In this document: piece after piece, positions 1 to 64,000 of the stretch
Layout of the letters: each line of letters starts with the position of its first letter
Position numbering within the stretch: the stretch's first letter is position 1
Origin: Bacillota bacterium
Lineage (GTDB): Bacteria; Bacillota; Dethiobacteria; DTU022
Length of the DNA stretch: 64,000 nucleotides
Direction: 5' to 3'
Assembly: GCA_046483445.1 (NCBI GenBank)
Contig: JAWODD010000025.1
Coordinates: forward strand, 3,636 to 67,635
The notes under the pieces: model-generated
What the model saw: only the letters and a program-made list of their open reading frames with translations
Told to the model about the DNA's origin: nothing
The model's database searches: none
Translations under genes and position numbers: made by a program

Positions 1-273
1 GCTGAGCTATCAAGCATGCCGACTGAGTCGTCCAAAACCCCCTCATAAAAGTTTATTTTAGCCTCAGGCACCCGGTGCCCGTGGTCAGGGTATTGCACTC
101 TTTTTAGCCTTTACCCATTTTTTGCCCTAAAACTGCTCTTTGGCAATATTTGGGGCTTTATTAAAAAGGCATTTACGGAATTCCTGCCGATAGAATCAGG
201 AGCCTGACAAAATAGTGTGTAAATAGTGTGTAAATAGACTGTAGTAACTCAAAAATTTACCTAATAATTATCG

Positions 274-323
274 AACAAAGAGAAAGGACGAGGTTCAATT
301 TTCCCCGTCCTTTCTCTTTGTTT
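274..323 (-). terminator. Intrinsic terminator downstream of tRNA-Arg
   Basis: Inverted repeat AACAAAGAGAAAGGACG ... CGTCCTTTCTCTTTGTT directly after the tRNA CCA end. Confidence 0.75.
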
Positions 324-326
324 GGT

Positions 327-402
327 TGGTGCGCCTGGCAGGAATCGAACCTGCGGCACACGGATTAGGAATCCGTTGCTCTATCCCCTGAGCTACAGGC
401 GC
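327..402 (-). tRNA. tRNA-Arg(CCT)
   Basis: Reverse complement GCGCCTGTAGCTCAGGGGATAGAGCAACGGATTCCTAATCCGTGTGCCGCAGGTTCGATTCCTGCCAGGCGCACCA; anticodon arm ACGGA-TT-CCT-AA-TCCGT, TTCG T-loop, encoded CCA. Confidence 0.96.
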
Positions 403-859
403 TTGGCTTAAAATATACTGATTTTAAGGAGCGCTTAAGATATCTTGCTCTATTTCATCAATCCTGTTTTCCTTCCGGGACTGTCGATATTCCTTCTTTA
501 TTTATGATTATATCTTGAATCAGTGCTGCAGGCAATAGTTAAAAGACTAAACTCATTTACAGGGACATTAATATAAGAAGATTTCAAAGATTGTTAATTA
601 TCCTATAAATAAAAGAGCACTTTAATCTTAAGATACCCATGGTAGCGGCAGCAAGAGTAAGAAAAGTGATGAAAAAGGCGGCGAAAAAGAGTTTAACGCC
701 CTCGTGGACACTTTTATAACCTTTGAAGTTACAACACCTGGTATGTTATCTTTGTGTATGTATTTGCCTGGTTTGGTAGGGTGCGTCACCTGATAAAAAT
801 CATAAAGAGGGGTTAGCTAGAATGAAATACTGTTAGAGTAGACTGTATTTAGAATGCGG

Positions 860-886
860 GAAGGATATTTTTAATTCCTGCCGAAG
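860..886 (+). promoter_or_regulatory. Putative sigma-H-like promoter of the lipoprotein operon
   Basis: GAAGGATAT...CCGAAG; AGGA-N17-GAAG versus the sigma-H consensus AGGA-N17/18-GAAT. Confidence 0.35.
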
Positions 887-975
887 TAATATACATTAGT
901 AGCTCCATAAACAAATATAACACTGTATGGAGATCTTAACATCACATTTAAATTAAATTAAAGGAGGGAACACAG

Positions 976-1338
976 TTGAAGTTTTTAAAAGCCTTTGTAT
1001 CATTATTAATTTTGCTGACTTTACTGCTTGTAGCAGTAGGATGTGATTCTGCGCCTAGCGGCGAAAACGGAGAGGAGGTAGTTGTTCAAGGAGAAGCCCA
1101 TGGGTACAATGATGAAGTTCCTATTGAGGTCGAGGTTACAGTGGTGAACGATGAAATAACGGATATAGAAATAATTGGACACGAAGAATCAGAAGATGTT
1201 TGTGAACCGGCTTTAGAAGAAATTCCAGCAAGGATCATCGATAACCAAAGCACCGATGTGGATGCGGTTTCAGCAGCTACTGAAACCTCAAAGGGAATTA
1301 TGAAAGCAGTGGAAAACGCTCTTGAATCAATTGAGTGA
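976..1338 (+). CDS. FMN-binding domain lipoprotein (ApbE flavinylation substrate)
   Basis: Lipobox VAVGC; GEAHGYN..IEVEVTV..I.DIEI fold pattern; flavinylation-like motif VDAVSAATETS; RBS AAGGAGGG, TTG start. Confidence 0.85.
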   Translation: MKFLKAFVSLLILLTLLLVAVGCDSAPSGENGEEVVVQGEAHGYNDEVPIEVEVTVVNDEITDIEIIGHEESEDVCEPALEEIPARIIDNQSTDVDAVSAATETSKGIMKAVENALESIE

Positions 1339-1390
1339 TTAGATGAACAGTAATGATTTTCATAATGAATTTTTCAAGGAGGTTTTAATT

Positions 1391-2056
1391 ATGCCAGAAA
1401 AAGACAATTTGATGACCAGAAAAGACTTCTTAAAGAACGTAGGAATATTTACCGCTGGGACTGTTTTACTCACCAGCACGGGGGGGTTATTGTACGGATG
1501 CTCTCCCGAAGAAGCAGCTACTTCTAACGGAAACGGAATTGAAACTCCTGAATGGCCGTTCCCTTACAAAAAAATTGACCCCGACCTGGTAGCTGAAAGG
1601 GCTTATGAAGGTTATAAGGAAGGCCATGGCTGAGGCACTGGTGTAGCCGAGGGTCTTCTCGGCACGCTCTCTGAAGAGGTTGGTTACCCCTATAACCAGG
1701 TTCCTCCCAAAGCTGTCTGGCTGTTCAGAGGTGGAATTGGTGGGACCCACTCAATTTGTGGAACATTGCCTGCGGCTGCCTTGATACTGGGCCTTTCCGC
1801 CGATACGGATACCCAAATGGAGCTGGTAAAAGAGCTACTTGCCTGGTACAAAGAATTTCCTTTTCCTGAATATCAGCCAGCAGGGCTGGATCTGCCTACC
1901 AGTGTTGCTGATTCAGAAAACTGTGAGAATTCGGTAATGACCTGGGTTGAGGAAAGTGGTTATGAATATGGTAGTGATGAACGTAAGGAGCGCTGTGCAG
2001 GGGTTACTGCCGATGTAGCCAAGCATACTGCAGAACTTCTAAACGGAACTGTTTAA
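1391..2056 (+). CDS. Tat-exported C-GCAxxG-C-C family (split-Soret-cytochrome-like) selenoprotein, 221 aa, Sec at codon 81 (TGA 1631-1633)
   Basis: ORFs 1343..1633 and 1766..2056 share a frame, with only one TGA between them (GHG-U-GTGVAEG...GGIGGTHSICGTL...ERKERCAGVTADVA); Tat-like TRKDFLK, lipobox LYGC; SECIS-like hairpin 3' of the TGA; RBS AAGGAGG before ATG 1391. Confidence 0.85.
1631..1663 (+). promoter_or_regulatory. Bacterial SECIS-like element
   Basis: TGA + 12 nt + stem GCCGAG / loop GGTCTT / CTCGGC; GGTCT starts 19 nt after the TGA, as in fdhA. Confidence 0.75.
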
Positions 2057-2098
2057 TTCTGTTGCCTGAACATGAGGTGACCATTGGGAGGTGATATT

Positions 2099-3136
2099 GT
2101 GAAAAAAGCTTTTTTATTGTTAATGATACTTTCTCTCACTCTTTTAATAGTGGCAGGTTGTGAGGAAACACCGATTGATGAAGAGCCGGAAGAAGGAGGG
2201 GTAGAAAGCCTGGGTATGGGTGTGGTAACATCAATAGGCCGCTCAAAGGATCTTGATGAAGAAAATGATGTCCTACCCTTAGGTCAAGTTGACAGCGTAA
2301 TTGCTGCCGCTACTTTTGATCAAGAAGGCAAGGTAGTTGAAGTAAGCATTGACACTGCTCAGGTAAAGATTCAATTCGATGAAGATCTTCAATTGGTATC
2401 GGATCCGGCTGAAGAAATCTTGACCAAAAAAGAACTTGGTGATGATTACGGTATGCGTGATGCTTCTGAAATCGACAAAGAGTGGGATGAACAAATTGCC
2501 GCTTTGGAAGAATGGATGGTCGGTAAGACCGTAGAAGAAATTACGTCCCTGGAGCTGCTTGAAGACGGAGCTCCAGATGATTCCGACCTGGTAACATCAG
2601 TTACTATAACTGTAACCGATTATATTGCAGCCCTTGATAAAGCCTATGCCAACAGTGTCAATGTTCAGCCCGGTGCAGAAGCACTTGGCCTTGGCCATAA
2701 CATTTCCATAGGTCGTTCTACAAGCCTGGATTCAGACAATGACACAATGCCCACGGCTCAGGCCGATGTGGTTATTGCCGCAGCCGTATTTGACGATGCA
2801 GATCAGGTGGCCGGAGTTATGATTGATACGGCCCAAACCAGGGTTAACTTTGATGAAGAAGGTCAGGTGACTTCCGATCCTACAGTCGAATATCCGACCA
2901 AAAAAGAACTTGGCGATGAGTACGGTATGCGCGATGCTTCTGAAATCGACAAAGAGTGGGATGAACAAATTGCCGCTTTGGAAGAATGGATGGTCGGTAA
3001 GACGGTAGAAGAAATTACGTCCCTGGAGCTGCTTGAAGATGGAGCTCCAGATGATTCCGACCTGGTAACATCAGTTACTATAACTGTGACTTCTTACTTG
3101 GAAGCGCTGGATGAGGCTTACAGCAGGGCCCGTTAA
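2099..3136 (+). CDS. Lipoprotein with two tandem FMN-binding-like domains
   Basis: Lipobox IVAGC; two ~158-aa repeats, each with TKKELGD.YGM..AS...EW.EQ...GKT.EEI...DLVTSVTITV; RBS GGGAGGTG before GTG 2099. Confidence 0.7.
   Translation: MKKAFLLLMILSLTLLIVAGCEETPIDEEPEEGGVESLGMGVVTSIGRSKDLDEENDVLPLGQVDSVIAAATFDQEGKVVEVSIDTAQVKIQFDEDLQLVSDPAEEILTKKELGDDYGMRDASEIDKEWDEQIAALEEWMVGKTVEEITSLELLEDGAPDDSDLVTSVTITVTDYIAALDKAYANSVNVQPGAEALGLGHNISIGRSTSLDSDNDTMPTAQADVVIAAAVFDDADQVAGVMIDTAQTRVNFDEEGQVTSDPTVEYPTKKELGDEYGMRDASEIDKEWDEQIAALEEWMVGKTVEEITSLELLEDGAPDDSDLVTSVTITVTSYLEALDEAYSRAR
2422..3087 (+). repeat. Intragenic direct repeat, 192 bp x2 (2422-2613 and 2896-3087), about 5 mismatches
   Basis: Direct comparison of both copies; offset 474 nt. 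Confidence 0.9.
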
Positions 3137-3207
3137 GATGGTTTAAGATTTATGCTCCGGGTTAATACTATAACTGGACCGGAGTCACGGGTAACTTGTT
3201 AAGGTTC

Positions 3208-3258
3208 AGGGCACTTTTGGCAGTTTCAGGGACAACCTGTTGGCCGGAAGTGCCCTTG
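3208..3258 (+). terminator. Hairpin after the lipoprotein operon
   Basis: AGGGCACTTTTGGC ... GCCGGAAGTGCCCT imperfect inverted repeat. Confidence 0.45.
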
Positions 3259-3373
3259 TAATTTAAAATAGCGAAACAATGATGACAGAAGCAGAGGAAT
3301 TATTTTATGGTAAACTTTTGATTATTGTTGTAAGGTAATACCTGCATTTTTAGTTAAGTATCGGAGGATTGCA

Positions 3374-3454
3374 ATGGATCACCCGGTAGATTCTTTAGGT
3401 GATATATGCCCTATCGCTGGCAGAATGGTAATTCCCATGCCTGATGAAATATAG
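3374..3454 (+). pseudogene. Possible truncated TusA/SirA-family fragment (26 codons)
   Basis: RBS GGAGG, MDHPVDSLGDICPIAGRMVIPMPDEI*; VDSLGDICPI resembles the TusA lD..G..CP.P motif. Confidence 0.35.
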
Positions 3455-3489
3455 CAGAAATGAATGAGTGATCGGGTGATCGCGATCTA

Positions 3490-3518
3490 TTGACATAAAT
3501 AATTGTTATAGGTATAAT
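3490..3518 (+). promoter_or_regulatory. Consensus sigma-A promoter of the fdh-rnfCD operon
   Basis: TTGACA-N17-TATAAT, perfect match. Confidence 0.85.
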
Positions 3519-3635
3519 TGCTTCGAATGTAAAACAGTTTAACTTATTTATTCATGATTTGCCGTTGAGATCTATCATAACTAATTAGAAATAGAGCTAA
3601 ATTGTAAAGCCCTTGTAAGAGGGTTTTACAATTTT

Positions 3636-3653
3636 ATGTGATAGTAATCACAA
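3636..3653. promoter_or_regulatory. Putative Rex (NADH/NAD+ sensor) operator
   Basis: ATGTGATAGTAATCACAA versus the consensus TTGTGAA-N4-TTCACAA, located in the fdhE leader. Confidence 0.55.
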
Positions 3654-3739
3654 TGTTTGTGTTGTTTATAATAGTGGAAATATAAAAAATGCGACAACAA
3701 CGTGACAGGAACTTAACTTAGATTGAGGGGTGTTATTAA

Positions 3740-4639
3740 TTGACAAAACTTGATCGGGCTAATTGGGAAGAGGAGATAAAGCGCTGCACAAGGCTGTACG
3801 GCAGCTTTGGTGATGCTGAACCTTTTGTCCGGGCGGTCTATAGTGCTGCAGAAGATTTCTTTAAGAATAACTCTTTAGATGTTGTCCCTCATTTTGACGC
3901 TGATGAAGCGGAAAAAATGATCAGAGCCGGTAGATGTATTAATTTAAATCCACCCATGGATACAACTCTGGTAACAAGTTTTTTAAAAAAAATGAATGAG
4001 TCTTTGTTAAAAGTTAATCCACAACTGAAAGATACAGTAAAAGAACTGGAGCAAAAATATGAGCAGTTTTTAAATAGATTTCCGGATGAGGTAAGTAAGG
4101 AGAATGTAATTGAACTGCGCGATTATCTGATTAAAGAAACTGGGTTGGAAAAAGATCTGGCCACGTTTCTTTTTTCATTTTTATTATCTTCAATGTACCG
4201 GCCGCAGTTATATTCTATCAGCGAGGTCCTGCGGACAGACCTCTGGGAAAGGGGGGATTGCCCATTGTGTGGTGAAAAACCTCATTTCGGTTATTTGACA
4301 CAAGAATCAGGTAAAAAAATGCTTGTGTGCTGGCTTTGTGGAACCGAGTGGTTACACACCCGCATTAAATGTCCGTACTGTGACAATGAAGATCATGAAA
4401 AACTTGGTTATTTTACTGTTGAAGACAGTGAAATTTGCCGGGTAAACTTTTGTCAGGTTTGCTACCAGTATTACAAGATTTTTGATGCAAGGAGGTTAAA
4501 TGCGGATGGAATCAAGGATTTGTCCATCCACAATCTGGCTACAGTATCCCAAGATTTGTTGGCCAGACAGGAGGGATTTTTACCCGGTTCCGGTATGGAA
4601 TGGGTCAATGACACTGAAGTGCCGGACAGACAAGACTAG
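3740..4639 (+). CDS. fdhE: Formate dehydrogenase accessory protein FdhE
   Basis: W.RGDCPLCG, CWLCGTEW..TRIKCPYC and CQVC..Y.K Cys pairs; lies upstream of fdh. Confidence 0.9.
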   Translation: MTKLDRANWEEEIKRCTRLYGSFGDAEPFVRAVYSAAEDFFKNNSLDVVPHFDADEAEKMIRAGRCINLNPPMDTTLVTSFLKKMNESLLKVNPQLKDTVKELEQKYEQFLNRFPDEVSKENVIELRDYLIKETGLEKDLATFLFSFLLSSMYRPQLYSISEVLRTDLWERGDCPLCGEKPHFGYLTQESGKKMLVCWLCGTEWLHTRIKCPYCDNEDHEKLGYFTVEDSEICRVNFCQVCYQYYKIFDARRLNADGIKDLSIHNLATVSQDLLARQEGFLPGSGMEWVNDTEVPDRQD

Positions 4640-4654
4640 GAGGTGGATTTACTA

Positions 4655-7600
4655 ATGAATTTAACTCGACGCAGCTTCTTGAAACTAGCAGGTGTAACAA
4701 CTGCTGCAGCTACGTTGACTGGCGTAGGCCTGAATAAGGCTTTTGCGTCTTCCAGCGATCCGATACGGATCAAGTATACAAAGGAACTTCATACAGTATG
4801 TACTTTTTGTGGAGTTGGCTGTGGAATAATTTGTAACGTTAGGGATGGTTTGATTGTCAATACGGAAGGCGATCCCGATCATCCAATTAACGAAGGTACT
4901 CTTTGTAGTAAAGGTAGTTCTCACTACAATATGGCTTATATTTACAATGAGAAGGGCAAACCAGAACCCAATCCGAAGCGCCTAACCCGCCCGCTCTACC
5001 GTGCTCCAGGAGCCAGCAGTTATGAAACTGTTGATTGGGACTGGGCTTTAGAAGAAATTGCCAAGCGGGTAAAGGAAACTCGCGATGACAATTTTGAAGA
5101 AACTGCTAATGTAGATGGCAGGCAAGTAACGGTAAACAGGACCAATGCAATATCCTGGCTGGGTAGCGCTTTTTGCACCGACGAGGAAAATTATCTTTTC
5201 CACAAAATGGCTCGGAGTATGGGGGTTATTAATATAGACCACTGTGCCCGCCTCTGACACTCTACCACAGTCGCCGGTCTCGGCGCCACGTTTGGTAGAG
5301 GTTGCATGACCAATCACTGGATTGATTACCAGCATTCCGATGTTTTCATGAATATCGGGGGCAATACTGCTGAAAACCATCCTATCTCAATGAAATGGAT
5401 TGAAAAAGCCCGGGAAAATAAAGGATCCAAGCTGATTGTAGTCGACCCCCGTATATCTCGTACTGCGGCGGTGGCTGATCATTATGTAAGTATTCGACCG
5501 GGAACAAATATTGCCTATCTCGGTGGATTGATCAACTATATAATTGAAAATCAACGCCATCATAAGGTATACGTGGAAAACTACACTAACGCTTCTTACC
5601 TGGTCAAAGAAGGTTTCGATTTTGACGAAGAAACCGGCCTCTTTTCCGGTGTTGAAGATGATCCGGTTCGTAATGCTAAAAAATATGATCAAGAAACCTG
5701 GGAATATCAAACCGACGAAGAAGGTAATGTCCTTAAAGATCCCGAGTTGAAGGATCCGAACTGTGTTTGGCAGTTAATGAAGGATCACTACAGCAAGTAC
5801 ACTATTGAAAATGTTAGCAAAATTACCGGTGCTGATCCCGATGCTTTAAGAGAATCATACGAGCTGTTCAGCGCTAGTGGTGAACCCGGAAAAGCGGGTA
5901 ATATTATGTATGCTATGGGCATAACCCAGTTTACGCATGGGGCTCAGAACGTTCGCTCTATTGCTATAGTCCAGCTTATGCTTGGAAACATGGGTATTGC
6001 CGGGGGCGGCGTTAACGCCCAGCGTGGTCAGTCTAACGTACAGGGTGCAACAGATATGTGCATACTTTATCATATAGTACCCGGTTATATGGCTACCCCG
6101 CAGCAGGCAAAACATGCCACGTTAGATGACTATATCGAGGTTGAGACTCCTGATGCGGGATGGTGGACTAACAAACCAAAGTATTTTGTAAGTTTGTTAA
6201 AAGCGTTTTATGGTGATAACGCCACAGACGCCAATGAATTTGGCTATCAGTGGCTTCCTAAGCTTGATGGTCTAGACCATTCCCATATTGCCATGTATAA
6301 GCTAATGGGTGAAGGTGAAGTGGAAGGAATGTTTTGCTGGGCTGATAACCCCGGCGTATCCGGACCGAGTTCCGCTTCGAAGCGTAACTATCAGAAAAAC
6401 CTGAAATGGCTGGTTTCAGTCGATTTGTTTGAAAACGAGACTGCTTCTTTCTGGCAGGGTCCTGGTATGGAGCCGAGTGAAATTGATACAGAAGTATTCA
6501 TTCTTCCCGCTGCTGCCGGTTATGAACGTGAAGGCAGTAAGGCCAATAGCGGCCGCTGGATTCAATGGGCTTGGAAATGTCAGGATCCCCCCGGAGAGGC
6601 CAAATCGGATCTCTGGATTGTCAATGAACTGTTTAAAAAGCTGCAGGCACTGTATGATGCGGAAGGTGGCGTAGTGCCTGAACCAATAACCAATATGTTC
6701 TGGGATTATGACGGCCCAGATGGAGAAGTTGATATTGTTAAAGTTTGTAAGGATATTAACGGTTACAATACTTATAACGATTCCTTGGTTACGAATTTTG
6801 TCAGTTTGGAGGATGATGGTTCAACAGCTTGCGGCAATTGGCTCTACAGCGGTTACTATAACAACTATGAAAATCCTGCTACCAAGAACAGGGAAAAAGA
6901 AAAAGAAGGGATAGGTTCACACCTGGGCTGGTCCTTCGCATGGCCTTTAAACCGGCGTATTGTTTACAACCGTGGTTCAGCTGATTTGGAAGGTAATCCC
7001 TGGAACCCGGACGCTCCTGTTGTTTGGTGGGATGAAGACCAGGAGAAATGGGTCGGTAATGATGTTCCGGATATTCCTGGTAGCTGGGACTTGGAACAGT
7101 CAACAGAAAATCCGTTCATTATGCTGCCGGAAGGTGTAGGAAGGTTGTTTTCAGTGAAAGCCCTGAAAGACGGACCTTTGCCTGCTCACTATGAACCTGC
7201 GGAAAGCCTGGTGTCCAACCTGCTTTACCCGAAAGCCACATACAACCCAATTAGCCAGCGTTTCTATGAAGATCATACTGTAGAAACTGACGAAGAAAGG
7301 GAACAATACCCTTACATAATTACCACTTATCGGATTGTTGAACACTTTCAAACGGGAATTGTTACCCGTAACATTCCCTGGCTGAACGAATTAATGCCCG
7401 AACTGTTCATTGAGTTAAGTGAAGAGCTAGCTGAAGAACTGAATATTAGCAATGGGGATGAGGTAATTGTAGAAAGCAAACGGTTGTTAAAGGATGGGGA
7501 ACAAGGTTCTATCAAAGCTAAAGCCTGTGTCACCAAGCGGTTTAAGCCGATGGAGATTCAAGGTGAGAAAAGACACGTTGTCGGAATGCCCTGGCACTGG

Positions 7601-7720
7601 GGATTTAAAGGTATGAGCAACGGCTCCATAACCAATGATTTGAGCGCATCAGTCGGTGATGCCAATACCACCATTCCAGAGTCCAAGGCATTTCTGTGCA
7701 ATATAAGGAGGGCTGTATAA
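4655..7720 (+). CDS. fdhA: Tat-exported Mo/W selenocysteine formate dehydrogenase alpha subunit (FdnG-like), Sec at TGA 5255-5257
   Basis: TRRSFLK Tat motif; CTFCGVGC...[43 protein letters not shown] joins 4643..5257 and 5306..7720 in frame; RGQSNVQG; C-terminal molydop-binding domain. Confidence 0.96.
5255..5285 (+). promoter_or_regulatory. SECIS element of fdhA
   Basis: TGA followed by CGCCG-GTCT-CGGCG hairpin; GGTCT starts 19 nt after the TGA. Confidence 0.8.
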
Positions 7721-8512
7721 ATGGCAAAACAAATCTGCTTAATAGATGCCTCCAAATGCATCGGCTGCAGAGGATGCCAGGTTGCCTGCAAGCAATGGAA
7801 CCAGCTGCCGGCTGCAGATACTACGTTTGAAGGAAGTTATGAAAATCCGCCTGCACTTTCATCTACAACGTGGATGCGAATTATGTTCAGGGAATATGAA
7901 AATGAAAATAGTAATGGTAAAGTTGATTGGTTAATGTCCAAGCAGGGTTGTATGCACTGCAGTGATGCCGCCTGCATGCAAGCTTGCCCGGCCGGTGCTA
8001 TTTACCGTACGGAGTTCGACACGGTTATGGTTGATGAACTTAAATGTATCGGCTGCAATTATTGCGCTGCAGCCTGTCCTTTCGATGTGATTGGTTTTGA
8101 CCGCCTGGCTAATAAAGCACGAAAATGTACTTTTTGTCTTGATCGTTTGGAAAACGGCTTAAAACCGGCCTGTGCTACAGCATGTCCGAGCGGTTCAATA
8201 GAATTTGGCGACAGCAGAGAGCTGATTTCTAAAGCACAGAGCCGGGAAGCTGAGCTAAAAGCGGCGGGCAAAACAAATGCCACTATTTACGGTTTGGATG
8301 AGGTTGATGGGACAGGGATGCTCTATGTTTTGGCCGACAAGCCTGAAAAGTATGGTTTTCCGGCCGATCCACAGGTCCCGATTCAAACCCGTATTTGGAA
8401 TACCGTATATGCACCATTACGCGTATTTGTTGTAATTGCGGTTGCTTTTGGCTTGTGGGTTAATAGAGCCCAGAGCAAGAAAGTTGAAGAAGGTAAGAGC
8501 AAAACGAAATAA
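7721..8512 (+). CDS. fdhB: Formate dehydrogenase iron-sulfur beta subunit with C-terminal membrane anchor (FdnH-like)
   Basis: CIGCRGCQVACK, CMHCSDAAC..ACP, CIGCNYCAAACP, CTFC..R...PACATACP; C-terminal hydrophobic helix. Confidence 0.93.
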   Translation: MAKQICLIDASKCIGCRGCQVACKQWNQLPAADTTFEGSYENPPALSSTTWMRIMFREYENENSNGKVDWLMSKQGCMHCSDAACMQACPAGAIYRTEFDTVMVDELKCIGCNYCAAACPFDVIGFDRLANKARKCTFCLDRLENGLKPACATACPSGSIEFGDSRELISKAQSREAELKAAGKTNATIYGLDEVDGTGMLYVLADKPEKYGFPADPQVPIQTRIWNTVYAPLRVFVVIAVAFGLWVNRAQSKKVEEGKSKTK

Positions 8513-8529
8513 CACGGGGGTGAAATCAA

Positions 8530-9843
8530 GTGGAAATAAAACAGTTTTTTGGTGGAATTAACATACCCCACCATAAAAGCTTTACTGAACATAAGGCCAT
8601 AAAAGAAACTTCTTTGCCTGAAGAGATAATTGTCCCGCTTGTACAGCATACCGGTGCTCCCAACGAACCGCTGGTACAAGTTGGTGATAAGGTTAAAGCA
8701 GGGCAAAAAATAGGAGACAGCGACAAATTTGTCAGTGCTCCTGTCCATACCGGCCTTTCAGGCACGGTTACAGCCATTGAACCTCGAACCTTTACAACCG
8801 GGGATATGATTGACAGTATTGTTATTGCTGTCGATAAAGAGCAGGATCAACTGGAACTGGCTGACAATGATCTTGATAACATGAGCAAAGAAGACATTAC
8901 AAACGCAGTAAAGGAAGCAGGAATTGTTGGAATGGGTGGTGCCGCATTCCCAACCTCAGTCAAGCTTAGCCCTCCTCCCGAGAAAGAGGTTGACTCCTTG
9001 ATAATAAATGGTTGTGAATGTGAACCCTTTCTTACCTGTGATCACCGGATTATGCTTGAAAAACCGGAAGAGATTCTACAGGGTATAAAACTGCTGATGA
9101 AGAAACTTGATGTGGAACATGCTTACTTTTGTATTGAGGATAACAAAGACGATGCAATTGAAGCTGTCCGCCAGAAAAATGATGATCCGCGGATAGTTCT
9201 ACTGCGGATGCCGACTAAATATCCGCAAGGCTCGGAAAAACACCTGGTTAAAGCAGCCCTGGACCGGGAGATTCCTTCCGGTGGTCTGCCTTTTGATGTA
9301 GGGACTTTGATTCAAAATGTCGGGACTTGTGTGGCTATTTATGAGGCGGTTAGGTTCAACAAGCCGCTTATCGAGCGAGTGGTAACAGTAACTGGACCCA
9401 ACATTAATAATCCACAAAATCTAATGGTTAAAATTGGCACTCCACTTTCTCATCTAATCGAAGAATGCGGTGGAATTGTTGAAGAGCCAGCCAAGGTAGT
9501 AGTTGGCGGTCCGATGACTGGAAGCTCACAACATACACTTGAAGTGCCAGTAGTTAAAGGAACAACTGGGGTTGTGATTCTTCCTCCAGATATGGCTATA
9601 GAAGATATGGAGTATTCTGACTGTGTGCGATGCTGCAAGTGTGTAGAACATTGTCCCATGCTGCTTTACCCAAACCAGATCAGCATCTTTTGTGAGGCCG
9701 GTATGGTTGAAGAAGCATATGAATGGAATACAATTGATTGTATTGAATGTGGTATTTGCGCCTATGTGTGTCCTTCAAGAAGACCGATTACCCAGTTGGT
9801 TCAGCGGACTAAGCCGTTGATTCAGGAAATGCTGCGCAAGTAA
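8530..9843 (+). CDS. rnfC: RnfC/RsxC NADH-FMN-2[4Fe-4S] subunit
   Basis: QHTGAP, GIVGMGGAAFPT, NGCECEPFLTCDHR, YPQGSE, GGPMTG, two ferredoxin Cys motifs. Confidence 0.93.
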   Translation: MEIKQFFGGINIPHHKSFTEHKAIKETSLPEEIIVPLVQHTGAPNEPLVQVGDKVKAGQKIGDSDKFVSAPVHTGLSGTVTAIEPRTFTTGDMIDSIVIAVDKEQDQLELADNDLDNMSKEDITNAVKEAGIVGMGGAAFPTSVKLSPPPEKEVDSLIINGCECEPFLTCDHRIMLEKPEEILQGIKLLMKKLDVEHAYFCIEDNKDDAIEAVRQKNDDPRIVLLRMPTKYPQGSEKHLVKAALDREIPSGGLPFDVGTLIQNVGTCVAIYEAVRFNKPLIERVVTVTGPNINNPQNLMVKIGTPLSHLIEECGGIVEEPAKVVVGGPMTGSSQHTLEVPVVKGTTGVVILPPDMAIEDMEYSDCVRCCKCVEHCPMLLYPNQISIFCEAGMVEEAYEWNTIDCIECGICAYVCPSRRPITQLVQRTKPLIQEMLRK

Positions 9844-9878
9844 TAATTTGTATTGATGGGAAAAGGAGGTAAAAAATA

Positions 9879-10859
9879 GTGAGCGAAATGCAGAAATTTA
9901 TCACGTCCTCGTCTCCTCATATTAGGAGTGGCGAAACTATATCAAATGCCATGCGGGATGTTTTCATTGCCCTGATGCCTGTTACGTTGGTTTCAATATA
10001 CTTCTTTCAGGCCTATGCAGTATTAACTATTGCAGTATGTTTAATTACTGCTGTTTTAACTGAGCTCTTGTTTAGAAAGATTATGCAAAAAAAGCCTACC
10101 CTAAATGACTGGAGCGCTTTGCTGACCGGTTTGTTTGTGGCCCTGCTCTTTTCTGCCACAGCTCCATGGTATAAAGCGGCGTTGGCCACCTTTATTGCTG
10201 TTGGAATTGCCAAGGAACTGGCGGGTGGATTGGGTTGGAACCGCTTTAATCCAGCCTTATTTGGCAGGGTTGCCTTGATCATTCTGGCCCCACTTTATGC
10301 TTATATTAACCAGTGGTTCCAGCCCCTGAGTATTAACCTGGGCTCAATCGATACAGTCAGCCAGGCTACACCGCTGGCTATGCTGCGTGCGGGATTGGAA
10401 ATGCCCTCTATGACTGAATTATTCTTTGCATTTCCAGGAGGAGCGTTATCGGAGGTTTCGCCCTTTGCTCTATTATTGGGCGCTGCTTATCTATTTTATA
10501 AACAGCACATCAGTTGGCGAATACCAGTTTCTATTCTAGCCACTGTAATTGTTTTAACGCTTATTACTGGAGAAAACCCGGTTTATCACTTAATTACAGG
10601 AGGGTTGATTCTTGGATCATTTTTCATGGCTACCGACTGGGTAACCAGCCCCTTTACTGAAAAAGGTAAAATCATTTTTGGTATCGCCATTGGGGTCCTG
10701 ATAGTTGTTTTCCGAGTGGGCTTTTTAATTACCGAAGGTGCTGCCTATTCAATCTTAATTATGAATGCCTTTGTGCCTTTGATTGAGAAAATGACAGCGC
10801 GCTCCCATTTTGGCAAGATCAAAGCGGTTGCTGTGCCAATGGCGGAGAGTAAGAAATAA
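9879..10859 (+). CDS. rnfD: RnfD/RsxD membrane flavoprotein
   Basis: SSPHI, GGLGWNRFNPAL.GR, flavinylation site DTVSQATPL, FFMATDWVTSP. Confidence 0.93.
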   Translation: MSEMQKFITSSSPHIRSGETISNAMRDVFIALMPVTLVSIYFFQAYAVLTIAVCLITAVLTELLFRKIMQKKPTLNDWSALLTGLFVALLFSATAPWYKAALATFIAVGIAKELAGGLGWNRFNPALFGRVALIILAPLYAYINQWFQPLSINLGSIDTVSQATPLAMLRAGLEMPSMTELFFAFPGGALSEVSPFALLLGAAYLFYKQHISWRIPVSILATVIVLTLITGENPVYHLITGGLILGSFFMATDWVTSPFTEKGKIIFGIAIGVLIVVFRVGFLITEGAAYSILIMNAFVPLIEKMTARSHFGKIKAVAVPMAESKK

Positions 10860-10967
10860 GGAACGGTAGCTACTAAATTGATCTGCAAAATTTATATTAG
10901 GACATATTGTTATAAAAGCAGTACTTAAATAGGATAGCAGAAGTTAAAAAAAGCATAAAATGTTTAG

Positions 10968-11011
10968 AATTTAGAAGGCTGTTGGGAAACAAACCAACAG
11001 CCTTCTAAATT
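10968..11011. terminator. Bidirectional terminator between rnfD and the mrp operon
   Basis: Long perfect inverted repeat AATTTAGAAGGCTGTTGG / CCAACAGCCTTCTAAATT between convergent genes. Confidence 0.85.
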
Positions 11012-11047
11012 TCGATGCCGGGAAATGAAACGGGTTTTCCGGCTAGA

Positions 11048-13039
11048 TTATATGAGCAGTGAAAGGCCGAAACGCAGGAAAAAGGCGACGGCTAGAATTA
11101 TGCTGAGGGCAATTAAAACCAAAGTCATATCAAACTCAATGTTCCTGATATTGATAGACCTGAACAGGGTCGACTCCCCGGGCCGATAGTCGACATTTTG
11201 TAGTAACAAGAATATTCTATTGAAGAGGCGTTGAGAAAAGATACTTAAATAATTTTGCACTGCTATAAAGGGCAAGGTTAAAATGGTCCATAAAACTACA
11301 GCCAGCCTGAAGGTAAGTACACCGTAATATTCAAGACCCAGCCAATATGGAATGCTCAAATTAAAAAGGCCGGAATAGCGGGCCAGGAAAAACAAAACAG
11401 TGCCAAGCCCCAGGGCAAGCGCGACAGCGGTTAAGTCTTTAACTATGAACAGGTTGGTATTTGACAGATATTCTACCAGGTGAGGATCAAGGGTAAAGGC
11501 GTTCAAAGCGGGAACAATCAGATTGTGCAGGATAAAATATGGCGATATGCCGATGATAATCATGCTGACAGCCAGTGTGCCCATGCTAATCTTCATCAGA
11601 AGCGGTTCAGTCTTAATTTTGCCAGGGTTGGTTTGCGCTGGACGCCAAAAGGTAAAGTAAAGGAATTTTAAAAAGTAACAGACTGTACCGGCGCTGGTTA
11701 GAGTAAAGATTTTTTCAGCAATATAAAGGGAATAGACGTGGTGGTGTTCATAAGCTTCGACGATAGCGTGGTGTAGAAGAGTTTTACTGGCGTAACCGTT
11801 AAAAAGGGGCATCCCAACTATACCAAGGGAAGCAATTAGAACTACAATCGTTGTAAAAGGCATTGTTTTTTTCAAATCACCCAATCTACGCATGTCAAGT
11901 TCACCAGTCAAAAAGGCAATAGATCCGGCGGCAAGGAAAAGGGTAGATTTAAAAAACGCATGGTTAAATACATGGTAAGTTGCCCCGGCAATGCCCATGG
12001 CCCCTTCGTAACCCAGGTATGCTCCTACGCCTGCACCCATTATAATATAGCCGATCTGGCTGATACTACTGCAGGCAAGAAGCTTCTTGATGTTATTTTG
12101 TAATAAAGCTAAGAAAAATCCCAAAAACATTGTTATAATACCGATCCAAATAATCAGGTATCCCCATTCGGCAACCTCCGTTTGGAGGCTGGTGGCCCAT
12201 GTAATAATATCTGTACCGGTCGTGCTTGCTTCGGGGGTATAAATCAGACTGATTGTCCGAATAATGCCGTAAGCCCCGGTTTTAATCATAATCCCTGAAA
12301 GTAAAGCGCTGGCCGGAGCAGGAGCTACCGGGTGAGCCCTGGGTAGCCAGATATGAAGTGGAATCATCCCGGCTTTAATACCAAAACCGATGATCATTAA
12401 AGCGGCAGCAACAATATAATAATTATCCAGACCTTCAAGTAAACAAGACTGGGGTGCAATAGTTAGAGAACCACATTGAAAATAAAAAAGCCCAATCCCC
12501 GTAAGGAGACACATTCCTCCGAAAATTCCCAGGTAAAGGTAGAGATTGCCCGCGCTTACGGCTTCTTTTGTTTGGGTATGGACAACAAGCACATAAGAGG
12601 CCAGTGACATCAATTCAAAAAATAAAAGCAGGGTTAGCAAATCCCCGGCCAGGGGAACACCGACCGTTCCGCAAAGAGTTAACATGAAAAAAGCGAAAAA
12701 ACGGCCCCGGTTTTCTTCATGGTTCATATACTCAAGGGCAAAGATTGTAGCCGTAAACCATACAAATGAAATAATCAGGGCGAAAAGAAAACCAAATTCA
12801 TCGACCCGAAAGAAGAAGTTGTAAGGGGTTACAATCATGGGTAATTTAAATGTAATAATCTGTCCCTGTGCCAGGCTTAAATACATCAGAGCAACTGAAA
12901 TCAGAGTGCCTGCACTGCCAATGATTGACCAGCTATTGCGCCACCAGGGAACATCCTGGGCAAAGATAATCATCATAAAAGAGAAAAGAGGTATGATTAC
13001 AGCTATAAGTGGTAGATATGGGAACAACTCCTGGAGCAT
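11048..13039 (-). CDS. Mrp antiporter-like pump subunit, long (terminal) type with ~54-aa lateral segment
   Basis: FFELMSL, GFGIKAG..PLHIWLPRAHPVAP, LLACSSISQIG, HAFFKS, SKTLLHHA; C-terminal extension and final TM helix. Confidence 0.88.
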   Translation of the reverse strand: MLQELFPYLPLIAVIIPLFSFMMIIFAQDVPWWRNSWSIIGSAGTLISVALMYLSLAQGQIITFKLPMIVTPYNFFFRVDEFGFLFALIISFVWFTATIFALEYMNHEENRGRFFAFFMLTLCGTVGVPLAGDLLTLLLFFELMSLASYVLVVHTQTKEAVSAGNLYLYLGIFGGMCLLTGIGLFYFQCGSLTIAPQSCLLEGLDNYYIVAAALMIIGFGIKAGMIPLHIWLPRAHPVAPAPASALLSGIMIKTGAYGIIRTISLIYTPEASTTGTDIITWATSLQTEVAEWGYLIIWIGIITMFLGFFLALLQNNIKKLLACSSISQIGYIIMGAGVGAYLGYEGAMGIAGATYHVFNHAFFKSTLFLAAGSIAFLTGELDMRRLGDLKKTMPFTTIVVLIASLGIVGMPLFNGYASKTLLHHAIVEAYEHHHVYSLYIAEKIFTLTSAGTVCYFLKFLYFTFWRPAQTNPGKIKTEPLLMKISMGTLAVSMIIIGISPYFILHNLIVPALNAFTLDPHLVEYLSNTNLFIVKDLTAVALALGLGTVLFFLARYSGLFNLSIPYWLGLEYYGVLTFRLAVVLWTILTLPFIAVQNYLSIFSQRLFNRIFLLLQNVDYRPGESTLFRSINIRNIEFDMTLVLIALSIILAVAFFLRFGLSLLI

Positions 13040-13041
13040 CT

Positions 13042-14523
13042 TTAGTTACCTCCCAAATGAAACAGGTACTCGGCAATATTATGAAAATAAGGGACTGTTA
13101 ATTGCAGGTTCGCACCGATTACCAGGCACCCTGCAACCAGAACCAATATCGGTATCAACATTGAAAGGGGAGCTTCAGTGCCTTTGACCGAGTCAAACTC
13201 ACCCTTTTTGAAAAAGGCGGCAATTACAATTGGTAAAAAGTAGGCGGCATTTAAAAGGGCGCTGCCAATTAAAACAGCCACAAAAATCGGGGCTCCGCTT
13301 TCAAGGCTGCCCTGGATTAAATACCACTTGGAAATAAATCCGTTAACCGGGGGAATTCCGATCATTCCGATAGAAGCGATCGTGAAAGCAATCATAGTCA
13401 GCGGCATTCGTTTGCCCAGACCATTTAGTTCACTAATATTCTTTTTTCCAGTTACTGTAATTATGGCCCCGGCGCAAAAGAAAAGGGTAATTTTTAAAAG
13501 GGCATGGTTAATGATATGCAAGAGGCCGCCGGTCAGGCCGATTATATTAAATAGTCCGGCCCCGAGGGTGATATAACCCAGCTGACTTATGGTTGAAAAG
13601 GCCAATCTTCGTTTGAGGACATCCTGCTGTAAGGCAATAATTGAGGCTACAATGATTGTAATGGAAACAAGTCCCGCCACGAAAAAACCCATTTGCAAAC
13701 CAATCAAGGCAGTTATACCAAAAACAGAGTACATTATACGCACAATACCAAAAACACCGGACTTTACTACTGCTACAGCATGAAGCAGGGCGCTGACCGG
13801 AGTTGGTGCCACCATGGCAGCTGGAAGCCATGCATGGAGGGGCATAATGGCTGCTTTAACTCCAAAACCGACAATGAAGCAAATAAAGGCGATTTGCCAC
13901 AGTATCAACGAACCGCTGGAAAGATCTACAATTCCGCCTCTGGTAAACTCAAGAGTGCCTACAGAGCCGTATGTTAAAATTAAACCGATCAAAATTAAAC
14001 CAGCGCCAAAAAAGCTGTAGATCAGGTACTTAATACCGGCTAATTTAGCTTCTTTGTTACCTTCATGAATAACAAGCGGATAAGTAAATATTGTCAAAAA
14101 TTCATAAAATAGGTATAATGTAAGCAGGTTTGATGCAAAAGCTATACCCATAGTCATGCTTAAGGAAAGGAGGTAAAAAATATAATAGCGGCGGCGATTG
14201 TGTTCATGGGCCATGTAACCTGTTGAGTAAAGAACGGAAAAAAACCAGAGAATACCGGCCGTTCCAGCAAATAAAGCGGCAAAGGGTTCCACTCGCAGCT
14301 TTACTTCCAGTCCTGGGACGATCCGATGAATTAAAATCTCCCAATTGCCTAGATAAGAAAAGTGGTACAACATATAAGCCACAGCCAGTGCACTAGCCAG
14401 GCTTATAAGGGTTACCACGGGATTGCGCAAACGATCATTATTTTCCGGAATCAGGCTGGTAAGCAGTGCTCCAGCCAGGGGAAAGAGTATTAAGAACACT
14501 GGTAAATAATATGCAAATTCCAT
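13042..14523 (-). CDS. Mrp antiporter-like pump subunit, short, NuoL/MrpA-type signature
   Basis: WLPAAMVAPTPVSALLHAVAVVKSG, LKRRLAFSTISQLG, NGFISKW. Confidence 0.88.
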   Translation of the reverse strand: MEFAYYLPVFLILFPLAGALLTSLIPENNDRLRNPVVTLISLASALAVAYMLYHFSYLGNWEILIHRIVPGLEVKLRVEPFAALFAGTAGILWFFSVLYSTGYMAHEHNRRRYYIFYLLSLSMTMGIAFASNLLTLYLFYEFLTIFTYPLVIHEGNKEAKLAGIKYLIYSFFGAGLILIGLILTYGSVGTLEFTRGGIVDLSSGSLILWQIAFICFIVGFGVKAAIMPLHAWLPAAMVAPTPVSALLHAVAVVKSGVFGIVRIMYSVFGITALIGLQMGFFVAGLVSITIIVASIIALQQDVLKRRLAFSTISQLGYITLGAGLFNIIGLTGGLLHIINHALLKITLFFCAGAIITVTGKKNISELNGLGKRMPLTMIAFTIASIGMIGIPPVNGFISKWYLIQGSLESGAPIFVAVLIGSALLNAAYFLPIVIAAFFKKGEFDSVKGTEAPLSMLIPILVLVAGCLVIGANLQLTVPYFHNIAEYLFHLGGN

Positions 14524-14561
14524 TGCTTCCTATTCCTCTCTCTATAGATGTTATCTTGGTT

Positions 14562-14882
14562 TTATTTTTCTTTGTGGTTTGTACTTCTGGTCCCCCAGAC
14601 CAACATAATTGAAACTACTGCCACAAAAAGTACAGTTGATTCCATTAGGGTATCGTAGCCCCTGTAGTCAAGCAAAACGTTCGATACCAGGTTTGTTCCT
14701 CCACTCTCTTCAACGCCTTCATAAACATAACGTTCCCAAACCTGGTTAAAAGGAGGATTATCAGGATTGCCGTACTGGGGCATCTCGGCAACGGTTAGCA
14801 TGAGCATAAAAGCAATTATTGATACCAAAATTAATGCCATGATGAAAAACAGTATTCGATGCGTTAAATTCATTGCGGCCAC
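14562..14882 (-). CDS. Mrp/Mbh small subunit (MbhE/MnhB N-terminal type)
   Basis: GGTNLVSNVLLDYRGYDTLMESTVLF motif. Confidence 0.85.
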   Translation of the reverse strand: MAAMNLTHRILFFIMALILVSIIAFMLMLTVAEMPQYGNPDNPPFNQVWERYVYEGVEESGGTNLVSNVLLDYRGYDTLMESTVLFVAVVSIMLVWGTRSTNHKEK

Positions 14883-15136
14883 CTCCCGACTTTTGTTACC
14901 ACGGTAACTAATAAAACTGTCATACCGATCCCAACAGCTGCTTCAGTGATGGCCAGATCAGGAGAATGTAACTGCTGCCAGATCAATGACATGATCATGC
15001 TGTAAGCTCCAAAAATGATCACGATATATAGCAGATCATTAAAAATAAAAATTGAGATGGTTAGAACGATGAGAACAATTAAGAGTAAAAACATCAAAAG
15101 ATCAATAGCCAGAATATTATTCAAGAGTGTCCTCAT
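14870..15136 (-). CDS. Mrp/Mbh small subunit (DUF4040/MbhD type)
   Basis: QLHSPDLAITEAAVGIG motif; start uncertain (15136 or 15124). Confidence 0.8.
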   Translation of the reverse strand: MRTLLNNILAIDLLMFLLLIVLIVLTISIFIFNDLLYIVIIFGAYSMIMSLIWQQLHSPDLAITEAAVGIGMTVLLVTVVTKVGRWPQ

Positions 15137-15506
15137 CTCCTTTCCTGGTAACTTTAAAACGAGTTCTTTTTCTGCGGCGCTGTTTGGCAACATAATCGTT
15201 AATTAAAAAGCTTTCTTTGAACATCGGTGTGTTCCTGTTAAAGGCTGTTTTGGCAATAAGATGAGTAATAATCGGGTTAATAGTGGAAATCATTATCCCG
15301 ATTAAAATTAACTTTGTTATATTGGTTACATCCCAAATTAACAGCATCAAAGCTATTAGTAAGAGACCGGCGCCAAGGGTATCGCACTTACCCATGGCGT
15401 GCATGCGGGTATAGAGATCAGGGAGCCTGAGAAGCCCCACCACACCGACAAGCAGAAAAAAAAGCCCGCCGAACAAAAAGAAAACAGCAATATATTGGAG
15501 TACCAT
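15117..15506 (-). CDS. mrpG: Na+/H+ antiporter subunit G
   Basis: GLLRLPDLYTRMHA.GKCDTLG, NPIITHLIAK. Confidence 0.92.
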   Translation of the reverse strand: MVLQYIAVFFLFGGLFFLLVGVVGLLRLPDLYTRMHAMGKCDTLGAGLLLIALMLLIWDVTNITKLILIGIMISTINPIITHLIAKTAFNRNTPMFKESFLINDYVAKQRRRKRTRFKVTRKGDEDTLE

Positions 15507-15542
15507 TTATTTCACCCCGGTTTACGGTTTTTAAGCCGTTAC

Positions 15543-15809
15543 TTAAAAAATTTGCCCTTCACGCAAAAGTTTTAGAATGCATAGCGTACTTATAAATGTG
15601 CCCAAAACAAATACAAAGGCGACATCTATGTAATAATAGCTTTGATCAAGATAGGCAAAAATTAAAATAATCATGACAACGTTGGTGGTTATGACGTTTA
15701 TTGCTACCAGGCGGTCTAAAGCCGATGGTCCAATGTAAGCTCTAACTATTGCAATAAGGGAAATTATTATCAGGCTGATTACCGCACCATAAAGTATATT
15801 TATGATCAT
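15543..15809 (-). CDS. mrpF: Na+/H+ antiporter subunit F
   Basis: RAYIGPSALDRLVA, YIDVAFV..L..FIST. Confidence 0.9.
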   Translation of the reverse strand: MIINILYGAVISLIIISLIAIVRAYIGPSALDRLVAINVITTNVVMIILIFAYLDQSYYYIDVAFVFVLGTFISTLCILKLLREGQIF

Positions 15810-16327
15810 TTTTTGTAGTCACTCTCCAAGATTGATAATCTTTGATAAAGAGGCCATTCTTCGATTTCATGCGCATAATCTATTGTAAAAGCATGGACGA
15901 TCAGCAAGTTATCTTCCAGTTCCACAGTAATAGTTCCCGGACATAAGGTAATTGAATTAGCATAAAGAACCCTGAGCAAGCTTCTTTCCAGGTCGCAGCG
16001 CATGATTACTATACCTGGAGATATCGGTAAGCGAGGATTTAAGACAATCTTTGCTACGGTTATATTGGCCATAATAATTTCTACAGCCAGCAGTATAAAA
16101 TACTTGATTAGCCTAAATAGCTGTTTAATTGTAAACTTTGTTCTGTATTCGGTTGAAATGCTTATATTACTCCAAATAACTGTAAGGATTGAGCTAAATA
16201 TTGCCCCGGCCAGAATGTGCTGCCAATCTATGCTTGCTGATATGAGCAACCAGAATGTCATCAGTATAGTGAAAATTACTAGTGCGCCTAATGGATCATG
16301 TTTTATTTTTGCCAGCACATCAATCAC
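15806..16327 (-). CDS. mrpE: Na+/H+ antiporter subunit E
   Basis: EII.ANI.VAKIVL...ISPGIV, ANSITLCPGTITV. Confidence 0.92.
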   Translation of the reverse strand: MIDVLAKIKHDPLGALVIFTILMTFWLLISASIDWQHILAGAIFSSILTVIWSNISISTEYRTKFTIKQLFRLIKYFILLAVEIIMANITVAKIVLNPRLPISPGIVIMRCDLERSLLRVLYANSITLCPGTITVELEDNLLIVHAFTIDYAHEIEEWPLYQRLSILESDYKK

Positions 16328-16349
16328 CTCCTATGGGTTCGCGGTTAAA

Positions 16350-17858
16350 TTAAAGAAGCACCGCTACGGTCTTGTTTATAAAATTAAGCGCTGTGGCCGG
16401 GAATATTCCCAGATAAATAATGCCGACGGCAACAATAACTATAGGAACCAGCATACTGAGAGGCACCTGATCTTTCGTAAACTTTCTGTTTTCCTCAGTA
16501 TAACTGTGTTCATTTTCTTGATTCTGGGAAAAATAAGCCTGACCGATAATTGGAAAATAATATGTTGCATTTAACAAACCGCTTAAAATAATAACTAAGA
16601 TAAGCAGCGGTAAATTAGCTTCCATGCTCCCAAGAGCCAGGCCATATTTGCTGATAAACCCTCCAAATAAGGGAATGCCGACCATAGAAAATGAAGCCAC
16701 TGTAAAAGCACCCATAGTTATGGGCATAGAGTAACCTATGCCGGTAAACTGGTTGACCTGCTTACGCCCGGTTTGGTATGCGACAGCACCTGCGCAAAGG
16801 AAAAGGCAGGTCTTCATTAATGCATGCACAATTATATGGAGCATTCCAGCTGCTAAACCCCAGGAGGTGCCCAGCCCAATACCTAAAAATACATAACCGA
16901 TTTGAGCTACAGTAGAATATGCCAACCGCCTTTTGAGTTCAATTTGCACAAAAGCAAAGAAAGACCCGGCAAGCATTGCGATAACTGCCAGAGCTATTAT
17001 CAAATTACGGATAAAAGTCTCATGGAATATTTCTAATCCGAAAGCAATCAATAGAATTTTTACAAAAGCGATTATATATACTTTAACTACCAGGCTGGAA
17101 AGTATGGCACTGGAAGGAGAAGGAGCTGAAGAGTGAGCATCAGGTAACCACAAATGTAAGGGAAACAGGGCTGCTTTGACCCCAAACCCGACTAATAAAA
17201 AGCTTAAAGTAGTCCAGATCAGGACAGGATAAGAATCTTTTACCCGGGCCAGTTCCTGGGCAATAAAATTAATGTTCAATTGTCCGGTAATCATATAGAT
17301 AAACCCAATTGCAAATAAAATAAAGCCGGATCCAATCGTTGCCAGAAGAAGATACTTCAGCGCCGCTTCAGTGGAAAGACGGGTACCTTTGGCGACAACG
17401 AGAGCACAAGCGCTGATCCCGGTAATTTCGATCAGTACATACATATTAAAAATATCATTAGAAATAACCAATCCTATCATACCTGTCAAACATAATAAAA
17501 AGGCAGTATAGTACCACCCGGTGACAATTCGCTCCAGTTCATGTTTAACAGCGGAAAAGCTGTAAATAATGATTAAAAGGGAGACTCCAGAAATCATGAC
17601 AATCATCAAGCTCGATAAAGATTCGACCACAATTTCAATGCCCCATGGGGGATCCCATCCTGCCACAGAGTAACTAATAGCTCCATTTTGCACGACAAGA
17701 TTAGCAATGATCAGGGTAATGATAAAGACTGTTCCGGTAACCAGGGTGGCAAAAGGAGCGCAGAATTCTTTTTTCCATCTAGCCAAAACTGGCATGCTAA
17801 AAGAGGCAATTAGTGGGATGATCACGCAATAAAAAGGAAGCTTAGATACTGTATCCAT
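16350..17858 (-). CDS. mrpD: Na+/H+ antiporter subunit D
   Basis: GWDPPWGIE, DIFNMYVLIEI, KAALFPLHLWLPDAHSSAP, KRRLAYSTVAQIG; follows mrpC. Confidence 0.9.
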   Translation of the reverse strand: MDTVSKLPFYCVIIPLIASFSMPVLARWKKEFCAPFATLVTGTVFIITLIIANLVVQNGAISYSVAGWDPPWGIEIVVESLSSLMIVMISGVSLLIIIYSFSAVKHELERIVTGWYYTAFLLCLTGMIGLVISNDIFNMYVLIEITGISACALVVAKGTRLSTEAALKYLLLATIGSGFILFAIGFIYMITGQLNINFIAQELARVKDSYPVLIWTTLSFLLVGFGVKAALFPLHLWLPDAHSSAPSPSSAILSSLVVKVYIIAFVKILLIAFGLEIFHETFIRNLIIALAVIAMLAGSFFAFVQIELKRRLAYSTVAQIGYVFLGIGLGTSWGLAAGMLHIIVHALMKTCLFLCAGAVAYQTGRKQVNQFTGIGYSMPITMGAFTVASFSMVGIPLFGGFISKYGLALGSMEANLPLLILVIILSGLLNATYYFPIIGQAYFSQNQENEHSYTEENRKFTKDQVPLSMLVPIVIVAVGIIYLGIFPATALNFINKTVAVLL

Positions 17859-17871
17859 TTAGTGGCACCTC

Positions 17872-18231
17872 TTATTTTAATTTCATAAAATTTGGAGCGG
17901 ATATTGTTCCATAATATATATATAATTTAACGATCAAAGCCAGAGCAAAAGCGGTTACACTAAAACTGACAACGATTCCGGTTAACATCATCACAGATGG
18001 AAGGGGGTTAACATAAAGAGCATCACTGTATTGAGGATCATATATAGGAGGTACTCCACCTTGAACATTTCCAATGGCAATAAAAAAAAGGAAAATAGCT
18101 GTTTCCATAATATTTATACCGATAACCTTTTTAATTAAGTTGGTTTGAGTTAACACAATCAGGGTTCCTATGGAAAATAAGATTATTGAGACGAAATAAG
18201 GAAAATTGTAAAGTAAAAAATGGAGAGTCAC
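17872..18231 (-). CDS. mrpC: Na+/H+ antiporter subunit C
   Basis: NLIKKVIGINI, NPLPSVMMLTGIVV. Confidence 0.92.
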   Translation of the reverse strand: MTLHFLLYNFPYFVSIILFSIGTLIVLTQTNLIKKVIGINIMETAIFLFFIAIGNVQGGVPPIYDPQYSDALYVNPLPSVMMLTGIVVSFSVTAFALALIVKLYIYYGTISAPNFMKLK

Positions 18232-18234
18232 AAT

Positions 18235-18630
18235 TTAGGCCTCCTCGCTAATCATATAAAACACGCCCAAAATGGTGCTGGCTACTAACATGCCTATGCC
18301 AAAGTTTGAGACTGAAATAATGCCTACACTAAAAAGAGTTCCTGGAATTCCGATTGGACCGTGTTCATGAGGAATAATGAATTTTAATGTCTCTAGAATG
18401 CCACCTAAGCCAACAAAAATGATGGCTGAATTTAGGATCATGTGTCTGAAGGTGATATTCCATAATTGGCCAAATATTAAAATATACAGCAGGAATCCCA
18501 GTCCAACAATCATACCGCCTGAAAAGCCGCCACCGGGGGAGATATGACCGTGCATAATCACGTAGATGCCGTAAAGAATAACAAAAAGAAGCATATAACG
18601 AAAGACAACTCTTGTTGCATAATCTTGCAT
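18235..18630 (-). CDS. mrpB: Na+/H+ antiporter subunit B
   Basis: HGHISPGGGFSGG; RBS AAAGGAG before ATG 18630. Confidence 0.88.
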   Translation of the reverse strand: MQDYATRVVFRYMLLFVILYGIYVIMHGHISPGGGFSGGMIVGLGFLLYILIFGQLWNITFRHMILNSAIIFVGLGGILETLKFIIPHEHGPIGIPGTLFSVGIISVSNFGIGMLVASTILGVFYMISEEA

Positions 18631-19023
18631 TTGTAAGCTCCTTTCCCAACAAAAGCAGAAGATGTGATTTAAAAACAGTTGCCGCAAAAATGATTTGAAA
18701 ATTTTGCAAGTTCATATATTCACAAAATTATGCAAAAAAAATCCGTTTTTCGGATCTATATGCCGGTCAGCAGACTCAAATTAGCCAACCGTAAAAGTAT
18801 ACTCAATTCTACTGTTCTATTTTTTATCATTTTCTGCTTCCTGTCAAGGTATTTTTGGAAAAAACCACATTTCGCTATAGTAATAAACTTCTATATTTGC
18901 ATTACATACCGAAAAGTATTATTTTTGCCTCTCTGTAGATCTGTATGTAATGTAATTATTATCACCGCAAACGATTTAAATTCCACGGAAGTGTAAACAA
19001 TTCACTGATTTATAACCTATAAA

Positions 19024-19050
19024 GAAGGATATGGAAAACCAAAAGCGAAT
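19024..19050 (+). promoter_or_regulatory. Putative sigma-H-like promoter of the five-pump operon
   Basis: GAAGGATAT-N11-AGCGAAT fits RNAGGAWWW-N11/12-RNNGAAT. Confidence 0.55.
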
Positions 19051-19089
19051 AAAAATCCTGATTAGTTTAAAAAATAGAAGGGTTAACTG

Positions 19090-21243
19090 ATGACAGATAT
19101 CTTTACAATAGAGATTAATGAAATGTCAGTAAAAAGTATGTTGCCCCTGCTAATTGTACTTTTCCCAATTATCGGTTCTTTGTTAATAGGGTTTGTGGGC
19201 TTGAATTTCACTCGGCTGCGTGATGTACTGGCTGTCAGTATTGCCGGTTTAACATTTTACTTAACGTTGGAACTTTTTTTGACTGCTTTGGAAGGTTACA
19301 CAGTATATTTTGATTTGCCCCCGCTTGCTGGTATAGCGATGAGTTTTAAAGTGGATCTTTTTGGCAGCGTTTTTGCTCTTTTTTCCGCCTTTATCTGGTT
19401 TTTGGCCACGCTTGTTTCCCTCCCTTACATGCTTCATGAAGAAAGGCAAACCCGTTACTATGTTTTTCTAATTTTATCGCTTGGTGGCTGTCTGGGAGTT
19501 TTTCTTACCGAAGATTTTTTAAGCCTGTTGATATTTTTTGAACTTATGACTCTGGCCGCTTATGCCCTGGTGGTTCACAACCAGACTAGGGAAGCAATTT
19601 CTGCAGGCGGCAATTACTTATATCTTGGAGTGATTGGGGGTCTTTCCCTGCTTAGCGGGATTATCCTTCTTAGCAGCTACACCGGCACTGTGACTATCTC
19701 TCCCATGCTGCAGGATATAACAGAATTAAAAGGGGTTGCTGCCCTGATAGCGTTATTAATGATTGTCGGCTTTGGGGTTAAAGCAGGGATGGTTCCGCTC
19801 CATATCTGGTTGCCCCAGGCCCATCCGGTTGCTCCTACGCCGGCCAGCGCTTTACTTTCAGGGGTGATGATTAAGGCCGGTGCTTACGGTATAATTAGGG
19901 TTGTTAATATGCTTTATACTCCTTCTCGCAGCCTGGCTGAAACAAATCTGTGGGTTTATACCGAAAACCTTGGCCATGTCATAATCTGGATAGGGATTAT
20001 AACCATGATTTCTGCTGCTTTGATGGCAGTACTGCAGAACAATGCCAAACGTCTTTTGGCTTACAGCAGTATCAGCCAGATGGGCTATATATTAATGGGG
20101 ATAGGTGCTGCCGGTTACCTGGGTTATGATGGACCGATGGGATTTGGAGGGTTTTCGTATCATATCCTTAACCATGCTTTTTTTAAGTCAGGAATGTTTA
20201 TTTTATTTGGGATTATTTATGCCCGCCTGCATGAAAAAAGACTTGATCATTTGGGGGGCTTGTGGAACAAGTTTCCATGTACTTTTATAGCTTTTGCCGT
20301 TTGTGCAGCAGGCATTACCGGCATACCCGGTTTTAACGGTTATGTTAGTAAAACCTTGTTGCATCATGCTATTGAGTATGCTTATGAGCATCATCATCTC
20401 TGGGACTTATGGTTGGCTGAAAAACTATATGTTTTTACAAGTGGACTGACTGTCTGCTATATTGCCAAGCTTTTTATTTCCTTATTTCTGGGGCCTCGTA
20501 GCCCCAGCATCGATAAAAAACTAGAAAGTACCGCAGGTGGGGAAACCTGGATCGAAAAAGTAGTTGCTCTCTCTTTTATAGGAACAATTATCTATTTGGG
20601 CCTGTCGTCATCATTTATACTTAAAAACCTTATCACCCCAATGGGTGCGACATTTACCTATTCTGATTATTATTTAAGCTACCTGGCAGATACAAGTGTC
20701 TGGCATTTGCAAGATTTAACCGGGGTTGCTATTGCCTTTCTTCTTGGCGCCGGAATCTTTGTGTTCTTAAAAATAAAGGATCTTTTTGCCTACAGCCCTC
20801 CTCCATATCTGAGTGTCGAGCGTTCTATCTACAAGCCTTCAACTAAATTTCTTAAAATGTCGTTTACCAGGGTGGGTCGCTCTGTAGACGATATCTTGAA
20901 TATGGGCTTTCATGCTACACCGGTTCTGCTTAAAAAAACCTCTTTAAATGCCGATTATTTGGATGATCGCTATTTTAGAAGTATAGGTATAGCAATTGTA
21001 TGTTTTACGGCGGATTCCTGGGATAAGATCTACTATTTATGGACAAATAATCTCAATAGATATTTAATTAATCTGAAAAAAAACTGGCGAAGGTTATTCA
21101 TGTTACTTTTTAAATTTGATTACAGTGCGCGGGGTGATCGGCGATTTCAAGTTATTAGTGTCTCAAATATCGATTTTGACTTATACGTTATACTAATTAT
21201 TATCGGGGTGATATTAGCCGCAAGTCTGCTTGTTTTCATTTAA
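19090..21243 (+). CDS. Antiporter-like pump subunit, long type with ~107-aa lateral segment
   Basis: Paralog of 11048..13039 (WLPQAHPVAP, SKTLLHHAIEYAYEHHH). Confidence 0.88.
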   Translation: MTDIFTIEINEMSVKSMLPLLIVLFPIIGSLLIGFVGLNFTRLRDVLAVSIAGLTFYLTLELFLTALEGYTVYFDLPPLAGIAMSFKVDLFGSVFALFSAFIWFLATLVSLPYMLHEERQTRYYVFLILSLGGCLGVFLTEDFLSLLIFFELMTLAAYALVVHNQTREAISAGGNYLYLGVIGGLSLLSGIILLSSYTGTVTISPMLQDITELKGVAALIALLMIVGFGVKAGMVPLHIWLPQAHPVAPTPASALLSGVMIKAGAYGIIRVVNMLYTPSRSLAETNLWVYTENLGHVIIWIGIITMISAALMAVLQNNAKRLLAYSSISQMGYILMGIGAAGYLGYDGPMGFGGFSYHILNHAFFKSGMFILFGIIYARLHEKRLDHLGGLWNKFPCTFIAFAVCAAGITGIPGFNGYVSKTLLHHAIEYAYEHHHLWDLWLAEKLYVFTSGLTVCYIAKLFISLFLGPRSPSIDKKLESTAGGETWIEKVVALSFIGTIIYLGLSSSFILKNLITPMGATFTYSDYYLSYLADTSVWHLQDLTGVAIAFLLGAGIFVFLKIKDLFAYSPPPYLSVERSIYKPSTKFLKMSFTRVGRSVDDILNMGFHATPVLLKKTSLNADYLDDRYFRSIGIAIVCFTADSWDKIYYLWTNNLNRYLINLKKNWRRLFMLLFKFDYSARGDRRFQVISVSNIDFDLYVILIIIGVILAASLLVFI

Positions 21244-21288
21244 ATTTAAACTTTACAGGGTTTAGAAGTAGAGCTGGAGGAGATAATT

Positions 21289-22761
21289 TTGCACCTGGCA
21301 TTTCCACAACCAATTATAGCTGTTATTGTCCCGGTTATAGGAGCCGTAGTTATCCGTTATCTTGATCATGATCAGGCTCGTGAACGTCACCTGTGTGCTT
21401 TGCTGTCAGTTGGTATTGTGTTTCTGTCCGTGGTCAGTATGTTCCCGGCGGTACTTGCCGGAAAGTTAATTGAGGTTCGGATGTTTGAGTTTCTCGAGGG
21501 CCTGGGTATATATTTCAAAATTGATCTCCTGGGCATGGTTTTTGGTTTAATTTCATCCAGTCTCTGGGTTTTCGCTACAGTCTATTCAATTGGTTACATG
21601 GCCCATGAACATGCCCAGCGTAATTATTTTGTCTTTTTTGTGCTTTCCTGCAGTGCTGCCATGGGGGTTGCTTTTGCCGGTAATCTATTTACTCTTTATA
21701 TTTTTTACGAGTACCTGACCATTTGCACCTACCCTCTTGTCGTTCATGCCCAGACCGTAGAATCGACTAAAGCGGGAATCAAGTATATCAGTTACAGCTT
21801 GAGCGGTGGTGCGCTGGTATTATTATCAATATTTATGATTCATGATCTTGCCGGGACCCTTGAATTTGCTCCCGGGGGGATTTTTAATGGTATTGGAGGA
21901 GACAGTTTTAACCTGATCAGTGTAATTTTTATCCTTCTCATTGCCGGTTTTGGTACCAAGGCGGCAATTATGCCTTTGCATTCATGGCTCCCGGGGGCCA
22001 TGGTTGCTCCTACCCCGGTTAGCGCTTTACTTCATGCTGTGGCTATTGTAAAGGCCGGGGTTTTTGGTATATCCAGGGTATTTTTTTCAATTTACGGCCG
22101 TGATCTGCTGTTAGAGTTAAACGTAGTTAATATTTTGGCAGTGTTTGTTTGTTTTACTATCCTGGTAGGTTCATTTGTGGCTATCAAGCAAACAGTTTTA
22201 AAGTTAAGGCTGGCTTATTCGACTATAGGGCAGTTGGGCTACATTACATTGGGAATGCTGCTTTTTTCCCAGGCCGGGATGATTGGCGGATTAATTCATC
22301 TTATTAACCATGCCGTCCTCAAAATTACTCTTTTTTTCTGTGCAGGAATGATAATTACAGTTACCGGTAAAAAAGATATTAACCAAATGCATGGAGTTGG
22401 CAGGCAAATGCCGCTGACTATGCTGGCATTTTCTATCGGTGCCCTCGGCTTAATGGGCGTTACCCCTATTTGCGGTTATATCAGCAAATACTACTTGCTG
22501 ACGGGGAGCTTGGAAGCAGGTATGCCAGTTTATGCTTATGTTATTTTGGGCAGCACTATTCTTAACTCAATTTATTATCTTCCTATAATCGTTAATGCCT
22601 TTTTTAAGGAAGGAAAATTCGAGAAAAAAGACGGTTGGGAAGCTCCATTGACAATGTTGGTGCCGACCGTTATCCTGGCTATTTTAGCAATCATTTTTGG
22701 TCTTTTTGCCAACTATACTACAATACCTTTTATTGAGACCGTCCTTAAATCGGTCTTATAG
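21289..22761 (+). CDS. Antiporter-like pump subunit, short, NuoL/MrpA-type signature
   Basis: WLPGAMVAPTPVSALLHAVAIVKAG; paralog of 13042..14523. Confidence 0.88.
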   Translation: MHLAFPQPIIAVIVPVIGAVVIRYLDHDQARERHLCALLSVGIVFLSVVSMFPAVLAGKLIEVRMFEFLEGLGIYFKIDLLGMVFGLISSSLWVFATVYSIGYMAHEHAQRNYFVFFVLSCSAAMGVAFAGNLFTLYIFYEYLTICTYPLVVHAQTVESTKAGIKYISYSLSGGALVLLSIFMIHDLAGTLEFAPGGIFNGIGGDSFNLISVIFILLIAGFGTKAAIMPLHSWLPGAMVAPTPVSALLHAVAIVKAGVFGISRVFFSIYGRDLLLELNVVNILAVFVCFTILVGSFVAIKQTVLKLRLAYSTIGQLGYITLGMLLFSQAGMIGGLIHLINHAVLKITLFFCAGMIITVTGKKDINQMHGVGRQMPLTMLAFSIGALGLMGVTPICGYISKYYLLTGSLEAGMPVYAYVILGSTILNSIYYLPIIVNAFFKEGKFEKKDGWEAPLTMLVPTVILAILAIIFGLFANYTTIPFIETVLKSVL

Positions 22762-22786
22762 TTTTTTGGGGAGGAGAAACAGGAAG

Positions 22787-24262
22787 ATGTCTGAAAAAGA
22801 TATGTCCATATCAATAATCCCTGTGTTGATTGTTCTGACGCCACTGCTTGGCACCATTGGGGTTATGTTGATCGATCATTATCGTGTCAAAATAAGAAAT
22901 ATTATTGTTATAGCCAGTACATTAATTCCATTTTTGTTGGTTGCCTTGATCTATTCCAATGTTGCCAGTGGGGCTATTTATTACTTAAATTTAAATATAT
23001 TGCCCCCGTTGGGGATGGAATTCAAGGTTAATCTACTGTCAATCTACATAACATTATTATTTACATTTTTTAGCCTAATTATTGCAGTTTATACAATAGG
23101 CTATTACCGTAATAAGGAGGAAGGGAAAAAGTTTTTCTATTTTTTGTTGCCGGCAATAAGTGGTTGTTTAGGCGTTGCTTTAAGTGGGAATATGTTTACT
23201 TTTTTTCTATTTTTCGAATTTATGTCTCTTATGTTTGTTCCCCTTGTCTCCTATGAATCTACGCCCGAAGCCCATGCTGCCGGGTTAAAATTCTTTTTTA
23301 TGACCATTATTGCCGGGGCTTCACTGTTTTGGGCCATAGCAATAACCTATTATTTCCGAGGAGATCTTTCCTTTGGTACCGAGGTTTACATTAATGTTGC
23401 TTCGCCGCTGCTGCTTGTTGCTTTTATATGTTATTTGATCAGTTTCGGTATTAAAGCGGCAATGATTCCCCTGCATATTTGGATGTCGGATGCTTATGCG
23501 GCAGCCCCGACCCCGGCAGCAACACTATCTTCAGCATTAATGTTGAAGACCGGTGTGTTAGGGATCATCCGAGTTTTCCATGATATTTACGGCCTGCCAT
23601 TTTTACAGGATACCGGGTGGCACAATATCGTGCTTGTATTGGCTGTAATCACTATTATTTATGGTTCTACTTGTGCCATTGCTCAGGATAATATTAATCG
23701 ACGGTTGGCTTATTCAGGGGTGGCCCAGGTGGGATATATTCTTATGGGCATTGCTTTGCTTACAGAACAAGCCTTTGTCGGTTCTCTCTATCATGTCATG
23801 GCTCATGCATTCATGAAGGGATGTATGTTTCTTTGTGCCGGAGTGATATATGTAAATACCGGCAAACAAAAAATTAGCGAACTGCACGGTATAGGAATCC
23901 AGATGCCGGTAACCATGCTTGCATTTACTATAGCTGCGGTTACCGCTGTGGGAATACCGCCATTTAATATATTTATTAGCAAATGGCATATCGGCCTCGG
24001 GGCCTTAGAAGTTGGCTTGCCTGCCTTGATCCTGGTTTTGCTGCTTAGCAGCATGTTGAACGCAGCATATTATTTACCGATAACGATCAATGCTTTTATG
24101 GGCTGCCGGGAACAAAAAAACATTGAGAGGAAAAAAATTCGCTTTCAACCATTACGCATGGTCCCGGTTATTATTCTGGCTCTTGGGGCGGTGATTTTCA
24201 CCATGGCTCCCACAAATTGGCCTTTAAATATAGCTCGGATTATTGCCCGAATCTATTTCTAA
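22787..24262 (+). CDS. Antiporter-like pump subunit, short, MrpD-like
   Basis: FFEFMSL, KAAMIPLHIWMSDAYAAAP, RRLAYSGVAQVG, FISKW; RBS GGAGGAG before ATG 22787. Confidence 0.86.
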   Translation: MSEKDMSISIIPVLIVLTPLLGTIGVMLIDHYRVKIRNIIVIASTLIPFLLVALIYSNVASGAIYYLNLNILPPLGMEFKVNLLSIYITLLFTFFSLIIAVYTIGYYRNKEEGKKFFYFLLPAISGCLGVALSGNMFTFFLFFEFMSLMFVPLVSYESTPEAHAAGLKFFFMTIIAGASLFWAIAITYYFRGDLSFGTEVYINVASPLLLVAFICYLISFGIKAAMIPLHIWMSDAYAAAPTPAATLSSALMLKTGVLGIIRVFHDIYGLPFLQDTGWHNIVLVLAVITIIYGSTCAIAQDNINRRLAYSGVAQVGYILMGIALLTEQAFVGSLYHVMAHAFMKGCMFLCAGVIYVNTGKQKISELHGIGIQMPVTMLAFTIAAVTAVGIPPFNIFISKWHIGLGALEVGLPALILVLLLSSMLNAAYYLPITINAFMGCREQKNIERKKIRFQPLRMVPVIILALGAVIFTMAPTNWPLNIARIIARIYF

Positions 24263-24360
24263 GCTCGCTTTAAGATTTTAATTACTGGTGAATTTACGCT
24301 AATCGGATTTTTAAAGATTTGTGATAATTTAGAGTAAAGGCCCTCTGGAGGTGAGGACTA

Positions 24361-25878
24361 GTGGAATATGAAGTAGTTCATAGTTTATTACCGGCAATTA
24401 TTATTTTTGTCCCTATTATTGCAGGATTGGCTCTCTTCTTCCTTCCTGCCCGGCTTTCTCCTTATAAAGAACACATTTGTATCGGAGTAACCGGTTTGTT
24501 CTTTATTCTTGTCCTTAGCATGTATCCGGCAATAAGCAGCGGTAAAATATTGCTGGGTTTATTTGAGTATTTTTCTTTCCCATTATCTGTTTCATTTAAA
24601 GTGGATCACCTGACTTATTTCCTGGGAGTCTTTCTTTCTTTTGTCTGGTTCATGGCTGCCTGCTTTTCGCCCGGCTATATGGCTCATGAACATAAAAAAG
24701 AACGTTATTATGCTTTCTTTTTGATGGCTGAAGGAGGGTGTATGGGGACAATCTTTGCTGGAGATTTACTGGGGCTGTTTCTTTTCTTTGAGTTTATGGC
24801 CTTGACCACATATATTTTAGTGGCCCATGAAGAAACCGGTCCGGTTATGTTCGCTGCGGCCAAATATCTTTATATGACTATTGGCGGAGGTTTATCTGTT
24901 TTTTTTGGCTTACTGATTGCCTATTATTTAAATGGCACAGTTGTTTTTACCCGGCCAGGTTTGATAACTGAACCTTCGGCTCTTGCTACAGCAGCATTTA
25001 TTGCTTTTATGGTTGGTTTTGGAGTTAAGGCGGGGATGTTTCCTGTCCATGTCTGGCTTCCTGATGCTCACCCGGCGGCTCCTTCGCCTGTTAGTGCTGC
25101 TTTATCGGGGATTATGCTTAAAACTGGCTTATACGGAATGATCAGGGTTATTTTTAATATTTATAGTGTTGATTTTATACGTTCAACCAACTGGGACAGT
25201 ATTATGCTGGTTATTGCGGCAATTACTATTCTGTTGGGTTCAGCCATGGCCCTGCTTCAGGATGACCTTAAAAGACGCTTGGCTTATTCAAGCATAGCTC
25301 AAATCGGTTATATTTTACTCGGTGTTTTCCTGTTAAGCGAACAGGGGCTTATTGGAGGGTTGTACCATCTGTTTACCCACGCCTTTATGAAAGGGCTCTT
25401 GTTCCTTTGCGCCGGGGCAATAATTGTCCAGACAGGCTTACGTAATATTAGCCAGATGAAAGGAATCGGCCTTAAAATGCCATTAACTATGGTATATTTT
25501 ACCATTGCCTCTTTAAGTATGGTCGGGATCCCCCCTTTCAACGGTTTTATCAGCAAATGGCAGCTTTCCTTGGCTTCGTTAGAAGTAGGCCAGCCAATTT
25601 TTTTGGTCATATTAATAATCAGCAGTCTGCTTAATGCCGCTTATTACTTCCCGGTGGTTATCACAGCCTTTTTTGCCTCTAATGATGAAGACGCTCATGG
25701 TGAAGAACCCTTCTATGCTCGTGCTAACGGTAACGGCAGTCGCTGGCAGGAAGCACCCTGGCACATGGTTATACCGATGGGCCTACTTGCTGTAGGTTGT
25801 TTTATCTTTGCCTTGTTGCCCGAGAACTGGGCTTGGAATTTGGCCCTGGATGCGGCCAGGCTAATCTTCAGTATGTAA
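24361..25878 (+). CDS. Antiporter-like pump subunit, short, MrpD-like
   Basis: KAGMFPVHVWLPDAHPAAP, LKRRLAYSSIAQIG, NGFISKW. Confidence 0.88.
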   Translation: MEYEVVHSLLPAIIIFVPIIAGLALFFLPARLSPYKEHICIGVTGLFFILVLSMYPAISSGKILLGLFEYFSFPLSVSFKVDHLTYFLGVFLSFVWFMAACFSPGYMAHEHKKERYYAFFLMAEGGCMGTIFAGDLLGLFLFFEFMALTTYILVAHEETGPVMFAAAKYLYMTIGGGLSVFFGLLIAYYLNGTVVFTRPGLITEPSALATAAFIAFMVGFGVKAGMFPVHVWLPDAHPAAPSPVSAALSGIMLKTGLYGMIRVIFNIYSVDFIRSTNWDSIMLVIAAITILLGSAMALLQDDLKRRLAYSSIAQIGYILLGVFLLSEQGLIGGLYHLFTHAFMKGLLFLCAGAIIVQTGLRNISQMKGIGLKMPLTMVYFTIASLSMVGIPPFNGFISKWQLSLASLEVGQPIFLVILIISSLLNAAYYFPVVITAFFASNDEDAHGEEPFYARANGNGSRWQEAPWHMVIPMGLLAVGCFIFALLPENWAWNLALDAARLIFSM

Positions 25879-25986
25879 TACCCGAATAATTTATTCTATA
25901 TTTGTATAAATGATCGATAACTGGATTAGCGTTATTCTCTTTAATTAACTTGAAGAATTGGTTAAATCAAAAGGAGAAGGTAGCAG

Positions 25987-28167
25987 ATGACAGGATCAGT
26001 TTCTGACAATATAATTAACAGCAGTCTACCTCTGGCAATTGTTCTGATTCCTATCATTAGTTCTGCCCTGGTCCCGTTGACCGGTTACCTTCATTACCGT
26101 TATAGGAATGCCCTGGTTTTATTTGTTACAGCTTTTTCCTTGGTCCTTTCCGGGTATCTTTCTTATCTCGTATGGCAGGTCGATGTGATCAGTAAATTTT
26201 CTCTCGGTTTTGGTGAATTCCCCTTGTTCTTTCGAGTTGATCGCCTGGGAGCGGTATTTAACCTTATTACAGCTTTAATCTGGTTTTTAGCTTCCATTTT
26301 TTCTCTTTCCTACATGACCCATGAAAAAAGGCATTCGCGTTACTATACTTTTTATTTGTTAACTCTCGGTGGTTGTCTTGGAGTATTTCTTGCTGCAGAT
26401 TTATTCAGTCTGTTGTTATTTTTTGAACTGATGTCGCTTGCTTCGTACCTTTTGGTTATCCATACTCAAACTAACGAGGCAATGAAAGCAGGAAAACAAT
26501 ATCTTTTCCTTGGTGTATTTGGGGGCCTTTGTATCCTGGCCGCCACCATCATGGTTTACTGGTATATCGGGACAGTGGAGATTACTCCTATGCTGGAACA
26601 ACTGGTTCTTATACCGGTCCGCACCCTGGTTGCCGCCCTTTTTGTGATTGGATTTGGGATAAAAGCGGGGATGGTGCCTCTGCATATTTGGCTCCCCAAG
26701 GCTCATCCGGTAGCACCATCTCCGGCCAGTGCTCTTCTTTCAGGAATCATGATTAAAACCGGGGCATACGGAATTGCCCGGGTCGCGACTGTACTTTATA
26801 CACCCTCTGAACCGGGATTTTCCGAAATGGGGGCCTATACTGAACATCTTGGTTTTGTATTAATCTGGTTGGGTGTTATCACCATGACTACCGGTGCATT
26901 TATTGCTCTTTTCCAGAATAATGCCAAACGGCTTCTGGCCTACAGCAGTATCAGCCAGATGGGATATATTATAATGGGGATAGGGACAATAGCTTATCTC
27001 GGCTTTGACGGTCCAATGGCCATGGGCGGGTTTTCCTGGCATGTTATCAACCATGCTTTTTTTAAAGCAGGCATGTTTATGATGGTTGGGGCGATTTACT
27101 TCCACACCGGTGAAATTGAATTGAAGCGCATGGGTGGACTGTGGCGCACCTTTCCTGTAACAGCGGTTGTCTTTTTAATCGCGGCGATGGGTATAGCCGG
27201 AATTCCAGGCTTTAATGGTTATACCAGTAAAGTGATGCTTCATCATGCCCTGGTGGAGGCCTACGAGCATCATGATTCTTATCTCCTCTACCTGGCTGAA
27301 CGCATGTTCATACTGACCGGTACAATCACTACCTGCTATATTGCCCGCCTTTTTAGCTCTATATTTTTAGGGAAAAAACCTGAAGGACTACCTACAATTC
27401 AAAGAGAGCGCTGGAATGAAAGGTTAGTCTTTATAGTTATCGGGTCGGCTATCCTTTTTATTGGGACCAACCCCTTTTTAATGTTGAAGGAAATTATCGG
27501 ACCCCTGGTTCAGTCGTTTCCGTTTGACGAATATTATTTCAATTACATGATGGAACTCAACTTTTGGGACAGGCATGATTTAGAAGTTATGGGTGCAATA
27601 ACTGCCGGAGCTGCCGTTATTTTCGTCCTTGGTAACCGCTTTGAGCTTTTTACTCGTAAATTACCCTACTGGCTCAGTATTGAATATCTGCTCTATCAAC
27701 CGGTGGTTTGCACTTTTTCCTATTTATATGTTTGCAGTGGAAGGGCCTTGGAAAATGCTGTTGATTCAGCCTACATTCAAAGTCCCCGGTTATTAGCATA
27801 CTTTTGCATCGGAGGAAAAATGATCGATAGAACAGCGGAAAGCGTGCTCGTAGGCACTATGCAACCGCTTAAAATGTGCAGTTACCAGATTAGTGCCCTT
27901 GATAACAGTGGACCGGCCTTCTTCCGGATGCTGATGCTGCTAACTGCACTTATCCTAAAAATTTATAATTTCTGGTTGCTGTTATTAGAAATAATTTTCA
28001 AGAGCACCAAGAAAATGCTGCTGGTTGCATTTTACTTTTTGTTTGGTATGGATTATTCTTTCAAAGGGAAAATATACTACATAATCAATACTTCAAATTT
28101 TGAATACTACTTGCTGGTGTTTTATTTCCTTTTAATCCTAATCCTTATCCTGCAGTTTGTCATGTAG
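25987..28167 (+). CDS. Antiporter-like pump subunit, long type with ~130-aa lateral segment
   Basis: WLPKAHPVAP, SKVMLHHALVEAYEHH; longest C-terminal extension of the three. Confidence 0.88.
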   Translation: MTGSVSDNIINSSLPLAIVLIPIISSALVPLTGYLHYRYRNALVLFVTAFSLVLSGYLSYLVWQVDVISKFSLGFGEFPLFFRVDRLGAVFNLITALIWFLASIFSLSYMTHEKRHSRYYTFYLLTLGGCLGVFLAADLFSLLLFFELMSLASYLLVIHTQTNEAMKAGKQYLFLGVFGGLCILAATIMVYWYIGTVEITPMLEQLVLIPVRTLVAALFVIGFGIKAGMVPLHIWLPKAHPVAPSPASALLSGIMIKTGAYGIARVATVLYTPSEPGFSEMGAYTEHLGFVLIWLGVITMTTGAFIALFQNNAKRLLAYSSISQMGYIIMGIGTIAYLGFDGPMAMGGFSWHVINHAFFKAGMFMMVGAIYFHTGEIELKRMGGLWRTFPVTAVVFLIAAMGIAGIPGFNGYTSKVMLHHALVEAYEHHDSYLLYLAERMFILTGTITTCYIARLFSSIFLGKKPEGLPTIQRERWNERLVFIVIGSAILFIGTNPFLMLKEIIGPLVQSFPFDEYYFNYMMELNFWDRHDLEVMGAITAGAAVIFVLGNRFELFTRKLPYWLSIEYLLYQPVVCTFSYLYVCSGRALENAVDSAYIQSPRLLAYFCIGGKMIDRTAESVLVGTMQPLKMCSYQISALDNSGPAFFRMLMLLTALILKIYNFWLLLLEIIFKSTKKMLLVAFYFLFGMDYSFKGKIYYIINTSNFEYYLLVFYFLLILILILQFVM

Positions 28168-28248
28168 AAATTCGCTGGAAGAAGCGTTATAATGTAACAA
28201 TGTAAAGCAAGCACAAAAGTTATAAACAAGAAAGAAGGGAATTGGGAC

Positions 28249-29592
28249 ATGCTGGAAGAAGATTTGGCTCGTTTTGTCTACGAACTCGACTACGATAATC
28301 TATCCGGGGAAGTTATTAACCAGGCCAGGGTTTGCTTGCTGGATCTGGTTGGTGCTGCTTGTGCCGGAGCAGTGGCACTGCCAGGTAAAGTGGTTACAGA
28401 TATTATCGAGGAAGCGGGCGGTACTCCCCAGGCAGTTTTGATTGGCCGCAAAGAAAAAATACCGGCTTTAAATGCTGCTCTTGGCAATGGCTTGTATGGC
28501 CACGGCCTGGAGTATGATGATCTGCACCGTCATTCTATATTAAGGCCCGGAGCGCCGATAATTCCGGCGGCTCTGGCAGCAGCTGAAAAAGTAGGGGCCT
28601 CTGGAAAAGAGTTGCTCACAGCTATCGTTGCCGGATATGAAGTTGGGATTCATATTGCTGAGGCGGTGACTCCAAGCCATTATAACTACTTTCATACCAC
28701 CGGTACCTGTGGAACTTTTGCTGCCGCCGCTGCTGCAGGAAAAATATATAAGCTTGATGAAGAACAAATTATTCATGCTCTAGGGCATGCCGGCACGCAG
28801 GCCGCAGGCTTGATGGAACTGCATTACAGCCCGGAAGGGATGATGAGTAAGCCGCTGCATGCCAGTAAAGCAGCCCATAACGGACTTTTTTCAGCCATGC
28901 TGGCTGCAGGTGGCTATATGAGCACAACGACTATTCTTTCTGGAGAAAAAGGATTTTTACGCGTTTTTGCCCCCCAAGCAAAAATGGAGAAGATTACAGA
29001 AAAACTTGGCATTGAATATAAGATTATGCAGATTAGTTTCAGACTTTATGCTTCAACCAGGCATACCAATGCAGCTATAGATTTGGCTCTGCATCTGCAC
29101 GAAAAAGGGATTAAGCCAGAAGATATAGAGCTTCTAAGGATTCAGACCTACAGTATGGCCAGGGACTTGGTCGGAGAGCCATTCCCGGAAACTACTTTTG
29201 AAGCTAAATTTAGCCTTCCTTTCTGTGTATCGACGGCTCTTGCGTACGGGCAAGTTGGATTAGAAGCTTTTACAGAAGAGCGGCTCAGAGATCCGATTAT
29301 TGAGGAACTGATGAGCCATTGCACGGTCGAAGTAGATCCGGAGTTAGATTTCTATTATCCGGATAAATGGGCTGCAAGGCTTAATATAATTATGCGAGAT
29401 GGCACAGTTGATCATACAAAAACTGATTACCCCAGGGGAGATCCTGAAAACAAGATTTCTCTTGATGAATTACATAACAAGTTTCGCCGTCTCTCTTCTA
29501 TGCTATTACCGCAATCAAAAATAGAAGTTTGGCTTGAACAGTTCAGCAAAGTTGAGACCTTCGAAAATATTGCAGACATGTGGAAAATCTAA
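28249..29592 (+). CDS. MmgE/PrpD family protein
   Basis: AALGNG..GH.LEYDDLH, GYEV, FHTTGTCG, SKPLHA, AKFSLPF, PRGDPEN. Confidence 0.88.
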   Translation: MLEEDLARFVYELDYDNLSGEVINQARVCLLDLVGAACAGAVALPGKVVTDIIEEAGGTPQAVLIGRKEKIPALNAALGNGLYGHGLEYDDLHRHSILRPGAPIIPAALAAAEKVGASGKELLTAIVAGYEVGIHIAEAVTPSHYNYFHTTGTCGTFAAAAAAGKIYKLDEEQIIHALGHAGTQAAGLMELHYSPEGMMSKPLHASKAAHNGLFSAMLAAGGYMSTTTILSGEKGFLRVFAPQAKMEKITEKLGIEYKIMQISFRLYASTRHTNAAIDLALHLHEKGIKPEDIELLRIQTYSMARDLVGEPFPETTFEAKFSLPFCVSTALAYGQVGLEAFTEERLRDPIIEELMSHCTVEVDPELDFYYPDKWAARLNIIMRDGTVDHTKTDYPRGDPENKISLDELHNKFRRLSSMLLPQSKIEVWLEQFSKVETFENIADMWKI

Positions 29593-29665
29593 TAACTGTC
29601 TGAAAGTAATTTGGTTTAAAATTTAGGTAGCGCTCTGGGTATTGTTATTAAGGGGGAGAAAAACA

Positions 29666-30439
29666 GTGATTGGAGCTATTGCCGGAGATATTATCGGATC
29701 GGTTTATGAACACTTCAGCATTAAGACTGCTTATTTTGAACTGTTTCACCAGGCCTCCAGGTTTACAGATGACACTGTGCTCACTGTAGCCGTGGCTGAT
29801 TGCATTATGCACGGGAAAGATTATGCCCGGATTTTAAAAGAATACACCCGTCGCTATCCCGATGCCGGCTATGGGGAAAATTTTTTTCAATGGGCTTTCT
29901 CCGAAGGTGAAGAGCCTTACTACAGTTTTGGCAACGGCTCGGCTATGAGGGTTAGTCCGGTAGGTTTTGCCTACAGTGACCTGCAGACGGTGTTAAAAGA
30001 GGCGGAGCAGAGCGCTGCAGTTACACACAACCACCCCGAAGGGATCAAGGGGGCCCAGGCTGTGGCAGCGGTTATCCACCTTGCTCAAAATGATTACAGC
30101 AAAAGAAAAATCAAAACCTATATCGTGGAACAGTTCGGATATAACCTTGAACGGACTATTGAGCAGATTCGTCCCAACTACCAGTTTGATGTTACCTGCC
30201 AGGGATCTGTCCCTGAAGCAATTATAGCTTTCCTGGAAGCTGAGAACTTTGAGGATGCTGTCCGCAAGGCGGTATCACTCGGCGGTGACAGCGATACTAT
30301 CGCCTGCATGAGCGGGGCCATGGCCCAGGCTTACTTTGGCGAGGTCCCTTACCAGATCGAAGAAAAAACTCGCAGCATGCTCCCTTACGAATTATTGGAA
30401 GTGGTTGATGAATTCAACCGTTTTGCCGGGCTGGAGTAA
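29666..30439 (+). CDS. ADP-ribosylglycohydrolase family protein
   Basis: GAIAGDIIGS.YE, FTDDT, GNGSAMRVSP, GGDSDT. Confidence 0.92.
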   Translation: MIGAIAGDIIGSVYEHFSIKTAYFELFHQASRFTDDTVLTVAVADCIMHGKDYARILKEYTRRYPDAGYGENFFQWAFSEGEEPYYSFGNGSAMRVSPVGFAYSDLQTVLKEAEQSAAVTHNHPEGIKGAQAVAAVIHLAQNDYSKRKIKTYIVEQFGYNLERTIEQIRPNYQFDVTCQGSVPEAIIAFLEAENFEDAVRKAVSLGGDSDTIACMSGAMAQAYFGEVPYQIEEKTRSMLPYELLEVVDEFNRFAGLE

Positions 30440-30583
30440 CTATAAAACTGTTGGATAATAATAGATTAAATTGTTTCGGTGCTTGATAACCTGATCATCT
30501 TGTCAGAGATTTTTAACGGAAATGAAGCCGTTAAATATAACCTTGTTTAATTGTTTACTGAAAAAGAAAATTTACTTGATTAA

Positions 30584-30612
30584 GAAAAACCGGGACTTAA
30601 ACCCCGGTTTTT
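30584..30612. terminator. Terminator downstream of tRNA-Val
   Basis: AAAAACCGGG-loop-CCCGGTTTTT. Confidence 0.7.
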
Positions 30613-30687
30613 TGGTGCGCCCGGTAGGTTTCGAACCTACGGCCTCCTGCGCGTCAAGCAGGCGCTCTCCCCCTGAGCTACAGGCGC
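30613..30687 (-). tRNA. tRNA-Val(GAC)
   Basis: Reverse complement GCGCCTGTAGCTCAGGGGGAGAGCGCCTGCTTGACGCGCAGGAGGCCGTAGGTTCGAAACCTACCGGGCGCACCA; anticodon arm CCTGC-TT-GAC-GC-GCAGG; upstream TTGACA-N18-TAAAAT. Confidence 0.95.
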
Positions 30688-30826
30688 ATATTTTATCTAG
30701 CCTTGAGCAAGGATATTTTAGCACTTTATTGAATCCAGTGTCAAGAAAATGTAGCTGTTTTACTGTAAATATTCCTTTTTCTATGCTATTATTGATTTGG
30801 ATTTAACTTTATGAGGAGGGTCAAAA

Positions 30827-31792
30827 GTGCCTGCCAATTTAACCCCGCAGTATTATGAAGCTGAAGAAAAATTTCGCCGGGCACAAACTCCTGAAGAAAA
30901 GATCCAGGCTTTAGAAGAAATGCTGTCGGTTATCCCCAAGCATAAAGGAACTGAAAAACTGCAGGCCGACATAAAAAAGCGTCTTTCCAAGGTAAGAGAA
31001 GAGGGGAAGAAGAAAAAATCTTCCAAGGGTTACGATCCTTTTGGAGTGGAAAAGCAGGGTGCCGGGCAGATTGTTTTGGCCGGTTATCCCAACAGTGGGA
31101 AAACTTCGCTAATTACTGCCTTAACCAGGGCGAAGCTGAAAGTTGCCGAGTATCCTTTTACAACAGCTATTCCTGCCACCGGAATGATGCCCTATAAGGA
31201 TACCTGGGTGCAGCTGGTGGATACACCTCCCATTTCTCCGGATAATGTCCCTTCCGGTTTGATTGGCACTTTTAAGGAAGCAGATGCCCTGCTTATATTA
31301 ATTGATGTTTCAACTGCCGAATGTTTGGAGCAAATGGACGGGTTGATGCAGGTTTTGCAGGAAAGGGAAGTAATCGATTTATCGAAAGAAGGCGAAATTG
31401 TCGCGCCCATCCCTTACCTGCTGGCGGCTAATAAAATTGACCATCCTGATGCGCAGGAGAACCTGGAGGTAATGAAGGAATTATTTCCCGGGTTTGAGGC
31501 GTTAACGGTATCAAGTCATGGAAACAACTTAGAAGAGCTAAAGGATAAGTTATACGAGATATTGGATGTAATTAGGATTTACGGTAAACCGGCCGGAAGA
31601 GAAGCAGACCTTGATCGCCCTTTCATTTTGAAAAGGGGTGGCACAGTGCTCGATTTTGCAGAGCAGGTGCACAAGGATTTTCCGGAGAATTTGAAAAATG
31701 CTCTGCTTTGGGGTTCTTCCAAATTTGACGGGCAGCCGGTTGCCCGTGATTATGTATTAGAAGACGGTGATATTGTGGAATTGCAGCTTTAA
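30827..31792 (+). CDS. OBG-superfamily (DRG-like) GTPase with TGS domain
   Basis: PKHKGTEKL N-terminal motif, GYPNSGKTS, YPFTT, DTPP, NKID, C-terminal VHKDF...L.DGDIVE. Confidence 0.88.
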   Translation: MPANLTPQYYEAEEKFRRAQTPEEKIQALEEMLSVIPKHKGTEKLQADIKKRLSKVREEGKKKKSSKGYDPFGVEKQGAGQIVLAGYPNSGKTSLITALTRAKLKVAEYPFTTAIPATGMMPYKDTWVQLVDTPPISPDNVPSGLIGTFKEADALLILIDVSTAECLEQMDGLMQVLQEREVIDLSKEGEIVAPIPYLLAANKIDHPDAQENLEVMKELFPGFEALTVSSHGNNLEELKDKLYEILDVIRIYGKPAGREADLDRPFILKRGGTVLDFAEQVHKDFPENLKNALLWGSSKFDGQPVARDYVLEDGDIVELQL

Positions 31793-31841
31793 AAAGACCG
31801 GGAGCATATTACTACAATCATACTTAGATAGGAGTTGAATA

Positions 31842-32396
31842 TTGATGCTGTGGATAGTTATTGGAATTGTTGTTATAGTAATCTTATTTTTCATCGCGTC
31901 ATATAACCGGCTGGTAGCCTTGCGCCAGGGACTTAAGAATGCCTGGGCCCAGATTGATGTCCAGTTAAAAAGAAGATATGACTTAATTCCGAACCTGGTG
32001 GAAACGGTCAAAGGGTATGCCAGTCATGAAAAAGAAACCTTTGAAAATGTAACCAAAGCTCGCAATATGGCGATGCAGGCCGGTGATGTTAACGAGCAGG
32101 CCGGAGCGGAGGATATGCTCACGGGCGCCCTGAAAAGCCTTTTTGCCGTTTCGGAGAGTTACCCAGAATTGAAAGCTGATGCCAATTTTCGCCAGCTGCA
32201 GGAAGAGTTGAGCAATACCGAAAGCAAGATTGCTTCTTCAAGAAGGGATTACAACCAGACCGTGATGAAATACAATACGGCGATTCAGCGCTTTCCCACG
32301 GTCTTGATTGCCGGCGTGTTAGGTTTTGAACAGGAAAATTACTTTAACCTGGATGAAGAACCGGCTTCCCGGGAAGCGGTTAAGGTAGAGTTTTAA
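31842..32396 (+). CDS. lemA: LemA family protein
   Basis: NAWAQIDVQLKRRYDLIPNLVETVKGYA.HE, YPELKA. Confidence 0.95.
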   Translation: MMLWIVIGIVVIVILFFIASYNRLVALRQGLKNAWAQIDVQLKRRYDLIPNLVETVKGYASHEKETFENVTKARNMAMQAGDVNEQAGAEDMLTGALKSLFAVSESYPELKADANFRQLQEELSNTESKIASSRRDYNQTVMKYNTAIQRFPTVLIAGVLGFEQENYFNLDEEPASREAVKVEF

Positions 32397-32804
32397 TTTT
32401 TTGAATGCTTTAGAACTGTGCAATGTGCAGGTAGACCATAAAAGATAGAGACGGTAATGTCTTATTTATAAAAGAAGGTTGCCAGATAGAAAAACATATT
32501 TTAGTATTTTAGAGAGCCGTTTTTAGCCATGCTCTCTATTTTTGTTTATTACAATTGCATGGAGGCAAGATATGGGTTACTGGAAGATGGCTCGCAGTCC
32601 GGTTGCGTCAAATGAGGAGGGGGAAAGCTTTGATTATGCGGAAGCATTTCACCGGGTTTATGTTAAAATATAATTGTTTCATCATGCAAAGTAAGTGCTG
32701 TTTTCAACATATTTTATTGTAACTTTAATGATAACGGCAGTGGGGTATGATATATTGGAAAAAATAGGTGCCTTTGCGCTTGATCAGGTTAAGGAGGTTT
32801 TATC

Positions 32805-33548
32805 TTGCTGGAAGTCATTGATTTGAATGTTAACGTTGACGGGGAAGAAATTCTTAAAGGAGTTTCCTTAAAAATACCAAAAGGGGAAACCCATATTTTA
32901 CTCGGGCCTAATGGGTCGGGGAAAACGACACTGCTTAAAGCGATCATGGGGATGGGAACATTTCAAACCACCGGAAGAATATTGTTGGACCAGGAAGATT
33001 TGACCGGCTTGCCTGTGGATGAGAGAGCCAGGCGGGGGATCGGTATAGCTCTACAAAAGTCTCCTGTTGTTCCGGAAGTAACTCTTGGCGGGTTGCTGGA
33101 AATGATCCGGAAAAAAAATGGCAACGGTAAGTTGGAAGATAGGATTGAAGCTTTGAATTGCAATTATCTTTTAAACCGAGGCGTCAACCAGAATTTTTCC
33201 GGCGGCGAGATGAAGCGCTCGGAAATGCTTCAGCTGATCGCCCAAAATCCCAAATTAGTTTTAGTGGATGAACCGGAGTCAGGTGTAGATCTTGATAACG
33301 TAGCGGTGATCGGCGAAGCCTTTAAAAGTTTAATCAAACCTGCAAAGGAAATTGAAAAAAGCAGATCGGCCCTGGTGATAACTCATACCGGTCGTATTAT
33401 GGAGTACTTAAATGCTGATAGAGGTTATGTGTTAGTTGGTGGTCGAATAGTTTGTGCGGGCAACCCCTGGGATTTATTCGAAGAAGTTAACCGGCATGGT
33501 TTTGAAGGATGTCTGGAATGCAGGAAATTTAGTTGTGAAGGAGCATAA
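32805..33548 (+). CDS. sufC: Fe-S assembly ATPase SufC (SmsC-like)
   Basis: GPNGSGKTT, FSGGEMKRSE, DEPESGVD, C-terminal CLEC. Confidence 0.9.
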   Translation: MLEVIDLNVNVDGEEILKGVSLKIPKGETHILLGPNGSGKTTLLKAIMGMGTFQTTGRILLDQEDLTGLPVDERARRGIGIALQKSPVVPEVTLGGLLEMIRKKNGNGKLEDRIEALNCNYLLNRGVNQNFSGGEMKRSEMLQLIAQNPKLVLVDEPESGVDLDNVAVIGEAFKSLIKPAKEIEKSRSALVITHTGRIMEYLNADRGYVLVGGRIVCAGNPWDLFEEVNRHGFEGCLECRKFSCEGA

Positions 33549-33549
33549 T

Positions 33550-34773
33550 ATGAATCTGAAAGAAAAAGCAAAAAAAGCACTTGATAAAAAGGCCGCTTAT
33601 GGGCCGGACTTAAAACTGCCTGATTCAATTTCAGATCGTAAGGAACAGCCTCTGGAATCACTTGAAAACCTGGATAGGCGGGTCAAGGAGGTTTCCTTGC
33701 TTTCAGGAATGATCACTGACGAAAACAAACGATCGGGTTCGTTTTATCAAAAAGGCGATTCAGTTATTTATGAAAAGGTCCAGGAGGCTTATGGTGGCCA
33801 GGTGGAGATTATGAAAATGGAAGATGCGCTGGAAACGCATCCATGGTTGTGGGAATATTGGTGGCAAATGGTACCGGTAGATATGGACAAATATACGGCC
33901 CAGGTGGAACTGTTAGGCCGGGGCGGTTATTTTATACGAATTTTACCAAGCGCCAAGGTAGACAAACCAATCCAGTCCTGCCTGCTTTTGGATGAAAGCG
34001 GATCCAGCCAGAGAGTTCATAACCTTATTGTGGCTGAAGAAGGCTCGCAGGCGCAAATCATAACGGGCTGCACGATCAGCCCGGATGTAAAAGAAGGTTT
34101 TCACCTTGGAGTATCGGAATTTTATGTGAAAAAAGGAGCCGAGCTTTTTTTTACCATGGTCCATAATTGGGCTGAGGATTTTCATGTCAGGCCCCGGACG
34201 GGAGTTTTGGTCGAAGAGAATGGAAGCTTTGTTAACAATTATCTGCTGTTGAACCCGGTTCGCACTATTCAATCTTACCCCCGGGCAGTTTTGAATGGTC
34301 ATGGAGCATATGCCCGTTTCAACACAATTATTTATGGTCAGCATCACTCAGTGCTTGACCTTGGTGCGCTGATTGAATTAAATGATAAGGAAACCCGTGG
34401 CGAATCCGTAAGCCGGGCCCTGGGAACAGATAGTTCAAATATCATGATGCGGGGTAGGTTAAAAGCCCGTGATAACAGCGCCCGGGCTCACCTGGAATGC
34501 CAGGGCATGCTACTTTCAGGAGAAGCGATAATGGATGCTGTTCCCGAGCTCTCGGTTGAAGGGGCACCCAAGGCCGATTTAACTCACGAAGCAGCGGTCG
34601 GACCTGTAGACGAAGAGGCAGTGGAGTATCTGATGTCCAGGGGCTTCACCCGGGACGAAGCAACCAGTGCAATATTACAGGGGTTCATGAAAGTAGGTAT
34701 TGAAGGGCTGCCTGAAGTTCTTGAGAAAATGCTTGAAAAAACCCTTAAAGAAATGTCGGAAGAGGTCGTTTGA
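33550..34773 (+). CDS. sufB: Fe-S scaffold SufB/D family protein (SmsB-like)
   Basis: AHLECQGMLL, VPEL, LTHEAAVG, EYLMSRG. Confidence 0.88.
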   Translation: MNLKEKAKKALDKKAAYGPDLKLPDSISDRKEQPLESLENLDRRVKEVSLLSGMITDENKRSGSFYQKGDSVIYEKVQEAYGGQVEIMKMEDALETHPWLWEYWWQMVPVDMDKYTAQVELLGRGGYFIRILPSAKVDKPIQSCLLLDESGSSQRVHNLIVAEEGSQAQIITGCTISPDVKEGFHLGVSEFYVKKGAELFFTMVHNWAEDFHVRPRTGVLVEENGSFVNNYLLLNPVRTIQSYPRAVLNGHGAYARFNTIIYGQHHSVLDLGALIELNDKETRGESVSRALGTDSSNIMMRGRLKARDNSARAHLECQGMLLSGEAIMDAVPELSVEGAPKADLTHEAAVGPVDEEAVEYLMSRGFTRDEATSAILQGFMKVGIEGLPEVLEKMLEKTLKEMSEEVV

Positions 34774-35131
34774 GCAGTAATTTTCATAAGTCAATTGCGG
34801 TTAAAGAGATTGTATTACTCCTTTAGTCCAAAGACTGTTTTTCGCAGACGGATAAGAAGTTACCGAAGCAAACTTTTTTTATTTGATTCCACCAAATCAC
34901 AGTTGTTGCAACAGATGCATGGTGAAGAGTTAAAGACAGAGCCCTGTTGCGGAAGCTGATAAACTCTTGTTCTTTCATTAGAGCATTGACAAATTCCCGG
35001 GCAACCCTAAGATTGATTTAACACTCTTTTTGGATTTGCATTATATGCGGGCCCCTGCTAAAAATAAGGATTAAGTAATTTCAAAGAAGCAGTTATACTT
35101 GATGAACACAACTAAGGGGTGATGAAAAGAG

Positions 35132-36217
35132 ATGAGTGAAGACAAAGCTTATGAACTTGGATTTTTCCACAAGTACCTTTCCGTTTGGGTAGCCTTATGC
35201 ATTCTGATCGGTCTCGGGCTTGGCCGCGTTATACCTGGTGTGGCTGAGACCTTAAGTGAGATCCAGGTAGCACAGGTAAATATCCCAATTGCCATCTTCT
35301 TGTTTGCCATGATGTACCCGATCATGTTGCAAATAGATTTCAGCGAAGTTGTAAATGCGGTAAAAGCTCCGCGGGCGGTTATCTTAACCCTGATCGTTAA
35401 CTGGCTGATCAAACCTTTCAGCATGTTCTTTTTTGCCTGGTTGTTCATGCGCATTATCTGGGCTCCTTATCTTGGTTACGAATTGGCGGGCGAATACATG
35501 GCCGGGATGATTCTTTTAGGCATTGCGCCATGTACTGCCATGGTCCTGGTTTTCAGTTACCTGGCCAAGGGGTTTATGGGCCTGACCCTGGTACTGGTGG
35601 CCATTAACTCGCTGACCATGCTTGTCCTTTATGCTCCACTGGGTAACTTCCTGCTGGATGTTGCTGAAATGCCCATCCCTTTTTGGACTATTTTCTTGAG
35701 CATTATGCTCTATGTGGGAGTTTCCCTGGTTGCTGGATACATTACCCGCAAACGTTTGATTGCGACCCGGGGCATTGACTGGTATGAGCGGGTTTTCTTG
35801 AAGCATATGGGCACCATTTCTGTTGTTGCCCTTCTGGCTACTTTAATATATCTCTTCATGCTCCAGGGTGAGGTAATTATCCACAACCCGTTGGGTGTGG
35901 TTATGATTGCCATTCCTTTGATTATCCAGATTCTTTTCATTTTTAGTCTTGGTTACCTGTTGTCGAAACTAATCGGGCTCACTTACGAAGAAGCGGCTCC
36001 GGCTTCCATGATCGGGGCCAGCAATCACTTCGAAGTGGCGATTGCTACAGCGGTTACCGTATTTGGTCTGAGTTCCGGTGCTGCTCTATCTACAGTAGTG
36101 GGTGTTCTGATTGAAGTGCCGATCATGTTAACGCTGGTGACCATTTGCTTGAGAACTGCCGGCTGGTTCCCTAAAATGTCTGCTTACATTAACAAGATGG
36201 CCGGGGATGAACGGTAA
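35132..36217 (+). CDS. acr3: ACR3 family arsenite efflux transporter
   Basis: KYLSVWV, MMYP, NWLIKPF, APCTAMV, ASNHFEVAIA, GVLIEVP. Confidence 0.95.
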   Translation: MSEDKAYELGFFHKYLSVWVALCILIGLGLGRVIPGVAETLSEIQVAQVNIPIAIFLFAMMYPIMLQIDFSEVVNAVKAPRAVILTLIVNWLIKPFSMFFFAWLFMRIIWAPYLGYELAGEYMAGMILLGIAPCTAMVLVFSYLAKGFMGLTLVLVAINSLTMLVLYAPLGNFLLDVAEMPIPFWTIFLSIMLYVGVSLVAGYITRKRLIATRGIDWYERVFLKHMGTISVVALLATLIYLFMLQGEVIIHNPLGVVMIAIPLIIQILFIFSLGYLLSKLIGLTYEEAAPASMIGASNHFEVAIATAVTVFGLSSGAALSTVVGVLIEVPIMLTLVTICLRTAGWFPKMSAYINKMAGDER

Positions 36218-36271
36218 TGTTCTCTTAAATCGAATGGCACAATCAACCAATAGATAGAGAAAATCGCTTAC

Positions 36272-36308
36272 AAAAGGGCCTTCCCCACTTGCAATGGAGA
36301 AGGCCTTT
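36272..36308. terminator. Bidirectional terminator
   Basis: AAAGGGCCTTC ... GAAGGCCTTT between convergent genes. Confidence 0.7.
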
Positions 36309-36336
36309 ATTATAACCGGCAAAGATATCTAGAGGG

Positions 36337-37512
36337 CTAGGACATGATAGTTCCAAAAATCATCCCCGAGATGGTGGCCATGATTGCCACCAGGACTACA
36401 AAAATTACTGTTTTTTGGGTGCCGAGTACGCTTCTGATCACCAGCATGTTGGGCAGGCTTAAGGCTGGTCCGGCTAAAAGCAGGGCCAGGGCCGGTCCCT
36501 GTCCCATTCCTGAACCAAGCAGGCCCTGCAGGATGGGCACTTCGGTTAAAGTGGCAAAATACATAAAGGCGCCGATAACAGAGGCTACCAAATTGGCCCG
36601 GAAGCTGTTGCCTCCGACCAGGGTTTCGATGTACTGGACGGGAATTAAGCCGGCATCGCTTTCCGGGCGGCCCATCAGAAAACCGGCTGCTATTACCCCC
36701 GCAAAAAGCAGGGGGAGAATTTGCAGGGTAAAATCGCGGGTAGACTGGACCCAGGAGATGCGCTCTTCCCGGTCGAACCAGCGCCAGACCATAAACCCGA
36801 GGATGATTAATAGAGTTGCAACCAGGTACCATTTCGCCTGGTAGATAGCATGCCATAATCCGCTAGTTTCCTGGGGGCTGCCCAGGGCGGCGATAACCAG
36901 GATTAAGATTAACACCAGGAAAAAGGCGAGGTTTTGCAAGGGGCCGCGGTTTTCCGGCTGTTCTTCCTCCATGCCCTGCATGGGGGATTCGGTTCTATCG
37001 CGATCTTCTTTCCGGTAAAGCAGGGCCATGATCAACCCTATCACAATGGCAAAAATAACAGCGCCGATTGCCCGGGCCAAACCCAGTTCCCAGCCCAGGA
37101 TCCTGGCGGTAAGGATTATAGCAAGAATATTGATGGCCGGGCCGGAATAAAGGAAAGCGAGAGCAGGGCCAAGGCCGGCTCCTTTTTTGTAGATACCGGC
37201 AAAGAGGGGTAGTACTGTGCATGAGCATACGGCCAGTAAAATTCCAGAGACAGATGCGACTGAGTAAGCAAGGACCTTATGCGCACCACTGCCAAAATAT
37301 TTGATTACCGCTCCCTGTGAAAGGAAGTTGGCAATTGCCCCGGCGATGAAGAAAGCAGGGATCAGGGTTTGTAAAACATGTTCGCGGACATAATATTGCA
37401 ACAGGTAAAAAGCTTCCATAATAGAAGCCTGGATATTTGGGTGCTGGAAAGGAATAAAATATACAGCGACAAAGACTAAAACTAAAATGATCAGTTTTCT
37501 GATATTATCCAT
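36337..37512 (-). CDS. DUF318/ArsP-type permease
   Basis: LAVCSCTVLPLF.GIYK.GAGLGPA, MYFATLTEVPI, GPALSLP. Confidence 0.88.
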   Translation of the reverse strand: MDNIRKLIILVLVFVAVYFIPFQHPNIQASIMEAFYLLQYYVREHVLQTLIPAFFIAGAIANFLSQGAVIKYFGSGAHKVLAYSVASVSGILLAVCSCTVLPLFAGIYKKGAGLGPALAFLYSGPAINILAIILTARILGWELGLARAIGAVIFAIVIGLIMALLYRKEDRDRTESPMQGMEEEQPENRGPLQNLAFFLVLILILVIAALGSPQETSGLWHAIYQAKWYLVATLLIILGFMVWRWFDREERISWVQSTRDFTLQILPLLFAGVIAAGFLMGRPESDAGLIPVQYIETLVGGNSFRANLVASVIGAFMYFATLTEVPILQGLLGSGMGQGPALALLLAGPALSLPNMLVIRSVLGTQKTVIFVVLVAIMATISGMIFGTIMS

Positions 37513-37580
37513 GAATTAAACACTCCCACTTTCAGCCGGTTAGTACTACAGCAAAAAGTAAGCATTGGAGCAGTGCCTGC

Positions 37581-37647
37581 GGAGACGGTTCGATTGTCAC
37601 CGGAGCGAAGCGAAGGTCCGGCAGGGAAGAAAATGAAATCGTCCTCC
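37581..37647. repeat. Degenerate REP/MITE-like palindromic element
   Basis: GGAGACGGTTCGATTGTC ... GAAATCGTCCTCC ends with an internal CCGGAGCGAAGCGAAGGTCCGG hairpin; GC-rich patch within an operon. Confidence 0.4.
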
Positions 37648-37684
37648 TGGCATGTTTCGCTGTAGTCCTACCAAGCTATCATTT

Positions 37685-37930
37685 TTACTGCTCTTCCTGG
37701 ATCCACTCTTTAATTTGGTCTTGCTTCGGCACTTTACCGGACACTTTTACTTTGTCGTTGATTACCAGTCCCGGGGTCATAAAAACATCATGTTCGATGA
37801 TCTTATTTGTATCTTCCACTTTTTGCACATTTGCGGGAACATCCAATTCGGCTAACGCGTTTTTAACTTCCTGCTCTAATTTTTCGCAGTTTTTGCAACC
37901 TGGTCCGAGAATTATAATTTCCATTTGCAA
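37685..37930 (-). CDS. Small thioredoxin-like redox-active disulfide protein
   Basis: ILGPGCKNC, MTPGLVIN..VK.SGKVP. Confidence 0.9.
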   Translation of the reverse strand: MQMEIIILGPGCKNCEKLEQEVKNALAELDVPANVQKVEDTNKIIEHDVFMTPGLVINDKVKVSGKVPKQDQIKEWIQEEQ

Positions 37931-38042
37931 ATCTCTCCTTTCATTGCATTGATCAACATTAGAGAAATTATGCTTTCAACAAAAAAATATATAGTCATGT
38001 TAAGGGTGCTGCCGGGTTACTTTTTAGTGAACTTATTCGAGC

Positions 38043-38354
38043 CTACAAAAGCACTTTTTGCTTTTGATTCCAGTAATTCTTTAGCAGTGCTTTACCAGCT
38101 TCAATTAGCTCAAATATTTTTGGATCGTTTACCTTGTAAAAAACTTTTAATCCCTCTTTCCTGGAGGTTATCAGGCCTTCTTTTTTGAGGACATTAAGGT
38201 GACGGGATACGTTTGATTGTTCCATTTGCAATTCCGGAACAATCTTGCAGACACACTTTTCACCGTCTTTTAAAAGATCCAGGATTTGAAGCCTGGCAGG
38301 ATGAGCCAGCGCTTTCAGTAATTCAGCCTGGTAAAGGTAAATATTTTCGCTCAT
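38043..38354 (-). CDS. arsR: ArsR/SmtB transcriptional regulator
   Basis: LKALAHPARLQIL, EKCVC, QSNVSRHL..LK. Confidence 0.9.
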   Translation of the reverse strand: MSENIYLYQAELLKALAHPARLQILDLLKDGEKCVCKIVPELQMEQSNVSRHLNVLKKEGLITSRKEGLKVFYKVNDPKIFELIEAGKALLKNYWNQKQKVLL

Positions 38355-38520
38355 AATTTTTCACCCCAAGTTGAAATATTAATTACTATATATTAAACTA
38401 GTAATATAGTAACATAGCAAATTAATTTGTGCAACGGCTATACCCGGTTTGTGTTAAAAAATATTTTGAAAAGCTATTATGCTGCATGTTGTTTTCTGCA
38501 TTTTTAAAAGGAGGGATCGC

Positions 38521-38946
38521 TTGTTGGATAATAAAGGTAAATGCCATGTTTTGTTTTTGTGTACCGGTAATTCAGTGCGCAGCCAGATGGCGGAAGGATT
38601 TCTCAAGGTTTTGGGCGGTGATCAATTCATGGTTCAAAGCGCCGGCACCCATCCTGCCGGGGTTAATCCGCGCTCTGTAGCGGTGATGGAAGAAGAAGGC
38701 ATTGATATCAGCAGACAATCGTCCGATCACTTAACCACAGATATGCTCGATTGGGCCGACCTTCTAATTACGCTTTGCGGCGATGCCCACGAAAATTGCC
38801 CGGTTGTTCCCCACGGAGTAGAAAAAAGACACTGGCCACTTTCTGATCCATCCACGGGCGGAGGAACGGAAGAAGAGATAATGCAAAGATTTAGAGAAAC
38901 AAGAGATTTAATCAAAGGACATGTTGAAGAGCTGGTGGCGGAATAG
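38521..38946 (+). CDS. arsC: Thioredoxin-coupled arsenate reductase (LMW-PTP fold)
   Basis: CTGNSVRSQMAEG P-loop, TLCGDAHENCP, HWPLSDP. Confidence 0.88.
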   Translation: MLDNKGKCHVLFLCTGNSVRSQMAEGFLKVLGGDQFMVQSAGTHPAGVNPRSVAVMEEEGIDISRQSSDHLTTDMLDWADLLITLCGDAHENCPVVPHGVEKRHWPLSDPSTGGGTEEEIMQRFRETRDLIKGHVEELVAE

Positions 38947-39220
38947 TAGTTCAAGCAAGCAAGATATGGACTTGTATAAATAATGCAAGCTATGCTTACC
39001 GGCGGCTTAAACTTTACCTGTCTACAGTCGGATTATACTCATAACTATATTGGCAGGATTATTATAGTCAATCACAGAAAAATATTGCCTGTTAATTAAT
39101 CTTCACTCGTTTCAGGCGAGGGTAGTTGTGCTATAATTAAGCAAGTATAAAGGCAAACTTTCCCAGGGTTGAGCTGATTTTTTGTAAATAAGTTAATTTG
39201 ATAAAGGAAATAAAAAAGGG

Positions 39221-40156
39221 GTGCGGTATTTGCAGTTTAAGAAAACTGCTGTAGTGGTTAATCCTTTAGCCGGAAATGGAAAAGCCGGGCGTTGCTGGCC
39301 GGATATTGCTAAAGCTTTTGAGCAGGAAGGTATTCCGATCGTTTTTAAGTTTACTCAGAAAGCAGGCGATGCTACTGCTTATGCCCGCAGTTACTTGCAG
39401 GAAGGTTATAATTTGATTGTAGCTGTCGGTGGCGATGGCACCGCTAACGAAGTAATTAACGGATTTTTTGAACACGGGCAAGCAATTAACCGGGAGGCGG
39501 CAGTTGCTTTTATATCTACCGGAAGCGGAAGTGATTTAAACCGGACTCTTGGCACTCCCAAAAATTTTGCTGGAATGGTAAAACATATTGCCAGCGCCCC
39601 TGTTCGCTCGGTAGATCTTGGCAAAGTTACTTACACCAATAACCGGGGAATAAAAGAACTCAGCTATTTTATTAATGTTGCCGGATTGGGTCTTGACGGC
39701 GATACTGCAGGCAGGGTTAACCGCACCAGCAAGAAAATGGGCGGGTTTTTTTCCTTTTTTTGGGCCACTGTAATCAGCCTTATCTTGTATCGAAACCAGC
39801 ATATGTCCATCACCGTGGATGATAATTTGCTTTATGACGGTCCGGTAACTGTGGTGGTAGCCGCCAATGGTCGCTATTTTGGCGGCGGGATGAAAATTGC
39901 CCCCTGGGCCAGGATGGACGATGGTCTTTTTGATCTGGTTATCTTACATAATTTAAGCAAAATGGAGTTGTTATTAAATCTTCCTTCGGTATACCAGGGC
40001 GGTCATGTCAATAATCCCAAGATAACTTTTTTACAGGGCAAATCTGTAAAGATTAGCTCGAAGGGTCATGCTTTGCTCAATCTAGACGGAGAACAACCGG
40101 GAAAAGCCCCGGTAGAAATGCAGATTATGCCGCTTGCTTTAAATATAAAAAGCTAA
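39221..40156 (+). CDS. Diacylglycerol/lipid kinase family protein (YegS/BmrU)
   Basis: VNPLAG, VGGDGTANEVING, GSGSD, NGRYFGGG, LDGE. Confidence 0.92.
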   Translation: MRYLQFKKTAVVVNPLAGNGKAGRCWPDIAKAFEQEGIPIVFKFTQKAGDATAYARSYLQEGYNLIVAVGGDGTANEVINGFFEHGQAINREAAVAFISTGSGSDLNRTLGTPKNFAGMVKHIASAPVRSVDLGKVTYTNNRGIKELSYFINVAGLGLDGDTAGRVNRTSKKMGGFFSFFWATVISLILYRNQHMSITVDDNLLYDGPVTVVVAANGRYFGGGMKIAPWARMDDGLFDLVILHNLSKMELLLNLPSVYQGGHVNNPKITFLQGKSVKISSKGHALLNLDGEQPGKAPVEMQIMPLALNIKS

Positions 40157-40208
40157 CCTCTTAAAGATACAGTTTAAGAATTTAACAAAACGGTCAGGTA
40201 TCATTTAC

Positions 40209-40237
40209 TTGACAGAGATTACACTAAGTTTTATGCT
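40209..40237 (+). promoter_or_regulatory. Sigma-A promoter of thrS
   Basis: TTGACA-N17-TATGCT. Confidence 0.6.
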
Positions 40238-40279
40238 TTTAAACAAGCAATAATAGAATAGAAGGAGGCCTCCTGTGCT

Positions 40280-42187
40280 TTGCAAATAAAAGTTAAGCTC
40301 GACGATGGAAAAGAAGCCAGGTATCCGGAGGGGACTACCTGCATGGATCTCTACCGGGAAAAAGTGGATCAAAATAAGCATGTAGTAGCCGTACTGGTTG
40401 ACGGTGAAGAATGTGATTTAAACGCACCCTTGCCCGAAGACAGTGAAATAAAATTTGTTGATTTTGATTCTCCCGTTGGCGCTAAAGTTTACAGGCACAC
40501 TGCCAGCCATGTTTTAGCCCATGCTGTAAAAAAGCTTTATCCGCAGGTGAAATTGGGAATCGGACCGGCTATAGAAAATGGCTTCTATTATGATTTTGAT
40601 TTTAAAGAACCTATTTCTTCCGAGGACTTAAAAACTCTTGAAAAGGAAATGAAAAAAATCATCAAAGAAAAGCTGCCCATTAAGCGCCGTGAAATGAGCA
40701 AAGAAGAAGCGATTGCTTTATTTCAGGAGAAGGGTGAAACCTATAAGCTGGAATTAATCAATGAAATGCCTGAAGATGAAGTGATTAGCTGTTATGAACA
40801 GGGTGATTTTATTGATCTTTGCACCGGACCGCACTTGCCCCATACCGGTATGGTCAAAGCATTTAAGCTTACCTCGTTAGCCGGGGCATACTGGCGCGGC
40901 GATGAGCATAACCCGATGCTGCAGAGGATTTACGGGACCGCTTTCCCTACCAAAGAACAGCTTGACGAATACCTGCAACTACTTGAAGAAGCTAAAAAAA
41001 GAGATCACCGCAAGCTTGGTAAAGACCTTGACCTGTTTAGCCTGCACGATGAAGCCCCCGGATTTCCTGTTCTGCATAATAACGGAGCGGTGGTCTGGCA
41101 GGAATTGACCGATTTTTGGCGCCAGGAACACCGCCGGGCTGGTTATGAAGAAATAAAGACTCCGCTTATTTTAAATCGAAGGTTATGGGAACAGTCGGGG
41201 CACTGGGATCATTTTCGCGAAAATATGTATTTTACCAGTATTGATGAACAGGACTATGCGATAAAACCGATGAACTGCCCCGGGGCAATGTTAGTTTTCC
41301 GTTCAAAAATGCATAGTTACAGGGATTTGCCCCGTCGGATAGCCGAGATGGGTATTGTGCACCGGCATGAATTGTCCGGAACCCTGCATGGACTGCTGCG
41401 GGTAAGATCTTTTACCCAGGATGATGCCCATATATTTATGCTGCCCTCCCAGGTAGAACAAGAGGTGGGAGGAGTTATCGATTTAATGGATCGCTTTTAC
41501 AGCATGTTTGGCTTTAGCTACCGGGTAGAATTAAGCACAATGCCGGAAAAGGCTATGGGAACTAAGGAGATGTGGGATAAAGCCACTTCAATTTTAGACC
41601 GGGTGCTGCAGTCAAGAAATATTTCTTACCGCATTAATGAAGGAGACGGCGCTTTTTACGGTCCTAAAATAGATTTTCACTTAGAAGATTGTATGGGGCG
41701 CAGCTGGCAGTGCGGCACGATTCAGCTGGACTTCCAGATGCCGGAAAAATTTGATTTGACTTATACCGGCGAAGATGGCGAAAAACACCGCCCGGTGGTT
41801 ATTCACAGGGTTATTTACGGTGCCATGGAACGCCTGTTAGCTCTTTTGATTGAGCACTACGGCGGAAAATTCCCGGCCTGGTTGGCCCCGGTGCAGGCTT
41901 CTGTAATCCCGGTGACCGATCGTACCCACGATTATGGACGAAAGATTTACGAAAAGCTAAAAAGCATGGATCTCAGGGTAGAAATTGATGATCGCAACGA
42001 AAAAGTGGGCTACAAGATCAGGGAAGCCCAGGTCAAAAAGATTCCTTATATGCTAATAGTTGGCGATAAAGAAGCTGAAAGTGGAGAGGTGGCAGTGCGC
42101 CATCGCGACCAGGGAGATCTTGGCGGCGAAGACCTTGATGCTTTTGTCGACCAGTTACAAACCGAAATTAAAGAAAAAAAGATTTGA
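40280..42187 (+). CDS. thrS: Threonine--tRNA ligase
   Basis: RHTASHVLA, DLCTGPH, RDHRKLG, KPMNCP, FTQDDAH, AFYGPKID. Confidence 0.98.
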   Translation: MQIKVKLDDGKEARYPEGTTCMDLYREKVDQNKHVVAVLVDGEECDLNAPLPEDSEIKFVDFDSPVGAKVYRHTASHVLAHAVKKLYPQVKLGIGPAIENGFYYDFDFKEPISSEDLKTLEKEMKKIIKEKLPIKRREMSKEEAIALFQEKGETYKLELINEMPEDEVISCYEQGDFIDLCTGPHLPHTGMVKAFKLTSLAGAYWRGDEHNPMLQRIYGTAFPTKEQLDEYLQLLEEAKKRDHRKLGKDLDLFSLHDEAPGFPVLHNNGAVVWQELTDFWRQEHRRAGYEEIKTPLILNRRLWEQSGHWDHFRENMYFTSIDEQDYAIKPMNCPGAMLVFRSKMHSYRDLPRRIAEMGIVHRHELSGTLHGLLRVRSFTQDDAHIFMLPSQVEQEVGGVIDLMDRFYSMFGFSYRVELSTMPEKAMGTKEMWDKATSILDRVLQSRNISYRINEGDGAFYGPKIDFHLEDCMGRSWQCGTIQLDFQMPEKFDLTYTGEDGEKHRPVVIHRVIYGAMERLLALLIEHYGGKFPAWLAPVQASVIPVTDRTHDYGRKIYEKLKSMDLRVEIDDRNEKVGYKIREAQVKKIPYMLIVGDKEAESGEVAVRHRDQGDLGGEDLDAFVDQLQTEIKEKKI

Positions 42188-42219
42188 CCTAACCTGTAAA
42201 TTTTGTTATAGTCAAAGAA

Positions 42220-42347
42220 GTAAAAAATAGCAGGCAAGAAGAAGTGACCGCTTCTCACCCTGAGGCGTGCTAAAAAGTACTGTTACCAGGGTTAATCCAT
42301 AGATGTTTTAAGGATATTTAGAGCAGGCGGTAATCCCTGCTCTTTAA
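42220..42347 (+). ncRNA. L20 leader (ribosomal protein autoregulatory RNA)
   Basis: GAAGTGACCGCTTCTCACC motif plus terminator AGAGCAGG/CCTGCTCT upstream of infC-rpmI-rplT; promoter TTGACC-N17-TATAGT at 42184-42212. Confidence 0.75.
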
Positions 42348-42368
42348 CTTTGTTGGAGGTGAAACGAT

Positions 42369-42878
42369 ATTAGTAAAAATTTGTTCGTGAATGAACAAAT
42401 TAAGGCTCGGGAAGTTCGAGTTATTGATCCGGACGGCAATCAACTGGGTGTAATGAAAACAGATGAAGCCCTCGACTTGGCCCGTGAGAAAAAAAAGGAT
42501 CTGGTTAATGTTGCCCCGAATGAGCGCCCGCCGGTTTGTCGAATGATGGATTACGGCAAATATAAGTATGAGCAAAGCAAAAAAGATAAAGAAGCGAAGA
42601 AAAAGCAAAAGACAACATCAATCAAGGAAATTAAACTGAGGCCTAATATTGAAAAGCATGATTTTGATGTTAAAGTAAAAAGGGGTCAGAAATTTTTAGA
42701 GAAGGGTGACAAGATAAAGGTAACAGTTATGTTCCGGGGACGGGAAATTACCCACCCTGAAATAGCCCAGCGCCTGTGCAAAGATTTGGCCGATGCACTT
42801 TCTGATTATTGTGTAATAGAAAAACAGGCCAAACAGGAAGGGCGTAACATGATCATGATTTTAGCACCTAAATCATAA
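42369..42878 (+). CDS. infC: Translation initiation factor IF-3 (ATT start)
   Basis: NEQI...EVRVI, PPVCR.MDYGK, KEIKLRPNI; RBS GGAGGTG followed by in-frame ATT at 42369. Confidence 0.96.
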   Translation: MSKNLFVNEQIKAREVRVIDPDGNQLGVMKTDEALDLAREKKKDLVNVAPNERPPVCRMMDYGKYKYEQSKKDKEAKKKQKTTSIKEIKLRPNIEKHDFDVKVKRGQKFLEKGDKIKVTVMFRGREITHPEIAQRLCKDLADALSDYCVIEKQAKQEGRNMIMILAPKS

Positions 42879-42902
42879 GGAAATAGAAAGGTTGTTGTTC
42901 CA

Positions 42903-43094
42903 ATGCCAAAAATGAAAACTCACAGTGGCGCAGCCAAGCGCTTTAAAAAGACCGGAAAAGGTAATTATATGCGGAGGCAGGCTTGCGCCAGTCACCTGCT
43001 TCGCAAAAAAAATGCTGACCGTAAAAGAAGGCTCCGTAAATCAACAATGGTGAAATCCGACGATGTCAAGCGGGTTAAACAGCTTATTCAATAG
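42903..43094 (+). CDS. rpmI: 50S ribosomal protein L35
   Basis: [18 protein letters not shown]. Confidence 0.97.
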
Positions 43095-43179
43095 AATAGC
43101 TGTTTGACAATGGTTAATAAGTAATCAAAACATAATCAAAGAGAATATTGTGACATTAAAGATTGGAGGATGATTGTTT

Positions 43180-43533
43180 ATGCCTCGCACAAAGAGAGGT
43201 AATATCGCCCGTAAAAGGCGTAAAAAAATATTAAAACTGGCGAAAGGCTATTATGGTTCGAAAAGTAAGCTTTTCAGGATTGCCAACCAGCAGGTTATGA
43301 AATCCCTGGCTTATGCCTACCGGGATCGTAAGCAGCGGAAAAGAGATTTTCGCAAGTTATGGATTGCCAGGATCAATGCTGCCGCCAGGGCTGGAGGTTT
43401 GTCCTACAGCCGTTTTATCAGCGGTTTGAAAAAAGCGGATGTTCAGGTTAATCGTAAGGTCCTTGCCGATCTGGCGGTTAATGACAAAGAAGCTTTTGCC
43501 CGGCTTGTAGAAGTGGCTAAAGAAAATGATTAA
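43180..43533 (+). CDS. rplT: 50S ribosomal protein L20
   Basis: [26 protein letters not shown]. Confidence 0.98.
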
Positions 43534-43582
43534 TTATAGAAGGCTTCAATAATCGTGATTATGTCCGGGGAGTGGATTTAGT

Positions 43583-44386
43583 TTGGAGCCAATTCATGTT
43601 ACAAGCAGCAACCATCCGCTGCTGAAAGAATATGTGAAGCTGCAAAAAAATACCCGCTACAGGCAAAAACAGCAACAGATAGCCCTGGAGGGGCCAAACC
43701 TGGTTTCTGAAGCGATTAGAGCCGGTTTAACTCCAAGGGCTTTTTTTTATACCCAGGAATACTATGAGCAGGCAGGCAAAGAATGGGCCGATAACTTTTC
43801 TCTTTCCGCGAAGCAGGTTATTTTGCCGGAACGGTTGTTTAAAAAAATTGCTGAAACTGAAACCCCACAGCCTGTTGCCGCAATTTTTTATTTCAGCCAA
43901 GCGGTTTACGAATTAAAAGCTGAAAAGAAGCGGCAAATTTATTTGATCCTGGACCGGGTTCAAGATCCGGGGAATATGGGAACAATCATTCGCACAGCAG
44001 CCGGAGCAGGCGTCGGTGTGATTTTTTACACTACCGGTAGCACCGATCCCTATAGCCCCAAGGTATTACGGGCTACAGCGGGATCTATATTTAGGATCCA
44101 GCTAAAGCAAACCGGTGACCCGCTTAACTTAATCCGTTATTTAAAACAAGAAGGGGTGCAGGTAATTGCCGCTTCGGTGGGCAGCGAGATAGAGCACTGG
44201 TCTGCTGAATACAATGATCGATGTGCATTAATCATTGGCAATGAGGCCGTCGGGATAGACGAAAAACTTGTTTTTGAAGCAGACTTAACAATTACCGTGC
44301 CCCTGTACGGGCCGGTTGAATCGTTAAATGCCGCGGTAGCTGCGGCAATTATTTTGTTTGAAATAGCTCGCTGTAGCAATAAATAG
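43583..44386 (+). CDS. TrmH/SpoU family RNA methyltransferase
   Basis: VQDPGNMGTIIRTA, GNEAVG, ESLNAAVAA. Confidence 0.93.
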   Translation: MEPIHVTSSNHPLLKEYVKLQKNTRYRQKQQQIALEGPNLVSEAIRAGLTPRAFFYTQEYYEQAGKEWADNFSLSAKQVILPERLFKKIAETETPQPVAAIFYFSQAVYELKAEKKRQIYLILDRVQDPGNMGTIIRTAAGAGVGVIFYTTGSTDPYSPKVLRATAGSIFRIQLKQTGDPLNLIRYLKQEGVQVIAASVGSEIEHWSAEYNDRCALIIGNEAVGIDEKLVFEADLTITVPLYGPVESLNAAVAAAIILFEIARCSNK

Positions 44387-44439
44387 AAGCCTTGAAGCTT
44401 TATCAGCTTAATGCTATAATGCTATTAAATTTTCATATG

Positions 44440-44703
44440 CAAAGCGATGAAGGAGTTAAGTAGGCATAAGGATTTTGGGCGTCTTAAGGGAGGATTTGCC
44501 TTGACTGCAAGCAGATCCGGCGTTACCGGCTGAATTTCGCTCCGGAGTTTGCCGCCGAAGGGCAAAAAAGGACTAAAGCTTGGGTAGGACGGCTGCGGTG
44601 GATCCCGTTATTGATCTTAAAAAGTGAGCTAAGCGGTGTAGCTAAAATGGGTGGTACCGCGGAAGATAATCTTTCGTCCCTCGGGCGAGAGATTATTTAT
44701 TTA
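44440..44703 (+). ncRNA. T-box riboswitch (Phe)
   Basis: GCGATGAAGGAG..AGTAG stem I start, AGGGAG, GACTG, specifier GAAT-TTC-G, T-box AAATGGGTGGTACCGCG, terminator before pheS. Confidence 0.9.
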
Positions 44704-44720
44704 TACGGAGGTGTCTGGAT

Positions 44721-45746
44721 TTGCATGAAAAACTAAATGAACTGGAAAATGAGGCAAAAGAAAAAATTGAAGAGACAGAGGACCTGGAAGCTCTGAAAGC
44801 AGTAAGGGTCCGTTTTTTGGGGAAAAAAGGTGAACTAACCAAACTGCTGCGCAGTCTGGGCAGCGCGCCCCCGGAGGAGCGGCCGATTATTGGCAAAAAA
44901 GCCAATGCTTTGCGAGATGAGCTTGAGAAGGCAATTGAACTTAAGGAACAAAAATTGCTTGATGCTCAAAAAGAAGAAAAATGGGAGAACGAGCGAATTG
45001 ATGTAACTCTGCCTGGAAGCCCGGTAACATTGGGTCAGAAACATCCCCTTACCCTGGTCCAGGAAGAAATTAAAGAGATTTTTGTAGGCCTGGGGTTCCA
45101 GCTGGCCTACGGCCCGGAAATAGAAAGCGATTACTATAATTTTGAGGCTTTAAATATACCGCCCGACCACCCGGCCCGGGACATGCAGGATTCATACTAT
45201 ATTACAGATCAATTTTTACTGCGCACGCATACTTCCCCGGTACAGATTAGGGCCATGGAAAAAAGAGCGCCAAAACTGCCTGTGCGGGTGATTTGCCTGG
45301 GCAAGGTTTACCGACGCGATGATGATGCCACCCACTCTCCGATGTTCCACCAGTGTGAGGGGTTGGCGGTAGATACTGATATTACTTTTGCCGACTTAAA
45401 AGGAACCCTGCATTTATTCGTCCGGGAAATGTTCGGGCCGGAGCAAAAAATGCGCTTTCGTCCCAGCTTCTTTCCCTTTACCGAACCAAGCGCCGAGGTG
45501 GATATCTCCTGTATAATGTGTGGCGGCAGCGGCTGTCGGGTATGCAGTAATACCGGATGGCTTGAGATCCTTGGTGCAGGTATGGTTCATCCCCGGGTGC
45601 TTGAGATCTCCGGTTACGATTCCCAAAACTCGACAGGTTTTGCTTTTGGAATGGGAGTTGAGCGAATTGCCATGTTGAAATACGGGATCGGTGATTTGCG
45701 CCTCTTTTTTTCCAACGATTTGCGTTTTTTGAAACAGTTTAATTAA
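44721..45746 (+). CDS. pheS: Phenylalanine--tRNA ligase alpha subunit
   Basis: [38 protein letters not shown]. Confidence 0.98.
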
Positions 45747-45810
45747 ACCGTTATACACAAGATAACTTACCGGTTAGGTATATTGAATGAATGAAGGAGG
45801 AAAAAAATAG

Positions 45811-48222
45811 ATGCGTGTCCCATATAACTGGCTGCTAGATTATATTAAACCGGAAATATCTGCCGATGAACTGGCCAATTTATTAACTCTCTCAGGAATT
45901 GAAGTGGGAGCGGTTGAAAGATTTGGCTCCTCTTTGCCGGGAGTAGTTGTCGGGGAAGTGGAAGCTTTAAAGCCGCACCCTGGCAGAGATAACTTGATCT
46001 TAGTTGATACCAGGGTAGAAGAGGAAGTGTTAAAAATTGTTTGTGGAGCAAAAAATATGCAGGTAAGCGACAAGGTTCCTGTGGCCAAACCCGGCTCTGT
46101 TTTGCCCGGTGAAAGGCACATCGAGGAAGCGGTTATTTACGGGGCCACTTCCACCGGGATGATCTGTTCCGCCCGGGAACTGGGCCTGGAGCTTGGTGCT
46201 GAAGATGAAATTTTGATCCTTGATCAAACAGCAGAAATTGGCACCCCTGTAGACCAAGTTTTGGGCTTTGACGATAAAATTCTGGAATTGGAATTGACCC
46301 CAAATCGTCCGGATTGCCTGAGCATGCTCGGGGTAGCTCATGAAGCTGCCGCCCTGACCGGGGCGGAAGTGAAACTGCCTGAGCTGGAGCCACCGGAAAC
46401 AACTCCGGCTTTGGAAGAATTCTTTAAAGTCCAGGTAGACGATCCCGACCTTTGTCCACGCTACACCGCCCGGGCGGTCAAGGACGTTGTCATAAAAAAA
46501 TCACCACTTTGGATGCAGTTGAGACTGCTCAAAGCCGGGATCCGGCCAATCAGCAATGTGGTGGATATAACCAACTATGTTATGTGGGAATTTGGACAGC
46601 CCCTGCATGCTTTTGATCTGCAAAGACTAGAAAGCAGTGAAATCCTGGTAAGAAGAGCTAGAGAAGGCGAAACCCTGGTCACTCTTGACGGCATTGAGCG
46701 AAAGCTGACCCCGGAAATCCTGGTAATTACAGATGGTAATATGCCAATCGCTCTTGCCGGAGTTATGGGTGGTGAGGATACAGAAATTTTCGGGAAAACC
46801 AGGGAGGTTTTAATTGAAGCTGCCGGCTTTAATCCAACCAATATTCGCCGCACGGCTCGTCGTTACAACTTGCCTTCGGAGGCCTCACAGCGTTTTGAAA
46901 GAGGGGTGAACCCGGAGGCGGCAGTATGGTCGCAGAATCGGGCTGCTTTGCTGATGAACAAGTATGCGGAAGGCAAAGTGTTGCGGGGAATTATTGATTA
47001 TGATGCAAATCCGGTTAAACCGGCCACCGTTAAGGTTAGCTCTGAACGCGTTAACAAGATCCTGGGCACAGAAGTGCCTGAAAATGAAATTATCACTATA
47101 TTAAACAGGCTTGGTTTTGAGGTTTATAACCAGGGTGGCGGTAATATGGAAGTGGTTGCCCCTTTAAGGCGGGGTGATATTTTCATCGAAGAAGATGTGG
47201 TAGAAGAGATCGCCAGGCTTTATGGCTACAACCAGATTCCATACACCCTGCCGCGCGGTGAACTCCTGGAAAATAGACCAACTGAAGAGGAAAGATTGCA
47301 TAACCTGGTAAAAAATGTTTTTACCGCTTCAGGTTTTTTTGAGGGTGTAACCTATTCATTTATCAATCCCAGCGATCTGGTCCGGTTGAGATATCCTTCT
47401 GATCATCCACATATGCAGACAATTCCGGTTCAGAATCCTTTCTCTGAAGAGCAGGGGGTGATGCGCACCACCCTTTTGCCGGGACTCTTAAAAGCGGTTC
47501 GCCATAATATCAGCCACCGGGAATTAAACCAGATGCTTTTTGAGATTGGTTCTGTTTTTAAAGCCGATTCTTTGCCGTTAAAAGAGTTGCCGCAAGAAAA
47601 GGCTAAATTGGCTGTAGCAGCCACCGGTGTGATCCCAGAGCAGAACTGGGCGGTTACACCCCGGAAAGCTGACTTTTTTACAATTAAAGGAACCCTGGAG
47701 ACACTATTCAGCCGCCTGCAAATAAATGCAGTTAATTTCATCCCGGTCCAAATGCCTTTTTCGCACCCAACCCGCTGCGCAAAAGTAATGATTGGCGATG
47801 TAGAACTGGGTTACCTGGGGCAGCTTCATCCTGATATAGCCGAAGCCTGGGAGATTGACCAGCCGGTAACCGTGGGTGAATTTGACCTTTCCGTCCTGGA
47901 AAACATGGCCAACCTGGTTCCCCGGGTAACTCCCCTGCCCCGTTATCCGGCCTCGAGCAGGGACCTGGCCATAGTTGTTCCTAAGGAGATATCTGCAAAG
48001 CAGCTGGAAAAAACAATTAGAGAAGCGGGGGGCGATATGGTCAGCAGGGTTAAACTTTTTGACCTGTACGAGGGTAAACAGATCCCCGAGGATAAACGCA
48101 GCCTGGCTTATTCGATCACTTTTCGCCTGGAGGATCGCACCTTAACTGATCAAGAAGTCAATCAGGCTCAGCAAAATATCGAAAAGGCCCTTTTTGAGCT
48201 CGGGGCTGTTTTACGAAGCTAA
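45811..48222 (+). CDS. pheT: Phenylalanine--tRNA ligase beta subunit
   Basis: LTPNRPDCLS, VDITNYVM, RFERGV, EEIARLYGY, FDX-ACB C-terminus. Confidence 0.97.
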   Translation: MRVPYNWLLDYIKPEISADELANLLTLSGIEVGAVERFGSSLPGVVVGEVEALKPHPGRDNLILVDTRVEEEVLKIVCGAKNMQVSDKVPVAKPGSVLPGERHIEEAVIYGATSTGMICSARELGLELGAEDEILILDQTAEIGTPVDQVLGFDDKILELELTPNRPDCLSMLGVAHEAAALTGAEVKLPELEPPETTPALEEFFKVQVDDPDLCPRYTARAVKDVVIKKSPLWMQLRLLKAGIRPISNVVDITNYVMWEFGQPLHAFDLQRLESSEILVRRAREGETLVTLDGIERKLTPEILVITDGNMPIALAGVMGGEDTEIFGKTREVLIEAAGFNPTNIRRTARRYNLPSEASQRFERGVNPEAAVWSQNRAALLMNKYAEGKVLRGIIDYDANPVKPATVKVSSERVNKILGTEVPENEIITILNRLGFEVYNQGGGNMEVVAPLRRGDIFIEEDVVEEIARLYGYNQIPYTLPRGELLENRPTEEERLHNLVKNVFTASGFFEGVTYSFINPSDLVRLRYPSDHPHMQTIPVQNPFSEEQGVMRTTLLPGLLKAVRHNISHRELNQMLFEIGSVFKADSLPLKELPQEKAKLAVAATGVIPEQNWAVTPRKADFFTIKGTLETLFSRLQINAVNFIPVQMPFSHPTRCAKVMIGDVELGYLGQLHPDIAEAWEIDQPVTVGEFDLSVLENMANLVPRVTPLPRYPASSRDLAIVVPKEISAKQLEKTIREAGGDMVSRVKLFDLYEGKQIPEDKRSLAYSITFRLEDRTLTDQEVNQAQQNIEKALFELGAVLRS

Positions 48223-48225
48223 AAA

Positions 48226-48253
48226 GCAGGATCTTAGGTGATCTACCGCGAAT
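48226..48253 (+). promoter_or_regulatory. Putative sigma-H promoter of zapA
   Basis: GCAGGA-N18-GAAT. Confidence 0.5.
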
Positions 48254-48349
48254 AAATCAAAAGAGGATCTCCATCAACGAGAGGTGAATTAAAAAACTCA
48301 GGCTTTTTTAGATTTTAGGCTAAATCCCTGAAAGGGGCAGGCGAGAAAG

Positions 48350-48634
48350 ATGGAGGATAAGGATAAGAACAGGATTACCGTCAATATTATGGGTGAAGAA
48401 TATGTGCTTAGAAGCTCTTCTTCTAAAGATCATATGCACAGGGTAGGCAATTACGTTGACCGTTTGATGAAGTCTTTGGCCGAAAAAAATATCCAGATGA
48501 GTAAACAAAGAATTGCTGTGTTAACCGCCCTTAATCTTGCCGATGAATTGATCAGATTAAAAGAGGAAAAAGAGAGTTCTTCGGCTGGTTCGGAAGACCA
48601 GAAAGGGGATAGTGAAGATAATGAACTGGTTTGA
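48350..48634 (+). CDS. zapA: Cell division protein ZapA
   Basis: V.IMGEEY.L, YVD..M, AVLTALNLADE. Confidence 0.92.
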   Translation: MEDKDKNRITVNIMGEEYVLRSSSSKDHMHRVGNYVDRLMKSLAEKNIQMSKQRIAVLTALNLADELIRLKEEKESSSAGSEDQKGDSEDNELV

Positions 48635-49190
48635 TATTTTTCTACTCATTGTTTTTGGACTGCACGTGCTCAATGGCTTTTCAAGAGGCTTAATCAAGCA
48701 GCTTTTTGATATATTCAGTTTTATTGTGGTAATTATTTTGTCGTTTTGGGGCAGCCGCTTTTTTAGTGAGGCTTTGGCTGAATATATCGATCCAGAGAAT
48801 ATCATTTCTCACCATGAGTTGATTGAAAATCTGGGGCTGGAAGTAGCCCTGGAACATGCCCCGCAGTTAATCGCCGGGATTATAACATTTCTGGTCCTGT
48901 TTATAATTTTCAGTATTGTTTTCCGCCTGCTTTCCGGTGGTTTTCGCTGGATTAACCGCATACCGGTGATCGGGTTTTTTAACCGATTTGCCGGGATTAT
49001 TCTGGGAGCGATTATTGGCGTAATTTTCATTTATATAATTGTTGCCCTGGTTTCGATCATCCCACTACAATTTTTTATGGATGCCCTGGAAGAATCGGAA
49101 ATAGTCTTTTTTACAGAACATTACCTGGTTACTATTGTAGAAACGATTAAGGAATTTGCGGTTGATTTTTATCTCAATATGAATAGCTAA
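48621..49190 (+). CDS. cvpA: CvpA family membrane protein
   Basis: MNWFDI..., GFSRGLI, NRFAGIILG; follows zapA. Confidence 0.88.
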   Translation: MNWFDIFLLIVFGLHVLNGFSRGLIKQLFDIFSFIVVIILSFWGSRFFSEALAEYIDPENIISHHELIENLGLEVALEHAPQLIAGIITFLVLFIIFSIVFRLLSGGFRWINRIPVIGFFNRFAGIILGAIIGVIFIYIIVALVSIIPLQFFMDALEESEIVFFTEHYLVTIVETIKEFAVDFYLNMNS

Positions 49191-49319
49191 ACATCACTGG
49201 TTTCGAACGGTTTATTTTATTGCGGCATATCCCTGCTGGAATAGGAGCCGGGAGAAGCCGGTTTTTTTGCCTAATAATGAAGCTGCAGGATAGATAATCT
49301 GGCGAAGGGATAGTTTCCG

Positions 49320-49898
49320 GTGCAGTTTGAATTGGATTTTTTTCTGCAAAATACTGCAGAGGTTGCCAGAAAGCTTATTGGTCACTATTTGTACCGGGAA
49401 ACAGAGACAGGTTTGCTTTCCGGAATTATAGTAGAAACCGAAGCTTACCTGAGCGACAATGATCCAGCCTGCCATGCCTCCCGGGGACAAACCAAACGGA
49501 ATGCCACCATGTTTGGCTCTCCCGGTAGAGCTTATGTATATTTTATATATGGTAATTATTATTGTTTAAACGTAGTCACCGGTCCGCAAGGAAAGGGCGA
49601 GGCAGTTTTAATCAGGGCCCTGGAGCCGTTAACCGGAAAAGAATTTATGTATAAACAAAGAGGCAATCATTGCTCCGAAAAAAATCTGTCGAGTGGCCCC
49701 GGTAAATTATGCCAGGCTTTTGCAATTGACAAGAAGTTTGATAAACATGATTTAAGATCCAGGCCGCTTTATTTGCTGTGTAATGATAACGCTGATAAAA
49801 TTGGGCCGGTTAAGGCTACACCGCGAATTGGTCTATCTGTGGCGAAGGATAAATTGCTTCGCTTTATTGTAGAGGGGAACAACTTTTTGTCGAGGTGA
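49320..49898 (+). CDS. mpg: 3-methyladenine DNA glycosylase (MPG/AAG family)
   Basis: IVETEAY, AYVYFIYG.YYCLNVV, AVLIRALEP, GPGKLC, TPRIG. Confidence 0.93.
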   Translation: MQFELDFFLQNTAEVARKLIGHYLYRETETGLLSGIIVETEAYLSDNDPACHASRGQTKRNATMFGSPGRAYVYFIYGNYYCLNVVTGPQGKGEAVLIRALEPLTGKEFMYKQRGNHCSEKNLSSGPGKLCQAFAIDKKFDKHDLRSRPLYLLCNDNADKIGPVKATPRIGLSVAKDKLLRFIVEGNNFLSR

Positions 49899-49899
49899 G

Positions 49900-52314
49900 A
49901 TGAACTTGTCCGAGGTTATTACAGAACGTGAAATAAAAGTGCTCGAATTTAATCAAATTCAAAATAAATTATCGGGAATGACTGTCAGCCCGATGGGCCG
50001 TGAAATTGCCAGTCAAATATTGCCTTCAGTTGATCCGGAATTAATCAGCCACCGGTTAAAGGAAACCAGTGAAGCCCGTTTGCTGTGTTCAAAAAACGCA
50101 TTTAATCCTCCGGCAGTTGAAGACATTAAGCCATATTTAGTTAGAGCGGAAAAAGGCGCAATGCTTTCAAGCCCTGAATTGGCTGGCATTATGATTTTCA
50201 TTAAGTCGGTTCAACGCTGGCCAAATTTTTTTAGCAACCGGGATAACCGTGAACTCTACCCAATTTTAACGGATCTTTCGCGTCAGATAAATATGTGTGA
50301 AGAACTTTATGCCACCTTGAGAAGAGCCCTTGACGAGGATGGCAATATTTTAGACGGCGCTTCTTCGGAATTATCATCTCTGCGACGCAAGAAACACTCG
50401 TTACAAAATAAAATTAGAGAAAAACTGGATCAGTATGTGCGCAGCGCCAATTACCAGCGGTACCTGCAGGATGCCCTGGTTACCATTCGCGGAGGACGTT
50501 ACGTGCTGCCAGTTAAACAGGAGTACCGGCATTACCTTGAAGGAGTGGTCCACGATCAATCGGCAAGCGGAGCTACTTTTTTTATAGAACCGCTTCCCGT
50601 AGTGGAAATGCAAAACTCGCTCACTTCCCTGCAAAAACAAGAAGAAGAAGAAATTGAGCGGATCCTGTTTCAATTAAGTAGCCAGGTGGCCTCTGCCGAT
50701 AAACAACTGGCAAATAATAGGGATCTGTATGGAAAACTTGATTTTATTGTTGCCTGTGGAAGGTTGAGCCTGGAGATGGGCGGCATTGAACCGGTGCTTT
50801 ACAAAGATGAAAAGGAGAGAGCTATTTTTGACCAGGCCATCCATCCACTTTTAAGCGGTGAAAAAGTCCCCCTTTCTGTTGAACTCGGTGATAATGCTCA
50901 GACTCTTGTAGTTACCGGTCCCAATACGGGAGGTAAAACAGTAGCGCTTAAAACTATTGGTCTTTTGACGATTATGGCCCAGTGTGGTCTCCACGTTCCG
51001 GCTAAAAAAGATACCAAGCTCACTGTATTTGAAAAAATCAGGGCCGATATCGGCGATGAACAAAGCATAGTCCAGTCACTCAGCACTTTTTCAGGTCACA
51101 TGAAAAATATTATTTCCATTGTAGAAAAAGCAGGTAGCGGTTCGCTGGTCCTTTTTGATGAACTGGGCGCGGGAACTGATCCTACAGAGGGTGCAGCACT
51201 GGCCATGGCTATTTTAGAAGAATTGACCACAAACGGAGCTTTGACGGTAGCAACTACCCATATCAATGAATTAAAGCTTTTTGCCCAAAGGCAGGAGAAG
51301 ATGCAAAATGCGGCGATGGAGTTTGACCTTGATACCCTTGCGCCCACCTACCGCTTGTTACAAGGCATCCCGGGCCAAAGCAACGCTTTTTATATAGCCG
51401 GACAGCTCGGATTGCCGGAAAATGTTTTGCAAAGGGCTAAAAGTTTTATGCATCGATCTCATGAGCAGGTTGAATCAATCATTGCAAGCCTGGTTGAAGA
51501 TCAGCAGCGCTATTCAAAGGACAGCCGCCAGGCTGAACTGGAACGAAACCGAGCGGAAATGATGATGGCTGAACTGGAGAAGGAACGAAATTTATTGCGA
51601 GCCAGGCGTGAGGACATTATCAAGGAAGCGCGGGAAGAGGCGCGCCAATTAGTCAGGCGAGTGAAAAAAAATGCTGATGAATTGATCAAAGAACTGCGGA
51701 CGATTAAAAGCGAAGGAGGAGAACAATCTCTTGCCCAGGCTGAGCAGGTCCGCAACCGCTTAAATGAACTGCGCCGGGAAGTTGAAGCGGAGCGGGAAGA
51801 TGAAGAAGACTTTCAACCCCAGCCCTTGAATAAGGACGATCTTTACGTAGGGCGGGAAGTTTATATTAACAGTTTAAAGCAGAGCGGTGAAATTATTTCT
51901 ATTTCAGGCAGTGAAGCAATGGTCCAGGTTGGCGCTATAAAAGTTAATCTGCCGGTCAAAGAATTGATGGAGATTCAAAAAGGCGGTCAAAGCGTGCCGG
52001 AAAAACGGAGCAAAGCAGGAACCGGTTTTTTGCAGAGCCATGGCTATAGTGTTAGAAAGGACGCTTCCGTTAAAAGTTCATTAGATTTGCGGGGATTAAC
52101 CCTGGAAGAAGCAACCCCAATGGTAGATAAATTTCTCGATAATGCTCTCTGGGCCGGTTTAAACCAGGTTGATCTTATCCATGGAAAGGGCACTGGCAAA
52201 CTTAAACAAGGCCTCTGGTCTTACTTAAAAGATCACCGGTTAGTTCGGAAATATCGTGTCGGTGAAACCGGTGAAGGTGGAGAAGGAGTAACAGTTGTAG
52301 AAATAAGGGCATAG
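49900..52314 (+). CDS. mutS2: Endonuclease MutS2
   Basis: HDQSASGAT, TGPNTGGKT, SLSTFSGH, DELGAGTDP, Smr domain LDLRG...IHGKGTG. Confidence 0.96.
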   Translation: MNLSEVITEREIKVLEFNQIQNKLSGMTVSPMGREIASQILPSVDPELISHRLKETSEARLLCSKNAFNPPAVEDIKPYLVRAEKGAMLSSPELAGIMIFIKSVQRWPNFFSNRDNRELYPILTDLSRQINMCEELYATLRRALDEDGNILDGASSELSSLRRKKHSLQNKIREKLDQYVRSANYQRYLQDALVTIRGGRYVLPVKQEYRHYLEGVVHDQSASGATFFIEPLPVVEMQNSLTSLQKQEEEEIERILFQLSSQVASADKQLANNRDLYGKLDFIVACGRLSLEMGGIEPVLYKDEKERAIFDQAIHPLLSGEKVPLSVELGDNAQTLVVTGPNTGGKTVALKTIGLLTIMAQCGLHVPAKKDTKLTVFEKIRADIGDEQSIVQSLSTFSGHMKNIISIVEKAGSGSLVLFDELGAGTDPTEGAALAMAILEELTTNGALTVATTHINELKLFAQRQEKMQNAAMEFDLDTLAPTYRLLQGIPGQSNAFYIAGQLGLPENVLQRAKSFMHRSHEQVESIIASLVEDQQRYSKDSRQAELERNRAEMMMAELEKERNLLRARREDIIKEAREEARQLVRRVKKNADELIKELRTIKSEGGEQSLAQAEQVRNRLNELRREVEAEREDEEDFQPQPLNKDDLYVGREVYINSLKQSGEIISISGSEAMVQVGAIKVNLPVKELMEIQKGGQSVPEKRSKAGTGFLQSHGYSVRKDASVKSSLDLRGLTLEEATPMVDKFLDNALWAGLNQVDLIHGKGTGKLKQGLWSYLKDHRLVRKYRVGETGEGGEGVTVVEIRA

Positions 52315-52352
52315 CAGTTACCAGCGTTTAATTGCTGTAGGCTATGCCCTTA
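52304..52352. terminator. Bidirectional terminator mutS2/pbp
   Basis: TAAGGGCATAGC ... GCTATGCCCTTA. Confidence 0.7.
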
Positions 52353-52357
52353 TAATA

Positions 52358-55189
52358 TTATTCAGAACCCTTCGATACCACCAGGTTTACCCGATCACCT
52401 TCTGAGAGGGTTTCCCCTGGATTAGGACGTTGTGAGATAACCCGGTTAAGGCTTTCTTCTTCGCTGTGCTCATAATTGACAGATCCTACTACTAAGCCTT
52501 CTCTTTCCAGTTTGGCCCGGGCAATAGCTGCGTATGAACCGGTAACATCGGGAACAGCTACCGTATCTCCCTCACCCGTCTGTCCGGCAATTTCTCCGCT
52601 TTCAGTAGTTTCGGTGCTCACCTTGATTTCGGCTTGCTCGGAGCCCCCACCGCCGGGGTAACGTGCAGTAAGGGTGTAGGTATATTCACTGTCCAATTCT
52701 ATATCGCCATCTGAGTATTGCCGTGCATTGCCATCAAGTTCAGTTATACTATTTTCATCCGGATCATCGGGGGATTCACGAACAACCTCAAATGCTTCTA
52801 TATTATCAGGTCCGTCATACTCCCACTGTAAGGTGACCCCGTCGGTAAATATATGTGCATCAAACCGGGTAATTGTATCAGTGGTTGAGCCGCGCTGTTC
52901 AAGTTTGCTTACCCTTAAATCGGTATCTTCAACGTCCTGAGGGATCCTGTCGGCACCGCCCGACCAGCGTTTGTCGGTTTCAATATAATCCGGTCGGCTG
53001 TAAGTTCGCCTGTCCACATGCATGTTACAGCTTTCTGTAGGTGCCTGGCCTTCTATAAAGTAATCGGTGATTACCGCATCATCAGCTTCACAGTAACGGT
53101 TTGGAATTTTACCGGATCTTTTGCATACTTCCATTCTAACGATACCCTCCGGTCTTTCAAATTCCTCAATTTCCAAGGTTTCAAACTTTTCCAGGAAAAC
53201 TTCACGCATGATACTGGTTGAAAAACGCCAACCTTCCCTGATCCCGCCTAATTGTGGTTCGTCATAGCCAATCCATAAGGCAGTGACCAGGTTGGGGGTG
53301 TAAGCCATTAGATAGGCATCTTTCCAGTCATCAGTGGTCCCGGTTTTGGCAGCAACCGGGCGATCAATGTCTAACGCGCTGCCGATATATTCAGTTACGT
53401 AGTCCTGTAAAATATCATTGACCAGGAAAGCAGCTTCCGGGCTAAGGACTTGATTTGGTTCAACGTTCTTTTCATATATTATTTCACCGTGGCGATCTTC
53501 GATTTTTTCCACAGTATGGAGATCTATTTTGACACCTGAATTGGCGAAAACGCTGTAAGCCTGAGTCATATCAATAGCGCTAACTCCCCTGGAAAATCCG
53601 CCAAGGGTTAAAGCCAGGTGATTTGCTTCCTCCGGTTGGATGGTGCTGATGCCCATCCTCTCTGCATATTCCGCCCCAACTTCGGGGCCGAGTTTTTCAA
53701 AGGCACGGACGGCCGGAACATTATAAGATTTAAACAGGGATTCCCTGACCGGAGTCATTCCCCTGAATTCATAATCAAAGTTTTCCGGAAACCAGTCCAA
53801 TTCTTCAACGTAATAAGGAGCATCATCTAATGTTGAGCCGGCGCCGGCTAAAACTCCCTCTTCAAAAGCAGGGCCATAAGTTGTAACCGGCTTAATAGCC
53901 GAACCGGGCTGCCGCAGGGTAGCAAACCTTAAAACTTCATCTTCGTTTTTACGGTATTCGCGACCGCCAACTAGAGCCATGATCTCACCGGTGCTTGGAT
54001 CGGCCATTACCATCGCCGCCTGAGGTTGGGCAATCCCCTCTTCTTCATCGACCAATCCTTCCAGTTGACTTTGGGTCAAGCTGGCACCGGGGGGAAGATT
54101 GGCTATTTCTTCCCTGGCCTTATCCATGTCAATCTTCATAGTTGTCGGGTAAAGCTCTGATAGCCCCAGGACCTCTTCGACATGATCTTGGATTGAAGGG
54201 TCAAGGGTGGTGTAAACCTGCAGGCCACCGGTGTAAATGGCCCGGTAAGCTTCTTCCCTGGAACCGATAGTGGAAATTTCGCTTAAGATTTGCAATAGTT
54301 CTCTGTGAATCACATAATCGATGAAATATGGATGCGGATATTCAGGACTCTCAGCCTGGGCGTAATTCATTTCCTGTTCGGTTGCTTCCCGGTATTCTGC
54401 TTCACTGACATACTCAAGCCTTCGCATGGTCGAAAGCACCGTTCTCATCCGGGATTCAGCTTCAGCAACATTGTTGATCGGGTTATAATAATTTGGCGCA
54501 CGAACAGCGCCAGCCAGCATGGCTCCTTCAGCCAAGTTGAGCTCGCTGACACTTTTGTCGAAATAGGTTTGTGAAGCTGCTTCAACACCGTAAGCGCCAT
54601 TGCCGAAATAAATTCGATTTAAGTACATTTCTAAAATTTCTTCTTTACTGAAGATGCGTTCGAGCTGAATAGCAAGCCAGATTTCTTGAACTTTACGCTT
54701 ATAACTGGTTTCAGTGGTCAAAAAGGCATTTTGGGCCAATTGTTGGGAAATTGTACTGGCTCCCTGCACAATTCTGCCGGCCCGGAAGTTAGTGTAGGCG
54801 GCTCTTAAACTGCCTGTGATATCAAAGCCAAAATGATCGTAAAAGCGTTCATCTTCGATAGCGATAAATGCTTTTTGGACATGTTCCGGTATATCTTTCA
54901 AACTGACTGCTACCCGGTTTTGTTCATCATGGAGTTTAGTAATTTTATTACCTTCACTGTCATACAGATACGAAGTTTCCACTGTTTCCAACCGTTTCGA
55001 ATCGAGTGGTGGGGCCTCATTAATCCAGTTGGCCAGAATAATGGCTGTTACGCCTCCACTAACAAGGAAAATTAGGAAAATCGTCAACAGGCTTATTTTA
55101 AGTATTTTCCATTTTTTACCAGAATGCTTGGGTTTATTTTTAAAACCGTTATTTTTTTGTTGATCAAAGGGTAATTTTTTCTCTGCCAC
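52358..55189 (-). CDS. Class A penicillin-binding protein (PBP1A) with FN3-like and PASTA domains
   Basis: AIEDERFY.H.G, GASTISQQLA, YLNRIYFG, RQPGSAIKP, SYNVPAV, KTGTT; C-terminal VPDVTG...VISQRP. Confidence 0.93.
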   Translation of the reverse strand: MAEKKLPFDQQKNNGFKNKPKHSGKKWKILKISLLTIFLIFLVSGGVTAIILANWINEAPPLDSKRLETVETSYLYDSEGNKITKLHDEQNRVAVSLKDIPEHVQKAFIAIEDERFYDHFGFDITGSLRAAYTNFRAGRIVQGASTISQQLAQNAFLTTETSYKRKVQEIWLAIQLERIFSKEEILEMYLNRIYFGNGAYGVEAASQTYFDKSVSELNLAEGAMLAGAVRAPNYYNPINNVAEAESRMRTVLSTMRRLEYVSEAEYREATEQEMNYAQAESPEYPHPYFIDYVIHRELLQILSEISTIGSREEAYRAIYTGGLQVYTTLDPSIQDHVEEVLGLSELYPTTMKIDMDKAREEIANLPPGASLTQSQLEGLVDEEEGIAQPQAAMVMADPSTGEIMALVGGREYRKNEDEVLRFATLRQPGSAIKPVTTYGPAFEEGVLAGAGSTLDDAPYYVEELDWFPENFDYEFRGMTPVRESLFKSYNVPAVRAFEKLGPEVGAEYAERMGISTIQPEEANHLALTLGGFSRGVSAIDMTQAYSVFANSGVKIDLHTVEKIEDRHGEIIYEKNVEPNQVLSPEAAFLVNDILQDYVTEYIGSALDIDRPVAAKTGTTDDWKDAYLMAYTPNLVTALWIGYDEPQLGGIREGWRFSTSIMREVFLEKFETLEIEEFERPEGIVRMEVCKRSGKIPNRYCEADDAVITDYFIEGQAPTESCNMHVDRRTYSRPDYIETDKRWSGGADRIPQDVEDTDLRVSKLEQRGSTTDTITRFDAHIFTDGVTLQWEYDGPDNIEAFEVVRESPDDPDENSITELDGNARQYSDGDIELDSEYTYTLTARYPGGGGSEQAEIKVSTETTESGEIAGQTGEGDTVAVPDVTGSYAAIARAKLEREGLVVGSVNYEHSEEESLNRVISQRPNPGETLSEGDRVNLVVSKGSE

Positions 55190-55410
55190 TTTTTCTTTTT
55201 ACCTCCTAAAAAATAAAGAAAATCACCTATTTTAATTATATCATAATTGCTCAAAATGAAATAAGCAAGCACAGATGATGCTGACATCATAACATATCTT
55301 GATTAATTCGAGTATTATTTTATTATGTTTCCTTTTAAAATTACTTGAACCGAATAAAGTAAAGACAATTAATAATCAATTATGATATAATATCCCAAGG
55401 TGATAAACTC

Positions 55411-55830
55411 ATGAAAAGTTTAAAAGTAAAAACTGCCGATTATTTTATAATCGGCTTTATAGTGTTAACCGGACTATCAGTAATGTGGTTTAACCTGCAG
55501 GTGGTTAGCGCCGCCGGTCAAAAATATGCTACGGTTCATTTAAAGAACGAACAGGTAGTCGAACTTTCGCTTTCTGAAGGTGAGACATATGATTATGAAA
55601 TAACCTTTGGAAAAGACAATCAACATGCAGCTGAAGTTGAAGTAAAAAATGGCAGGGTAAGGATGCTCCCTATTAGTGAAGAATTGTGTCCAAAGGCAAT
55701 CTGCTCCCATACCGGTTGGATTGAACATTCTTATGAAAGTATAGTCTGTTTGCCCAATAAAATCATGATCGACATACAGACGTTTTCACCGGGAGAAAGC
55801 GATAATGATATTGATGGGGTAACCTACTGA
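55411..55830 (+). CDS. NusG domain II-like (DUF1312) membrane-anchored protein
   Basis: N-terminal TM helix; CPKAICSHTGWI....SIVCLPNKI motif. Confidence 0.85.
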   Translation: MKSLKVKTADYFIIGFIVLTGLSVMWFNLQVVSAAGQKYATVHLKNEQVVELSLSEGETYDYEITFGKDNQHAAEVEVKNGRVRMLPISEELCPKAICSHTGWIEHSYESIVCLPNKIMIDIQTFSPGESDNDIDGVTY

Positions 55831-55969
55831 TAAAATTGATTAACCTTTCCCTTCCGTTAATTTTTAATATTGCTAATCTGTTTATTCCCATATATTAAAA
55901 AGACTGTTTGGTTTTTCAGTTAAACGGGGCTGATGAAATTAGTTAAGTTTATCAGCAGGTTTGTGGTTG

Positions 55970-55998
55970 TTGACAAAGAAAATAAAGGTCTATATAAT
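55970..55998 (+). promoter_or_regulatory. Consensus sigma-A promoter of yceD-rpmF
   Basis: TTGACA-N17-TATAAT. Confidence 0.85.
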
Positions 55999-56023
55999 TA
56001 CTTTAGTTTTTTGGGGTGTTAAT

Positions 56024-56554
56024 ATGATTATTCATTTGCCTGATATTAAATCAAAGCCGGGCGAAGCTTTAAATTACAGTTTCCAGGTAGAGCTTGATGA
56101 TTATTATGATGATTTTCCCGAGGGCGGAAAAGTAAAAATAAACCTCAATGCCTCTTACAGCGAAGGGGAGGTATTGATTAACGGCAGCTTTGAAGCATCA
56201 ATAACGGCATATTGTTCAAGATGCCTGGAACCATTTGTCCAGGTTCATAAAGCTAACTTTAACGAATTATTTACGGTGGTTCAGGGAGAGTTCAATGAAG
56301 AAGCTTCAGCTACCCTGGCTGAAGAAGCCGCCAACCGATTAATTGTTAGTGGAGATAACCTTTATCTTGAAGAATATATTCGCCAGTTGATCATTGTGAC
56401 CCAGGAATACCGTCCGCTCTGTAAACCTGACTGCAAAGGAATTTGTGACCAGTGCGGCACTGATCTTAACCAGTCATCATGTCAATGTAATAAAGATGAA
56501 GACTTGATTGATGTCAGGCTGCTTAAATTAAAGGAATACTATTCGGGCGATTAA
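56024..56554 (+). CDS. YceD/DUF177 family protein
   Basis: CSRCL, LCKPDCKGICDQCG.DLN...C.C; precedes rpmF. Confidence 0.9.
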   Translation: MIIHLPDIKSKPGEALNYSFQVELDDYYDDFPEGGKVKINLNASYSEGEVLINGSFEASITAYCSRCLEPFVQVHKANFNELFTVVQGEFNEEASATLAEEAANRLIVSGDNLYLEEYIRQLIIVTQEYRPLCKPDCKGICDQCGTDLNQSSCQCNKDEDLIDVRLLKLKEYYSGD

Positions 56555-56575
56555 GCTTGTTAAGGAGGATTTAAA

Positions 56576-56752
56576 ATGGCTGTTCCAAAGCGAAGAACTT
56601 CCAAGTCTAAAAGGAATATGAGAAGAGCAAACAAAAAGATATCCGCTCCTCACCTGGTTCCCTGTCCTCAATGCCATGAATTAAAGCCTACCCACCGGGT
56701 TTGTTTAAATTGTGGATATTACAAAGATCGAAAAGCTGTAAAAACTGATTAA
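56576..56752 (+). CDS. rpmF: 50S ribosomal protein L32 (absent from the ORF track, 58 aa)
   Basis: Hand translation MAVPKRRTSKSKRNMRRANKKISAPHLVPCPQCHELKPTHRVCLNCGYYKDRKAVKTD*; RBS AAGGAGG. Confidence 0.97.
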   Translation: MAVPKRRTSKSKRNMRRANKKISAPHLVPCPQCHELKPTHRVCLNCGYYKDRKAVKTD

Positions 56753-56826
56753 GATTAAATAGACAGTACGCCAATTATTGGAACCAGGGGCGTACTGTAT
56801 CTATTTTTAAAGGTATATTTAAAAGG

Positions 56827-57879
56827 ATGTGTGAAGGCGTGGTACGAGTAGCGATAGATGCAATGGGCGGTGATTATGCACCGGGAGAGATAGTAGCCGG
56901 CGCTGCTGCCGCTCTCAATGGTTTAAATGATTTAGTAATAACTTTGGTCGGGCGCCAGGATGATCTAAATGAATGTTTAAAGGGGCACAGGTATCCTGCA
57001 GGGCGCCTGGGGATAATTCACACAGATGAAGTAATTGCTCCTGGTGATGACCCGGGTCTATCTATCCGGAAAAAAAATAATGCCTCCATGGTCAAGGTTT
57101 TGCAAATGGTCCGGGATAAACAAGCTGATGCAGCCCTCAGCGCCGGTAACACCGGAGCCTTGATGGCCGGGGGGCTGTTTTTTTTAGGAAGGCTGAATGG
57201 AATAAGCCGCCCGGCTTTACTTACGCCAATGCCGAGCTTTAATGGAAGCGCAGTGTTGTTTTTGGATGTCGGGGCCAATATGGATGCGAAACCGGAACAG
57301 CTTGTACAATATGCGCATATGGGCCGGGTTTATGCTCAGCAAATTCTTGGCTGTTCTGAACCAAGGATCGGTTTGCTTAATGTAGGAGCAGAAGCAAACA
57401 AGGGCAATGCGCAGGTAAGGAAAGCTTACTCTATTTTAAATGATTCCCTTCCCGGTTTTTGCGGTAATGTGGAAGGAACTGATGTTTTCTATAATGTAGC
57501 CGATGTAGTCGTGTGTGACGGTTTTGTCGGCAATATATTTTTAAAGACTACTGAAGGACTGTCAAGGACAATCCTGGGTTTCTTCAAGCAGGAAATCAGC
57601 AGTAAACTGCGCTATAAAGCAGGTGCTATGCTGCTTCGCCCTGTTTTTCAAGGGCTGCGCAATAAAATCGATGATTCCGGCTACGGTGGAGCGCCCCTTT
57701 TGGGGGTTAATGGATTATGTATAAAATGTCATGGTTCTTCGAGAGCTCGATCGGTAGAGCAGGCTTTATATAAACAGGTTCAACCATTTGTCAAAAAGGA
57801 TGTTACCCGGCAGCTTCAGGAGTCTTTAAAAGATCTGGCCGGAATACTTGATGGAGGAGAAGATGAACAACCATTATAA
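56827..57879 (+). CDS. plsX: Phosphate acyltransferase PlsX
   Basis: IDAMGGDYAP, SAGNTGA, DVVVCDGFVGN, GGAPLLG; start may be GTG 56839. Confidence 0.96.
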   Translation: MCEGVVRVAIDAMGGDYAPGEIVAGAAAALNGLNDLVITLVGRQDDLNECLKGHRYPAGRLGIIHTDEVIAPGDDPGLSIRKKNNASMVKVLQMVRDKQADAALSAGNTGALMAGGLFFLGRLNGISRPALLTPMPSFNGSAVLFLDVGANMDAKPEQLVQYAHMGRVYAQQILGCSEPRIGLLNVGAEANKGNAQVRKAYSILNDSLPGFCGNVEGTDVFYNVADVVVCDGFVGNIFLKTTEGLSRTILGFFKQEISSKLRYKAGAMLLRPVFQGLRNKIDDSGYGGAPLLGVNGLCIKCHGSSRARSVEQALYKQVQPFVKKDVTRQLQESLKDLAGILDGGEDEQPL

Positions 57880-58852
57880 TGCAGCAATTACCGGAACTGG
57901 CGCAGCTTTGCCCGAACAGGTCCTTACTAACCATGATATGGAAAAAATGGTTGAAACCAGTGATCAGTGGATAGTCTCCAGGACCGGGATCAAAGAGCGG
58001 CGCAAGCTGGAAAATGGTTTTTCCAACACGGATTTATCGGAAAAAGCGGCAAGAGAAGCACTTGACAGAGCAGGGTTGCCTCCTTCAGAAATTGATATGA
58101 TTCTAGTGGCTACTGTAACCCCCGATTATCCAACGCCGGCATCTTCCTGTTTGCTTCAGGCCAGGCTGGAAGCCTTTAATGCCGCGGCAATGGATTTATC
58201 CGCTGGCTGTACCGGTTTCATTTACGCTTTAACTGTAGCGAATCAATTTATAAAGGGCGGTTGTTATAGAAACATCCTGGTTGTGGGTGTGGAAATACTA
58301 ACCCGGGCAACCGATTGGGAAGACCGAAGCACCTGTGTTCTTTTTGGGGACGGAGCCGGTGCGATAGTTGTCCAGCGTACCCTTGAGGATAGAGGCATAA
58401 AAAGTTGCTCATTAAAAGCGGACGGACGCGGTGCAGAGTTGCTTTACATTCCGGCTGGAGGCAGTAAACATCCGGCCAGCCAGGAAACAGTGCAAAATCG
58501 CATGCATTATATAAAAATGAATGGCAATGAAATTTTTAAGTTTGCTGTAAGCCAGGTTGAGGATACGCTTTATGCACTAATGCAAGAGGAAGGGCTCAAG
58601 CCCGAAGATCTTGACCTGATTTTTCTCCACCAGGCTAACTTAAGGATTATTGATTATGTTCGCAAACACATTAAACTGCCGCCGGAAAAGTTTCCCGTTA
58701 ATATTGACCGTTTTGGCAACACTTCATCGGCAACAATACCCATATCAATACATGAAGAATTAGTTGCCGGTCGTTTAAAAAAAGACGACCTGATAGCAAT
58801 GGTAGGCTTTGGTGCCGGTTTGACCTGGGGCGGTATTTTGATGAAGTGGTAG
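57863..58852 (+). CDS. fabH: Beta-ketoacyl-ACP synthase III
   Basis: ETSDQWI..RTGI, SAGCTGF, HQANLRII, GNTSSA, GAGLTWG. Confidence 0.96.
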   Translation: MNNHYNAAITGTGAALPEQVLTNHDMEKMVETSDQWIVSRTGIKERRKLENGFSNTDLSEKAAREALDRAGLPPSEIDMILVATVTPDYPTPASSCLLQARLEAFNAAAMDLSAGCTGFIYALTVANQFIKGGCYRNILVVGVEILTRATDWEDRSTCVLFGDGAGAIVVQRTLEDRGIKSCSLKADGRGAELLYIPAGGSKHPASQETVQNRMHYIKMNGNEIFKFAVSQVEDTLYALMQEEGLKPEDLDLIFLHQANLRIIDYVRKHIKLPPEKFPVNIDRFGNTSSATIPISIHEELVAGRLKKDDLIAMVGFGAGLTWGGILMKW

Positions 58853-58866
58853 AAAGGGGGATTACC

Positions 58867-59796
58867 ATGTTTTCTAAGAAAGGAGTGTTTTTTCCCGGGC
58901 AGGGAGCCCAGTATGCCGGGATGGGTAAGGATTTTTACGAAAAATTTTCGGTAGCACGCGCAGTTTTTGATCAGGCTGCAGATGTGCTAGGTAATGATTT
59001 TCTTGACACGATTTTTTCCGGTCCCGAGGAAAAACTGCAGCAAACTGAAAATACACAGCCGGCTATTCTTGCAGTCAGCGTGTCAATATTCAGAGTCCTT
59101 GAAAACCGGGGTTTGAGCGCTGCAGCCATGGCCGGATTAAGCCTGGGAGAATACAGCGCGCTGGTTTCTGCAGGGGCTTTGTCTTTCGAAGAAGCCCTCC
59201 CCCTGGTTCAGAAACGCGGGATTTACATGCAGAAAGCAGTTCCTACCGGGGCAGGAAAAATGATAGCTATCATGGGACTGGACCATGAAAAAGTTGAAGA
59301 AATTTGCCGTGAGGCAGAGAAACTTGGAATAGTCGCCCCGGCCAACTATAATTGCCCGGGGCAGATTGTTATTACCGGGCAGACAGGTGCTGTAGAACAT
59401 GCTCGAAAATTAGCCGGTGAAGCTGGAGCTAAAAAATGTTCTGAGTTAAAAGTAAGTGCTCCCTTTCATTGTTCCCTCCTTCAGCCGGCTGAAGAAAAAA
59501 TGGCAGAGGAGCTGGAAAAGGTGGCAATTAAAAAACCTTCTGTTCCAATTGTATGCAACGTTTCAGCTTGTTTTACAGATGATCCCGGGCAGATAAAACA
59601 AAATCTTATAAAGCAGGTAAGCAACCCCATAATGTGGGAGCAATCGGTGCGCAATATGATTACTGAAGGAATAGATGAATTTCTAGGTGTTGGACCGGGT
59701 AATTCTCCGGCAAGAATGATGAAAAGAATTGCGCCGGATAAACAAACGATAGCAGTGGAAAAGGCAGAAGATGTTGAAGAATTAGCGTGGAGTTAA
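58867..59796 (+). CDS. fabD: Malonyl-CoA-ACP transacylase
   Basis: FPGQGAQ, GLSLGEYSA, VSAPFHC. Confidence 0.96.
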   Translation: MFSKKGVFFPGQGAQYAGMGKDFYEKFSVARAVFDQAADVLGNDFLDTIFSGPEEKLQQTENTQPAILAVSVSIFRVLENRGLSAAAMAGLSLGEYSALVSAGALSFEEALPLVQKRGIYMQKAVPTGAGKMIAIMGLDHEKVEEICREAEKLGIVAPANYNCPGQIVITGQTGAVEHARKLAGEAGAKKCSELKVSAPFHCSLLQPAEEKMAEELEKVAIKKPSVPIVCNVSACFTDDPGQIKQNLIKQVSNPIMWEQSVRNMITEGIDEFLGVGPGNSPARMMKRIAPDKQTIAVEKAEDVEELAWS

Positions 59797-59831
59797 GAAA
59801 TTGAGAAGACTGATCTGATTAAGGCAAAGAG

Positions 59832-60584
59832 GTGTTTGGCTTGAACTTAAGCGGGAAGACAGCTATAGTAACCGGTTCTTCCAGGGGTATTGGTCGTGCT
59901 ATTGCTCTCTCTTTGGGCCGGGCAGGCGCTTCGGTAGTGGTTAATTACAGCGGTAATGAAGCTGCCGCTGAAGCAGTAAAAAATGAAATCGAAAAAAGCG
60001 GCGGGACGGCCATAACCATGAAAGCCGATGTTACTGATTACAGTCAATGTGAACAACTGGTGCAAAGTGCTATTGATCATTTCAAAAGAATTGATATACT
60101 AATTAATAATGCCGGGATTACCAGGGATAATTTATTGGTTCGAATGAAAGAAGAAGAATGGCAGGAAGTGATTGACACTAATTTAAACGGGGTTTATAAC
60201 TGCTGCCGGGCGATCCTAAAACCTTTACTCAAGCAAAAGAGCGGCGGCAGGATTATTAACATCGCTTCGGTTGCCGGTTTACACGGTAATACCGGGCAGG
60301 CTAATTATGCAGCAGCAAAAGGAGGAGTAATTTCTTTTACCCGGACCCTGGCTAAAGAATTAGGGTCAAGAGATATAACAGTTAATGCAGTAGCCCCTGG
60401 CTTTATAGAAACTGAAATGACAGAGCTGCTGAGCGATCAGGTAAAAGAACAGGTCTTGTCAAGAGTTGCCCTTAAGCGGATGGGTAAACCTGAAGATGTT
60501 GCTGAAGTAGTCTTATTTCTGGCTTCCTCTGCTAATTATGTAACCGGCCAGGTAATTGCTGTTGATGGCAATATGTCTATGTAG
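59832..60584 (+). CDS. fabG: 3-oxoacyl-ACP reductase
   Basis: [32 protein letters not shown]. Confidence 0.96.
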
Positions 60585-60636
60585 CATTTTCCATTTATTT
60601 AATGTAATTCTACAGCATTCGGGGGGAGGTGATTTT

Positions 60637-60864
60637 GTGAGCGTCGAGGACAAGATTAAAAAAATAATTTCCGATCAGCTCGAAGTAGCAATTGATAAAT
60701 TGTCGGCAGAAACAACTTTTGAAGATATTGATGCCGACTCTCTTGATATTGTTGAGCTGGTTATGGCCTTGGAAGAAGAATTCGACCTTGAAATTTCCGA
60801 CCAGGAAATTGAGAATGTTAAATCAGTTGGTGATGTAGTTAAATATATTGAATCAAAAGTATAG
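60637..60864 (+). CDS. acpP: Acyl carrier protein
   Basis: [17 protein letters not shown]; RBS GGAGGTG before GTG 60637. Confidence 0.97.
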
Positions 60865-60884
60865 AACCCTATAGAGGTGAAAAA

Positions 60885-62123
60885 GTGAGAAGAGTTGTGA
60901 TCACCGGAGTCGGGGTTATTTCACCGACAGGTTCCGACAAGAATATATTTTGGGAGAATATCGTCAGTGGTAAAAGTGGTATATCACTGGTGGAATATTT
61001 TGATGTCAGTAAGTATCCCTGCCGTATCGCCGGTGAAATAAAAGATTTTGATCCCACCTGCTATATGGATAAGCGAGAGGTAAAAAAAGTAGACCGCTAT
61101 ACTCATTTTGGCGTTGCAGCAGGCTTGCAGGCCTGGCAAGATGCCGGGTTGGATCAGTTACAATTGGATAAAGATGAAGTAGGGGTATTAATCGGCTCGG
61201 GTATCGGTGGGATTAGAACCATTGAAGATCAGCTGAGAGTCCTTGACCAAAAAGGACCGCGTCGGGTAAGCCCTTTTTTAGTGCCCGCTTTGATTGCCAA
61301 CATGGCTTCCGGGTATTTATCGATGATGCTTGGTTTACGCGGCCCTAATTCAACCGTGGTAACGGCTTGCGCCACCTCAACTCACACAGTCGGCGATGCC
61401 TGGCATATCATCGCCAGGGGAGATGCAGAAATAATGCTTGCCGGCGGTGCGGAAGCAACAATCAGTGACCTTGCTTATTCCGGTTTTTCTTCAGCCAGGG
61501 CGCTTTCGACCCGCAACGACCATCCCGAGAAAGCCTCCCGGCCTTTTGAACGGGACCGCGATGGTTTTGTTATGGGAGAAGGAGCAGGAGTCCTGGTTTT
61601 GGAACCGCTTGAACATGCATTAGAACGCAACGCCAGTATTTATGGTGAAATTGTTGGTTATGGCATGTCCGGCGACGCCTATCATATGACAGCTCCTGAT
61701 CCCGAGGGGAAGGGTGCTTACCTGAGTATGCAGCGAGCCCTAAAGAGTGCCGGTGTAGCCCCGGAACAGGTTGATTATATAAATGCTCATGGGACCTCCA
61801 CGGAGTTCAATGATAAAATTGAAACTTTAGCGATCAAGAATCTTTTTGGGCCGCATGCATATAATCTTCCCATCAGTTCAACAAAGTCAATGACCGGCCA
61901 CCTTTTAGGGGCCGCAGGAGCTGTTGAACTTATTGCCACCTTGATGACATTGCAAAAACAAGTTATTCATCCGACCATTAATTATGATAATCCTGATCCG
62001 GAATGCGATTTGGACTATGTTCCAAACAGGGCCAGAGCTAGTAAAGTTGAACTGGCCTTGTCGAACTCATTTGGGTTTGGGGGAACCAATGGTTCTTTAC
62101 TGGTTAAGAGATACCATTCGTAA
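60885..62123 (+). CDS. fabF: Beta-ketoacyl-ACP synthase II
   Basis: TACATS, NAHGTST, KSMTGHLLGA, SNSFGFGG. Confidence 0.97.
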   Translation: MRRVVITGVGVISPTGSDKNIFWENIVSGKSGISLVEYFDVSKYPCRIAGEIKDFDPTCYMDKREVKKVDRYTHFGVAAGLQAWQDAGLDQLQLDKDEVGVLIGSGIGGIRTIEDQLRVLDQKGPRRVSPFLVPALIANMASGYLSMMLGLRGPNSTVVTACATSTHTVGDAWHIIARGDAEIMLAGGAEATISDLAYSGFSSARALSTRNDHPEKASRPFERDRDGFVMGEGAGVLVLEPLEHALERNASIYGEIVGYGMSGDAYHMTAPDPEGKGAYLSMQRALKSAGVAPEQVDYINAHGTSTEFNDKIETLAIKNLFGPHAYNLPISSTKSMTGHLLGAAGAVELIATLMTLQKQVIHPTINYDNPDPECDLDYVPNRARASKVELALSNSFGFGGTNGSLLVKRYHS

Positions 62124-62143
62124 GTTCTTATAAAGGAGTTTAT

Positions 62144-62839
62144 ATGAATTGGCTTAACAAAATCAGGTCATTCTTGGATCAGTTGGGCTGGGAAGTAAAC
62201 AATATTAAACTGGTTGAGCAGGCATTAACCCATACTTCTTATGCTCATGAAAAAAAGCAGCATGGTTACCACAATGAACGTCTTGAGTTTTTAGGCGATG
62301 CGGTATTGGAATTGGTGATCAGTGATTATTTATATTATAACTACCCTGATTTACCCGAGGGCAAGCTGACCAAGCTCAGAGCTGACCTGGTTTGTGAAGC
62401 TTCTTTGGTCAGGCTGGCTTTTGAACTTGACCTTGGTCAGTATTTACGTTTGGGAAAAGGAGAAGTGACCAGTGGTGGTTATAGCCGCCCGTCACTGTTG
62501 GCCGATGCGGTGGAAGCTTTAATTGGAGCTGTCTATTTAGACTCGGGACTGGAAATTGGCCGTAAATATGTTTTACAACTTTATGAACCTATTTTGCAGG
62601 AACTGCAGGAAGGGGTGCTAAACCGGGACTTCAAAACTCTGCTTCAGGAGTTTTCACAGGCACGGTTTGCGGTGACTCCAGCTTACCGGATTATAAATGA
62701 AAGCGGACCTGACCACAATAAAGTATTTGAAGCAGAAGTGATTTTAGCTTCAAAGTCTGTGGGTAAAGGACAGGGGCGCAGTAAAAAGGAGGCTGAACAA
62801 GCAGCAGCAAAAAAGGCCTGGTATAATCTTACATCTTAA
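62144..62839 (+). CDS. rnc: Ribonuclease III
   Basis: NERLEFLGDAVL, dsRBD KTLLQE...SKKEAEQ. Confidence 0.97.
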   Translation: MNWLNKIRSFLDQLGWEVNNIKLVEQALTHTSYAHEKKQHGYHNERLEFLGDAVLELVISDYLYYNYPDLPEGKLTKLRADLVCEASLVRLAFELDLGQYLRLGKGEVTSGGYSRPSLLADAVEALIGAVYLDSGLEIGRKYVLQLYEPILQELQEGVLNRDFKTLLQEFSQARFAVTPAYRIINESGPDHNKVFEAEVILASKSVGKGQGRSKKEAEQAAAKKAWYNLTS

Positions 62840-62895
62840 ATGCTGCCTGTTAAATATTAAACAAAATATCCAAGAGGAGCTGTAATAAACAAACC

Positions 62896-63156
62896 ATGGA
62901 ACTATTGAAAGTGTCGGCTCAGTCTAAGCCTAAAGCAATTGCCGGAGCAGTGGCTGCGGCAATCAGGGCTGACGGATCAGTGGAGTTGCAGGCAATTGGA
63001 GCCGGGGCGGTAAATCAGGCGATCAAAGCCATAGCCATTGCCCGGGGATATGTAGCCCCAAATGGCCTAAACCTGGTGGTAAAGCCTGCATTTGTGGATT
63101 TAATAATTGATGATATTCCGCGAACTGCGATAAAATTTAAGGTAGAACCTAGATGA
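62896..63156 (+). CDS. spoVS: Stage V sporulation protein S
   Basis: LKVSA.S.P..IAGA, QAIGAGAVNQAIKAIAIARG. Confidence 0.95.
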   Translation: MELLKVSAQSKPKAIAGAVAAAIRADGSVELQAIGAGAVNQAIKAIAIARGYVAPNGLNLVVKPAFVDLIIDDIPRTAIKFKVEPR

Positions 63157-63179
63157 TTTGAACGGATTGGAAAAATACC

Positions 63180-63207
63180 AGCCTGCCGCTTTTAAAAAGG
63201 CAGGCTA
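63180..63207 (+). terminator. Hairpin after spoVS
   Basis: AGCCTGCC ... GGCAGGCT. Confidence 0.55.
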
Positions 63208-63253
63208 ATTGTTAGGATAGAATTGGTAAACTTTACTTAAGGAGCTTGCTTGA

Positions 63254-64000
63254 TTGTATCTGAAAAACCTGGAATTATTTGGATTCAAATCTTTTGCCGA
63301 AAAGGCGGAGTTGGACCTAAGCCCTGGCATTACTGCAATTATCGGGCCGAACGGTTGTGGAAAAAGCAACCTGGTTGATGCTGTGCGCTGGGCTCTTGGT
63401 GAACAAAGTGTAAAGTCATTGCGCGGTCATCGTATGGAAGAGGTTATCTTTTCCGGCAGTGAAAACCGGAAAGCGCTCAATTTTGCTGAAGTATCTTTGA
63501 CTTTTGCCGGAGCATCAAGCTTCCTTAATTTTGATTACGACGAGGTGACCATTGCCAGGCGGTTATTTCGCAACGGGGAAAGCGAATATTATATTAACAA
63601 GTCCTCTTGTCGCTTGAAAGATGTCACCGAGCTTTTTATTGATACCGGTCTCGGTAAAGATGTTTATTCGGTGATTGGCCAGGGCCGGGTTGACGAAATT
63701 ATTAATAATCGCCCTGATGAAAGACGGGAAATATTTGAAGAAGCCGCCGGGATATTGAAGTATAAAATTCGCAAAGGTGAAGCAAGGCGCCGTTTAGATG
63801 AAACCAGGGATAACCTGGTGCGAGTTCAAGATTTGATCTTTGAGCTGGAAAACCAGGTGGAACCCCTTCAGAAACAGGCTGAAATAACCCGCCAGTACCG
63901 GGAGCTGCGCCGACAGATTGAAACTGAAGAAAGAAAACTGCTCACACACCAGTTAACTAAATCCCGGGAACAGTTAAACAAAGTTAACAAGCAACTGCAG
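63254..64000 (+). CDS. smc: Chromosome segregation protein SMC (5' part, runs off the window)
   Basis: Hand translation MYLKNLELFGFKSFA...GPNGCGKSNLVDA.RWALGEQS; follows rnc. Confidence 0.95.
   Translation, partial: MYLKNLELFGFKSFAEKAELDLSPGITAIIGPNGCGKSNLVDAVRWALGEQSVKSLRGHRMEEVIFSGSENRKALNFAEVSLTFAGASSFLNFDYDEVTIARRLFRNGESEYYINKSSCRLKDVTELFIDTGLGKDVYSVIGQGRVDEIINNRPDERREIFEEAAGILKYKIRKGEARRRLDETRDNLVRVQDLIFELENQVEPLQKQAEITRQYRELRRQIETEERKLLTHQLTKSREQLNKVNKQLQ

What the first reader, a model, noticed from the sequence alone, without database searches (positions are those of the whole stretch)
3740..10859. Extracytoplasmic Sec-formate dehydrogenase fused operonically to a half-Rnf (RnfC+RnfD only)
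Seen: fdhE-fdhA(Tat, Sec)-fdhB(TM anchor)-rnfC-rnfD with gaps of 0-35 nt, one perfect promoter and a strong terminator. There is no FdnI/cytochrome b or NrfD subunit and no rnfA/B/E/G. Established: in Rnf, electrons reach RnfD's covalent FMN (motif here SQAT) from the outer-face carrier RnfG, then pass to cytoplasmic RnfC and NAD+. Inference: FdhB replaces RnfG as the outer-face partner, giving a quinone-independent transmembrane formate:NAD+ oxidoreductase. It would be electrogenic and possibly Na+-coupled, which suits interspecies formate transfer in a syntroph. Similar gene arrangements may have been noted in syntroph genomes, but I know of no biochemical characterisation.
Basis: partly seen in the sequence, partly recalled or inferred. 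Interest (0 to 1): 0.85.

Follow-up and report, generated by a model that had tools for sequence, protein, structure and literature searches.

The report
Formate dehydrogenase wired to half an Rnf
An outward-facing selenium-containing formate dehydrogenase is encoded in one operon with only the two NADH-side subunits of an Rnf complex, an arrangement conserved in dozens of alkaliphile and digester genomes that probably links outside formate to inside NADH without quinones but has never been tested biochemically.

Summary
Window 3740-10859 holds fdhE, fdhA (Tat signal, in-frame TGA for selenocysteine), fdhB (four [4Fe-4S] sites, C-terminal membrane helix), rnfC and rnfD. Gaps are 0-35 nt. A 12/12 sigma-70 promoter lies upstream and a 19-bp hairpin downstream.

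These rnfCD genes are paralogues. The same genome has a complete rnfCDGEAB on another contig, and it has no FdnI-type cytochrome b or NrfD gene.

The paralogous RnfD forms its own clade (SH-aLRT 99). In 80 loci from public genomes, rnfC is adjacent in 74 and an FdhB-like gene in 69. All but one of the exceptions are cut by a contig end. No rnfG/E/A was found in any locus; two weak cRnfB hits overlap the ferredoxin genes.

The FMN-threonine and both riboflavin ligands of RnfD are invariant. A complex prediction for FdhB with RnfD gave only weak support (0.37 against 0.00 for controls).

The best reading is a quinone-independent FdhAB-RnfCD formate:NAD(H) oxidoreductase, electrogenic but without the Rnf sodium pump module.

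The idea is not new. A 2016 paper and a 2025 preprint note or name it, with metaproteomic detection, but there is no biochemistry.

What appears new is that the same RnfCD-ferredoxin core also sits beside periplasmic [NiFe] hydrogenases and a PhsA-like molybdoenzyme.

The parts
3490..3518 (+). sigma-70-type promoter TTGACA-17 nt-TATAAT, 221 nt upstream of fdhE
   Evidence: 12 of 12 matches; the only perfect site in 3000-11200; sequence read
3740..4639 (+). fdhE-like accessory protein (299 aa, four CxxC pairs)
   Evidence: FdhE_central 28.7 bits, above its cut-off of 27; FdhE_C 23.3 bits, below its cut-off of 27; TIGR01562 54 bits, below cut-off 187.65; conserved upstream of fdhA in related loci
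4643..7720 (+). fdhA, FDH-N-type catalytic subunit, Tat signal RRSFLK, selenocysteine at residue 205
   Evidence: TIGR01553 1135 bits over cut-off 814; Pfam Molybdopterin, Molybdop_Fe4S4, Molydop_binding, TAT_signal
5255..5257 (+). in-frame TGA read as selenocysteine
   Evidence: tRNA-Sec and SelB are in the genome
5256..5305 (+). SECIS-like hairpin directly after the TGA
   Evidence: -24.3 kcal/mol, z -1.8; Rfam SECIS_3, 24.3 bits, below gathering score 63
7721..8512 (+). fdhB, four-[4Fe-4S] ferredoxin subunit with C-terminal membrane helix and Lys-rich tail
   Evidence: TIGR01582 224 bits, below cut-off 334.7; 16 invariant Cys, invariant P232 and R234, near-invariant L245, W246, N248 at the helix; nearest solved chain is E. 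coli FdnH 1kqf_B, E 3e-63
8530..9843 (+). rnfC paralogue (NADH/FMN domain, SLBB, two [4Fe-4S] motifs)
   Evidence: Complex1_51K 168 bits, RnfC_N 122 bits; TIGR01945 523 bits over cut-off 246; about 45% identical to canonical RnfC
9879..10859 (+). rnfD paralogue (polytopic membrane flavoprotein; FMN-Thr164 in SQAT; riboflavin ligands N124, D253)
   Evidence: TIGR01946 266 bits over cut-off 207; alignment to 9eri_D and 7zc6_D; residues invariant in 35 sequences; separate clade
10967..11012 (.). 19-bp hairpin between the convergent rnfD (+) and mrp (-) operons, a likely bidirectional terminator
   Evidence: -30.5 kcal/mol, z -6.8; not listed by the pattern scan (short T run)

Best explanation
The operon encodes one membrane complex, FdhAB-RnfCD.

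FdhA (Sec, Mo or W) is exported by Tat together with FdhB and sits on the outer face of the membrane. FdhB's C-terminal helix holds it there. FdhB's chain of four [4Fe-4S] clusters exchanges electrons with the FMN bound covalently to Thr164 of the RnfD paralogue, taking the place that RnfG has in a full Rnf. Inside RnfD the electron passes FMN, then riboflavin, across the membrane to the two [4Fe-4S] clusters and the FMN of cytoplasmic RnfC, which reacts with NAD+/NADH.

The result is a reversible, quinone-independent formate:NAD(H) oxidoreductase. Two charges cross the membrane per formate, so it is electrogenic. Formate oxidation would build membrane potential. NADH-driven CO2 reduction to formate would be pulled by membrane potential. 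It has no RnfA/E and therefore no Rnf-type Na+ pump.

Shown here: gene content, conservation of the unit, cofactor residues, and absence of other membrane partners in the genome. Inferred: the FdhB-RnfD contact, NAD(H) as the cytoplasmic partner, the direction and the energetics.
For: **Own paralogue clade.** RnfD here is 42% identical to the canonical copy on C29, against 54-84% to orthologues. The clade has SH-aLRT 99 with a stem of 0.84.

**Synteny in 80 genome loci.** rnfC is adjacent in 74 of 80; five of the six exceptions have the contig end within 129 nt. An FdhB-like gene is adjacent in 69 of 80; all 11 exceptions have 1433 nt or less upstream. No rnfG/E/A hit of 40 bits or more was found in any locus. 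The same queries found rnfCDGEAB in 10 of 11 control loci, and all but rnfG in the eleventh, L135.

**No alternative partner.** The genome has no FdnI-type cytochrome b or NrfD, and the canonical rnf operon has its own C and D.

**Cofactor sites.** A. woodii FMN-T156 and riboflavin ligands N123 and D249 (PMC11889175, section 7) align to T164, N124 and D253. All three are invariant in 35 sequences. One ApbE flavin transferase gene is present.

**FdhB.** It has 16 invariant Cys and conserved residues flanking the membrane helix, including in the hydrogenase-linked homologues.

**Independence from RnfA/E.** rnfA/E-like genes are lacking in 4 of 40 other carrier genomes. All four are Dehalococcoidia-labelled MAGs.

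**Complex prediction.** RnfD with FdhB scored 0.37 against a best control of 0.00. This is weak support: the mark was reached by 58 of 80 solved complexes and 2 of 110 mismatches. The runs agree in at least 76% of contacts and the partner pLDDT is at least 80.

**RNA libraries.** Contigs from four runs of one study, 99% or more identical in all but one record, cover pieces of all five genes. One (8445-8652) bridges fdhB-rnfC.

**Literature.** RnfC and FDH of unFirm_1 were detected in a metaproteome (PMC5080403). FdhAH-RnfCD is named for a Natronincolaceae MAG (10.1101/2025.07.15.664484).
Against: - No direct evidence of a physical complex exists. The only interface test gave weak support and no contacts were reported.
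- 36 of 40 other carrier genomes, and this one, also have a full Rnf, so sharing of RnfG/E/A/B cannot be excluded from gene content.
- The four MAGs without rnfA are of unknown completeness.
- In full Rnf, RnfG contacts mainly RnfA/E and only slightly RnfD (PMC11889175, section 7). An FdhB-RnfD docking surface would therefore have to be new. I found only scattered clade-specific substitutions in RnfD and no clear new loop.
- FdhB scores below the FDH-beta cut-off.
- A MenA-like prenyltransferase scores 100.6 bits against a cut-off of 102.15, so quinones are not excluded.
- RNA-library contigs may contain DNA and cannot prove one transcript.
- One locus (L088) has rnfD and the ferredoxin gene without rnfC nearby.
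Confidence: 0.6

Rival explanations
1. Hybrid Rnf. The paralogous RnfCD assembles with RnfG, E, A and B made from the canonical operon. FdhAB docks on that full complex, so formate is linked to ferredoxin and to Na+ pumping as well as to NAD.
For: This genome and 36 of 40 other carrier genomes have rnfA and rnfE elsewhere. In full Rnf the periplasmic partner of RnfD is RnfG (PMC11889175, section 7).
Against: The canonical operon carries its own rnfC and rnfD. The paralogue clade is long-branched and is always linked to an FdhB-like gene rather than to rnfG/E/A. Four carrier MAGs have no RnfA/E/NqrD/E-like gene. unFirm_1 was reported with only C and D (PMC5080403; its authors note the genome is incomplete).
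Confidence: 0.12
2. Same complex, but with an extra extracytoplasmic flavoprotein between FdhB and RnfD. A small FMN_bind lipoprotein encoded elsewhere would act as a free-standing RnfG substitute; one lies at window 976-1338.
For: A lipoprotein with an FMN_bind domain and the flavinylation-type motif DAVSAAT lies 2.4 kb upstream. The genome has further FMN_bind genes. 'Ca. Syntrophonatronum acetioxidans' was reported with RnfC, RnfD and two RnfG genes (PMC6295475, passage read).
Against: No match to this lipoprotein or to RnfG at 40 bits or more in any of the 80 loci. It lies upstream of the operon's promoter and is separated from it by other genes. Short proteins can be missed by tblastn.
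Confidence: 0.13
3. Coincidental or regulatory linkage. FdhAB passes electrons to another acceptor (a quinone through an unrecognised subunit, or a soluble or extracellular carrier), and RnfCD has an unrelated job.
For: No interface is demonstrated. A MenA-like gene lies just under its cut-off.
Against: Adjacency is kept through four different gene orders and across taxa labelled as different phyla. The core trio rnfC-rnfD-ferredoxin also stands alone (L092). No cytochrome b or NrfD is in the genome. FdhB's membrane helix region is conserved beyond hydrophobicity.
Confidence: 0.08

Closest known systems
E. coli formate dehydrogenase-N (FdnGHI; PDB 1kqf)
   Same: Tat-exported Sec-containing alpha subunit (TIGR01553 above cut-off). 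Four-cluster beta subunit with a C-terminal membrane helix; FdnH is the nearest solved chain (E 3e-63). FdhE accessory gene.
   Different: No gamma cytochrome b and no quinone site: PF01292 is absent from the whole genome. The membrane partner encoded in the operon is RnfD, with RnfC on the inside. The beta subunit scores below the FDH-beta cut-off.
Rnf complex (RnfCDGEAB; A. woodii 9eri, C. tetanomorphum 7zc6)
   Same: RnfC and RnfD are above the family cut-offs. E is 1e-71 and 1e-70 to the solved RnfD chains. The FMN-Thr and riboflavin ligands are conserved.
   Different: Only C and D are present. There is no RnfB (ferredoxin site), no RnfA/E ([2Fe-2S], the Na+ path according to PMC11889175) and no RnfG. 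It is a separate paralogue clade. The donor or acceptor on the outer face would be an FeS protein rather than a flavoprotein.
Predicted 'FdhAH-RnfCD' of Natronincolaceae JAAZJW01 (bioRxiv 10.1101/2025.07.15.664484) and the truncated Rnf next to FDH in unFirm_1 (PMC5080403)
   Same: The same gene association and the same proposed NADH link. Natronincolaceae and Alkaliphilus-labelled loci are among the 80 related loci.
   Different: Those reports are one-sentence genome or metaproteome inferences. I could not see their supplements, so identity of the clades is inferred and not tested. Neither reports the paralogue clade, the other catalytic heads or the cofactor residues.
E. coli hydrogenase-2 (HybOABC)
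   Same: A periplasmic catalytic dimer plus a Tat-exported, membrane-anchored four-cluster ferredoxin (HybA). HybA matches at 138 bits, and the hydrogenase-linked relatives have their own Tat signals.
   Different: HybB (NrfD-type quinone subunit) is replaced by RnfD and RnfC in the related loci L088, L090, L094, L096, L102 and L106. L088 shows no rnfC.

Membership tests
FDH-N-type formate dehydrogenase alpha subunit (TIGR01553) | Whole-protein score above the curated equivalog cut-off | tested here: met
   1135.2 bits against cut-off 814.2
FDH-N-type formate dehydrogenase alpha subunit (TIGR01553) | Tat signal, and Sec (or Cys) at the active site with decoding machinery in the genome | tested here: met
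   RRSFLK and TAT_signal; TGA at residue 205; tRNA-Sec, SelB, TatC
FDH-N complex (FdnGHI) | Beta subunit equivalog (TIGR01582) | tested here: not met
   224.2 bits, below cut-off 334.7, although FdnH is the best solved match and all 16 Cys are present
FDH-N complex (FdnGHI) | Gamma subunit: dihaem cytochrome b that reduces quinone | tested here: not met
   None in the operon. PF01292 gives 0 matches in the genome, estimated 100% complete. NrfD also gives 0.
Rnf complex (RnfABCDGE) | RnfC and RnfD family scores above cut-off | tested here: met
   TIGR01945 522.9 against 245.95; TIGR01946 266.2 against 207.05
Rnf complex (RnfABCDGE) | Six subunits encoded together, including RnfA/E (membrane [2Fe-2S]), RnfG and RnfB | tested here: not met
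   Only C and D are in this operon. No G/E/A hit in any of the 80 related loci; two weak cRnfB hits overlap the ferredoxin genes. The full set exists separately on C29.
Rnf complex (RnfABCDGE) | RnfD covalent-FMN threonine and riboflavin ligands | tested here: met
   T164, N124 and D253 align to A. woodii T156, N123 and D249 and are invariant in 35 sequences. Actual flavinylation is not testable here.
Rnf complex (RnfABCDGE) | Ferredoxin:NAD+ activity coupled to Na+/H+ translocation | not testable with these tools
   Needs biochemistry. The ferredoxin-binding RnfB and the RnfA/E ion path are not encoded here.

The most novel reading that the evidence does not exclude
RnfC, RnfD and a membrane-anchored four-cluster ferredoxin form a general, quinone-independent transmembrane wire. 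It plugs the cytoplasmic NAD(H) pool into interchangeable outward-facing catalytic heads: Sec-formate dehydrogenase (49 of 80 loci), periplasmic [NiFe] hydrogenase (6 loci) and a PhsA/Psr-like molybdoenzyme (1 locus).

This would be an unrecognised family of respiratory complexes. They would conserve or spend membrane potential purely by vectorial electron transfer, and they would show how the Rnf/Nqr electron path can be cut at RnfD and re-used.
Probability: 0.45. Interest if true: 0.8.

Novelty: new variant of a known kind. Interest (0 to 1): 0.6.

Why it matters
Formate is a main interspecies electron carrier in syntrophic acetate and fatty-acid oxidation. How NADH-level electrons reach an outward-facing formate dehydrogenase without quinones is an open point in these organisms.

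A direct NAD(H)-to-outside wire would set the formate level a syntroph can sustain as a function of membrane potential, and it would change energy budgets in digester and soda-lake models. By my own estimate, 120 mV would shift the equilibrium about 10^4-fold.

It would also be a natural dissection of Rnf. It would test the claim that RnfD is only an electron wire and that ion pumping resides in RnfA/E.

Cultured carriers exist (Anoxynatronum buryatiense and A. sibiricum, loci L079 and L083), so the question is directly testable.

Tried and rejected
- The Rfam scan of 1-16000 found no riboswitch in the 221-nt leader. It found only a sub-threshold SECIS_3 hit and chance matches at the hairpin.
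- The pattern scan did not list the terminator.
- Clade-specific positions in RnfD (13 columns) gave no clear new docking loop.
- The careful tree search did not finish within the time limit, so the quick tree is reported.
- The window's upstream genes (FMN_bind lipoprotein, ORFs 1343, 1766 and 2084) were not found near the cluster in related loci: not at 60 bits or more, and the lipoprotein not at 40 bits or more. They are therefore not treated as part of the system.
- The downstream Mrp genes are syntenic in close relatives, but they are convergent and form a separate antiporter operon.
- Literature searches found no paper linking RnfC/RnfD to HybA and a periplasmic hydrogenase (0 papers), or to flavinylation, ApbE and FDH (0 papers). 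'Truncated Rnf' returned only an unrelated Methanosarcina paper. Most of the 74 'RnfCD' hits were 'rnfCDGEAB' strings.
- No cover of 3400-3655 in the four RNA-library runs. I draw no conclusion from it.
- The phylum sample found this RnfD type in only 8 of 301 genomes.


Full report
**1. What is in the sequence**

The ORF list and translations give five co-directional genes:
- fdhE 3740-4639
- fdhA 4643-7720
- fdhB 7721-8512
- rnfC 8530-9843
- rnfD 9879-10859

The gaps between them are 3, 0, 17 and 35 nt.

fdhA is open only if the TGA at 5255-5257 is read through (residue 205). It begins with a twin-arginine motif (RRSFLK). It scores 1135 bits against the FDH-N alpha equivalog TIGR01553, whose cut-off is 814. 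A hairpin follows the TGA, and Rfam gives a sub-threshold SECIS_3 hit. The genome has tRNA-Sec, SelB and two TatC genes.

FdhB has four complete cluster motifs and ends in a hydrophobic helix followed by a Lys-rich tail. Its nearest solved relative is E. coli FdnH, aligned through the membrane helix. It scores below the FDH-beta cut-off (224 against 335 bits).

RnfC and RnfD are above their NCBIfam cut-offs.

The only 12-of-12 sigma-70 match in 3000-11200 is at 3490-3518. After rnfD lies a 19-bp hairpin at 10967-11012 (-30.5 kcal/mol, z -6.8). It sits between rnfD and a convergent Mrp antiporter operon. The pattern scan did not list it because the T run is short.

**2. The rest of the genome**

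The window is part of a 2.15-Mb, 66-contig genome estimated 100% complete.
- A complete rnfC-D-G-E-A-B operon lies on contig C29. The rnfCD in the window are therefore a second, paralogous pair, 42% identical for RnfD.
- One ApbE flavin transferase gene lies on C29.
- No FdnI-type cytochrome b (PF01292) and no NrfD (PF03916) were found anywhere.
- A MenA-like gene scores 100.6 bits against a cut-off of 102.15, so I cannot say whether the organism makes menaquinone.
- This is the only FDH-N-type alpha subunit in the genome.

**3. Conservation**

In 41 genomes of the same order, including this one, 26 have an RnfD of this type by my reading of the table (52-100% identity). Canonical copies are 36-46% identical.

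I fetched 18 such regions. rnfC is adjacent in all 18. An FdhB-like gene is adjacent in 14; the other four are cut by contig ends.

A scan of one genome per species returned 80 loci, partly the same genomes. In these:
- rnfC is adjacent in 74 of 80. Five of the six exceptions end within 129 nt of rnfD. One (L088) truly lacks it within 6.3 kb.
- An FdhB-like gene is adjacent in 69 of 80. All 11 exceptions have 1433 nt or less upstream.
- No RnfG, RnfE, RnfA or FMN_bind-lipoprotein hit of 40 bits or more occurs in any locus. Two weak RnfB hits (44-45 bits) overlap the ferredoxin genes.
- As a positive control, the same queries recovered rnfCDGEAB in 10 of 11 canonical loci, and all but rnfG in the eleventh, L135.

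The record titles name the following:
- soda-lake 'Syntrophomonadaceae', Dethiobacteria, Alkaliphilus, Tindallia, Halobacteroidaceae, Dehalococcoidia and Desulfovibrio-labelled MAGs;
- digester MAGs;
- two cultured species, Anoxynatronum buryatiense and A. sibiricum.

MAG labels may include binning errors.

In an even sample of the phylum the type is rare: 8 of 301 genomes.

A quick maximum-likelihood tree of 59 RnfD sequences puts all FDH- and hydrogenase-linked copies in one clade (SH-aLRT 99, stem 0.84). This clade is apart from the canonical copies (95) and from a group of solitary RnfD-like genes (100). The careful search did not finish. Two rows had an internal stop, shown as X.

**4. 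Gene orders and other catalytic heads**

Four orders occur:
- fdhE-fdhA-fdhB-rnfC-rnfD, the commonest and the one in the window
- fdhE-rnfC-rnfD-fdhA-fdhB
- fdhA-fdhE-rnfC-rnfD-fdhB
- rnfC-rnfD-ferredoxin followed by something else

In six loci (L088, L090, L094, L096, L102, L106) what follows is a [NiFe] hydrogenase small and large subunit with maturation genes. There the ferredoxin has its own Tat signal.

In L100 a PhsA-like molybdoenzyme (415 bits, below that family's cut-off) and a four-cluster ferredoxin precede rnfD-rnfC.

In L092 the trio rnfC-rnfD-ferredoxin stands alone among unrelated genes.

FdhA is adjacent in 49 of 80 loci. Thirteen loci have the ferredoxin but no head; most of these are cut by contig ends.

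The constant core is thus RnfC, RnfD and the anchored ferredoxin.

**5. Cofactor sites**

The A. woodii Rnf paper (PMC11889175, sections 7 and 10 read) states that FMN is bound covalently to RnfD T156 and that riboflavin is held by N123 and D249. It describes the electron path as RnfG-FMN to RnfD-FMN to riboflavin to the RnfC clusters, FMN and NAD+.

In the phmmer alignment to chain 9eri_D, these residues fall on T164 (the T of SQAT), N124 and D253 of the window protein. All three are invariant in my 35-sequence alignment. The solved clostridial RnfDs have T-T-A-T at the motif, so the missing glycine is not unusual.

The N-terminal P13 and H14 are also invariant. They lie in the region said in that paper to insert into RnfC.

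In FdhB, all 16 Cys are invariant. So are P232 and R234 before the helix. L245, W246 and N248 at its end are nearly invariant, also in the hydrogenase-linked homologues. This is more conservation than a simple anchor needs (inference).

**6. Tests of association**

*Complex prediction.* RnfD and FdhB were sent with my own alignments. The score was 0.37 (runs 0.37, 0.35, 0.39) against a best control of 0.00. The tool calls this weak support:
- the mark was reached by 58 of 80 solved complexes and by 2 of 110 mismatched pairs;
- scores of 0.60 or under were seen in only 7 of those 80 solved complexes and in both mismatches that passed.

The runs agree in at least 76% of contacts, the partner pLDDT is at least 80, and no interface was given.

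*Independence from RnfA/E.* Of 40 other carrier genomes, 36 have rnfA. The four without any RnfA/E-like match are four of the five Dehalococcoidia-labelled MAGs (1.1-1.9 Mb, completeness unknown).

*Expression.* Four metatranscriptomic runs of one study hold short contigs, 99% or more identical in all but one record, from fdhE, fdhA, fdhB, rnfC and rnfD. One contig (8445-8652) bridges the fdhB-rnfC junction, and three end at 10937-10954, just before the hairpin. These are contigs from RNA libraries. They may include DNA and do not prove a single transcript.

**7. Mechanism**

I think the most likely reading (about 0.6) is one complex. FdhA and FdhB sit on the outer face, and FdhB's last cluster is within tunnelling distance of the RnfD FMN. 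The electron crosses the membrane inside RnfD to RnfC and NAD(H).

In full Rnf the outward electron leg runs through RnfA/E together with Na+, and the inward leg through RnfD (PMC11889175, section 10). Here only the RnfD leg remains. Net charge separation is therefore by the electrons themselves, two per formate, plus the scalar proton released outside and taken up inside (inference).

I recall standard potentials of about -430 mV for CO2/formate. PMC12174285 gives -320 mV for NAD+/NADH. The span of about 110 mV is of the same size as a membrane potential. The enzyme would therefore run near equilibrium, in one of two directions:
- It conserves energy when oxidising formate.
- It uses membrane potential to push NADH electrons onto CO2. 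This direction is the one proposed for the Natronincolaceae syntroph (10.1101/2025.07.15.664484).

Which direction holds in this organism is open. High external pH would favour formate oxidation (inference).

A Na+ pump of the Rnf type is unlikely, because RnfA/E are missing and that paper found no ion path in RnfD. The Nqr field has proposed a path in NqrB (PMC12174285, passage read), so this point is not closed.

**8. What is known**

- Frank et al. 2016 (PMC5080403, passage read) reported that unFirm_1 has only RnfC and RnfD, encoded next to a formate dehydrogenase, with RnfC and the FDH in the metaproteome.
- Timmers et al. 2018 (PMC6295475, passage read) listed RnfC, RnfD and two RnfG for 'Ca. 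Syntrophonatronum acetioxidans'.
- The 2025 RNF/NQR review (PMC12174285) has no occurrence of 'formate dehydrogenase' or 'RnfCD' in its main text.
- I found no paper on the hydrogenase- or PhsA-like-linked forms.

Subscription journals and the supplements of these papers were not visible to me and may hold more.

The FDH-RnfCD idea itself is thus already in print as a genomic inference. Added here are the paralogue clade, the invariant cofactor sites, the breadth and rarity of the distribution, the independence from rnfA/E in some genomes, and the modular heads.

**9. Verdict**

This is a real, conserved and biochemically untested variant of two known systems (FDH-N and Rnf). Interest is moderate to high, mainly because it is testable in cultured alkaliphiles and bears on the Rnf pumping mechanism.

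Noticed in passing
window 1343-2056 (+): One gene split by an in-frame TGA. It is a Tat-signal C_GCAxxG_C_C-family protein in which the motif cysteine position reads GHG-U-GTG, so it is probably a selenoprotein.
   Followed up: partly
window 976-1338 (+): A 120-aa lipoprotein (lipobox LVAVGC) with an FMN_bind domain and the flavinylation-type motif DAVSAAT. It is a free-standing RnfG-like extracytoplasmic flavoprotein, and it is not conserved beside the fdh-rnfCD cluster.
   Followed up: partly
window 2084-3136 (+): A 350-aa lipoprotein made of two nearly identical halves (an internal tandem duplication visible in the translation). It has no Pfam match.
   Followed up: no
window 11048-18687 (-) and 19090-28167 (+): A complete Mrp-type antiporter operon convergent on rnfD, followed on the other strand by five consecutive large antiporter-like (Proton_antipo_M) genes. 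This is an unusual density of such subunits.
   Followed up: partly
L088, L090, L094, L096, L102, L106 (e.g. L094 7606-14276): rnfC-rnfD-Tat-ferredoxin followed by [NiFe] hydrogenase small and large subunits and maturation genes. L088 has rnfD without rnfC nearby.
   Followed up: partly
L100 5897-11453: A PhsA-like molybdoenzyme and a four-cluster ferredoxin, followed by rnfD and then rnfC. This is a third kind of catalytic head and a different gene order.
   Followed up: partly
L141-L145 (e.g. L141 6653-7483): Relatives carry a third, solitary RnfD-like gene (about 300 aa, 41-45% identical) with no rnf neighbours. It forms its own clade.
   Followed up: no
G000 C29:52906-53454 (L005 6652-7512): The canonical RnfG of this genome has two FMN_bind domains in one 286-aa protein.
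   Followed up: no
L058 / L023 and L103 / L028: Some relatives have a second fdhA-fdhB pair directly after rnfD. One contig carries a second fdhA and a second rnfD of this type.
   Followed up: no
window 330-402 (-): A tRNA gene (Rfam 71 bits) upstream of the region.
   Followed up: no

What the first reader, a model, noticed from the sequence alone, without database searches (positions are those of the whole stretch)
11048..28167. Possible 'gear-shifting' Mrp antiporter: eight pump subunits and three alternative end caps with ruler-length lateral helices
Seen: one set of small Mrp subunits (B, C, E, F, G, DUF4040, MbhE-like) but eight NuoL/M/N-family subunits. Five are short (~490-505 aa) and three are long paralogs (663, 717, 726 aa). 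The long ones share anchors on both sides of a variable segment: (Y/P)(W/Y)L..E before it, and DY....I...N.(E/D)(F/Y) plus a final TM helix after it. Hand counts of that segment give about 54 aa (11186-11347), 107 aa (20803-21123) and 130 aa (27667-28056), roughly 2x, 4x and 5x 26 aa. Established: the NuoL/MrpA amphipathic lateral helix clamps the neighbouring pump subunits, and complex I homologs with an extra pump have a lengthened helix; 26 helical residues span about 39 A, near one pump module. Inference: the core operon (2 short + cap-54) builds a 3-pump complex, and the divergent operon (3 more short + cap-107 + cap-130) allows 5- and 6-pump versions. The longest ruler (5 units) equals the number of short subunits available (5). 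This would let one cell change H+/Na+ stoichiometry with pH or energy state. No redox subunits are encoded in either operon.
Basis: partly seen in the sequence, partly recalled or inferred. Interest (0 to 1): 0.92.

Follow-up and report, generated by a model that had tools for sequence, protein, structure and literature searches.

The report
Enlarged modular Mrp antiporter locus
This is a real and conserved pair of back-to-back operons that adds five extra pump subunits to a complete sodium/proton antiporter, probably giving an unusually long version of the machine, but nothing yet shows that the cell swaps end caps to change gear.

Summary
The minus strand (18687 to 11048) holds a complete split-MrpA Mrp operon: MrpB, C, D1, E, F, G, MbhD-like, MbhE-like, D2 and a 663-aa MrpA-like subunit. 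The plus strand (19090-28167) holds a pump-only operon: L717, three short pumps, L726. The segments of 54, 107 and 130 aa are counted correctly.

The 15-gene locus recurs in nine complete loci from related genera. Ortholog lengths are almost fixed: 19 of 20 L717 relatives have 716-718 aa, and 14 of 21 L726 relatives have exactly 726 aa. No NuoH, NuoD or NuoB homologue was found in the genome.

The ruler idea is only partly supported.
- For: a helix of about 118 aa goes with four short pumps in a self-contained operon of one relative. In other relatives the core operon has no cap at all, so pump-only operons must supply caps in trans.
- Against: part of the helices is built from a 25-aa unit whose copy number does not track pump number. 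One relative has three pump genes and six units. Both long caps are also co-transcribed.

Alternative caps and gear shifting remain untested. I found no description of such loci in print.

The parts
18235..18687 (-). MrpB-like subunit, first gene of the minus-strand core operon. Orthologues are often 131 aa, so the start may be an internal Met.
   Evidence: PF04039 MnhB, E 8e-17; orthologue lengths
17872..18231 (-). MrpC / NuoK-like subunit
   Evidence: PF00420, E 9e-23
16350..17858 (-). S502, a short pump of the MrpD1 type. It is the only member of this clade in the window and is encoded directly after MrpC.
   Evidence: PF00361, E 2e-63; clade with c29_S492
15806..16327 (-). MrpE
   Evidence: PF01899, E 5e-30
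15543..15809 (-). MrpF
   Evidence: PF04066, E 2.5e-11
15117..15506 (-). MrpG
   Evidence: PF03334, E 2e-25
14870..15193 (-). MbhD-like subunit (DUF4040), the first part of the MrpA C-terminal domain. Orthologues are mostly 79 aa.
   Evidence: PF13244, E 2e-13; homology of MbhD+MbhE to MrpA-C from passages of PMC7419157
14562..14882 (-). MbhE-like subunit, the second part of the MrpA C-terminal domain
   Evidence: PF20501, E 2e-8
13042..14523 (-). S493, a short pump of the MrpD2 type; closest paralogue is S490 (48% identity)
   Evidence: PF00361; identities and tree
11048..13039 (-). L663, MrpA-like cap of the core operon. C-terminal extension of 148 aa; 68 aa from the W anchor to TM16.
   Evidence: PF00361 and PF00662
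11186..11347 (-). Its first half is as hydrophobic as a TM helix.
18688..19089 (.). Divergent control region with sequence blocks conserved in 13 orthologous loci, including a TTGACA box for the minus operon and a conserved leader before L717
   Evidence: no Rfam match
19090..21243 (+). L717, MrpA-like, first gene of the pump-only operon. C-terminal extension of 195 aa; 118 aa from the anchor to TM16.
   Evidence: PF00361
20803..21123 (+). It is amphipathic (30 charged residues among the 119 of residues 572-690) and holds one 25-aa motif unit.
21289..22761 (+). S490, MrpD2-type short pump
   Evidence: PF00361
22697..24262 (+). S521 ORF, an MrpD2-type short pump of about 491 aa, probably starting at an internal Met
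   Evidence: PF00361; orthologues mostly 491 aa
24361..25878 (+). S505, MrpD2-type short pump; closest paralogue is c29_S511 (47% identity)
   Evidence: PF00361
25987..28167 (+). L726, MrpA-like, last gene of the pump-only operon. C-terminal extension of 215 aa; 142 aa from the W anchor to TM16.
   Evidence: PF00361 and PF00662
27667..28056 (+). It holds two 25-aa motif units and then a hydrophobic stretch around residues 645-675.

Best explanation
The locus encodes a modular, enlarged Mrp-type cation/proton antiporter.

The minus operon is a self-sufficient three-pump Mrp of the split-MrpA kind: MrpB, C, E, F, G, MbhD-like and MbhE-like as the small-subunit module (the putative cation path in the solved Mrp structure), then pumps S502, S493 and L663.

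The plus operon is an accessory cassette of pumps only: two MrpA-like caps and three MrpD2-like subunits. It has no small-subunit module of its own. It therefore has to be built onto a core of the minus-operon kind, most likely next to S502, the only MrpD1-type pump. The result would be a long arm of five or six proton-channel subunits.

The C-terminal TM15, lateral helix and TM16 of each cap would brace the arm, as in MrpA and NuoL. Helix lengths of 68, 118 and 142 aa are fixed by selection to fit particular assemblies.

A longer arm should move more H+ per cation, which would help acidify the cytoplasm at high external pH.

Shown: gene content, conservation, length constancy, dependence of such cassettes on a separately encoded core in relatives, and no homologue of complex-I/hydrogenase coupling subunits found.

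Inferred: physical assembly, arm length, stoichiometry, and whether L717 and L726 cap separate complexes or brace the same one. I put those two options at about even odds.
For: Gene content:
- Pfam content of both operons.
- All 11 pumps of the genome keep the aligned Glu/Lys/Lys/Lys columns. That these are the TM5, TM7, TM8 and TM12 channel residues is my recall.
- No match to PF00146, PF00346 or PF01058 in a genome scored 100% complete; the same searches ring in 11 of 14 control genomes.

Conservation:
- The complete 15-gene divergent arrangement occurs in 9 loci: L080 and L081 and L089, L091, L092, L094, L095, L096 and L101.
- The L726-type C-terminus matches at E of 1.5e-21 or better in 28 of 72 family genomes, G000 included.
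- Lengths: 19 of 20 L717 relatives have 716-718 aa. 14 of 21 L726 relatives have exactly 726 aa, although their C-terminal parts are only 44-57% identical to L726.
- 3 of those 21 carry one extra 25-aa unit at the same point, and it is a near copy of the unit before it.

Dependence on a core encoded elsewhere:
- In G026, G029 and G093 the core operon ends after MbhE with no D2 and no cap (L117-L119). The only other pumps outside the rnf-type cluster lie in a separate pump-only operon, S-L-S-S-L.
- In G065, G068 and G069 the L-S-S-S-L operon lies apart from the core.

A long arm occurs elsewhere:
- G120 has D1 plus three D2 plus one cap (helix 116 aa) in a single operon with the small subunits.

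Fold and literature:
- Foldseek puts the L717 model nearest MrpA and NuoL/ND5/NdhF chains, with 660-770 aligned columns.
- Passages of PMC7419157 say MrpA braces the complex with helix HL between TMH15 and TMH16.
- Passages of PMC9040806 say a 26-aa insertion in HL accompanies an extra pump in complex I variants.
Against: - No structure or biochemistry exists for this locus. Both AlphaFold models are weak: L726 has mean pLDDT 42.6, and L717 has 63 with nearly all of the extension beyond residue 588 under 50. The lateral-helix geometry is therefore not shown.
- Helix length is not a general pump counter in this clade.
- Relatives in the same genus (G003, also G011 and G013 in part) put four short pumps and a cap in one operon with the small subunits. 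Their cap helix is 171-173 aa, not 118.
- Stretches of the L663 and L726 segments reach a hydropathy of 1.8 over 19 residues, as high as TM15.
- No RNA data were available.
Confidence: 0.5

Rival explanations
1. The three caps are mutually exclusive ends of three complexes with 3, 5 and 6 pumps that share one core, and the cell shifts between them to change H+/Na+ stoichiometry.
For: - If L663 (68 aa) is taken to span two short pumps and each 25 aa adds one, the helices give about 2, 4 and 5. Five short pumps are available.
- G120 shows a cap with a 116-aa helix and exactly four short pumps.
- In G026 and G093, which have four short pumps outside the rnf-type cluster and no fifth, both caps of the pump-only operon have 120-aa helices. 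The 141-aa class was seen only where a fifth short pump (S493 type) exists, apart from one locus cut by its contig end (L116), whose pump content is unknown.
- All three caps share the motif before TM16, which suggests one kind of docking site.
- The divergent promoters could set the short form against the long forms.
Against: - L717 and L726 are co-transcribed in every locus seen, so the 5-pump and 6-pump forms could not be set apart by transcription.
- Helix length does not track pump number elsewhere: G036 has four short pumps and 173 aa, G022 has two and six units, and two short pumps go with 34 to 209 aa.
- G100 has five short pumps, but its long cap has 118 aa.
- The offsets needed for the arithmetic differ between lineages.
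Confidence: 0.2
2. Helix length has no link to pump number. The three caps are paralogous isoforms, for example with different ion preference, stability or partners, and their extensions grew by repeat expansion for other reasons.
For: - The 25-aa unit expands to 4-6 copies in Mrp operons with only two short pumps: own C29 cluster 4, L005 5, L072 6, G022 6 with only three pump genes in the genome.
- L726 differs from L717 mainly by one such unit.
- 3 of 21 L726 relatives have yet another unit.
Against: - Length is strictly constant in most orthologues.
- The 115-121-aa class recurs with the S490/S521/S505 triple in five different operon layouts.
- A cassette with three extra short pumps needs some brace.
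Confidence: 0.15
3. All eight pumps form one fixed megacomplex with relayed or nested lateral helices.
For: - The two operons stay adjacent and divergent in 9 complete loci.
- The commonest Mrp operon layout among the loci of Alkaliphilus, Natronincola, Tindallia, Serpentinicella and Proteiniclasticum has two MrpA-like subunits in series after one short pump.
Against: - In those relay operons each helix is short (29-35 aa). By the same logic one of L717 or L726 should be short, and neither is.
- In G065, G068 and G069 the operons are apart.
- In G100, G120 and family f3 the sets differ in pump number.
Confidence: 0.07
4. The plus-operon pumps work with another partner, such as the neighbouring Tat formate dehydrogenase with its RnfC/RnfD-like genes or the Rnf complex, as a redox-coupled ion pump rather than as part of Mrp.
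For: - RnfC/D-like genes lie next to the L663 end in 11 orthologous loci.
- In G069 the stand-alone L-S-S-S-L operon lies beside FdhE-like, TatC and MobA genes.
- The second Mrp cluster of the genome is fused to rnfCDGEAB.
Against: - The formate dehydrogenase operon is convergent, not co-transcribed.
- No NuoH-like coupling subunit was found in the genome.
- This synteny was not seen outside the family: no Rnf hits in the loci of G100 and G120.
- Core operons without caps in family f3 need these pumps.
Confidence: 0.08

Closest known systems
Canonical Mrp antiporter (Anoxybacillus flavithermus 6z16, Bacillus pseudofirmus 7qru)
   Same: All seven subunit types are present. MrpA and MrpD chains are among the best sequence and fold matches. 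Passages of PMC7419157 describe an MrpA-type brace from TMH15 through helix HL to TMH16.
   Different: Here MrpA is split into a pump with brace, MbhD-like and MbhE-like. The core operon has three pumps where the solved structures have two. A further pump-only operon adds two MrpA-like and three MrpD-like subunits. The braces are much longer (68, 118 and 142 aa from anchor to TM16).
Mrp-like membrane modules of MBH and MBS (Pyrococcus furiosus 6cfw, 6u8y)
   Same: The best sequence match of L663 and L726 is MbhH (E 4.5e-67 and 1.4e-61). The small subunits match the MbhD and MbhE families.
   Different: No NuoH/MbhM, NuoD/MbhL or NuoB/MbhJ homologue was found in the genome, so there is no hydrogenase or sulfane reductase module.
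Complex I variants with extra pumps (Nitrospira 2M complex I; 'Ca. Manganitrophaceae' Complex_I_3 with five pumps)
   Same: Extra antiporter-like subunits go with a longer lateral helix. Passages of PMC9040806, which cite Chadwick et al. 2018, report an insertion of 26 aa. Here L726 relatives gain or lose a 25-aa unit.
   Different: Those are redox-driven complexes with one cap. Here there is no redox module, three caps in one locus and up to eight pump genes. In sister operons the repeat number is uncoupled from pump number.

Membership tests
Mrp (multisubunit cation/proton antiporter) | MrpA-like pump with a C-terminal TM15, lateral helix and TM16 | tested here: met
   PF00361 and PF00662. 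The long subunits form one clade. The L717 model is nearest MrpA and NuoL chains. The helix and TM order comes from DSSP of low-confidence models.
Mrp (multisubunit cation/proton antiporter) | MrpD-like second pump | tested here: met
   Five short PF00361 subunits; 7qru_D and 6z16_D are among the matches.
Mrp (multisubunit cation/proton antiporter) | Small subunits MrpB, C, E, F, G and the MrpA C-terminal domain | tested here: met
   PF04039, PF00420, PF01899, PF04066, PF03334, PF13244 and PF20501, all over their cut-offs. They occur in the minus operon only.
Mrp (multisubunit cation/proton antiporter) | Na+(K+)/H+ antiport activity | not testable with these tools
   This needs expression in an antiporter-deficient strain or reconstitution.
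Complex I / MBH / FHL type redox-driven pumps | NuoH-like coupling subunit together with NuoD-like and NuoB-like subunits | tested here: not met
   No match to PF00146, PF00346 or PF01058 in the own genome (scored 100% complete). Controls ring in 11 of 14 genomes.
Lateral-helix 'ruler' (one insertion of about 26 aa per extra pump, as proposed for 2M complex I) | Helix length rises by one unit for each added pump across homologous loci | tested here: inconclusive
   Fits: 115-121 aa with D1 plus three D2 in G120, G100, G098, G026, G029 and G093; 61-81 aa with two short pumps in the minus-operon type. Does not fit: G036 (four short pumps, 173 aa), L019/L035/L071 (one, 70 aa), L062 (two, 34 aa), the rnf-linked clusters (two, 153-209 aa) and G022.

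The most novel reading that the evidence does not exclude
An Mrp antiporter with exchangeable arms. One core (small subunits plus S502) accepts either a short arm (S493-L663) or long arms capped by L717 or L726. The cell could then set the number of proton channels per cation site, and so the H+/Na+ ratio, to suit external pH or membrane potential. The lateral helices would act as length-matched braces built partly from 25-aa units.
Probability: 0.2. Interest if true: 0.9.

Novelty: new variant of a known kind. Interest (0 to 1): 0.62.

Why it matters
The solved Mrp structures cited here have two pump subunits. The largest pump count that PMC9040806 reports for a complex I relative is five, and it calls that case unique.

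It would extend the known range. It also offers a natural series (3, 5 and perhaps 6 pumps; cores without caps; one-cap and two-cap cassettes) for testing how pump number sets ion stoichiometry and what the lateral helix does. Both are long-standing questions for complex I and Mrp.

Many of the closest named relatives belong to alkaliphile genera or MAGs labelled as such. A higher H+ per Na+ ratio would be a plausible adaptation there.

My four full-text searches found no description of such loci. Subscription journals and supplementary files were not searched.

Tried and rejected
- **AlphaFold2 of L726** with 22 aligned sequences gave mean pLDDT 42.6. For L717 the extension scored under 50. 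I use neither for geometry, only for secondary structure, with that caveat. Both jobs are spent, so L663 was not folded.
I replaced them with a looser anchor plus a hydropathy-based TM16 call. That measure still failed on some rows, printed as 'None', and TM16 starts vary by about 15 aa among L663 orthologues.
- **C-terminal extension length** measured from a core HMM misled me for G100. Its 120-aa extension hides a helix of about 63 aa, which I counted by eye.
- **Pfam on the extensions alone:** no family. Only chance-level hits, with E of 0.026 or more, for one of four.
- **Rfam on the intergenic region:** 0 matches at E up to 1.
- **Promoter scan:** 1 site found against 3.0 expected from shuffles.
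- **Sequencing runs:** no RNA holder listed; three DNA runs of one study.
- **Internal 25-aa periodicity** is not significant inside L663, L717 or L726 themselves (198, 4 and 68 of 200 shuffles reach the observed value).
- **Tree:** the careful search did not finish, so the quick tree was used.

Full report
**What is there**

The window region 11048-28167 holds two divergent operons.

- The minus strand, in order of transcription from 18687, encodes MrpB, MrpC/NuoK, a 502-aa pump, MrpE, MrpF, MrpG, an MbhD-like (DUF4040) protein, an MbhE-like protein, a 493-aa pump and a 663-aa pump.
- The plus strand, from 19090, encodes a 717-aa pump, three short pumps (490 aa, an ORF of 521 aa that is probably 491 aa, and 505 aa) and a 726-aa pump.

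All eight large proteins match PF00361, and each small one matches its Mrp or MBH family. That is 54, 107 and 130 aa between the stated anchors.

**The genome around it**

The window lies in a 2.15-Mb assembly of 66 contigs, scored 100% complete.

The genome has 11 PF00361 genes: the eight here and three on contig C29. The C29 cluster is a second full Mrp set (E, F, G, MbhD, MbhE, B, C, two short pumps, one long) placed directly behind rnfCDGEAB and followed by apbE.

No match was found to NuoH (PF00146), NuoD/hydrogenase large subunit (PF00346) or NuoB (PF01058). The same searches ring in 11 of 14 control genomes. The pumps are therefore not the membrane arm of a complex I, MBH or FHL type enzyme.

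The best sequence match of L663 and L726 among solved structures is MbhH, followed by MBS, Mrp and complex I chains. These alignments stop near residue 510-515, before the extensions.

**Kinds of pump**

A quick maximum-likelihood tree of 60 pumps gives three clades (the careful search did not finish):

- MrpD1-like: S502 and the first short pump of C29, always encoded after MrpC.
- MrpD2-like: S490 with S493, S521, and S505 with the second short pump of C29.
- One clade holding every long subunit. L717 and L726 are sister paralogues (53% identity), next to L663 (48%).

All 11 pumps keep the aligned Glu, Lys, Lys and Lys columns. That these are the TM5, TM7, TM8 and TM12 channel residues is my recall from complex I work. 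None looks like a dead subunit.

**Conservation**

The closest named relatives of L726 (68% identity) are MAGs labelled Syntrophomonadaceae. More distant ones (about 40%) lie in Alkaliphilus, Natronincola, Tindallia, Serpentinicella, Proteiniclasticum and Spirochaeta records.

The complete 15-gene divergent arrangement, in the same order, is present in nine loci from other genera of the family: L080, L081, L089, L091, L092, L094, L095, L096 and L101. The L726-type C-terminus matches at E of 1.5e-21 or better in 28 of 72 family genomes. Within the window's own genus it does so only in this genome.

Lengths are almost fixed.

- Among 20 database relatives of the L717 C-terminus, 19 have 716-718 aa.
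- Among 21 relatives of the L726 C-terminus, 14 have exactly 726 aa, although that part is only 44-57% identical.
- Measured from a core HMM, the C-terminal extension is 194-196 aa in every L717 orthologue, 215-218 aa in the L726 orthologues and 146-151 aa in the L663 orthologues.

**What the extensions are made of**

Three of the 21 L726 relatives carry an insertion of 25 columns at one point. The insert is a near copy of the preceding 25 residues, of the form ..E..VDS.Y..SPRLL.YYCISG.

The same kind of unit, (L/F)D..(I/L)(D/N)..Y...G followed by about 12 residues, is repeated in tandem in the long subunits of the rnf-linked clusters: four units in the C29 protein, five in L005, six in L072 and four in L017. 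An offset of 24-26 residues gives the top self-similarity there, and 0 of 200 shuffles reach it.

In every cap the first unit starts 26 residues after the W anchor. L717 has one unit, L726 two and L663 none. Inside L663, L717 and L726 themselves the periodicity is not significant. No Pfam family covers the extensions.

**Are they lateral helices?**

Both AlphaFold jobs had shallow alignments.

- The L726 model is poor (mean pLDDT 42.6).
- The L717 model is moderate for the core (mean 63, pTM 0.64) but under 50 for nearly all of the chain beyond residue 588.
- DSSP on these models gives TM15, then long helices (L717: 576-618 and 627-673; L726: 565-598, 600-622, 626-639 and 643-686), then a last TM helix.
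- Foldseek places the L717 model nearest MrpA and NuoL/ND5/NdhF chains, with 660-770 aligned columns.

Hydropathy adds a caveat. L717's segment is amphipathic throughout. Residues about 571-595 of L663 and 645-675 of L726 reach TM-like values (1.8 over 19 residues). A membrane-embedded or TM disposition of those parts is not excluded.

The lateral-helix reading therefore rests mainly on homology with MrpA and NuoL. Passages of PMC7419157 describe HL as bracing the complex between TMH15 and TMH16 and linking the TMH7s.

**Test of the ruler across loci**

I measured the distance from the W anchor to the start of TM16.

| Class | Helix (aa) |
|---|---|
| Both long subunits of the common Alkaliphilus-type operon (EFG-MbhD-MbhE-B-C-S-L-L) | 29-35 |
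| L663 type | 61-81 |
| Intermediate classes | 79-83, 109 |
| L717 type | 115-123 |
| L726 type | 140-145 |
| rnf-linked and other clusters | 153-212 |

In favour of the ruler:

- The 115-121-aa class recurs with the same triple of MrpD2 paralogues in five layouts. In G120 the operon is self-contained: MrpD1 (cut by a contig end), E, F, G, MbhD, MbhE, three short pumps and a cap of 701 aa with a 116-aa helix. That is four short pumps.
- In G100 and G098 a base operon with two short pumps and a cap of about 63 aa (my count) lies beside a convergent S-S-S-L operon whose cap has 115-118 aa.
- In G026 and G093 both caps of an S-L-S-S-L operon have 120 aa, and those genomes have four short pumps outside the rnf-type cluster.

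Against the ruler:

- Two short pumps occur with helices of 34 (L062), 61-81, 83, 153, 160-168 and 209 aa.
- One short pump occurs with 70-82 aa (L019, L035, L071, L038, L046, L065).
- Four short pumps occur with 171-173 aa in G036, and also in G011 if its contigs C167 and C42 adjoin, as G003's intact operon suggests.
- G022, 99% complete, has only three PF00361 genes yet a cap with six 25-aa units.

Helix length is thus not a general counter of pumps in this clade. Within the hydrophobic-helix subgroup the numbers fit in several lineages, but only with lineage-specific offsets.

**Does the plus operon depend on the core?**

It has no small subunits.

- In family f3 (G026, G029, G093) the core operon is B-C-D1-E-F-G-MbhD-MbhE and ends there. 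No MrpD2 or MrpA-like gene follows it (L117-L119). The remaining pumps sit in a pump-only operon on another contig. There the cassette must supply the caps in trans.
- In G065, G068 and G069 the L-S-S-S-L operon lies away from the core, which is on another contig.

This is the strongest evidence that such cassettes are add-on arms for an Mrp core and not independent machines.

**Alternative caps or one assembly?**

For alternative caps:

- Two caps have equal helices in G026 and G093.
- All caps share the motif before TM16.
- One-cap, five-pump operons exist (G120).

For co-assembly:

- L717 and L726 are co-transcribed in every locus seen.
- The 118/141 pairing is conserved across the family.
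- The commonest Mrp operon layout among the alkaliphile loci fetched encodes two MrpA-like subunits in series.

A simple relay, as in those operons, predicts one short helix, which is not seen. A nested arrangement (S502-S490-S521-S505-L717-L726, with both helices reaching the core) fits 4 and 5 units here but not the 120/120 pair in f3. I cannot decide between these. The gear-shifting physiology is untested.

**Control region**

The 402-base spacer holds blocks conserved in 13 orthologous loci. They include a TTGACA box with a spacing that suits a minus-strand promoter, a T-run in the minus-operon leader, and a conserved leader before L717. Rfam finds nothing. No RNA runs were listed.

**Literature**

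Four full-text searches found structural papers on Mrp, MBH and MBS, but no description of Mrp loci with pump-only accessory operons, several caps or repeat-built helices. I read passages, not whole papers, of two.

- PMC9040806 reports a 26-aa HL insertion with an extra pump and calls a five-pump complex I unique.
- PMC7419157 covers the role of HL and the subunit homologies.

Chadwick et al. 2018 is known to me only through the citation in PMC9040806. Subscription journals are not in the library.

**Verdict**

This is a real, conserved and so far undescribed variant of Mrp: a three-pump core plus a five-pump accessory cassette with three caps of fixed helix length. The ruler idea is partly supported, and repeat expansions uncoupled from pump number in sister operons clearly limit it. 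Alternative caps and gear shifting are possible but unproven.

Noticed in passing
L001 (own genome, contig C29:50001-69500), positions 337-14904: rnfCDGEAB is followed directly by a second Mrp operon (E, F, G, MbhD, MbhE, B, C, two short pumps, one long) and then apbE. The same rnf-mrp-apbE order occurs in L005, L010 and L040, and apbE follows the cap in L072 and L110. This suggests a functional or physical Rnf-Mrp link.
   Followed up: partly
L001 11876-13792; L005 9974-12262; L072 3754-6195; L127 1462-3834: The caps of the rnf-linked Mrp clusters carry 4-6 tandem, highly charged 25-aa repeats ((L/F)D..(I/L)(D/N)..YEKSG...) between TM15 and TM16. This is far more than is needed to span two short pumps. 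G022 has only three pump genes and six repeats. No Pfam family covers them and their role is unknown.
   Followed up: partly
window 4643-10859 (+): A Tat-signal molybdopterin formate-dehydrogenase-like gene is interrupted by an in-frame TGA at 5255-5257, in a context I recall as typical of selenocysteine sites. It is followed by a 4Fe-4S subunit, an RnfC-like gene and an RnfD-like gene. An FdhE-like gene (3740-4639) and an FMN_bind gene (976-1338) lie upstream. RnfC/D-like genes lie beside the L663 end in 11 orthologous loci.
   Followed up: partly
window 18688-19089: Conserved blocks lie between the divergent operons in 13 loci. In the window the minus-operon leader has a terminator-like hairpin with a T-run (18757-18739); the T-run is conserved in the other loci. 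This could be an attenuator or an undescribed leader RNA. There is no Rfam match.
   Followed up: partly
L014, L020, L023, L026, L031, L038, L046 and others: The commonest Mrp operon layout among the Alkaliphilus, Natronincola, Tindallia, Serpentinicella and Proteiniclasticum loci fetched is EFG-MbhD-MbhE-B-C-S-L(~680)-L(~617). It has two MrpA-like subunits in series, each with a short helix of 29-35 aa. The first has about 60-75 extra N-terminal residues in the longest ORF.
   Followed up: no
These follow three or more short pumps, and several loci have an unexplained gap of about 3 kb inside the pump row.
   Followed up: no
L017 (record titled Methanosarcinales archaeon, 987-kb 'complete genome'): This Mrp operon has three short pumps and an 832-aa cap with four 25-26-aa repeats. 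It groups with the bacterial ones.
   Followed up: no
L104 (G080) 3218-5416: A cap in the L717 position carries one extra L726-type unit (732 aa), and the S505-like gene lies before it instead of after the other two short pumps. This looks like a natural rearrangement, but the contig ends before a second cap could be seen.
   Followed up: partly
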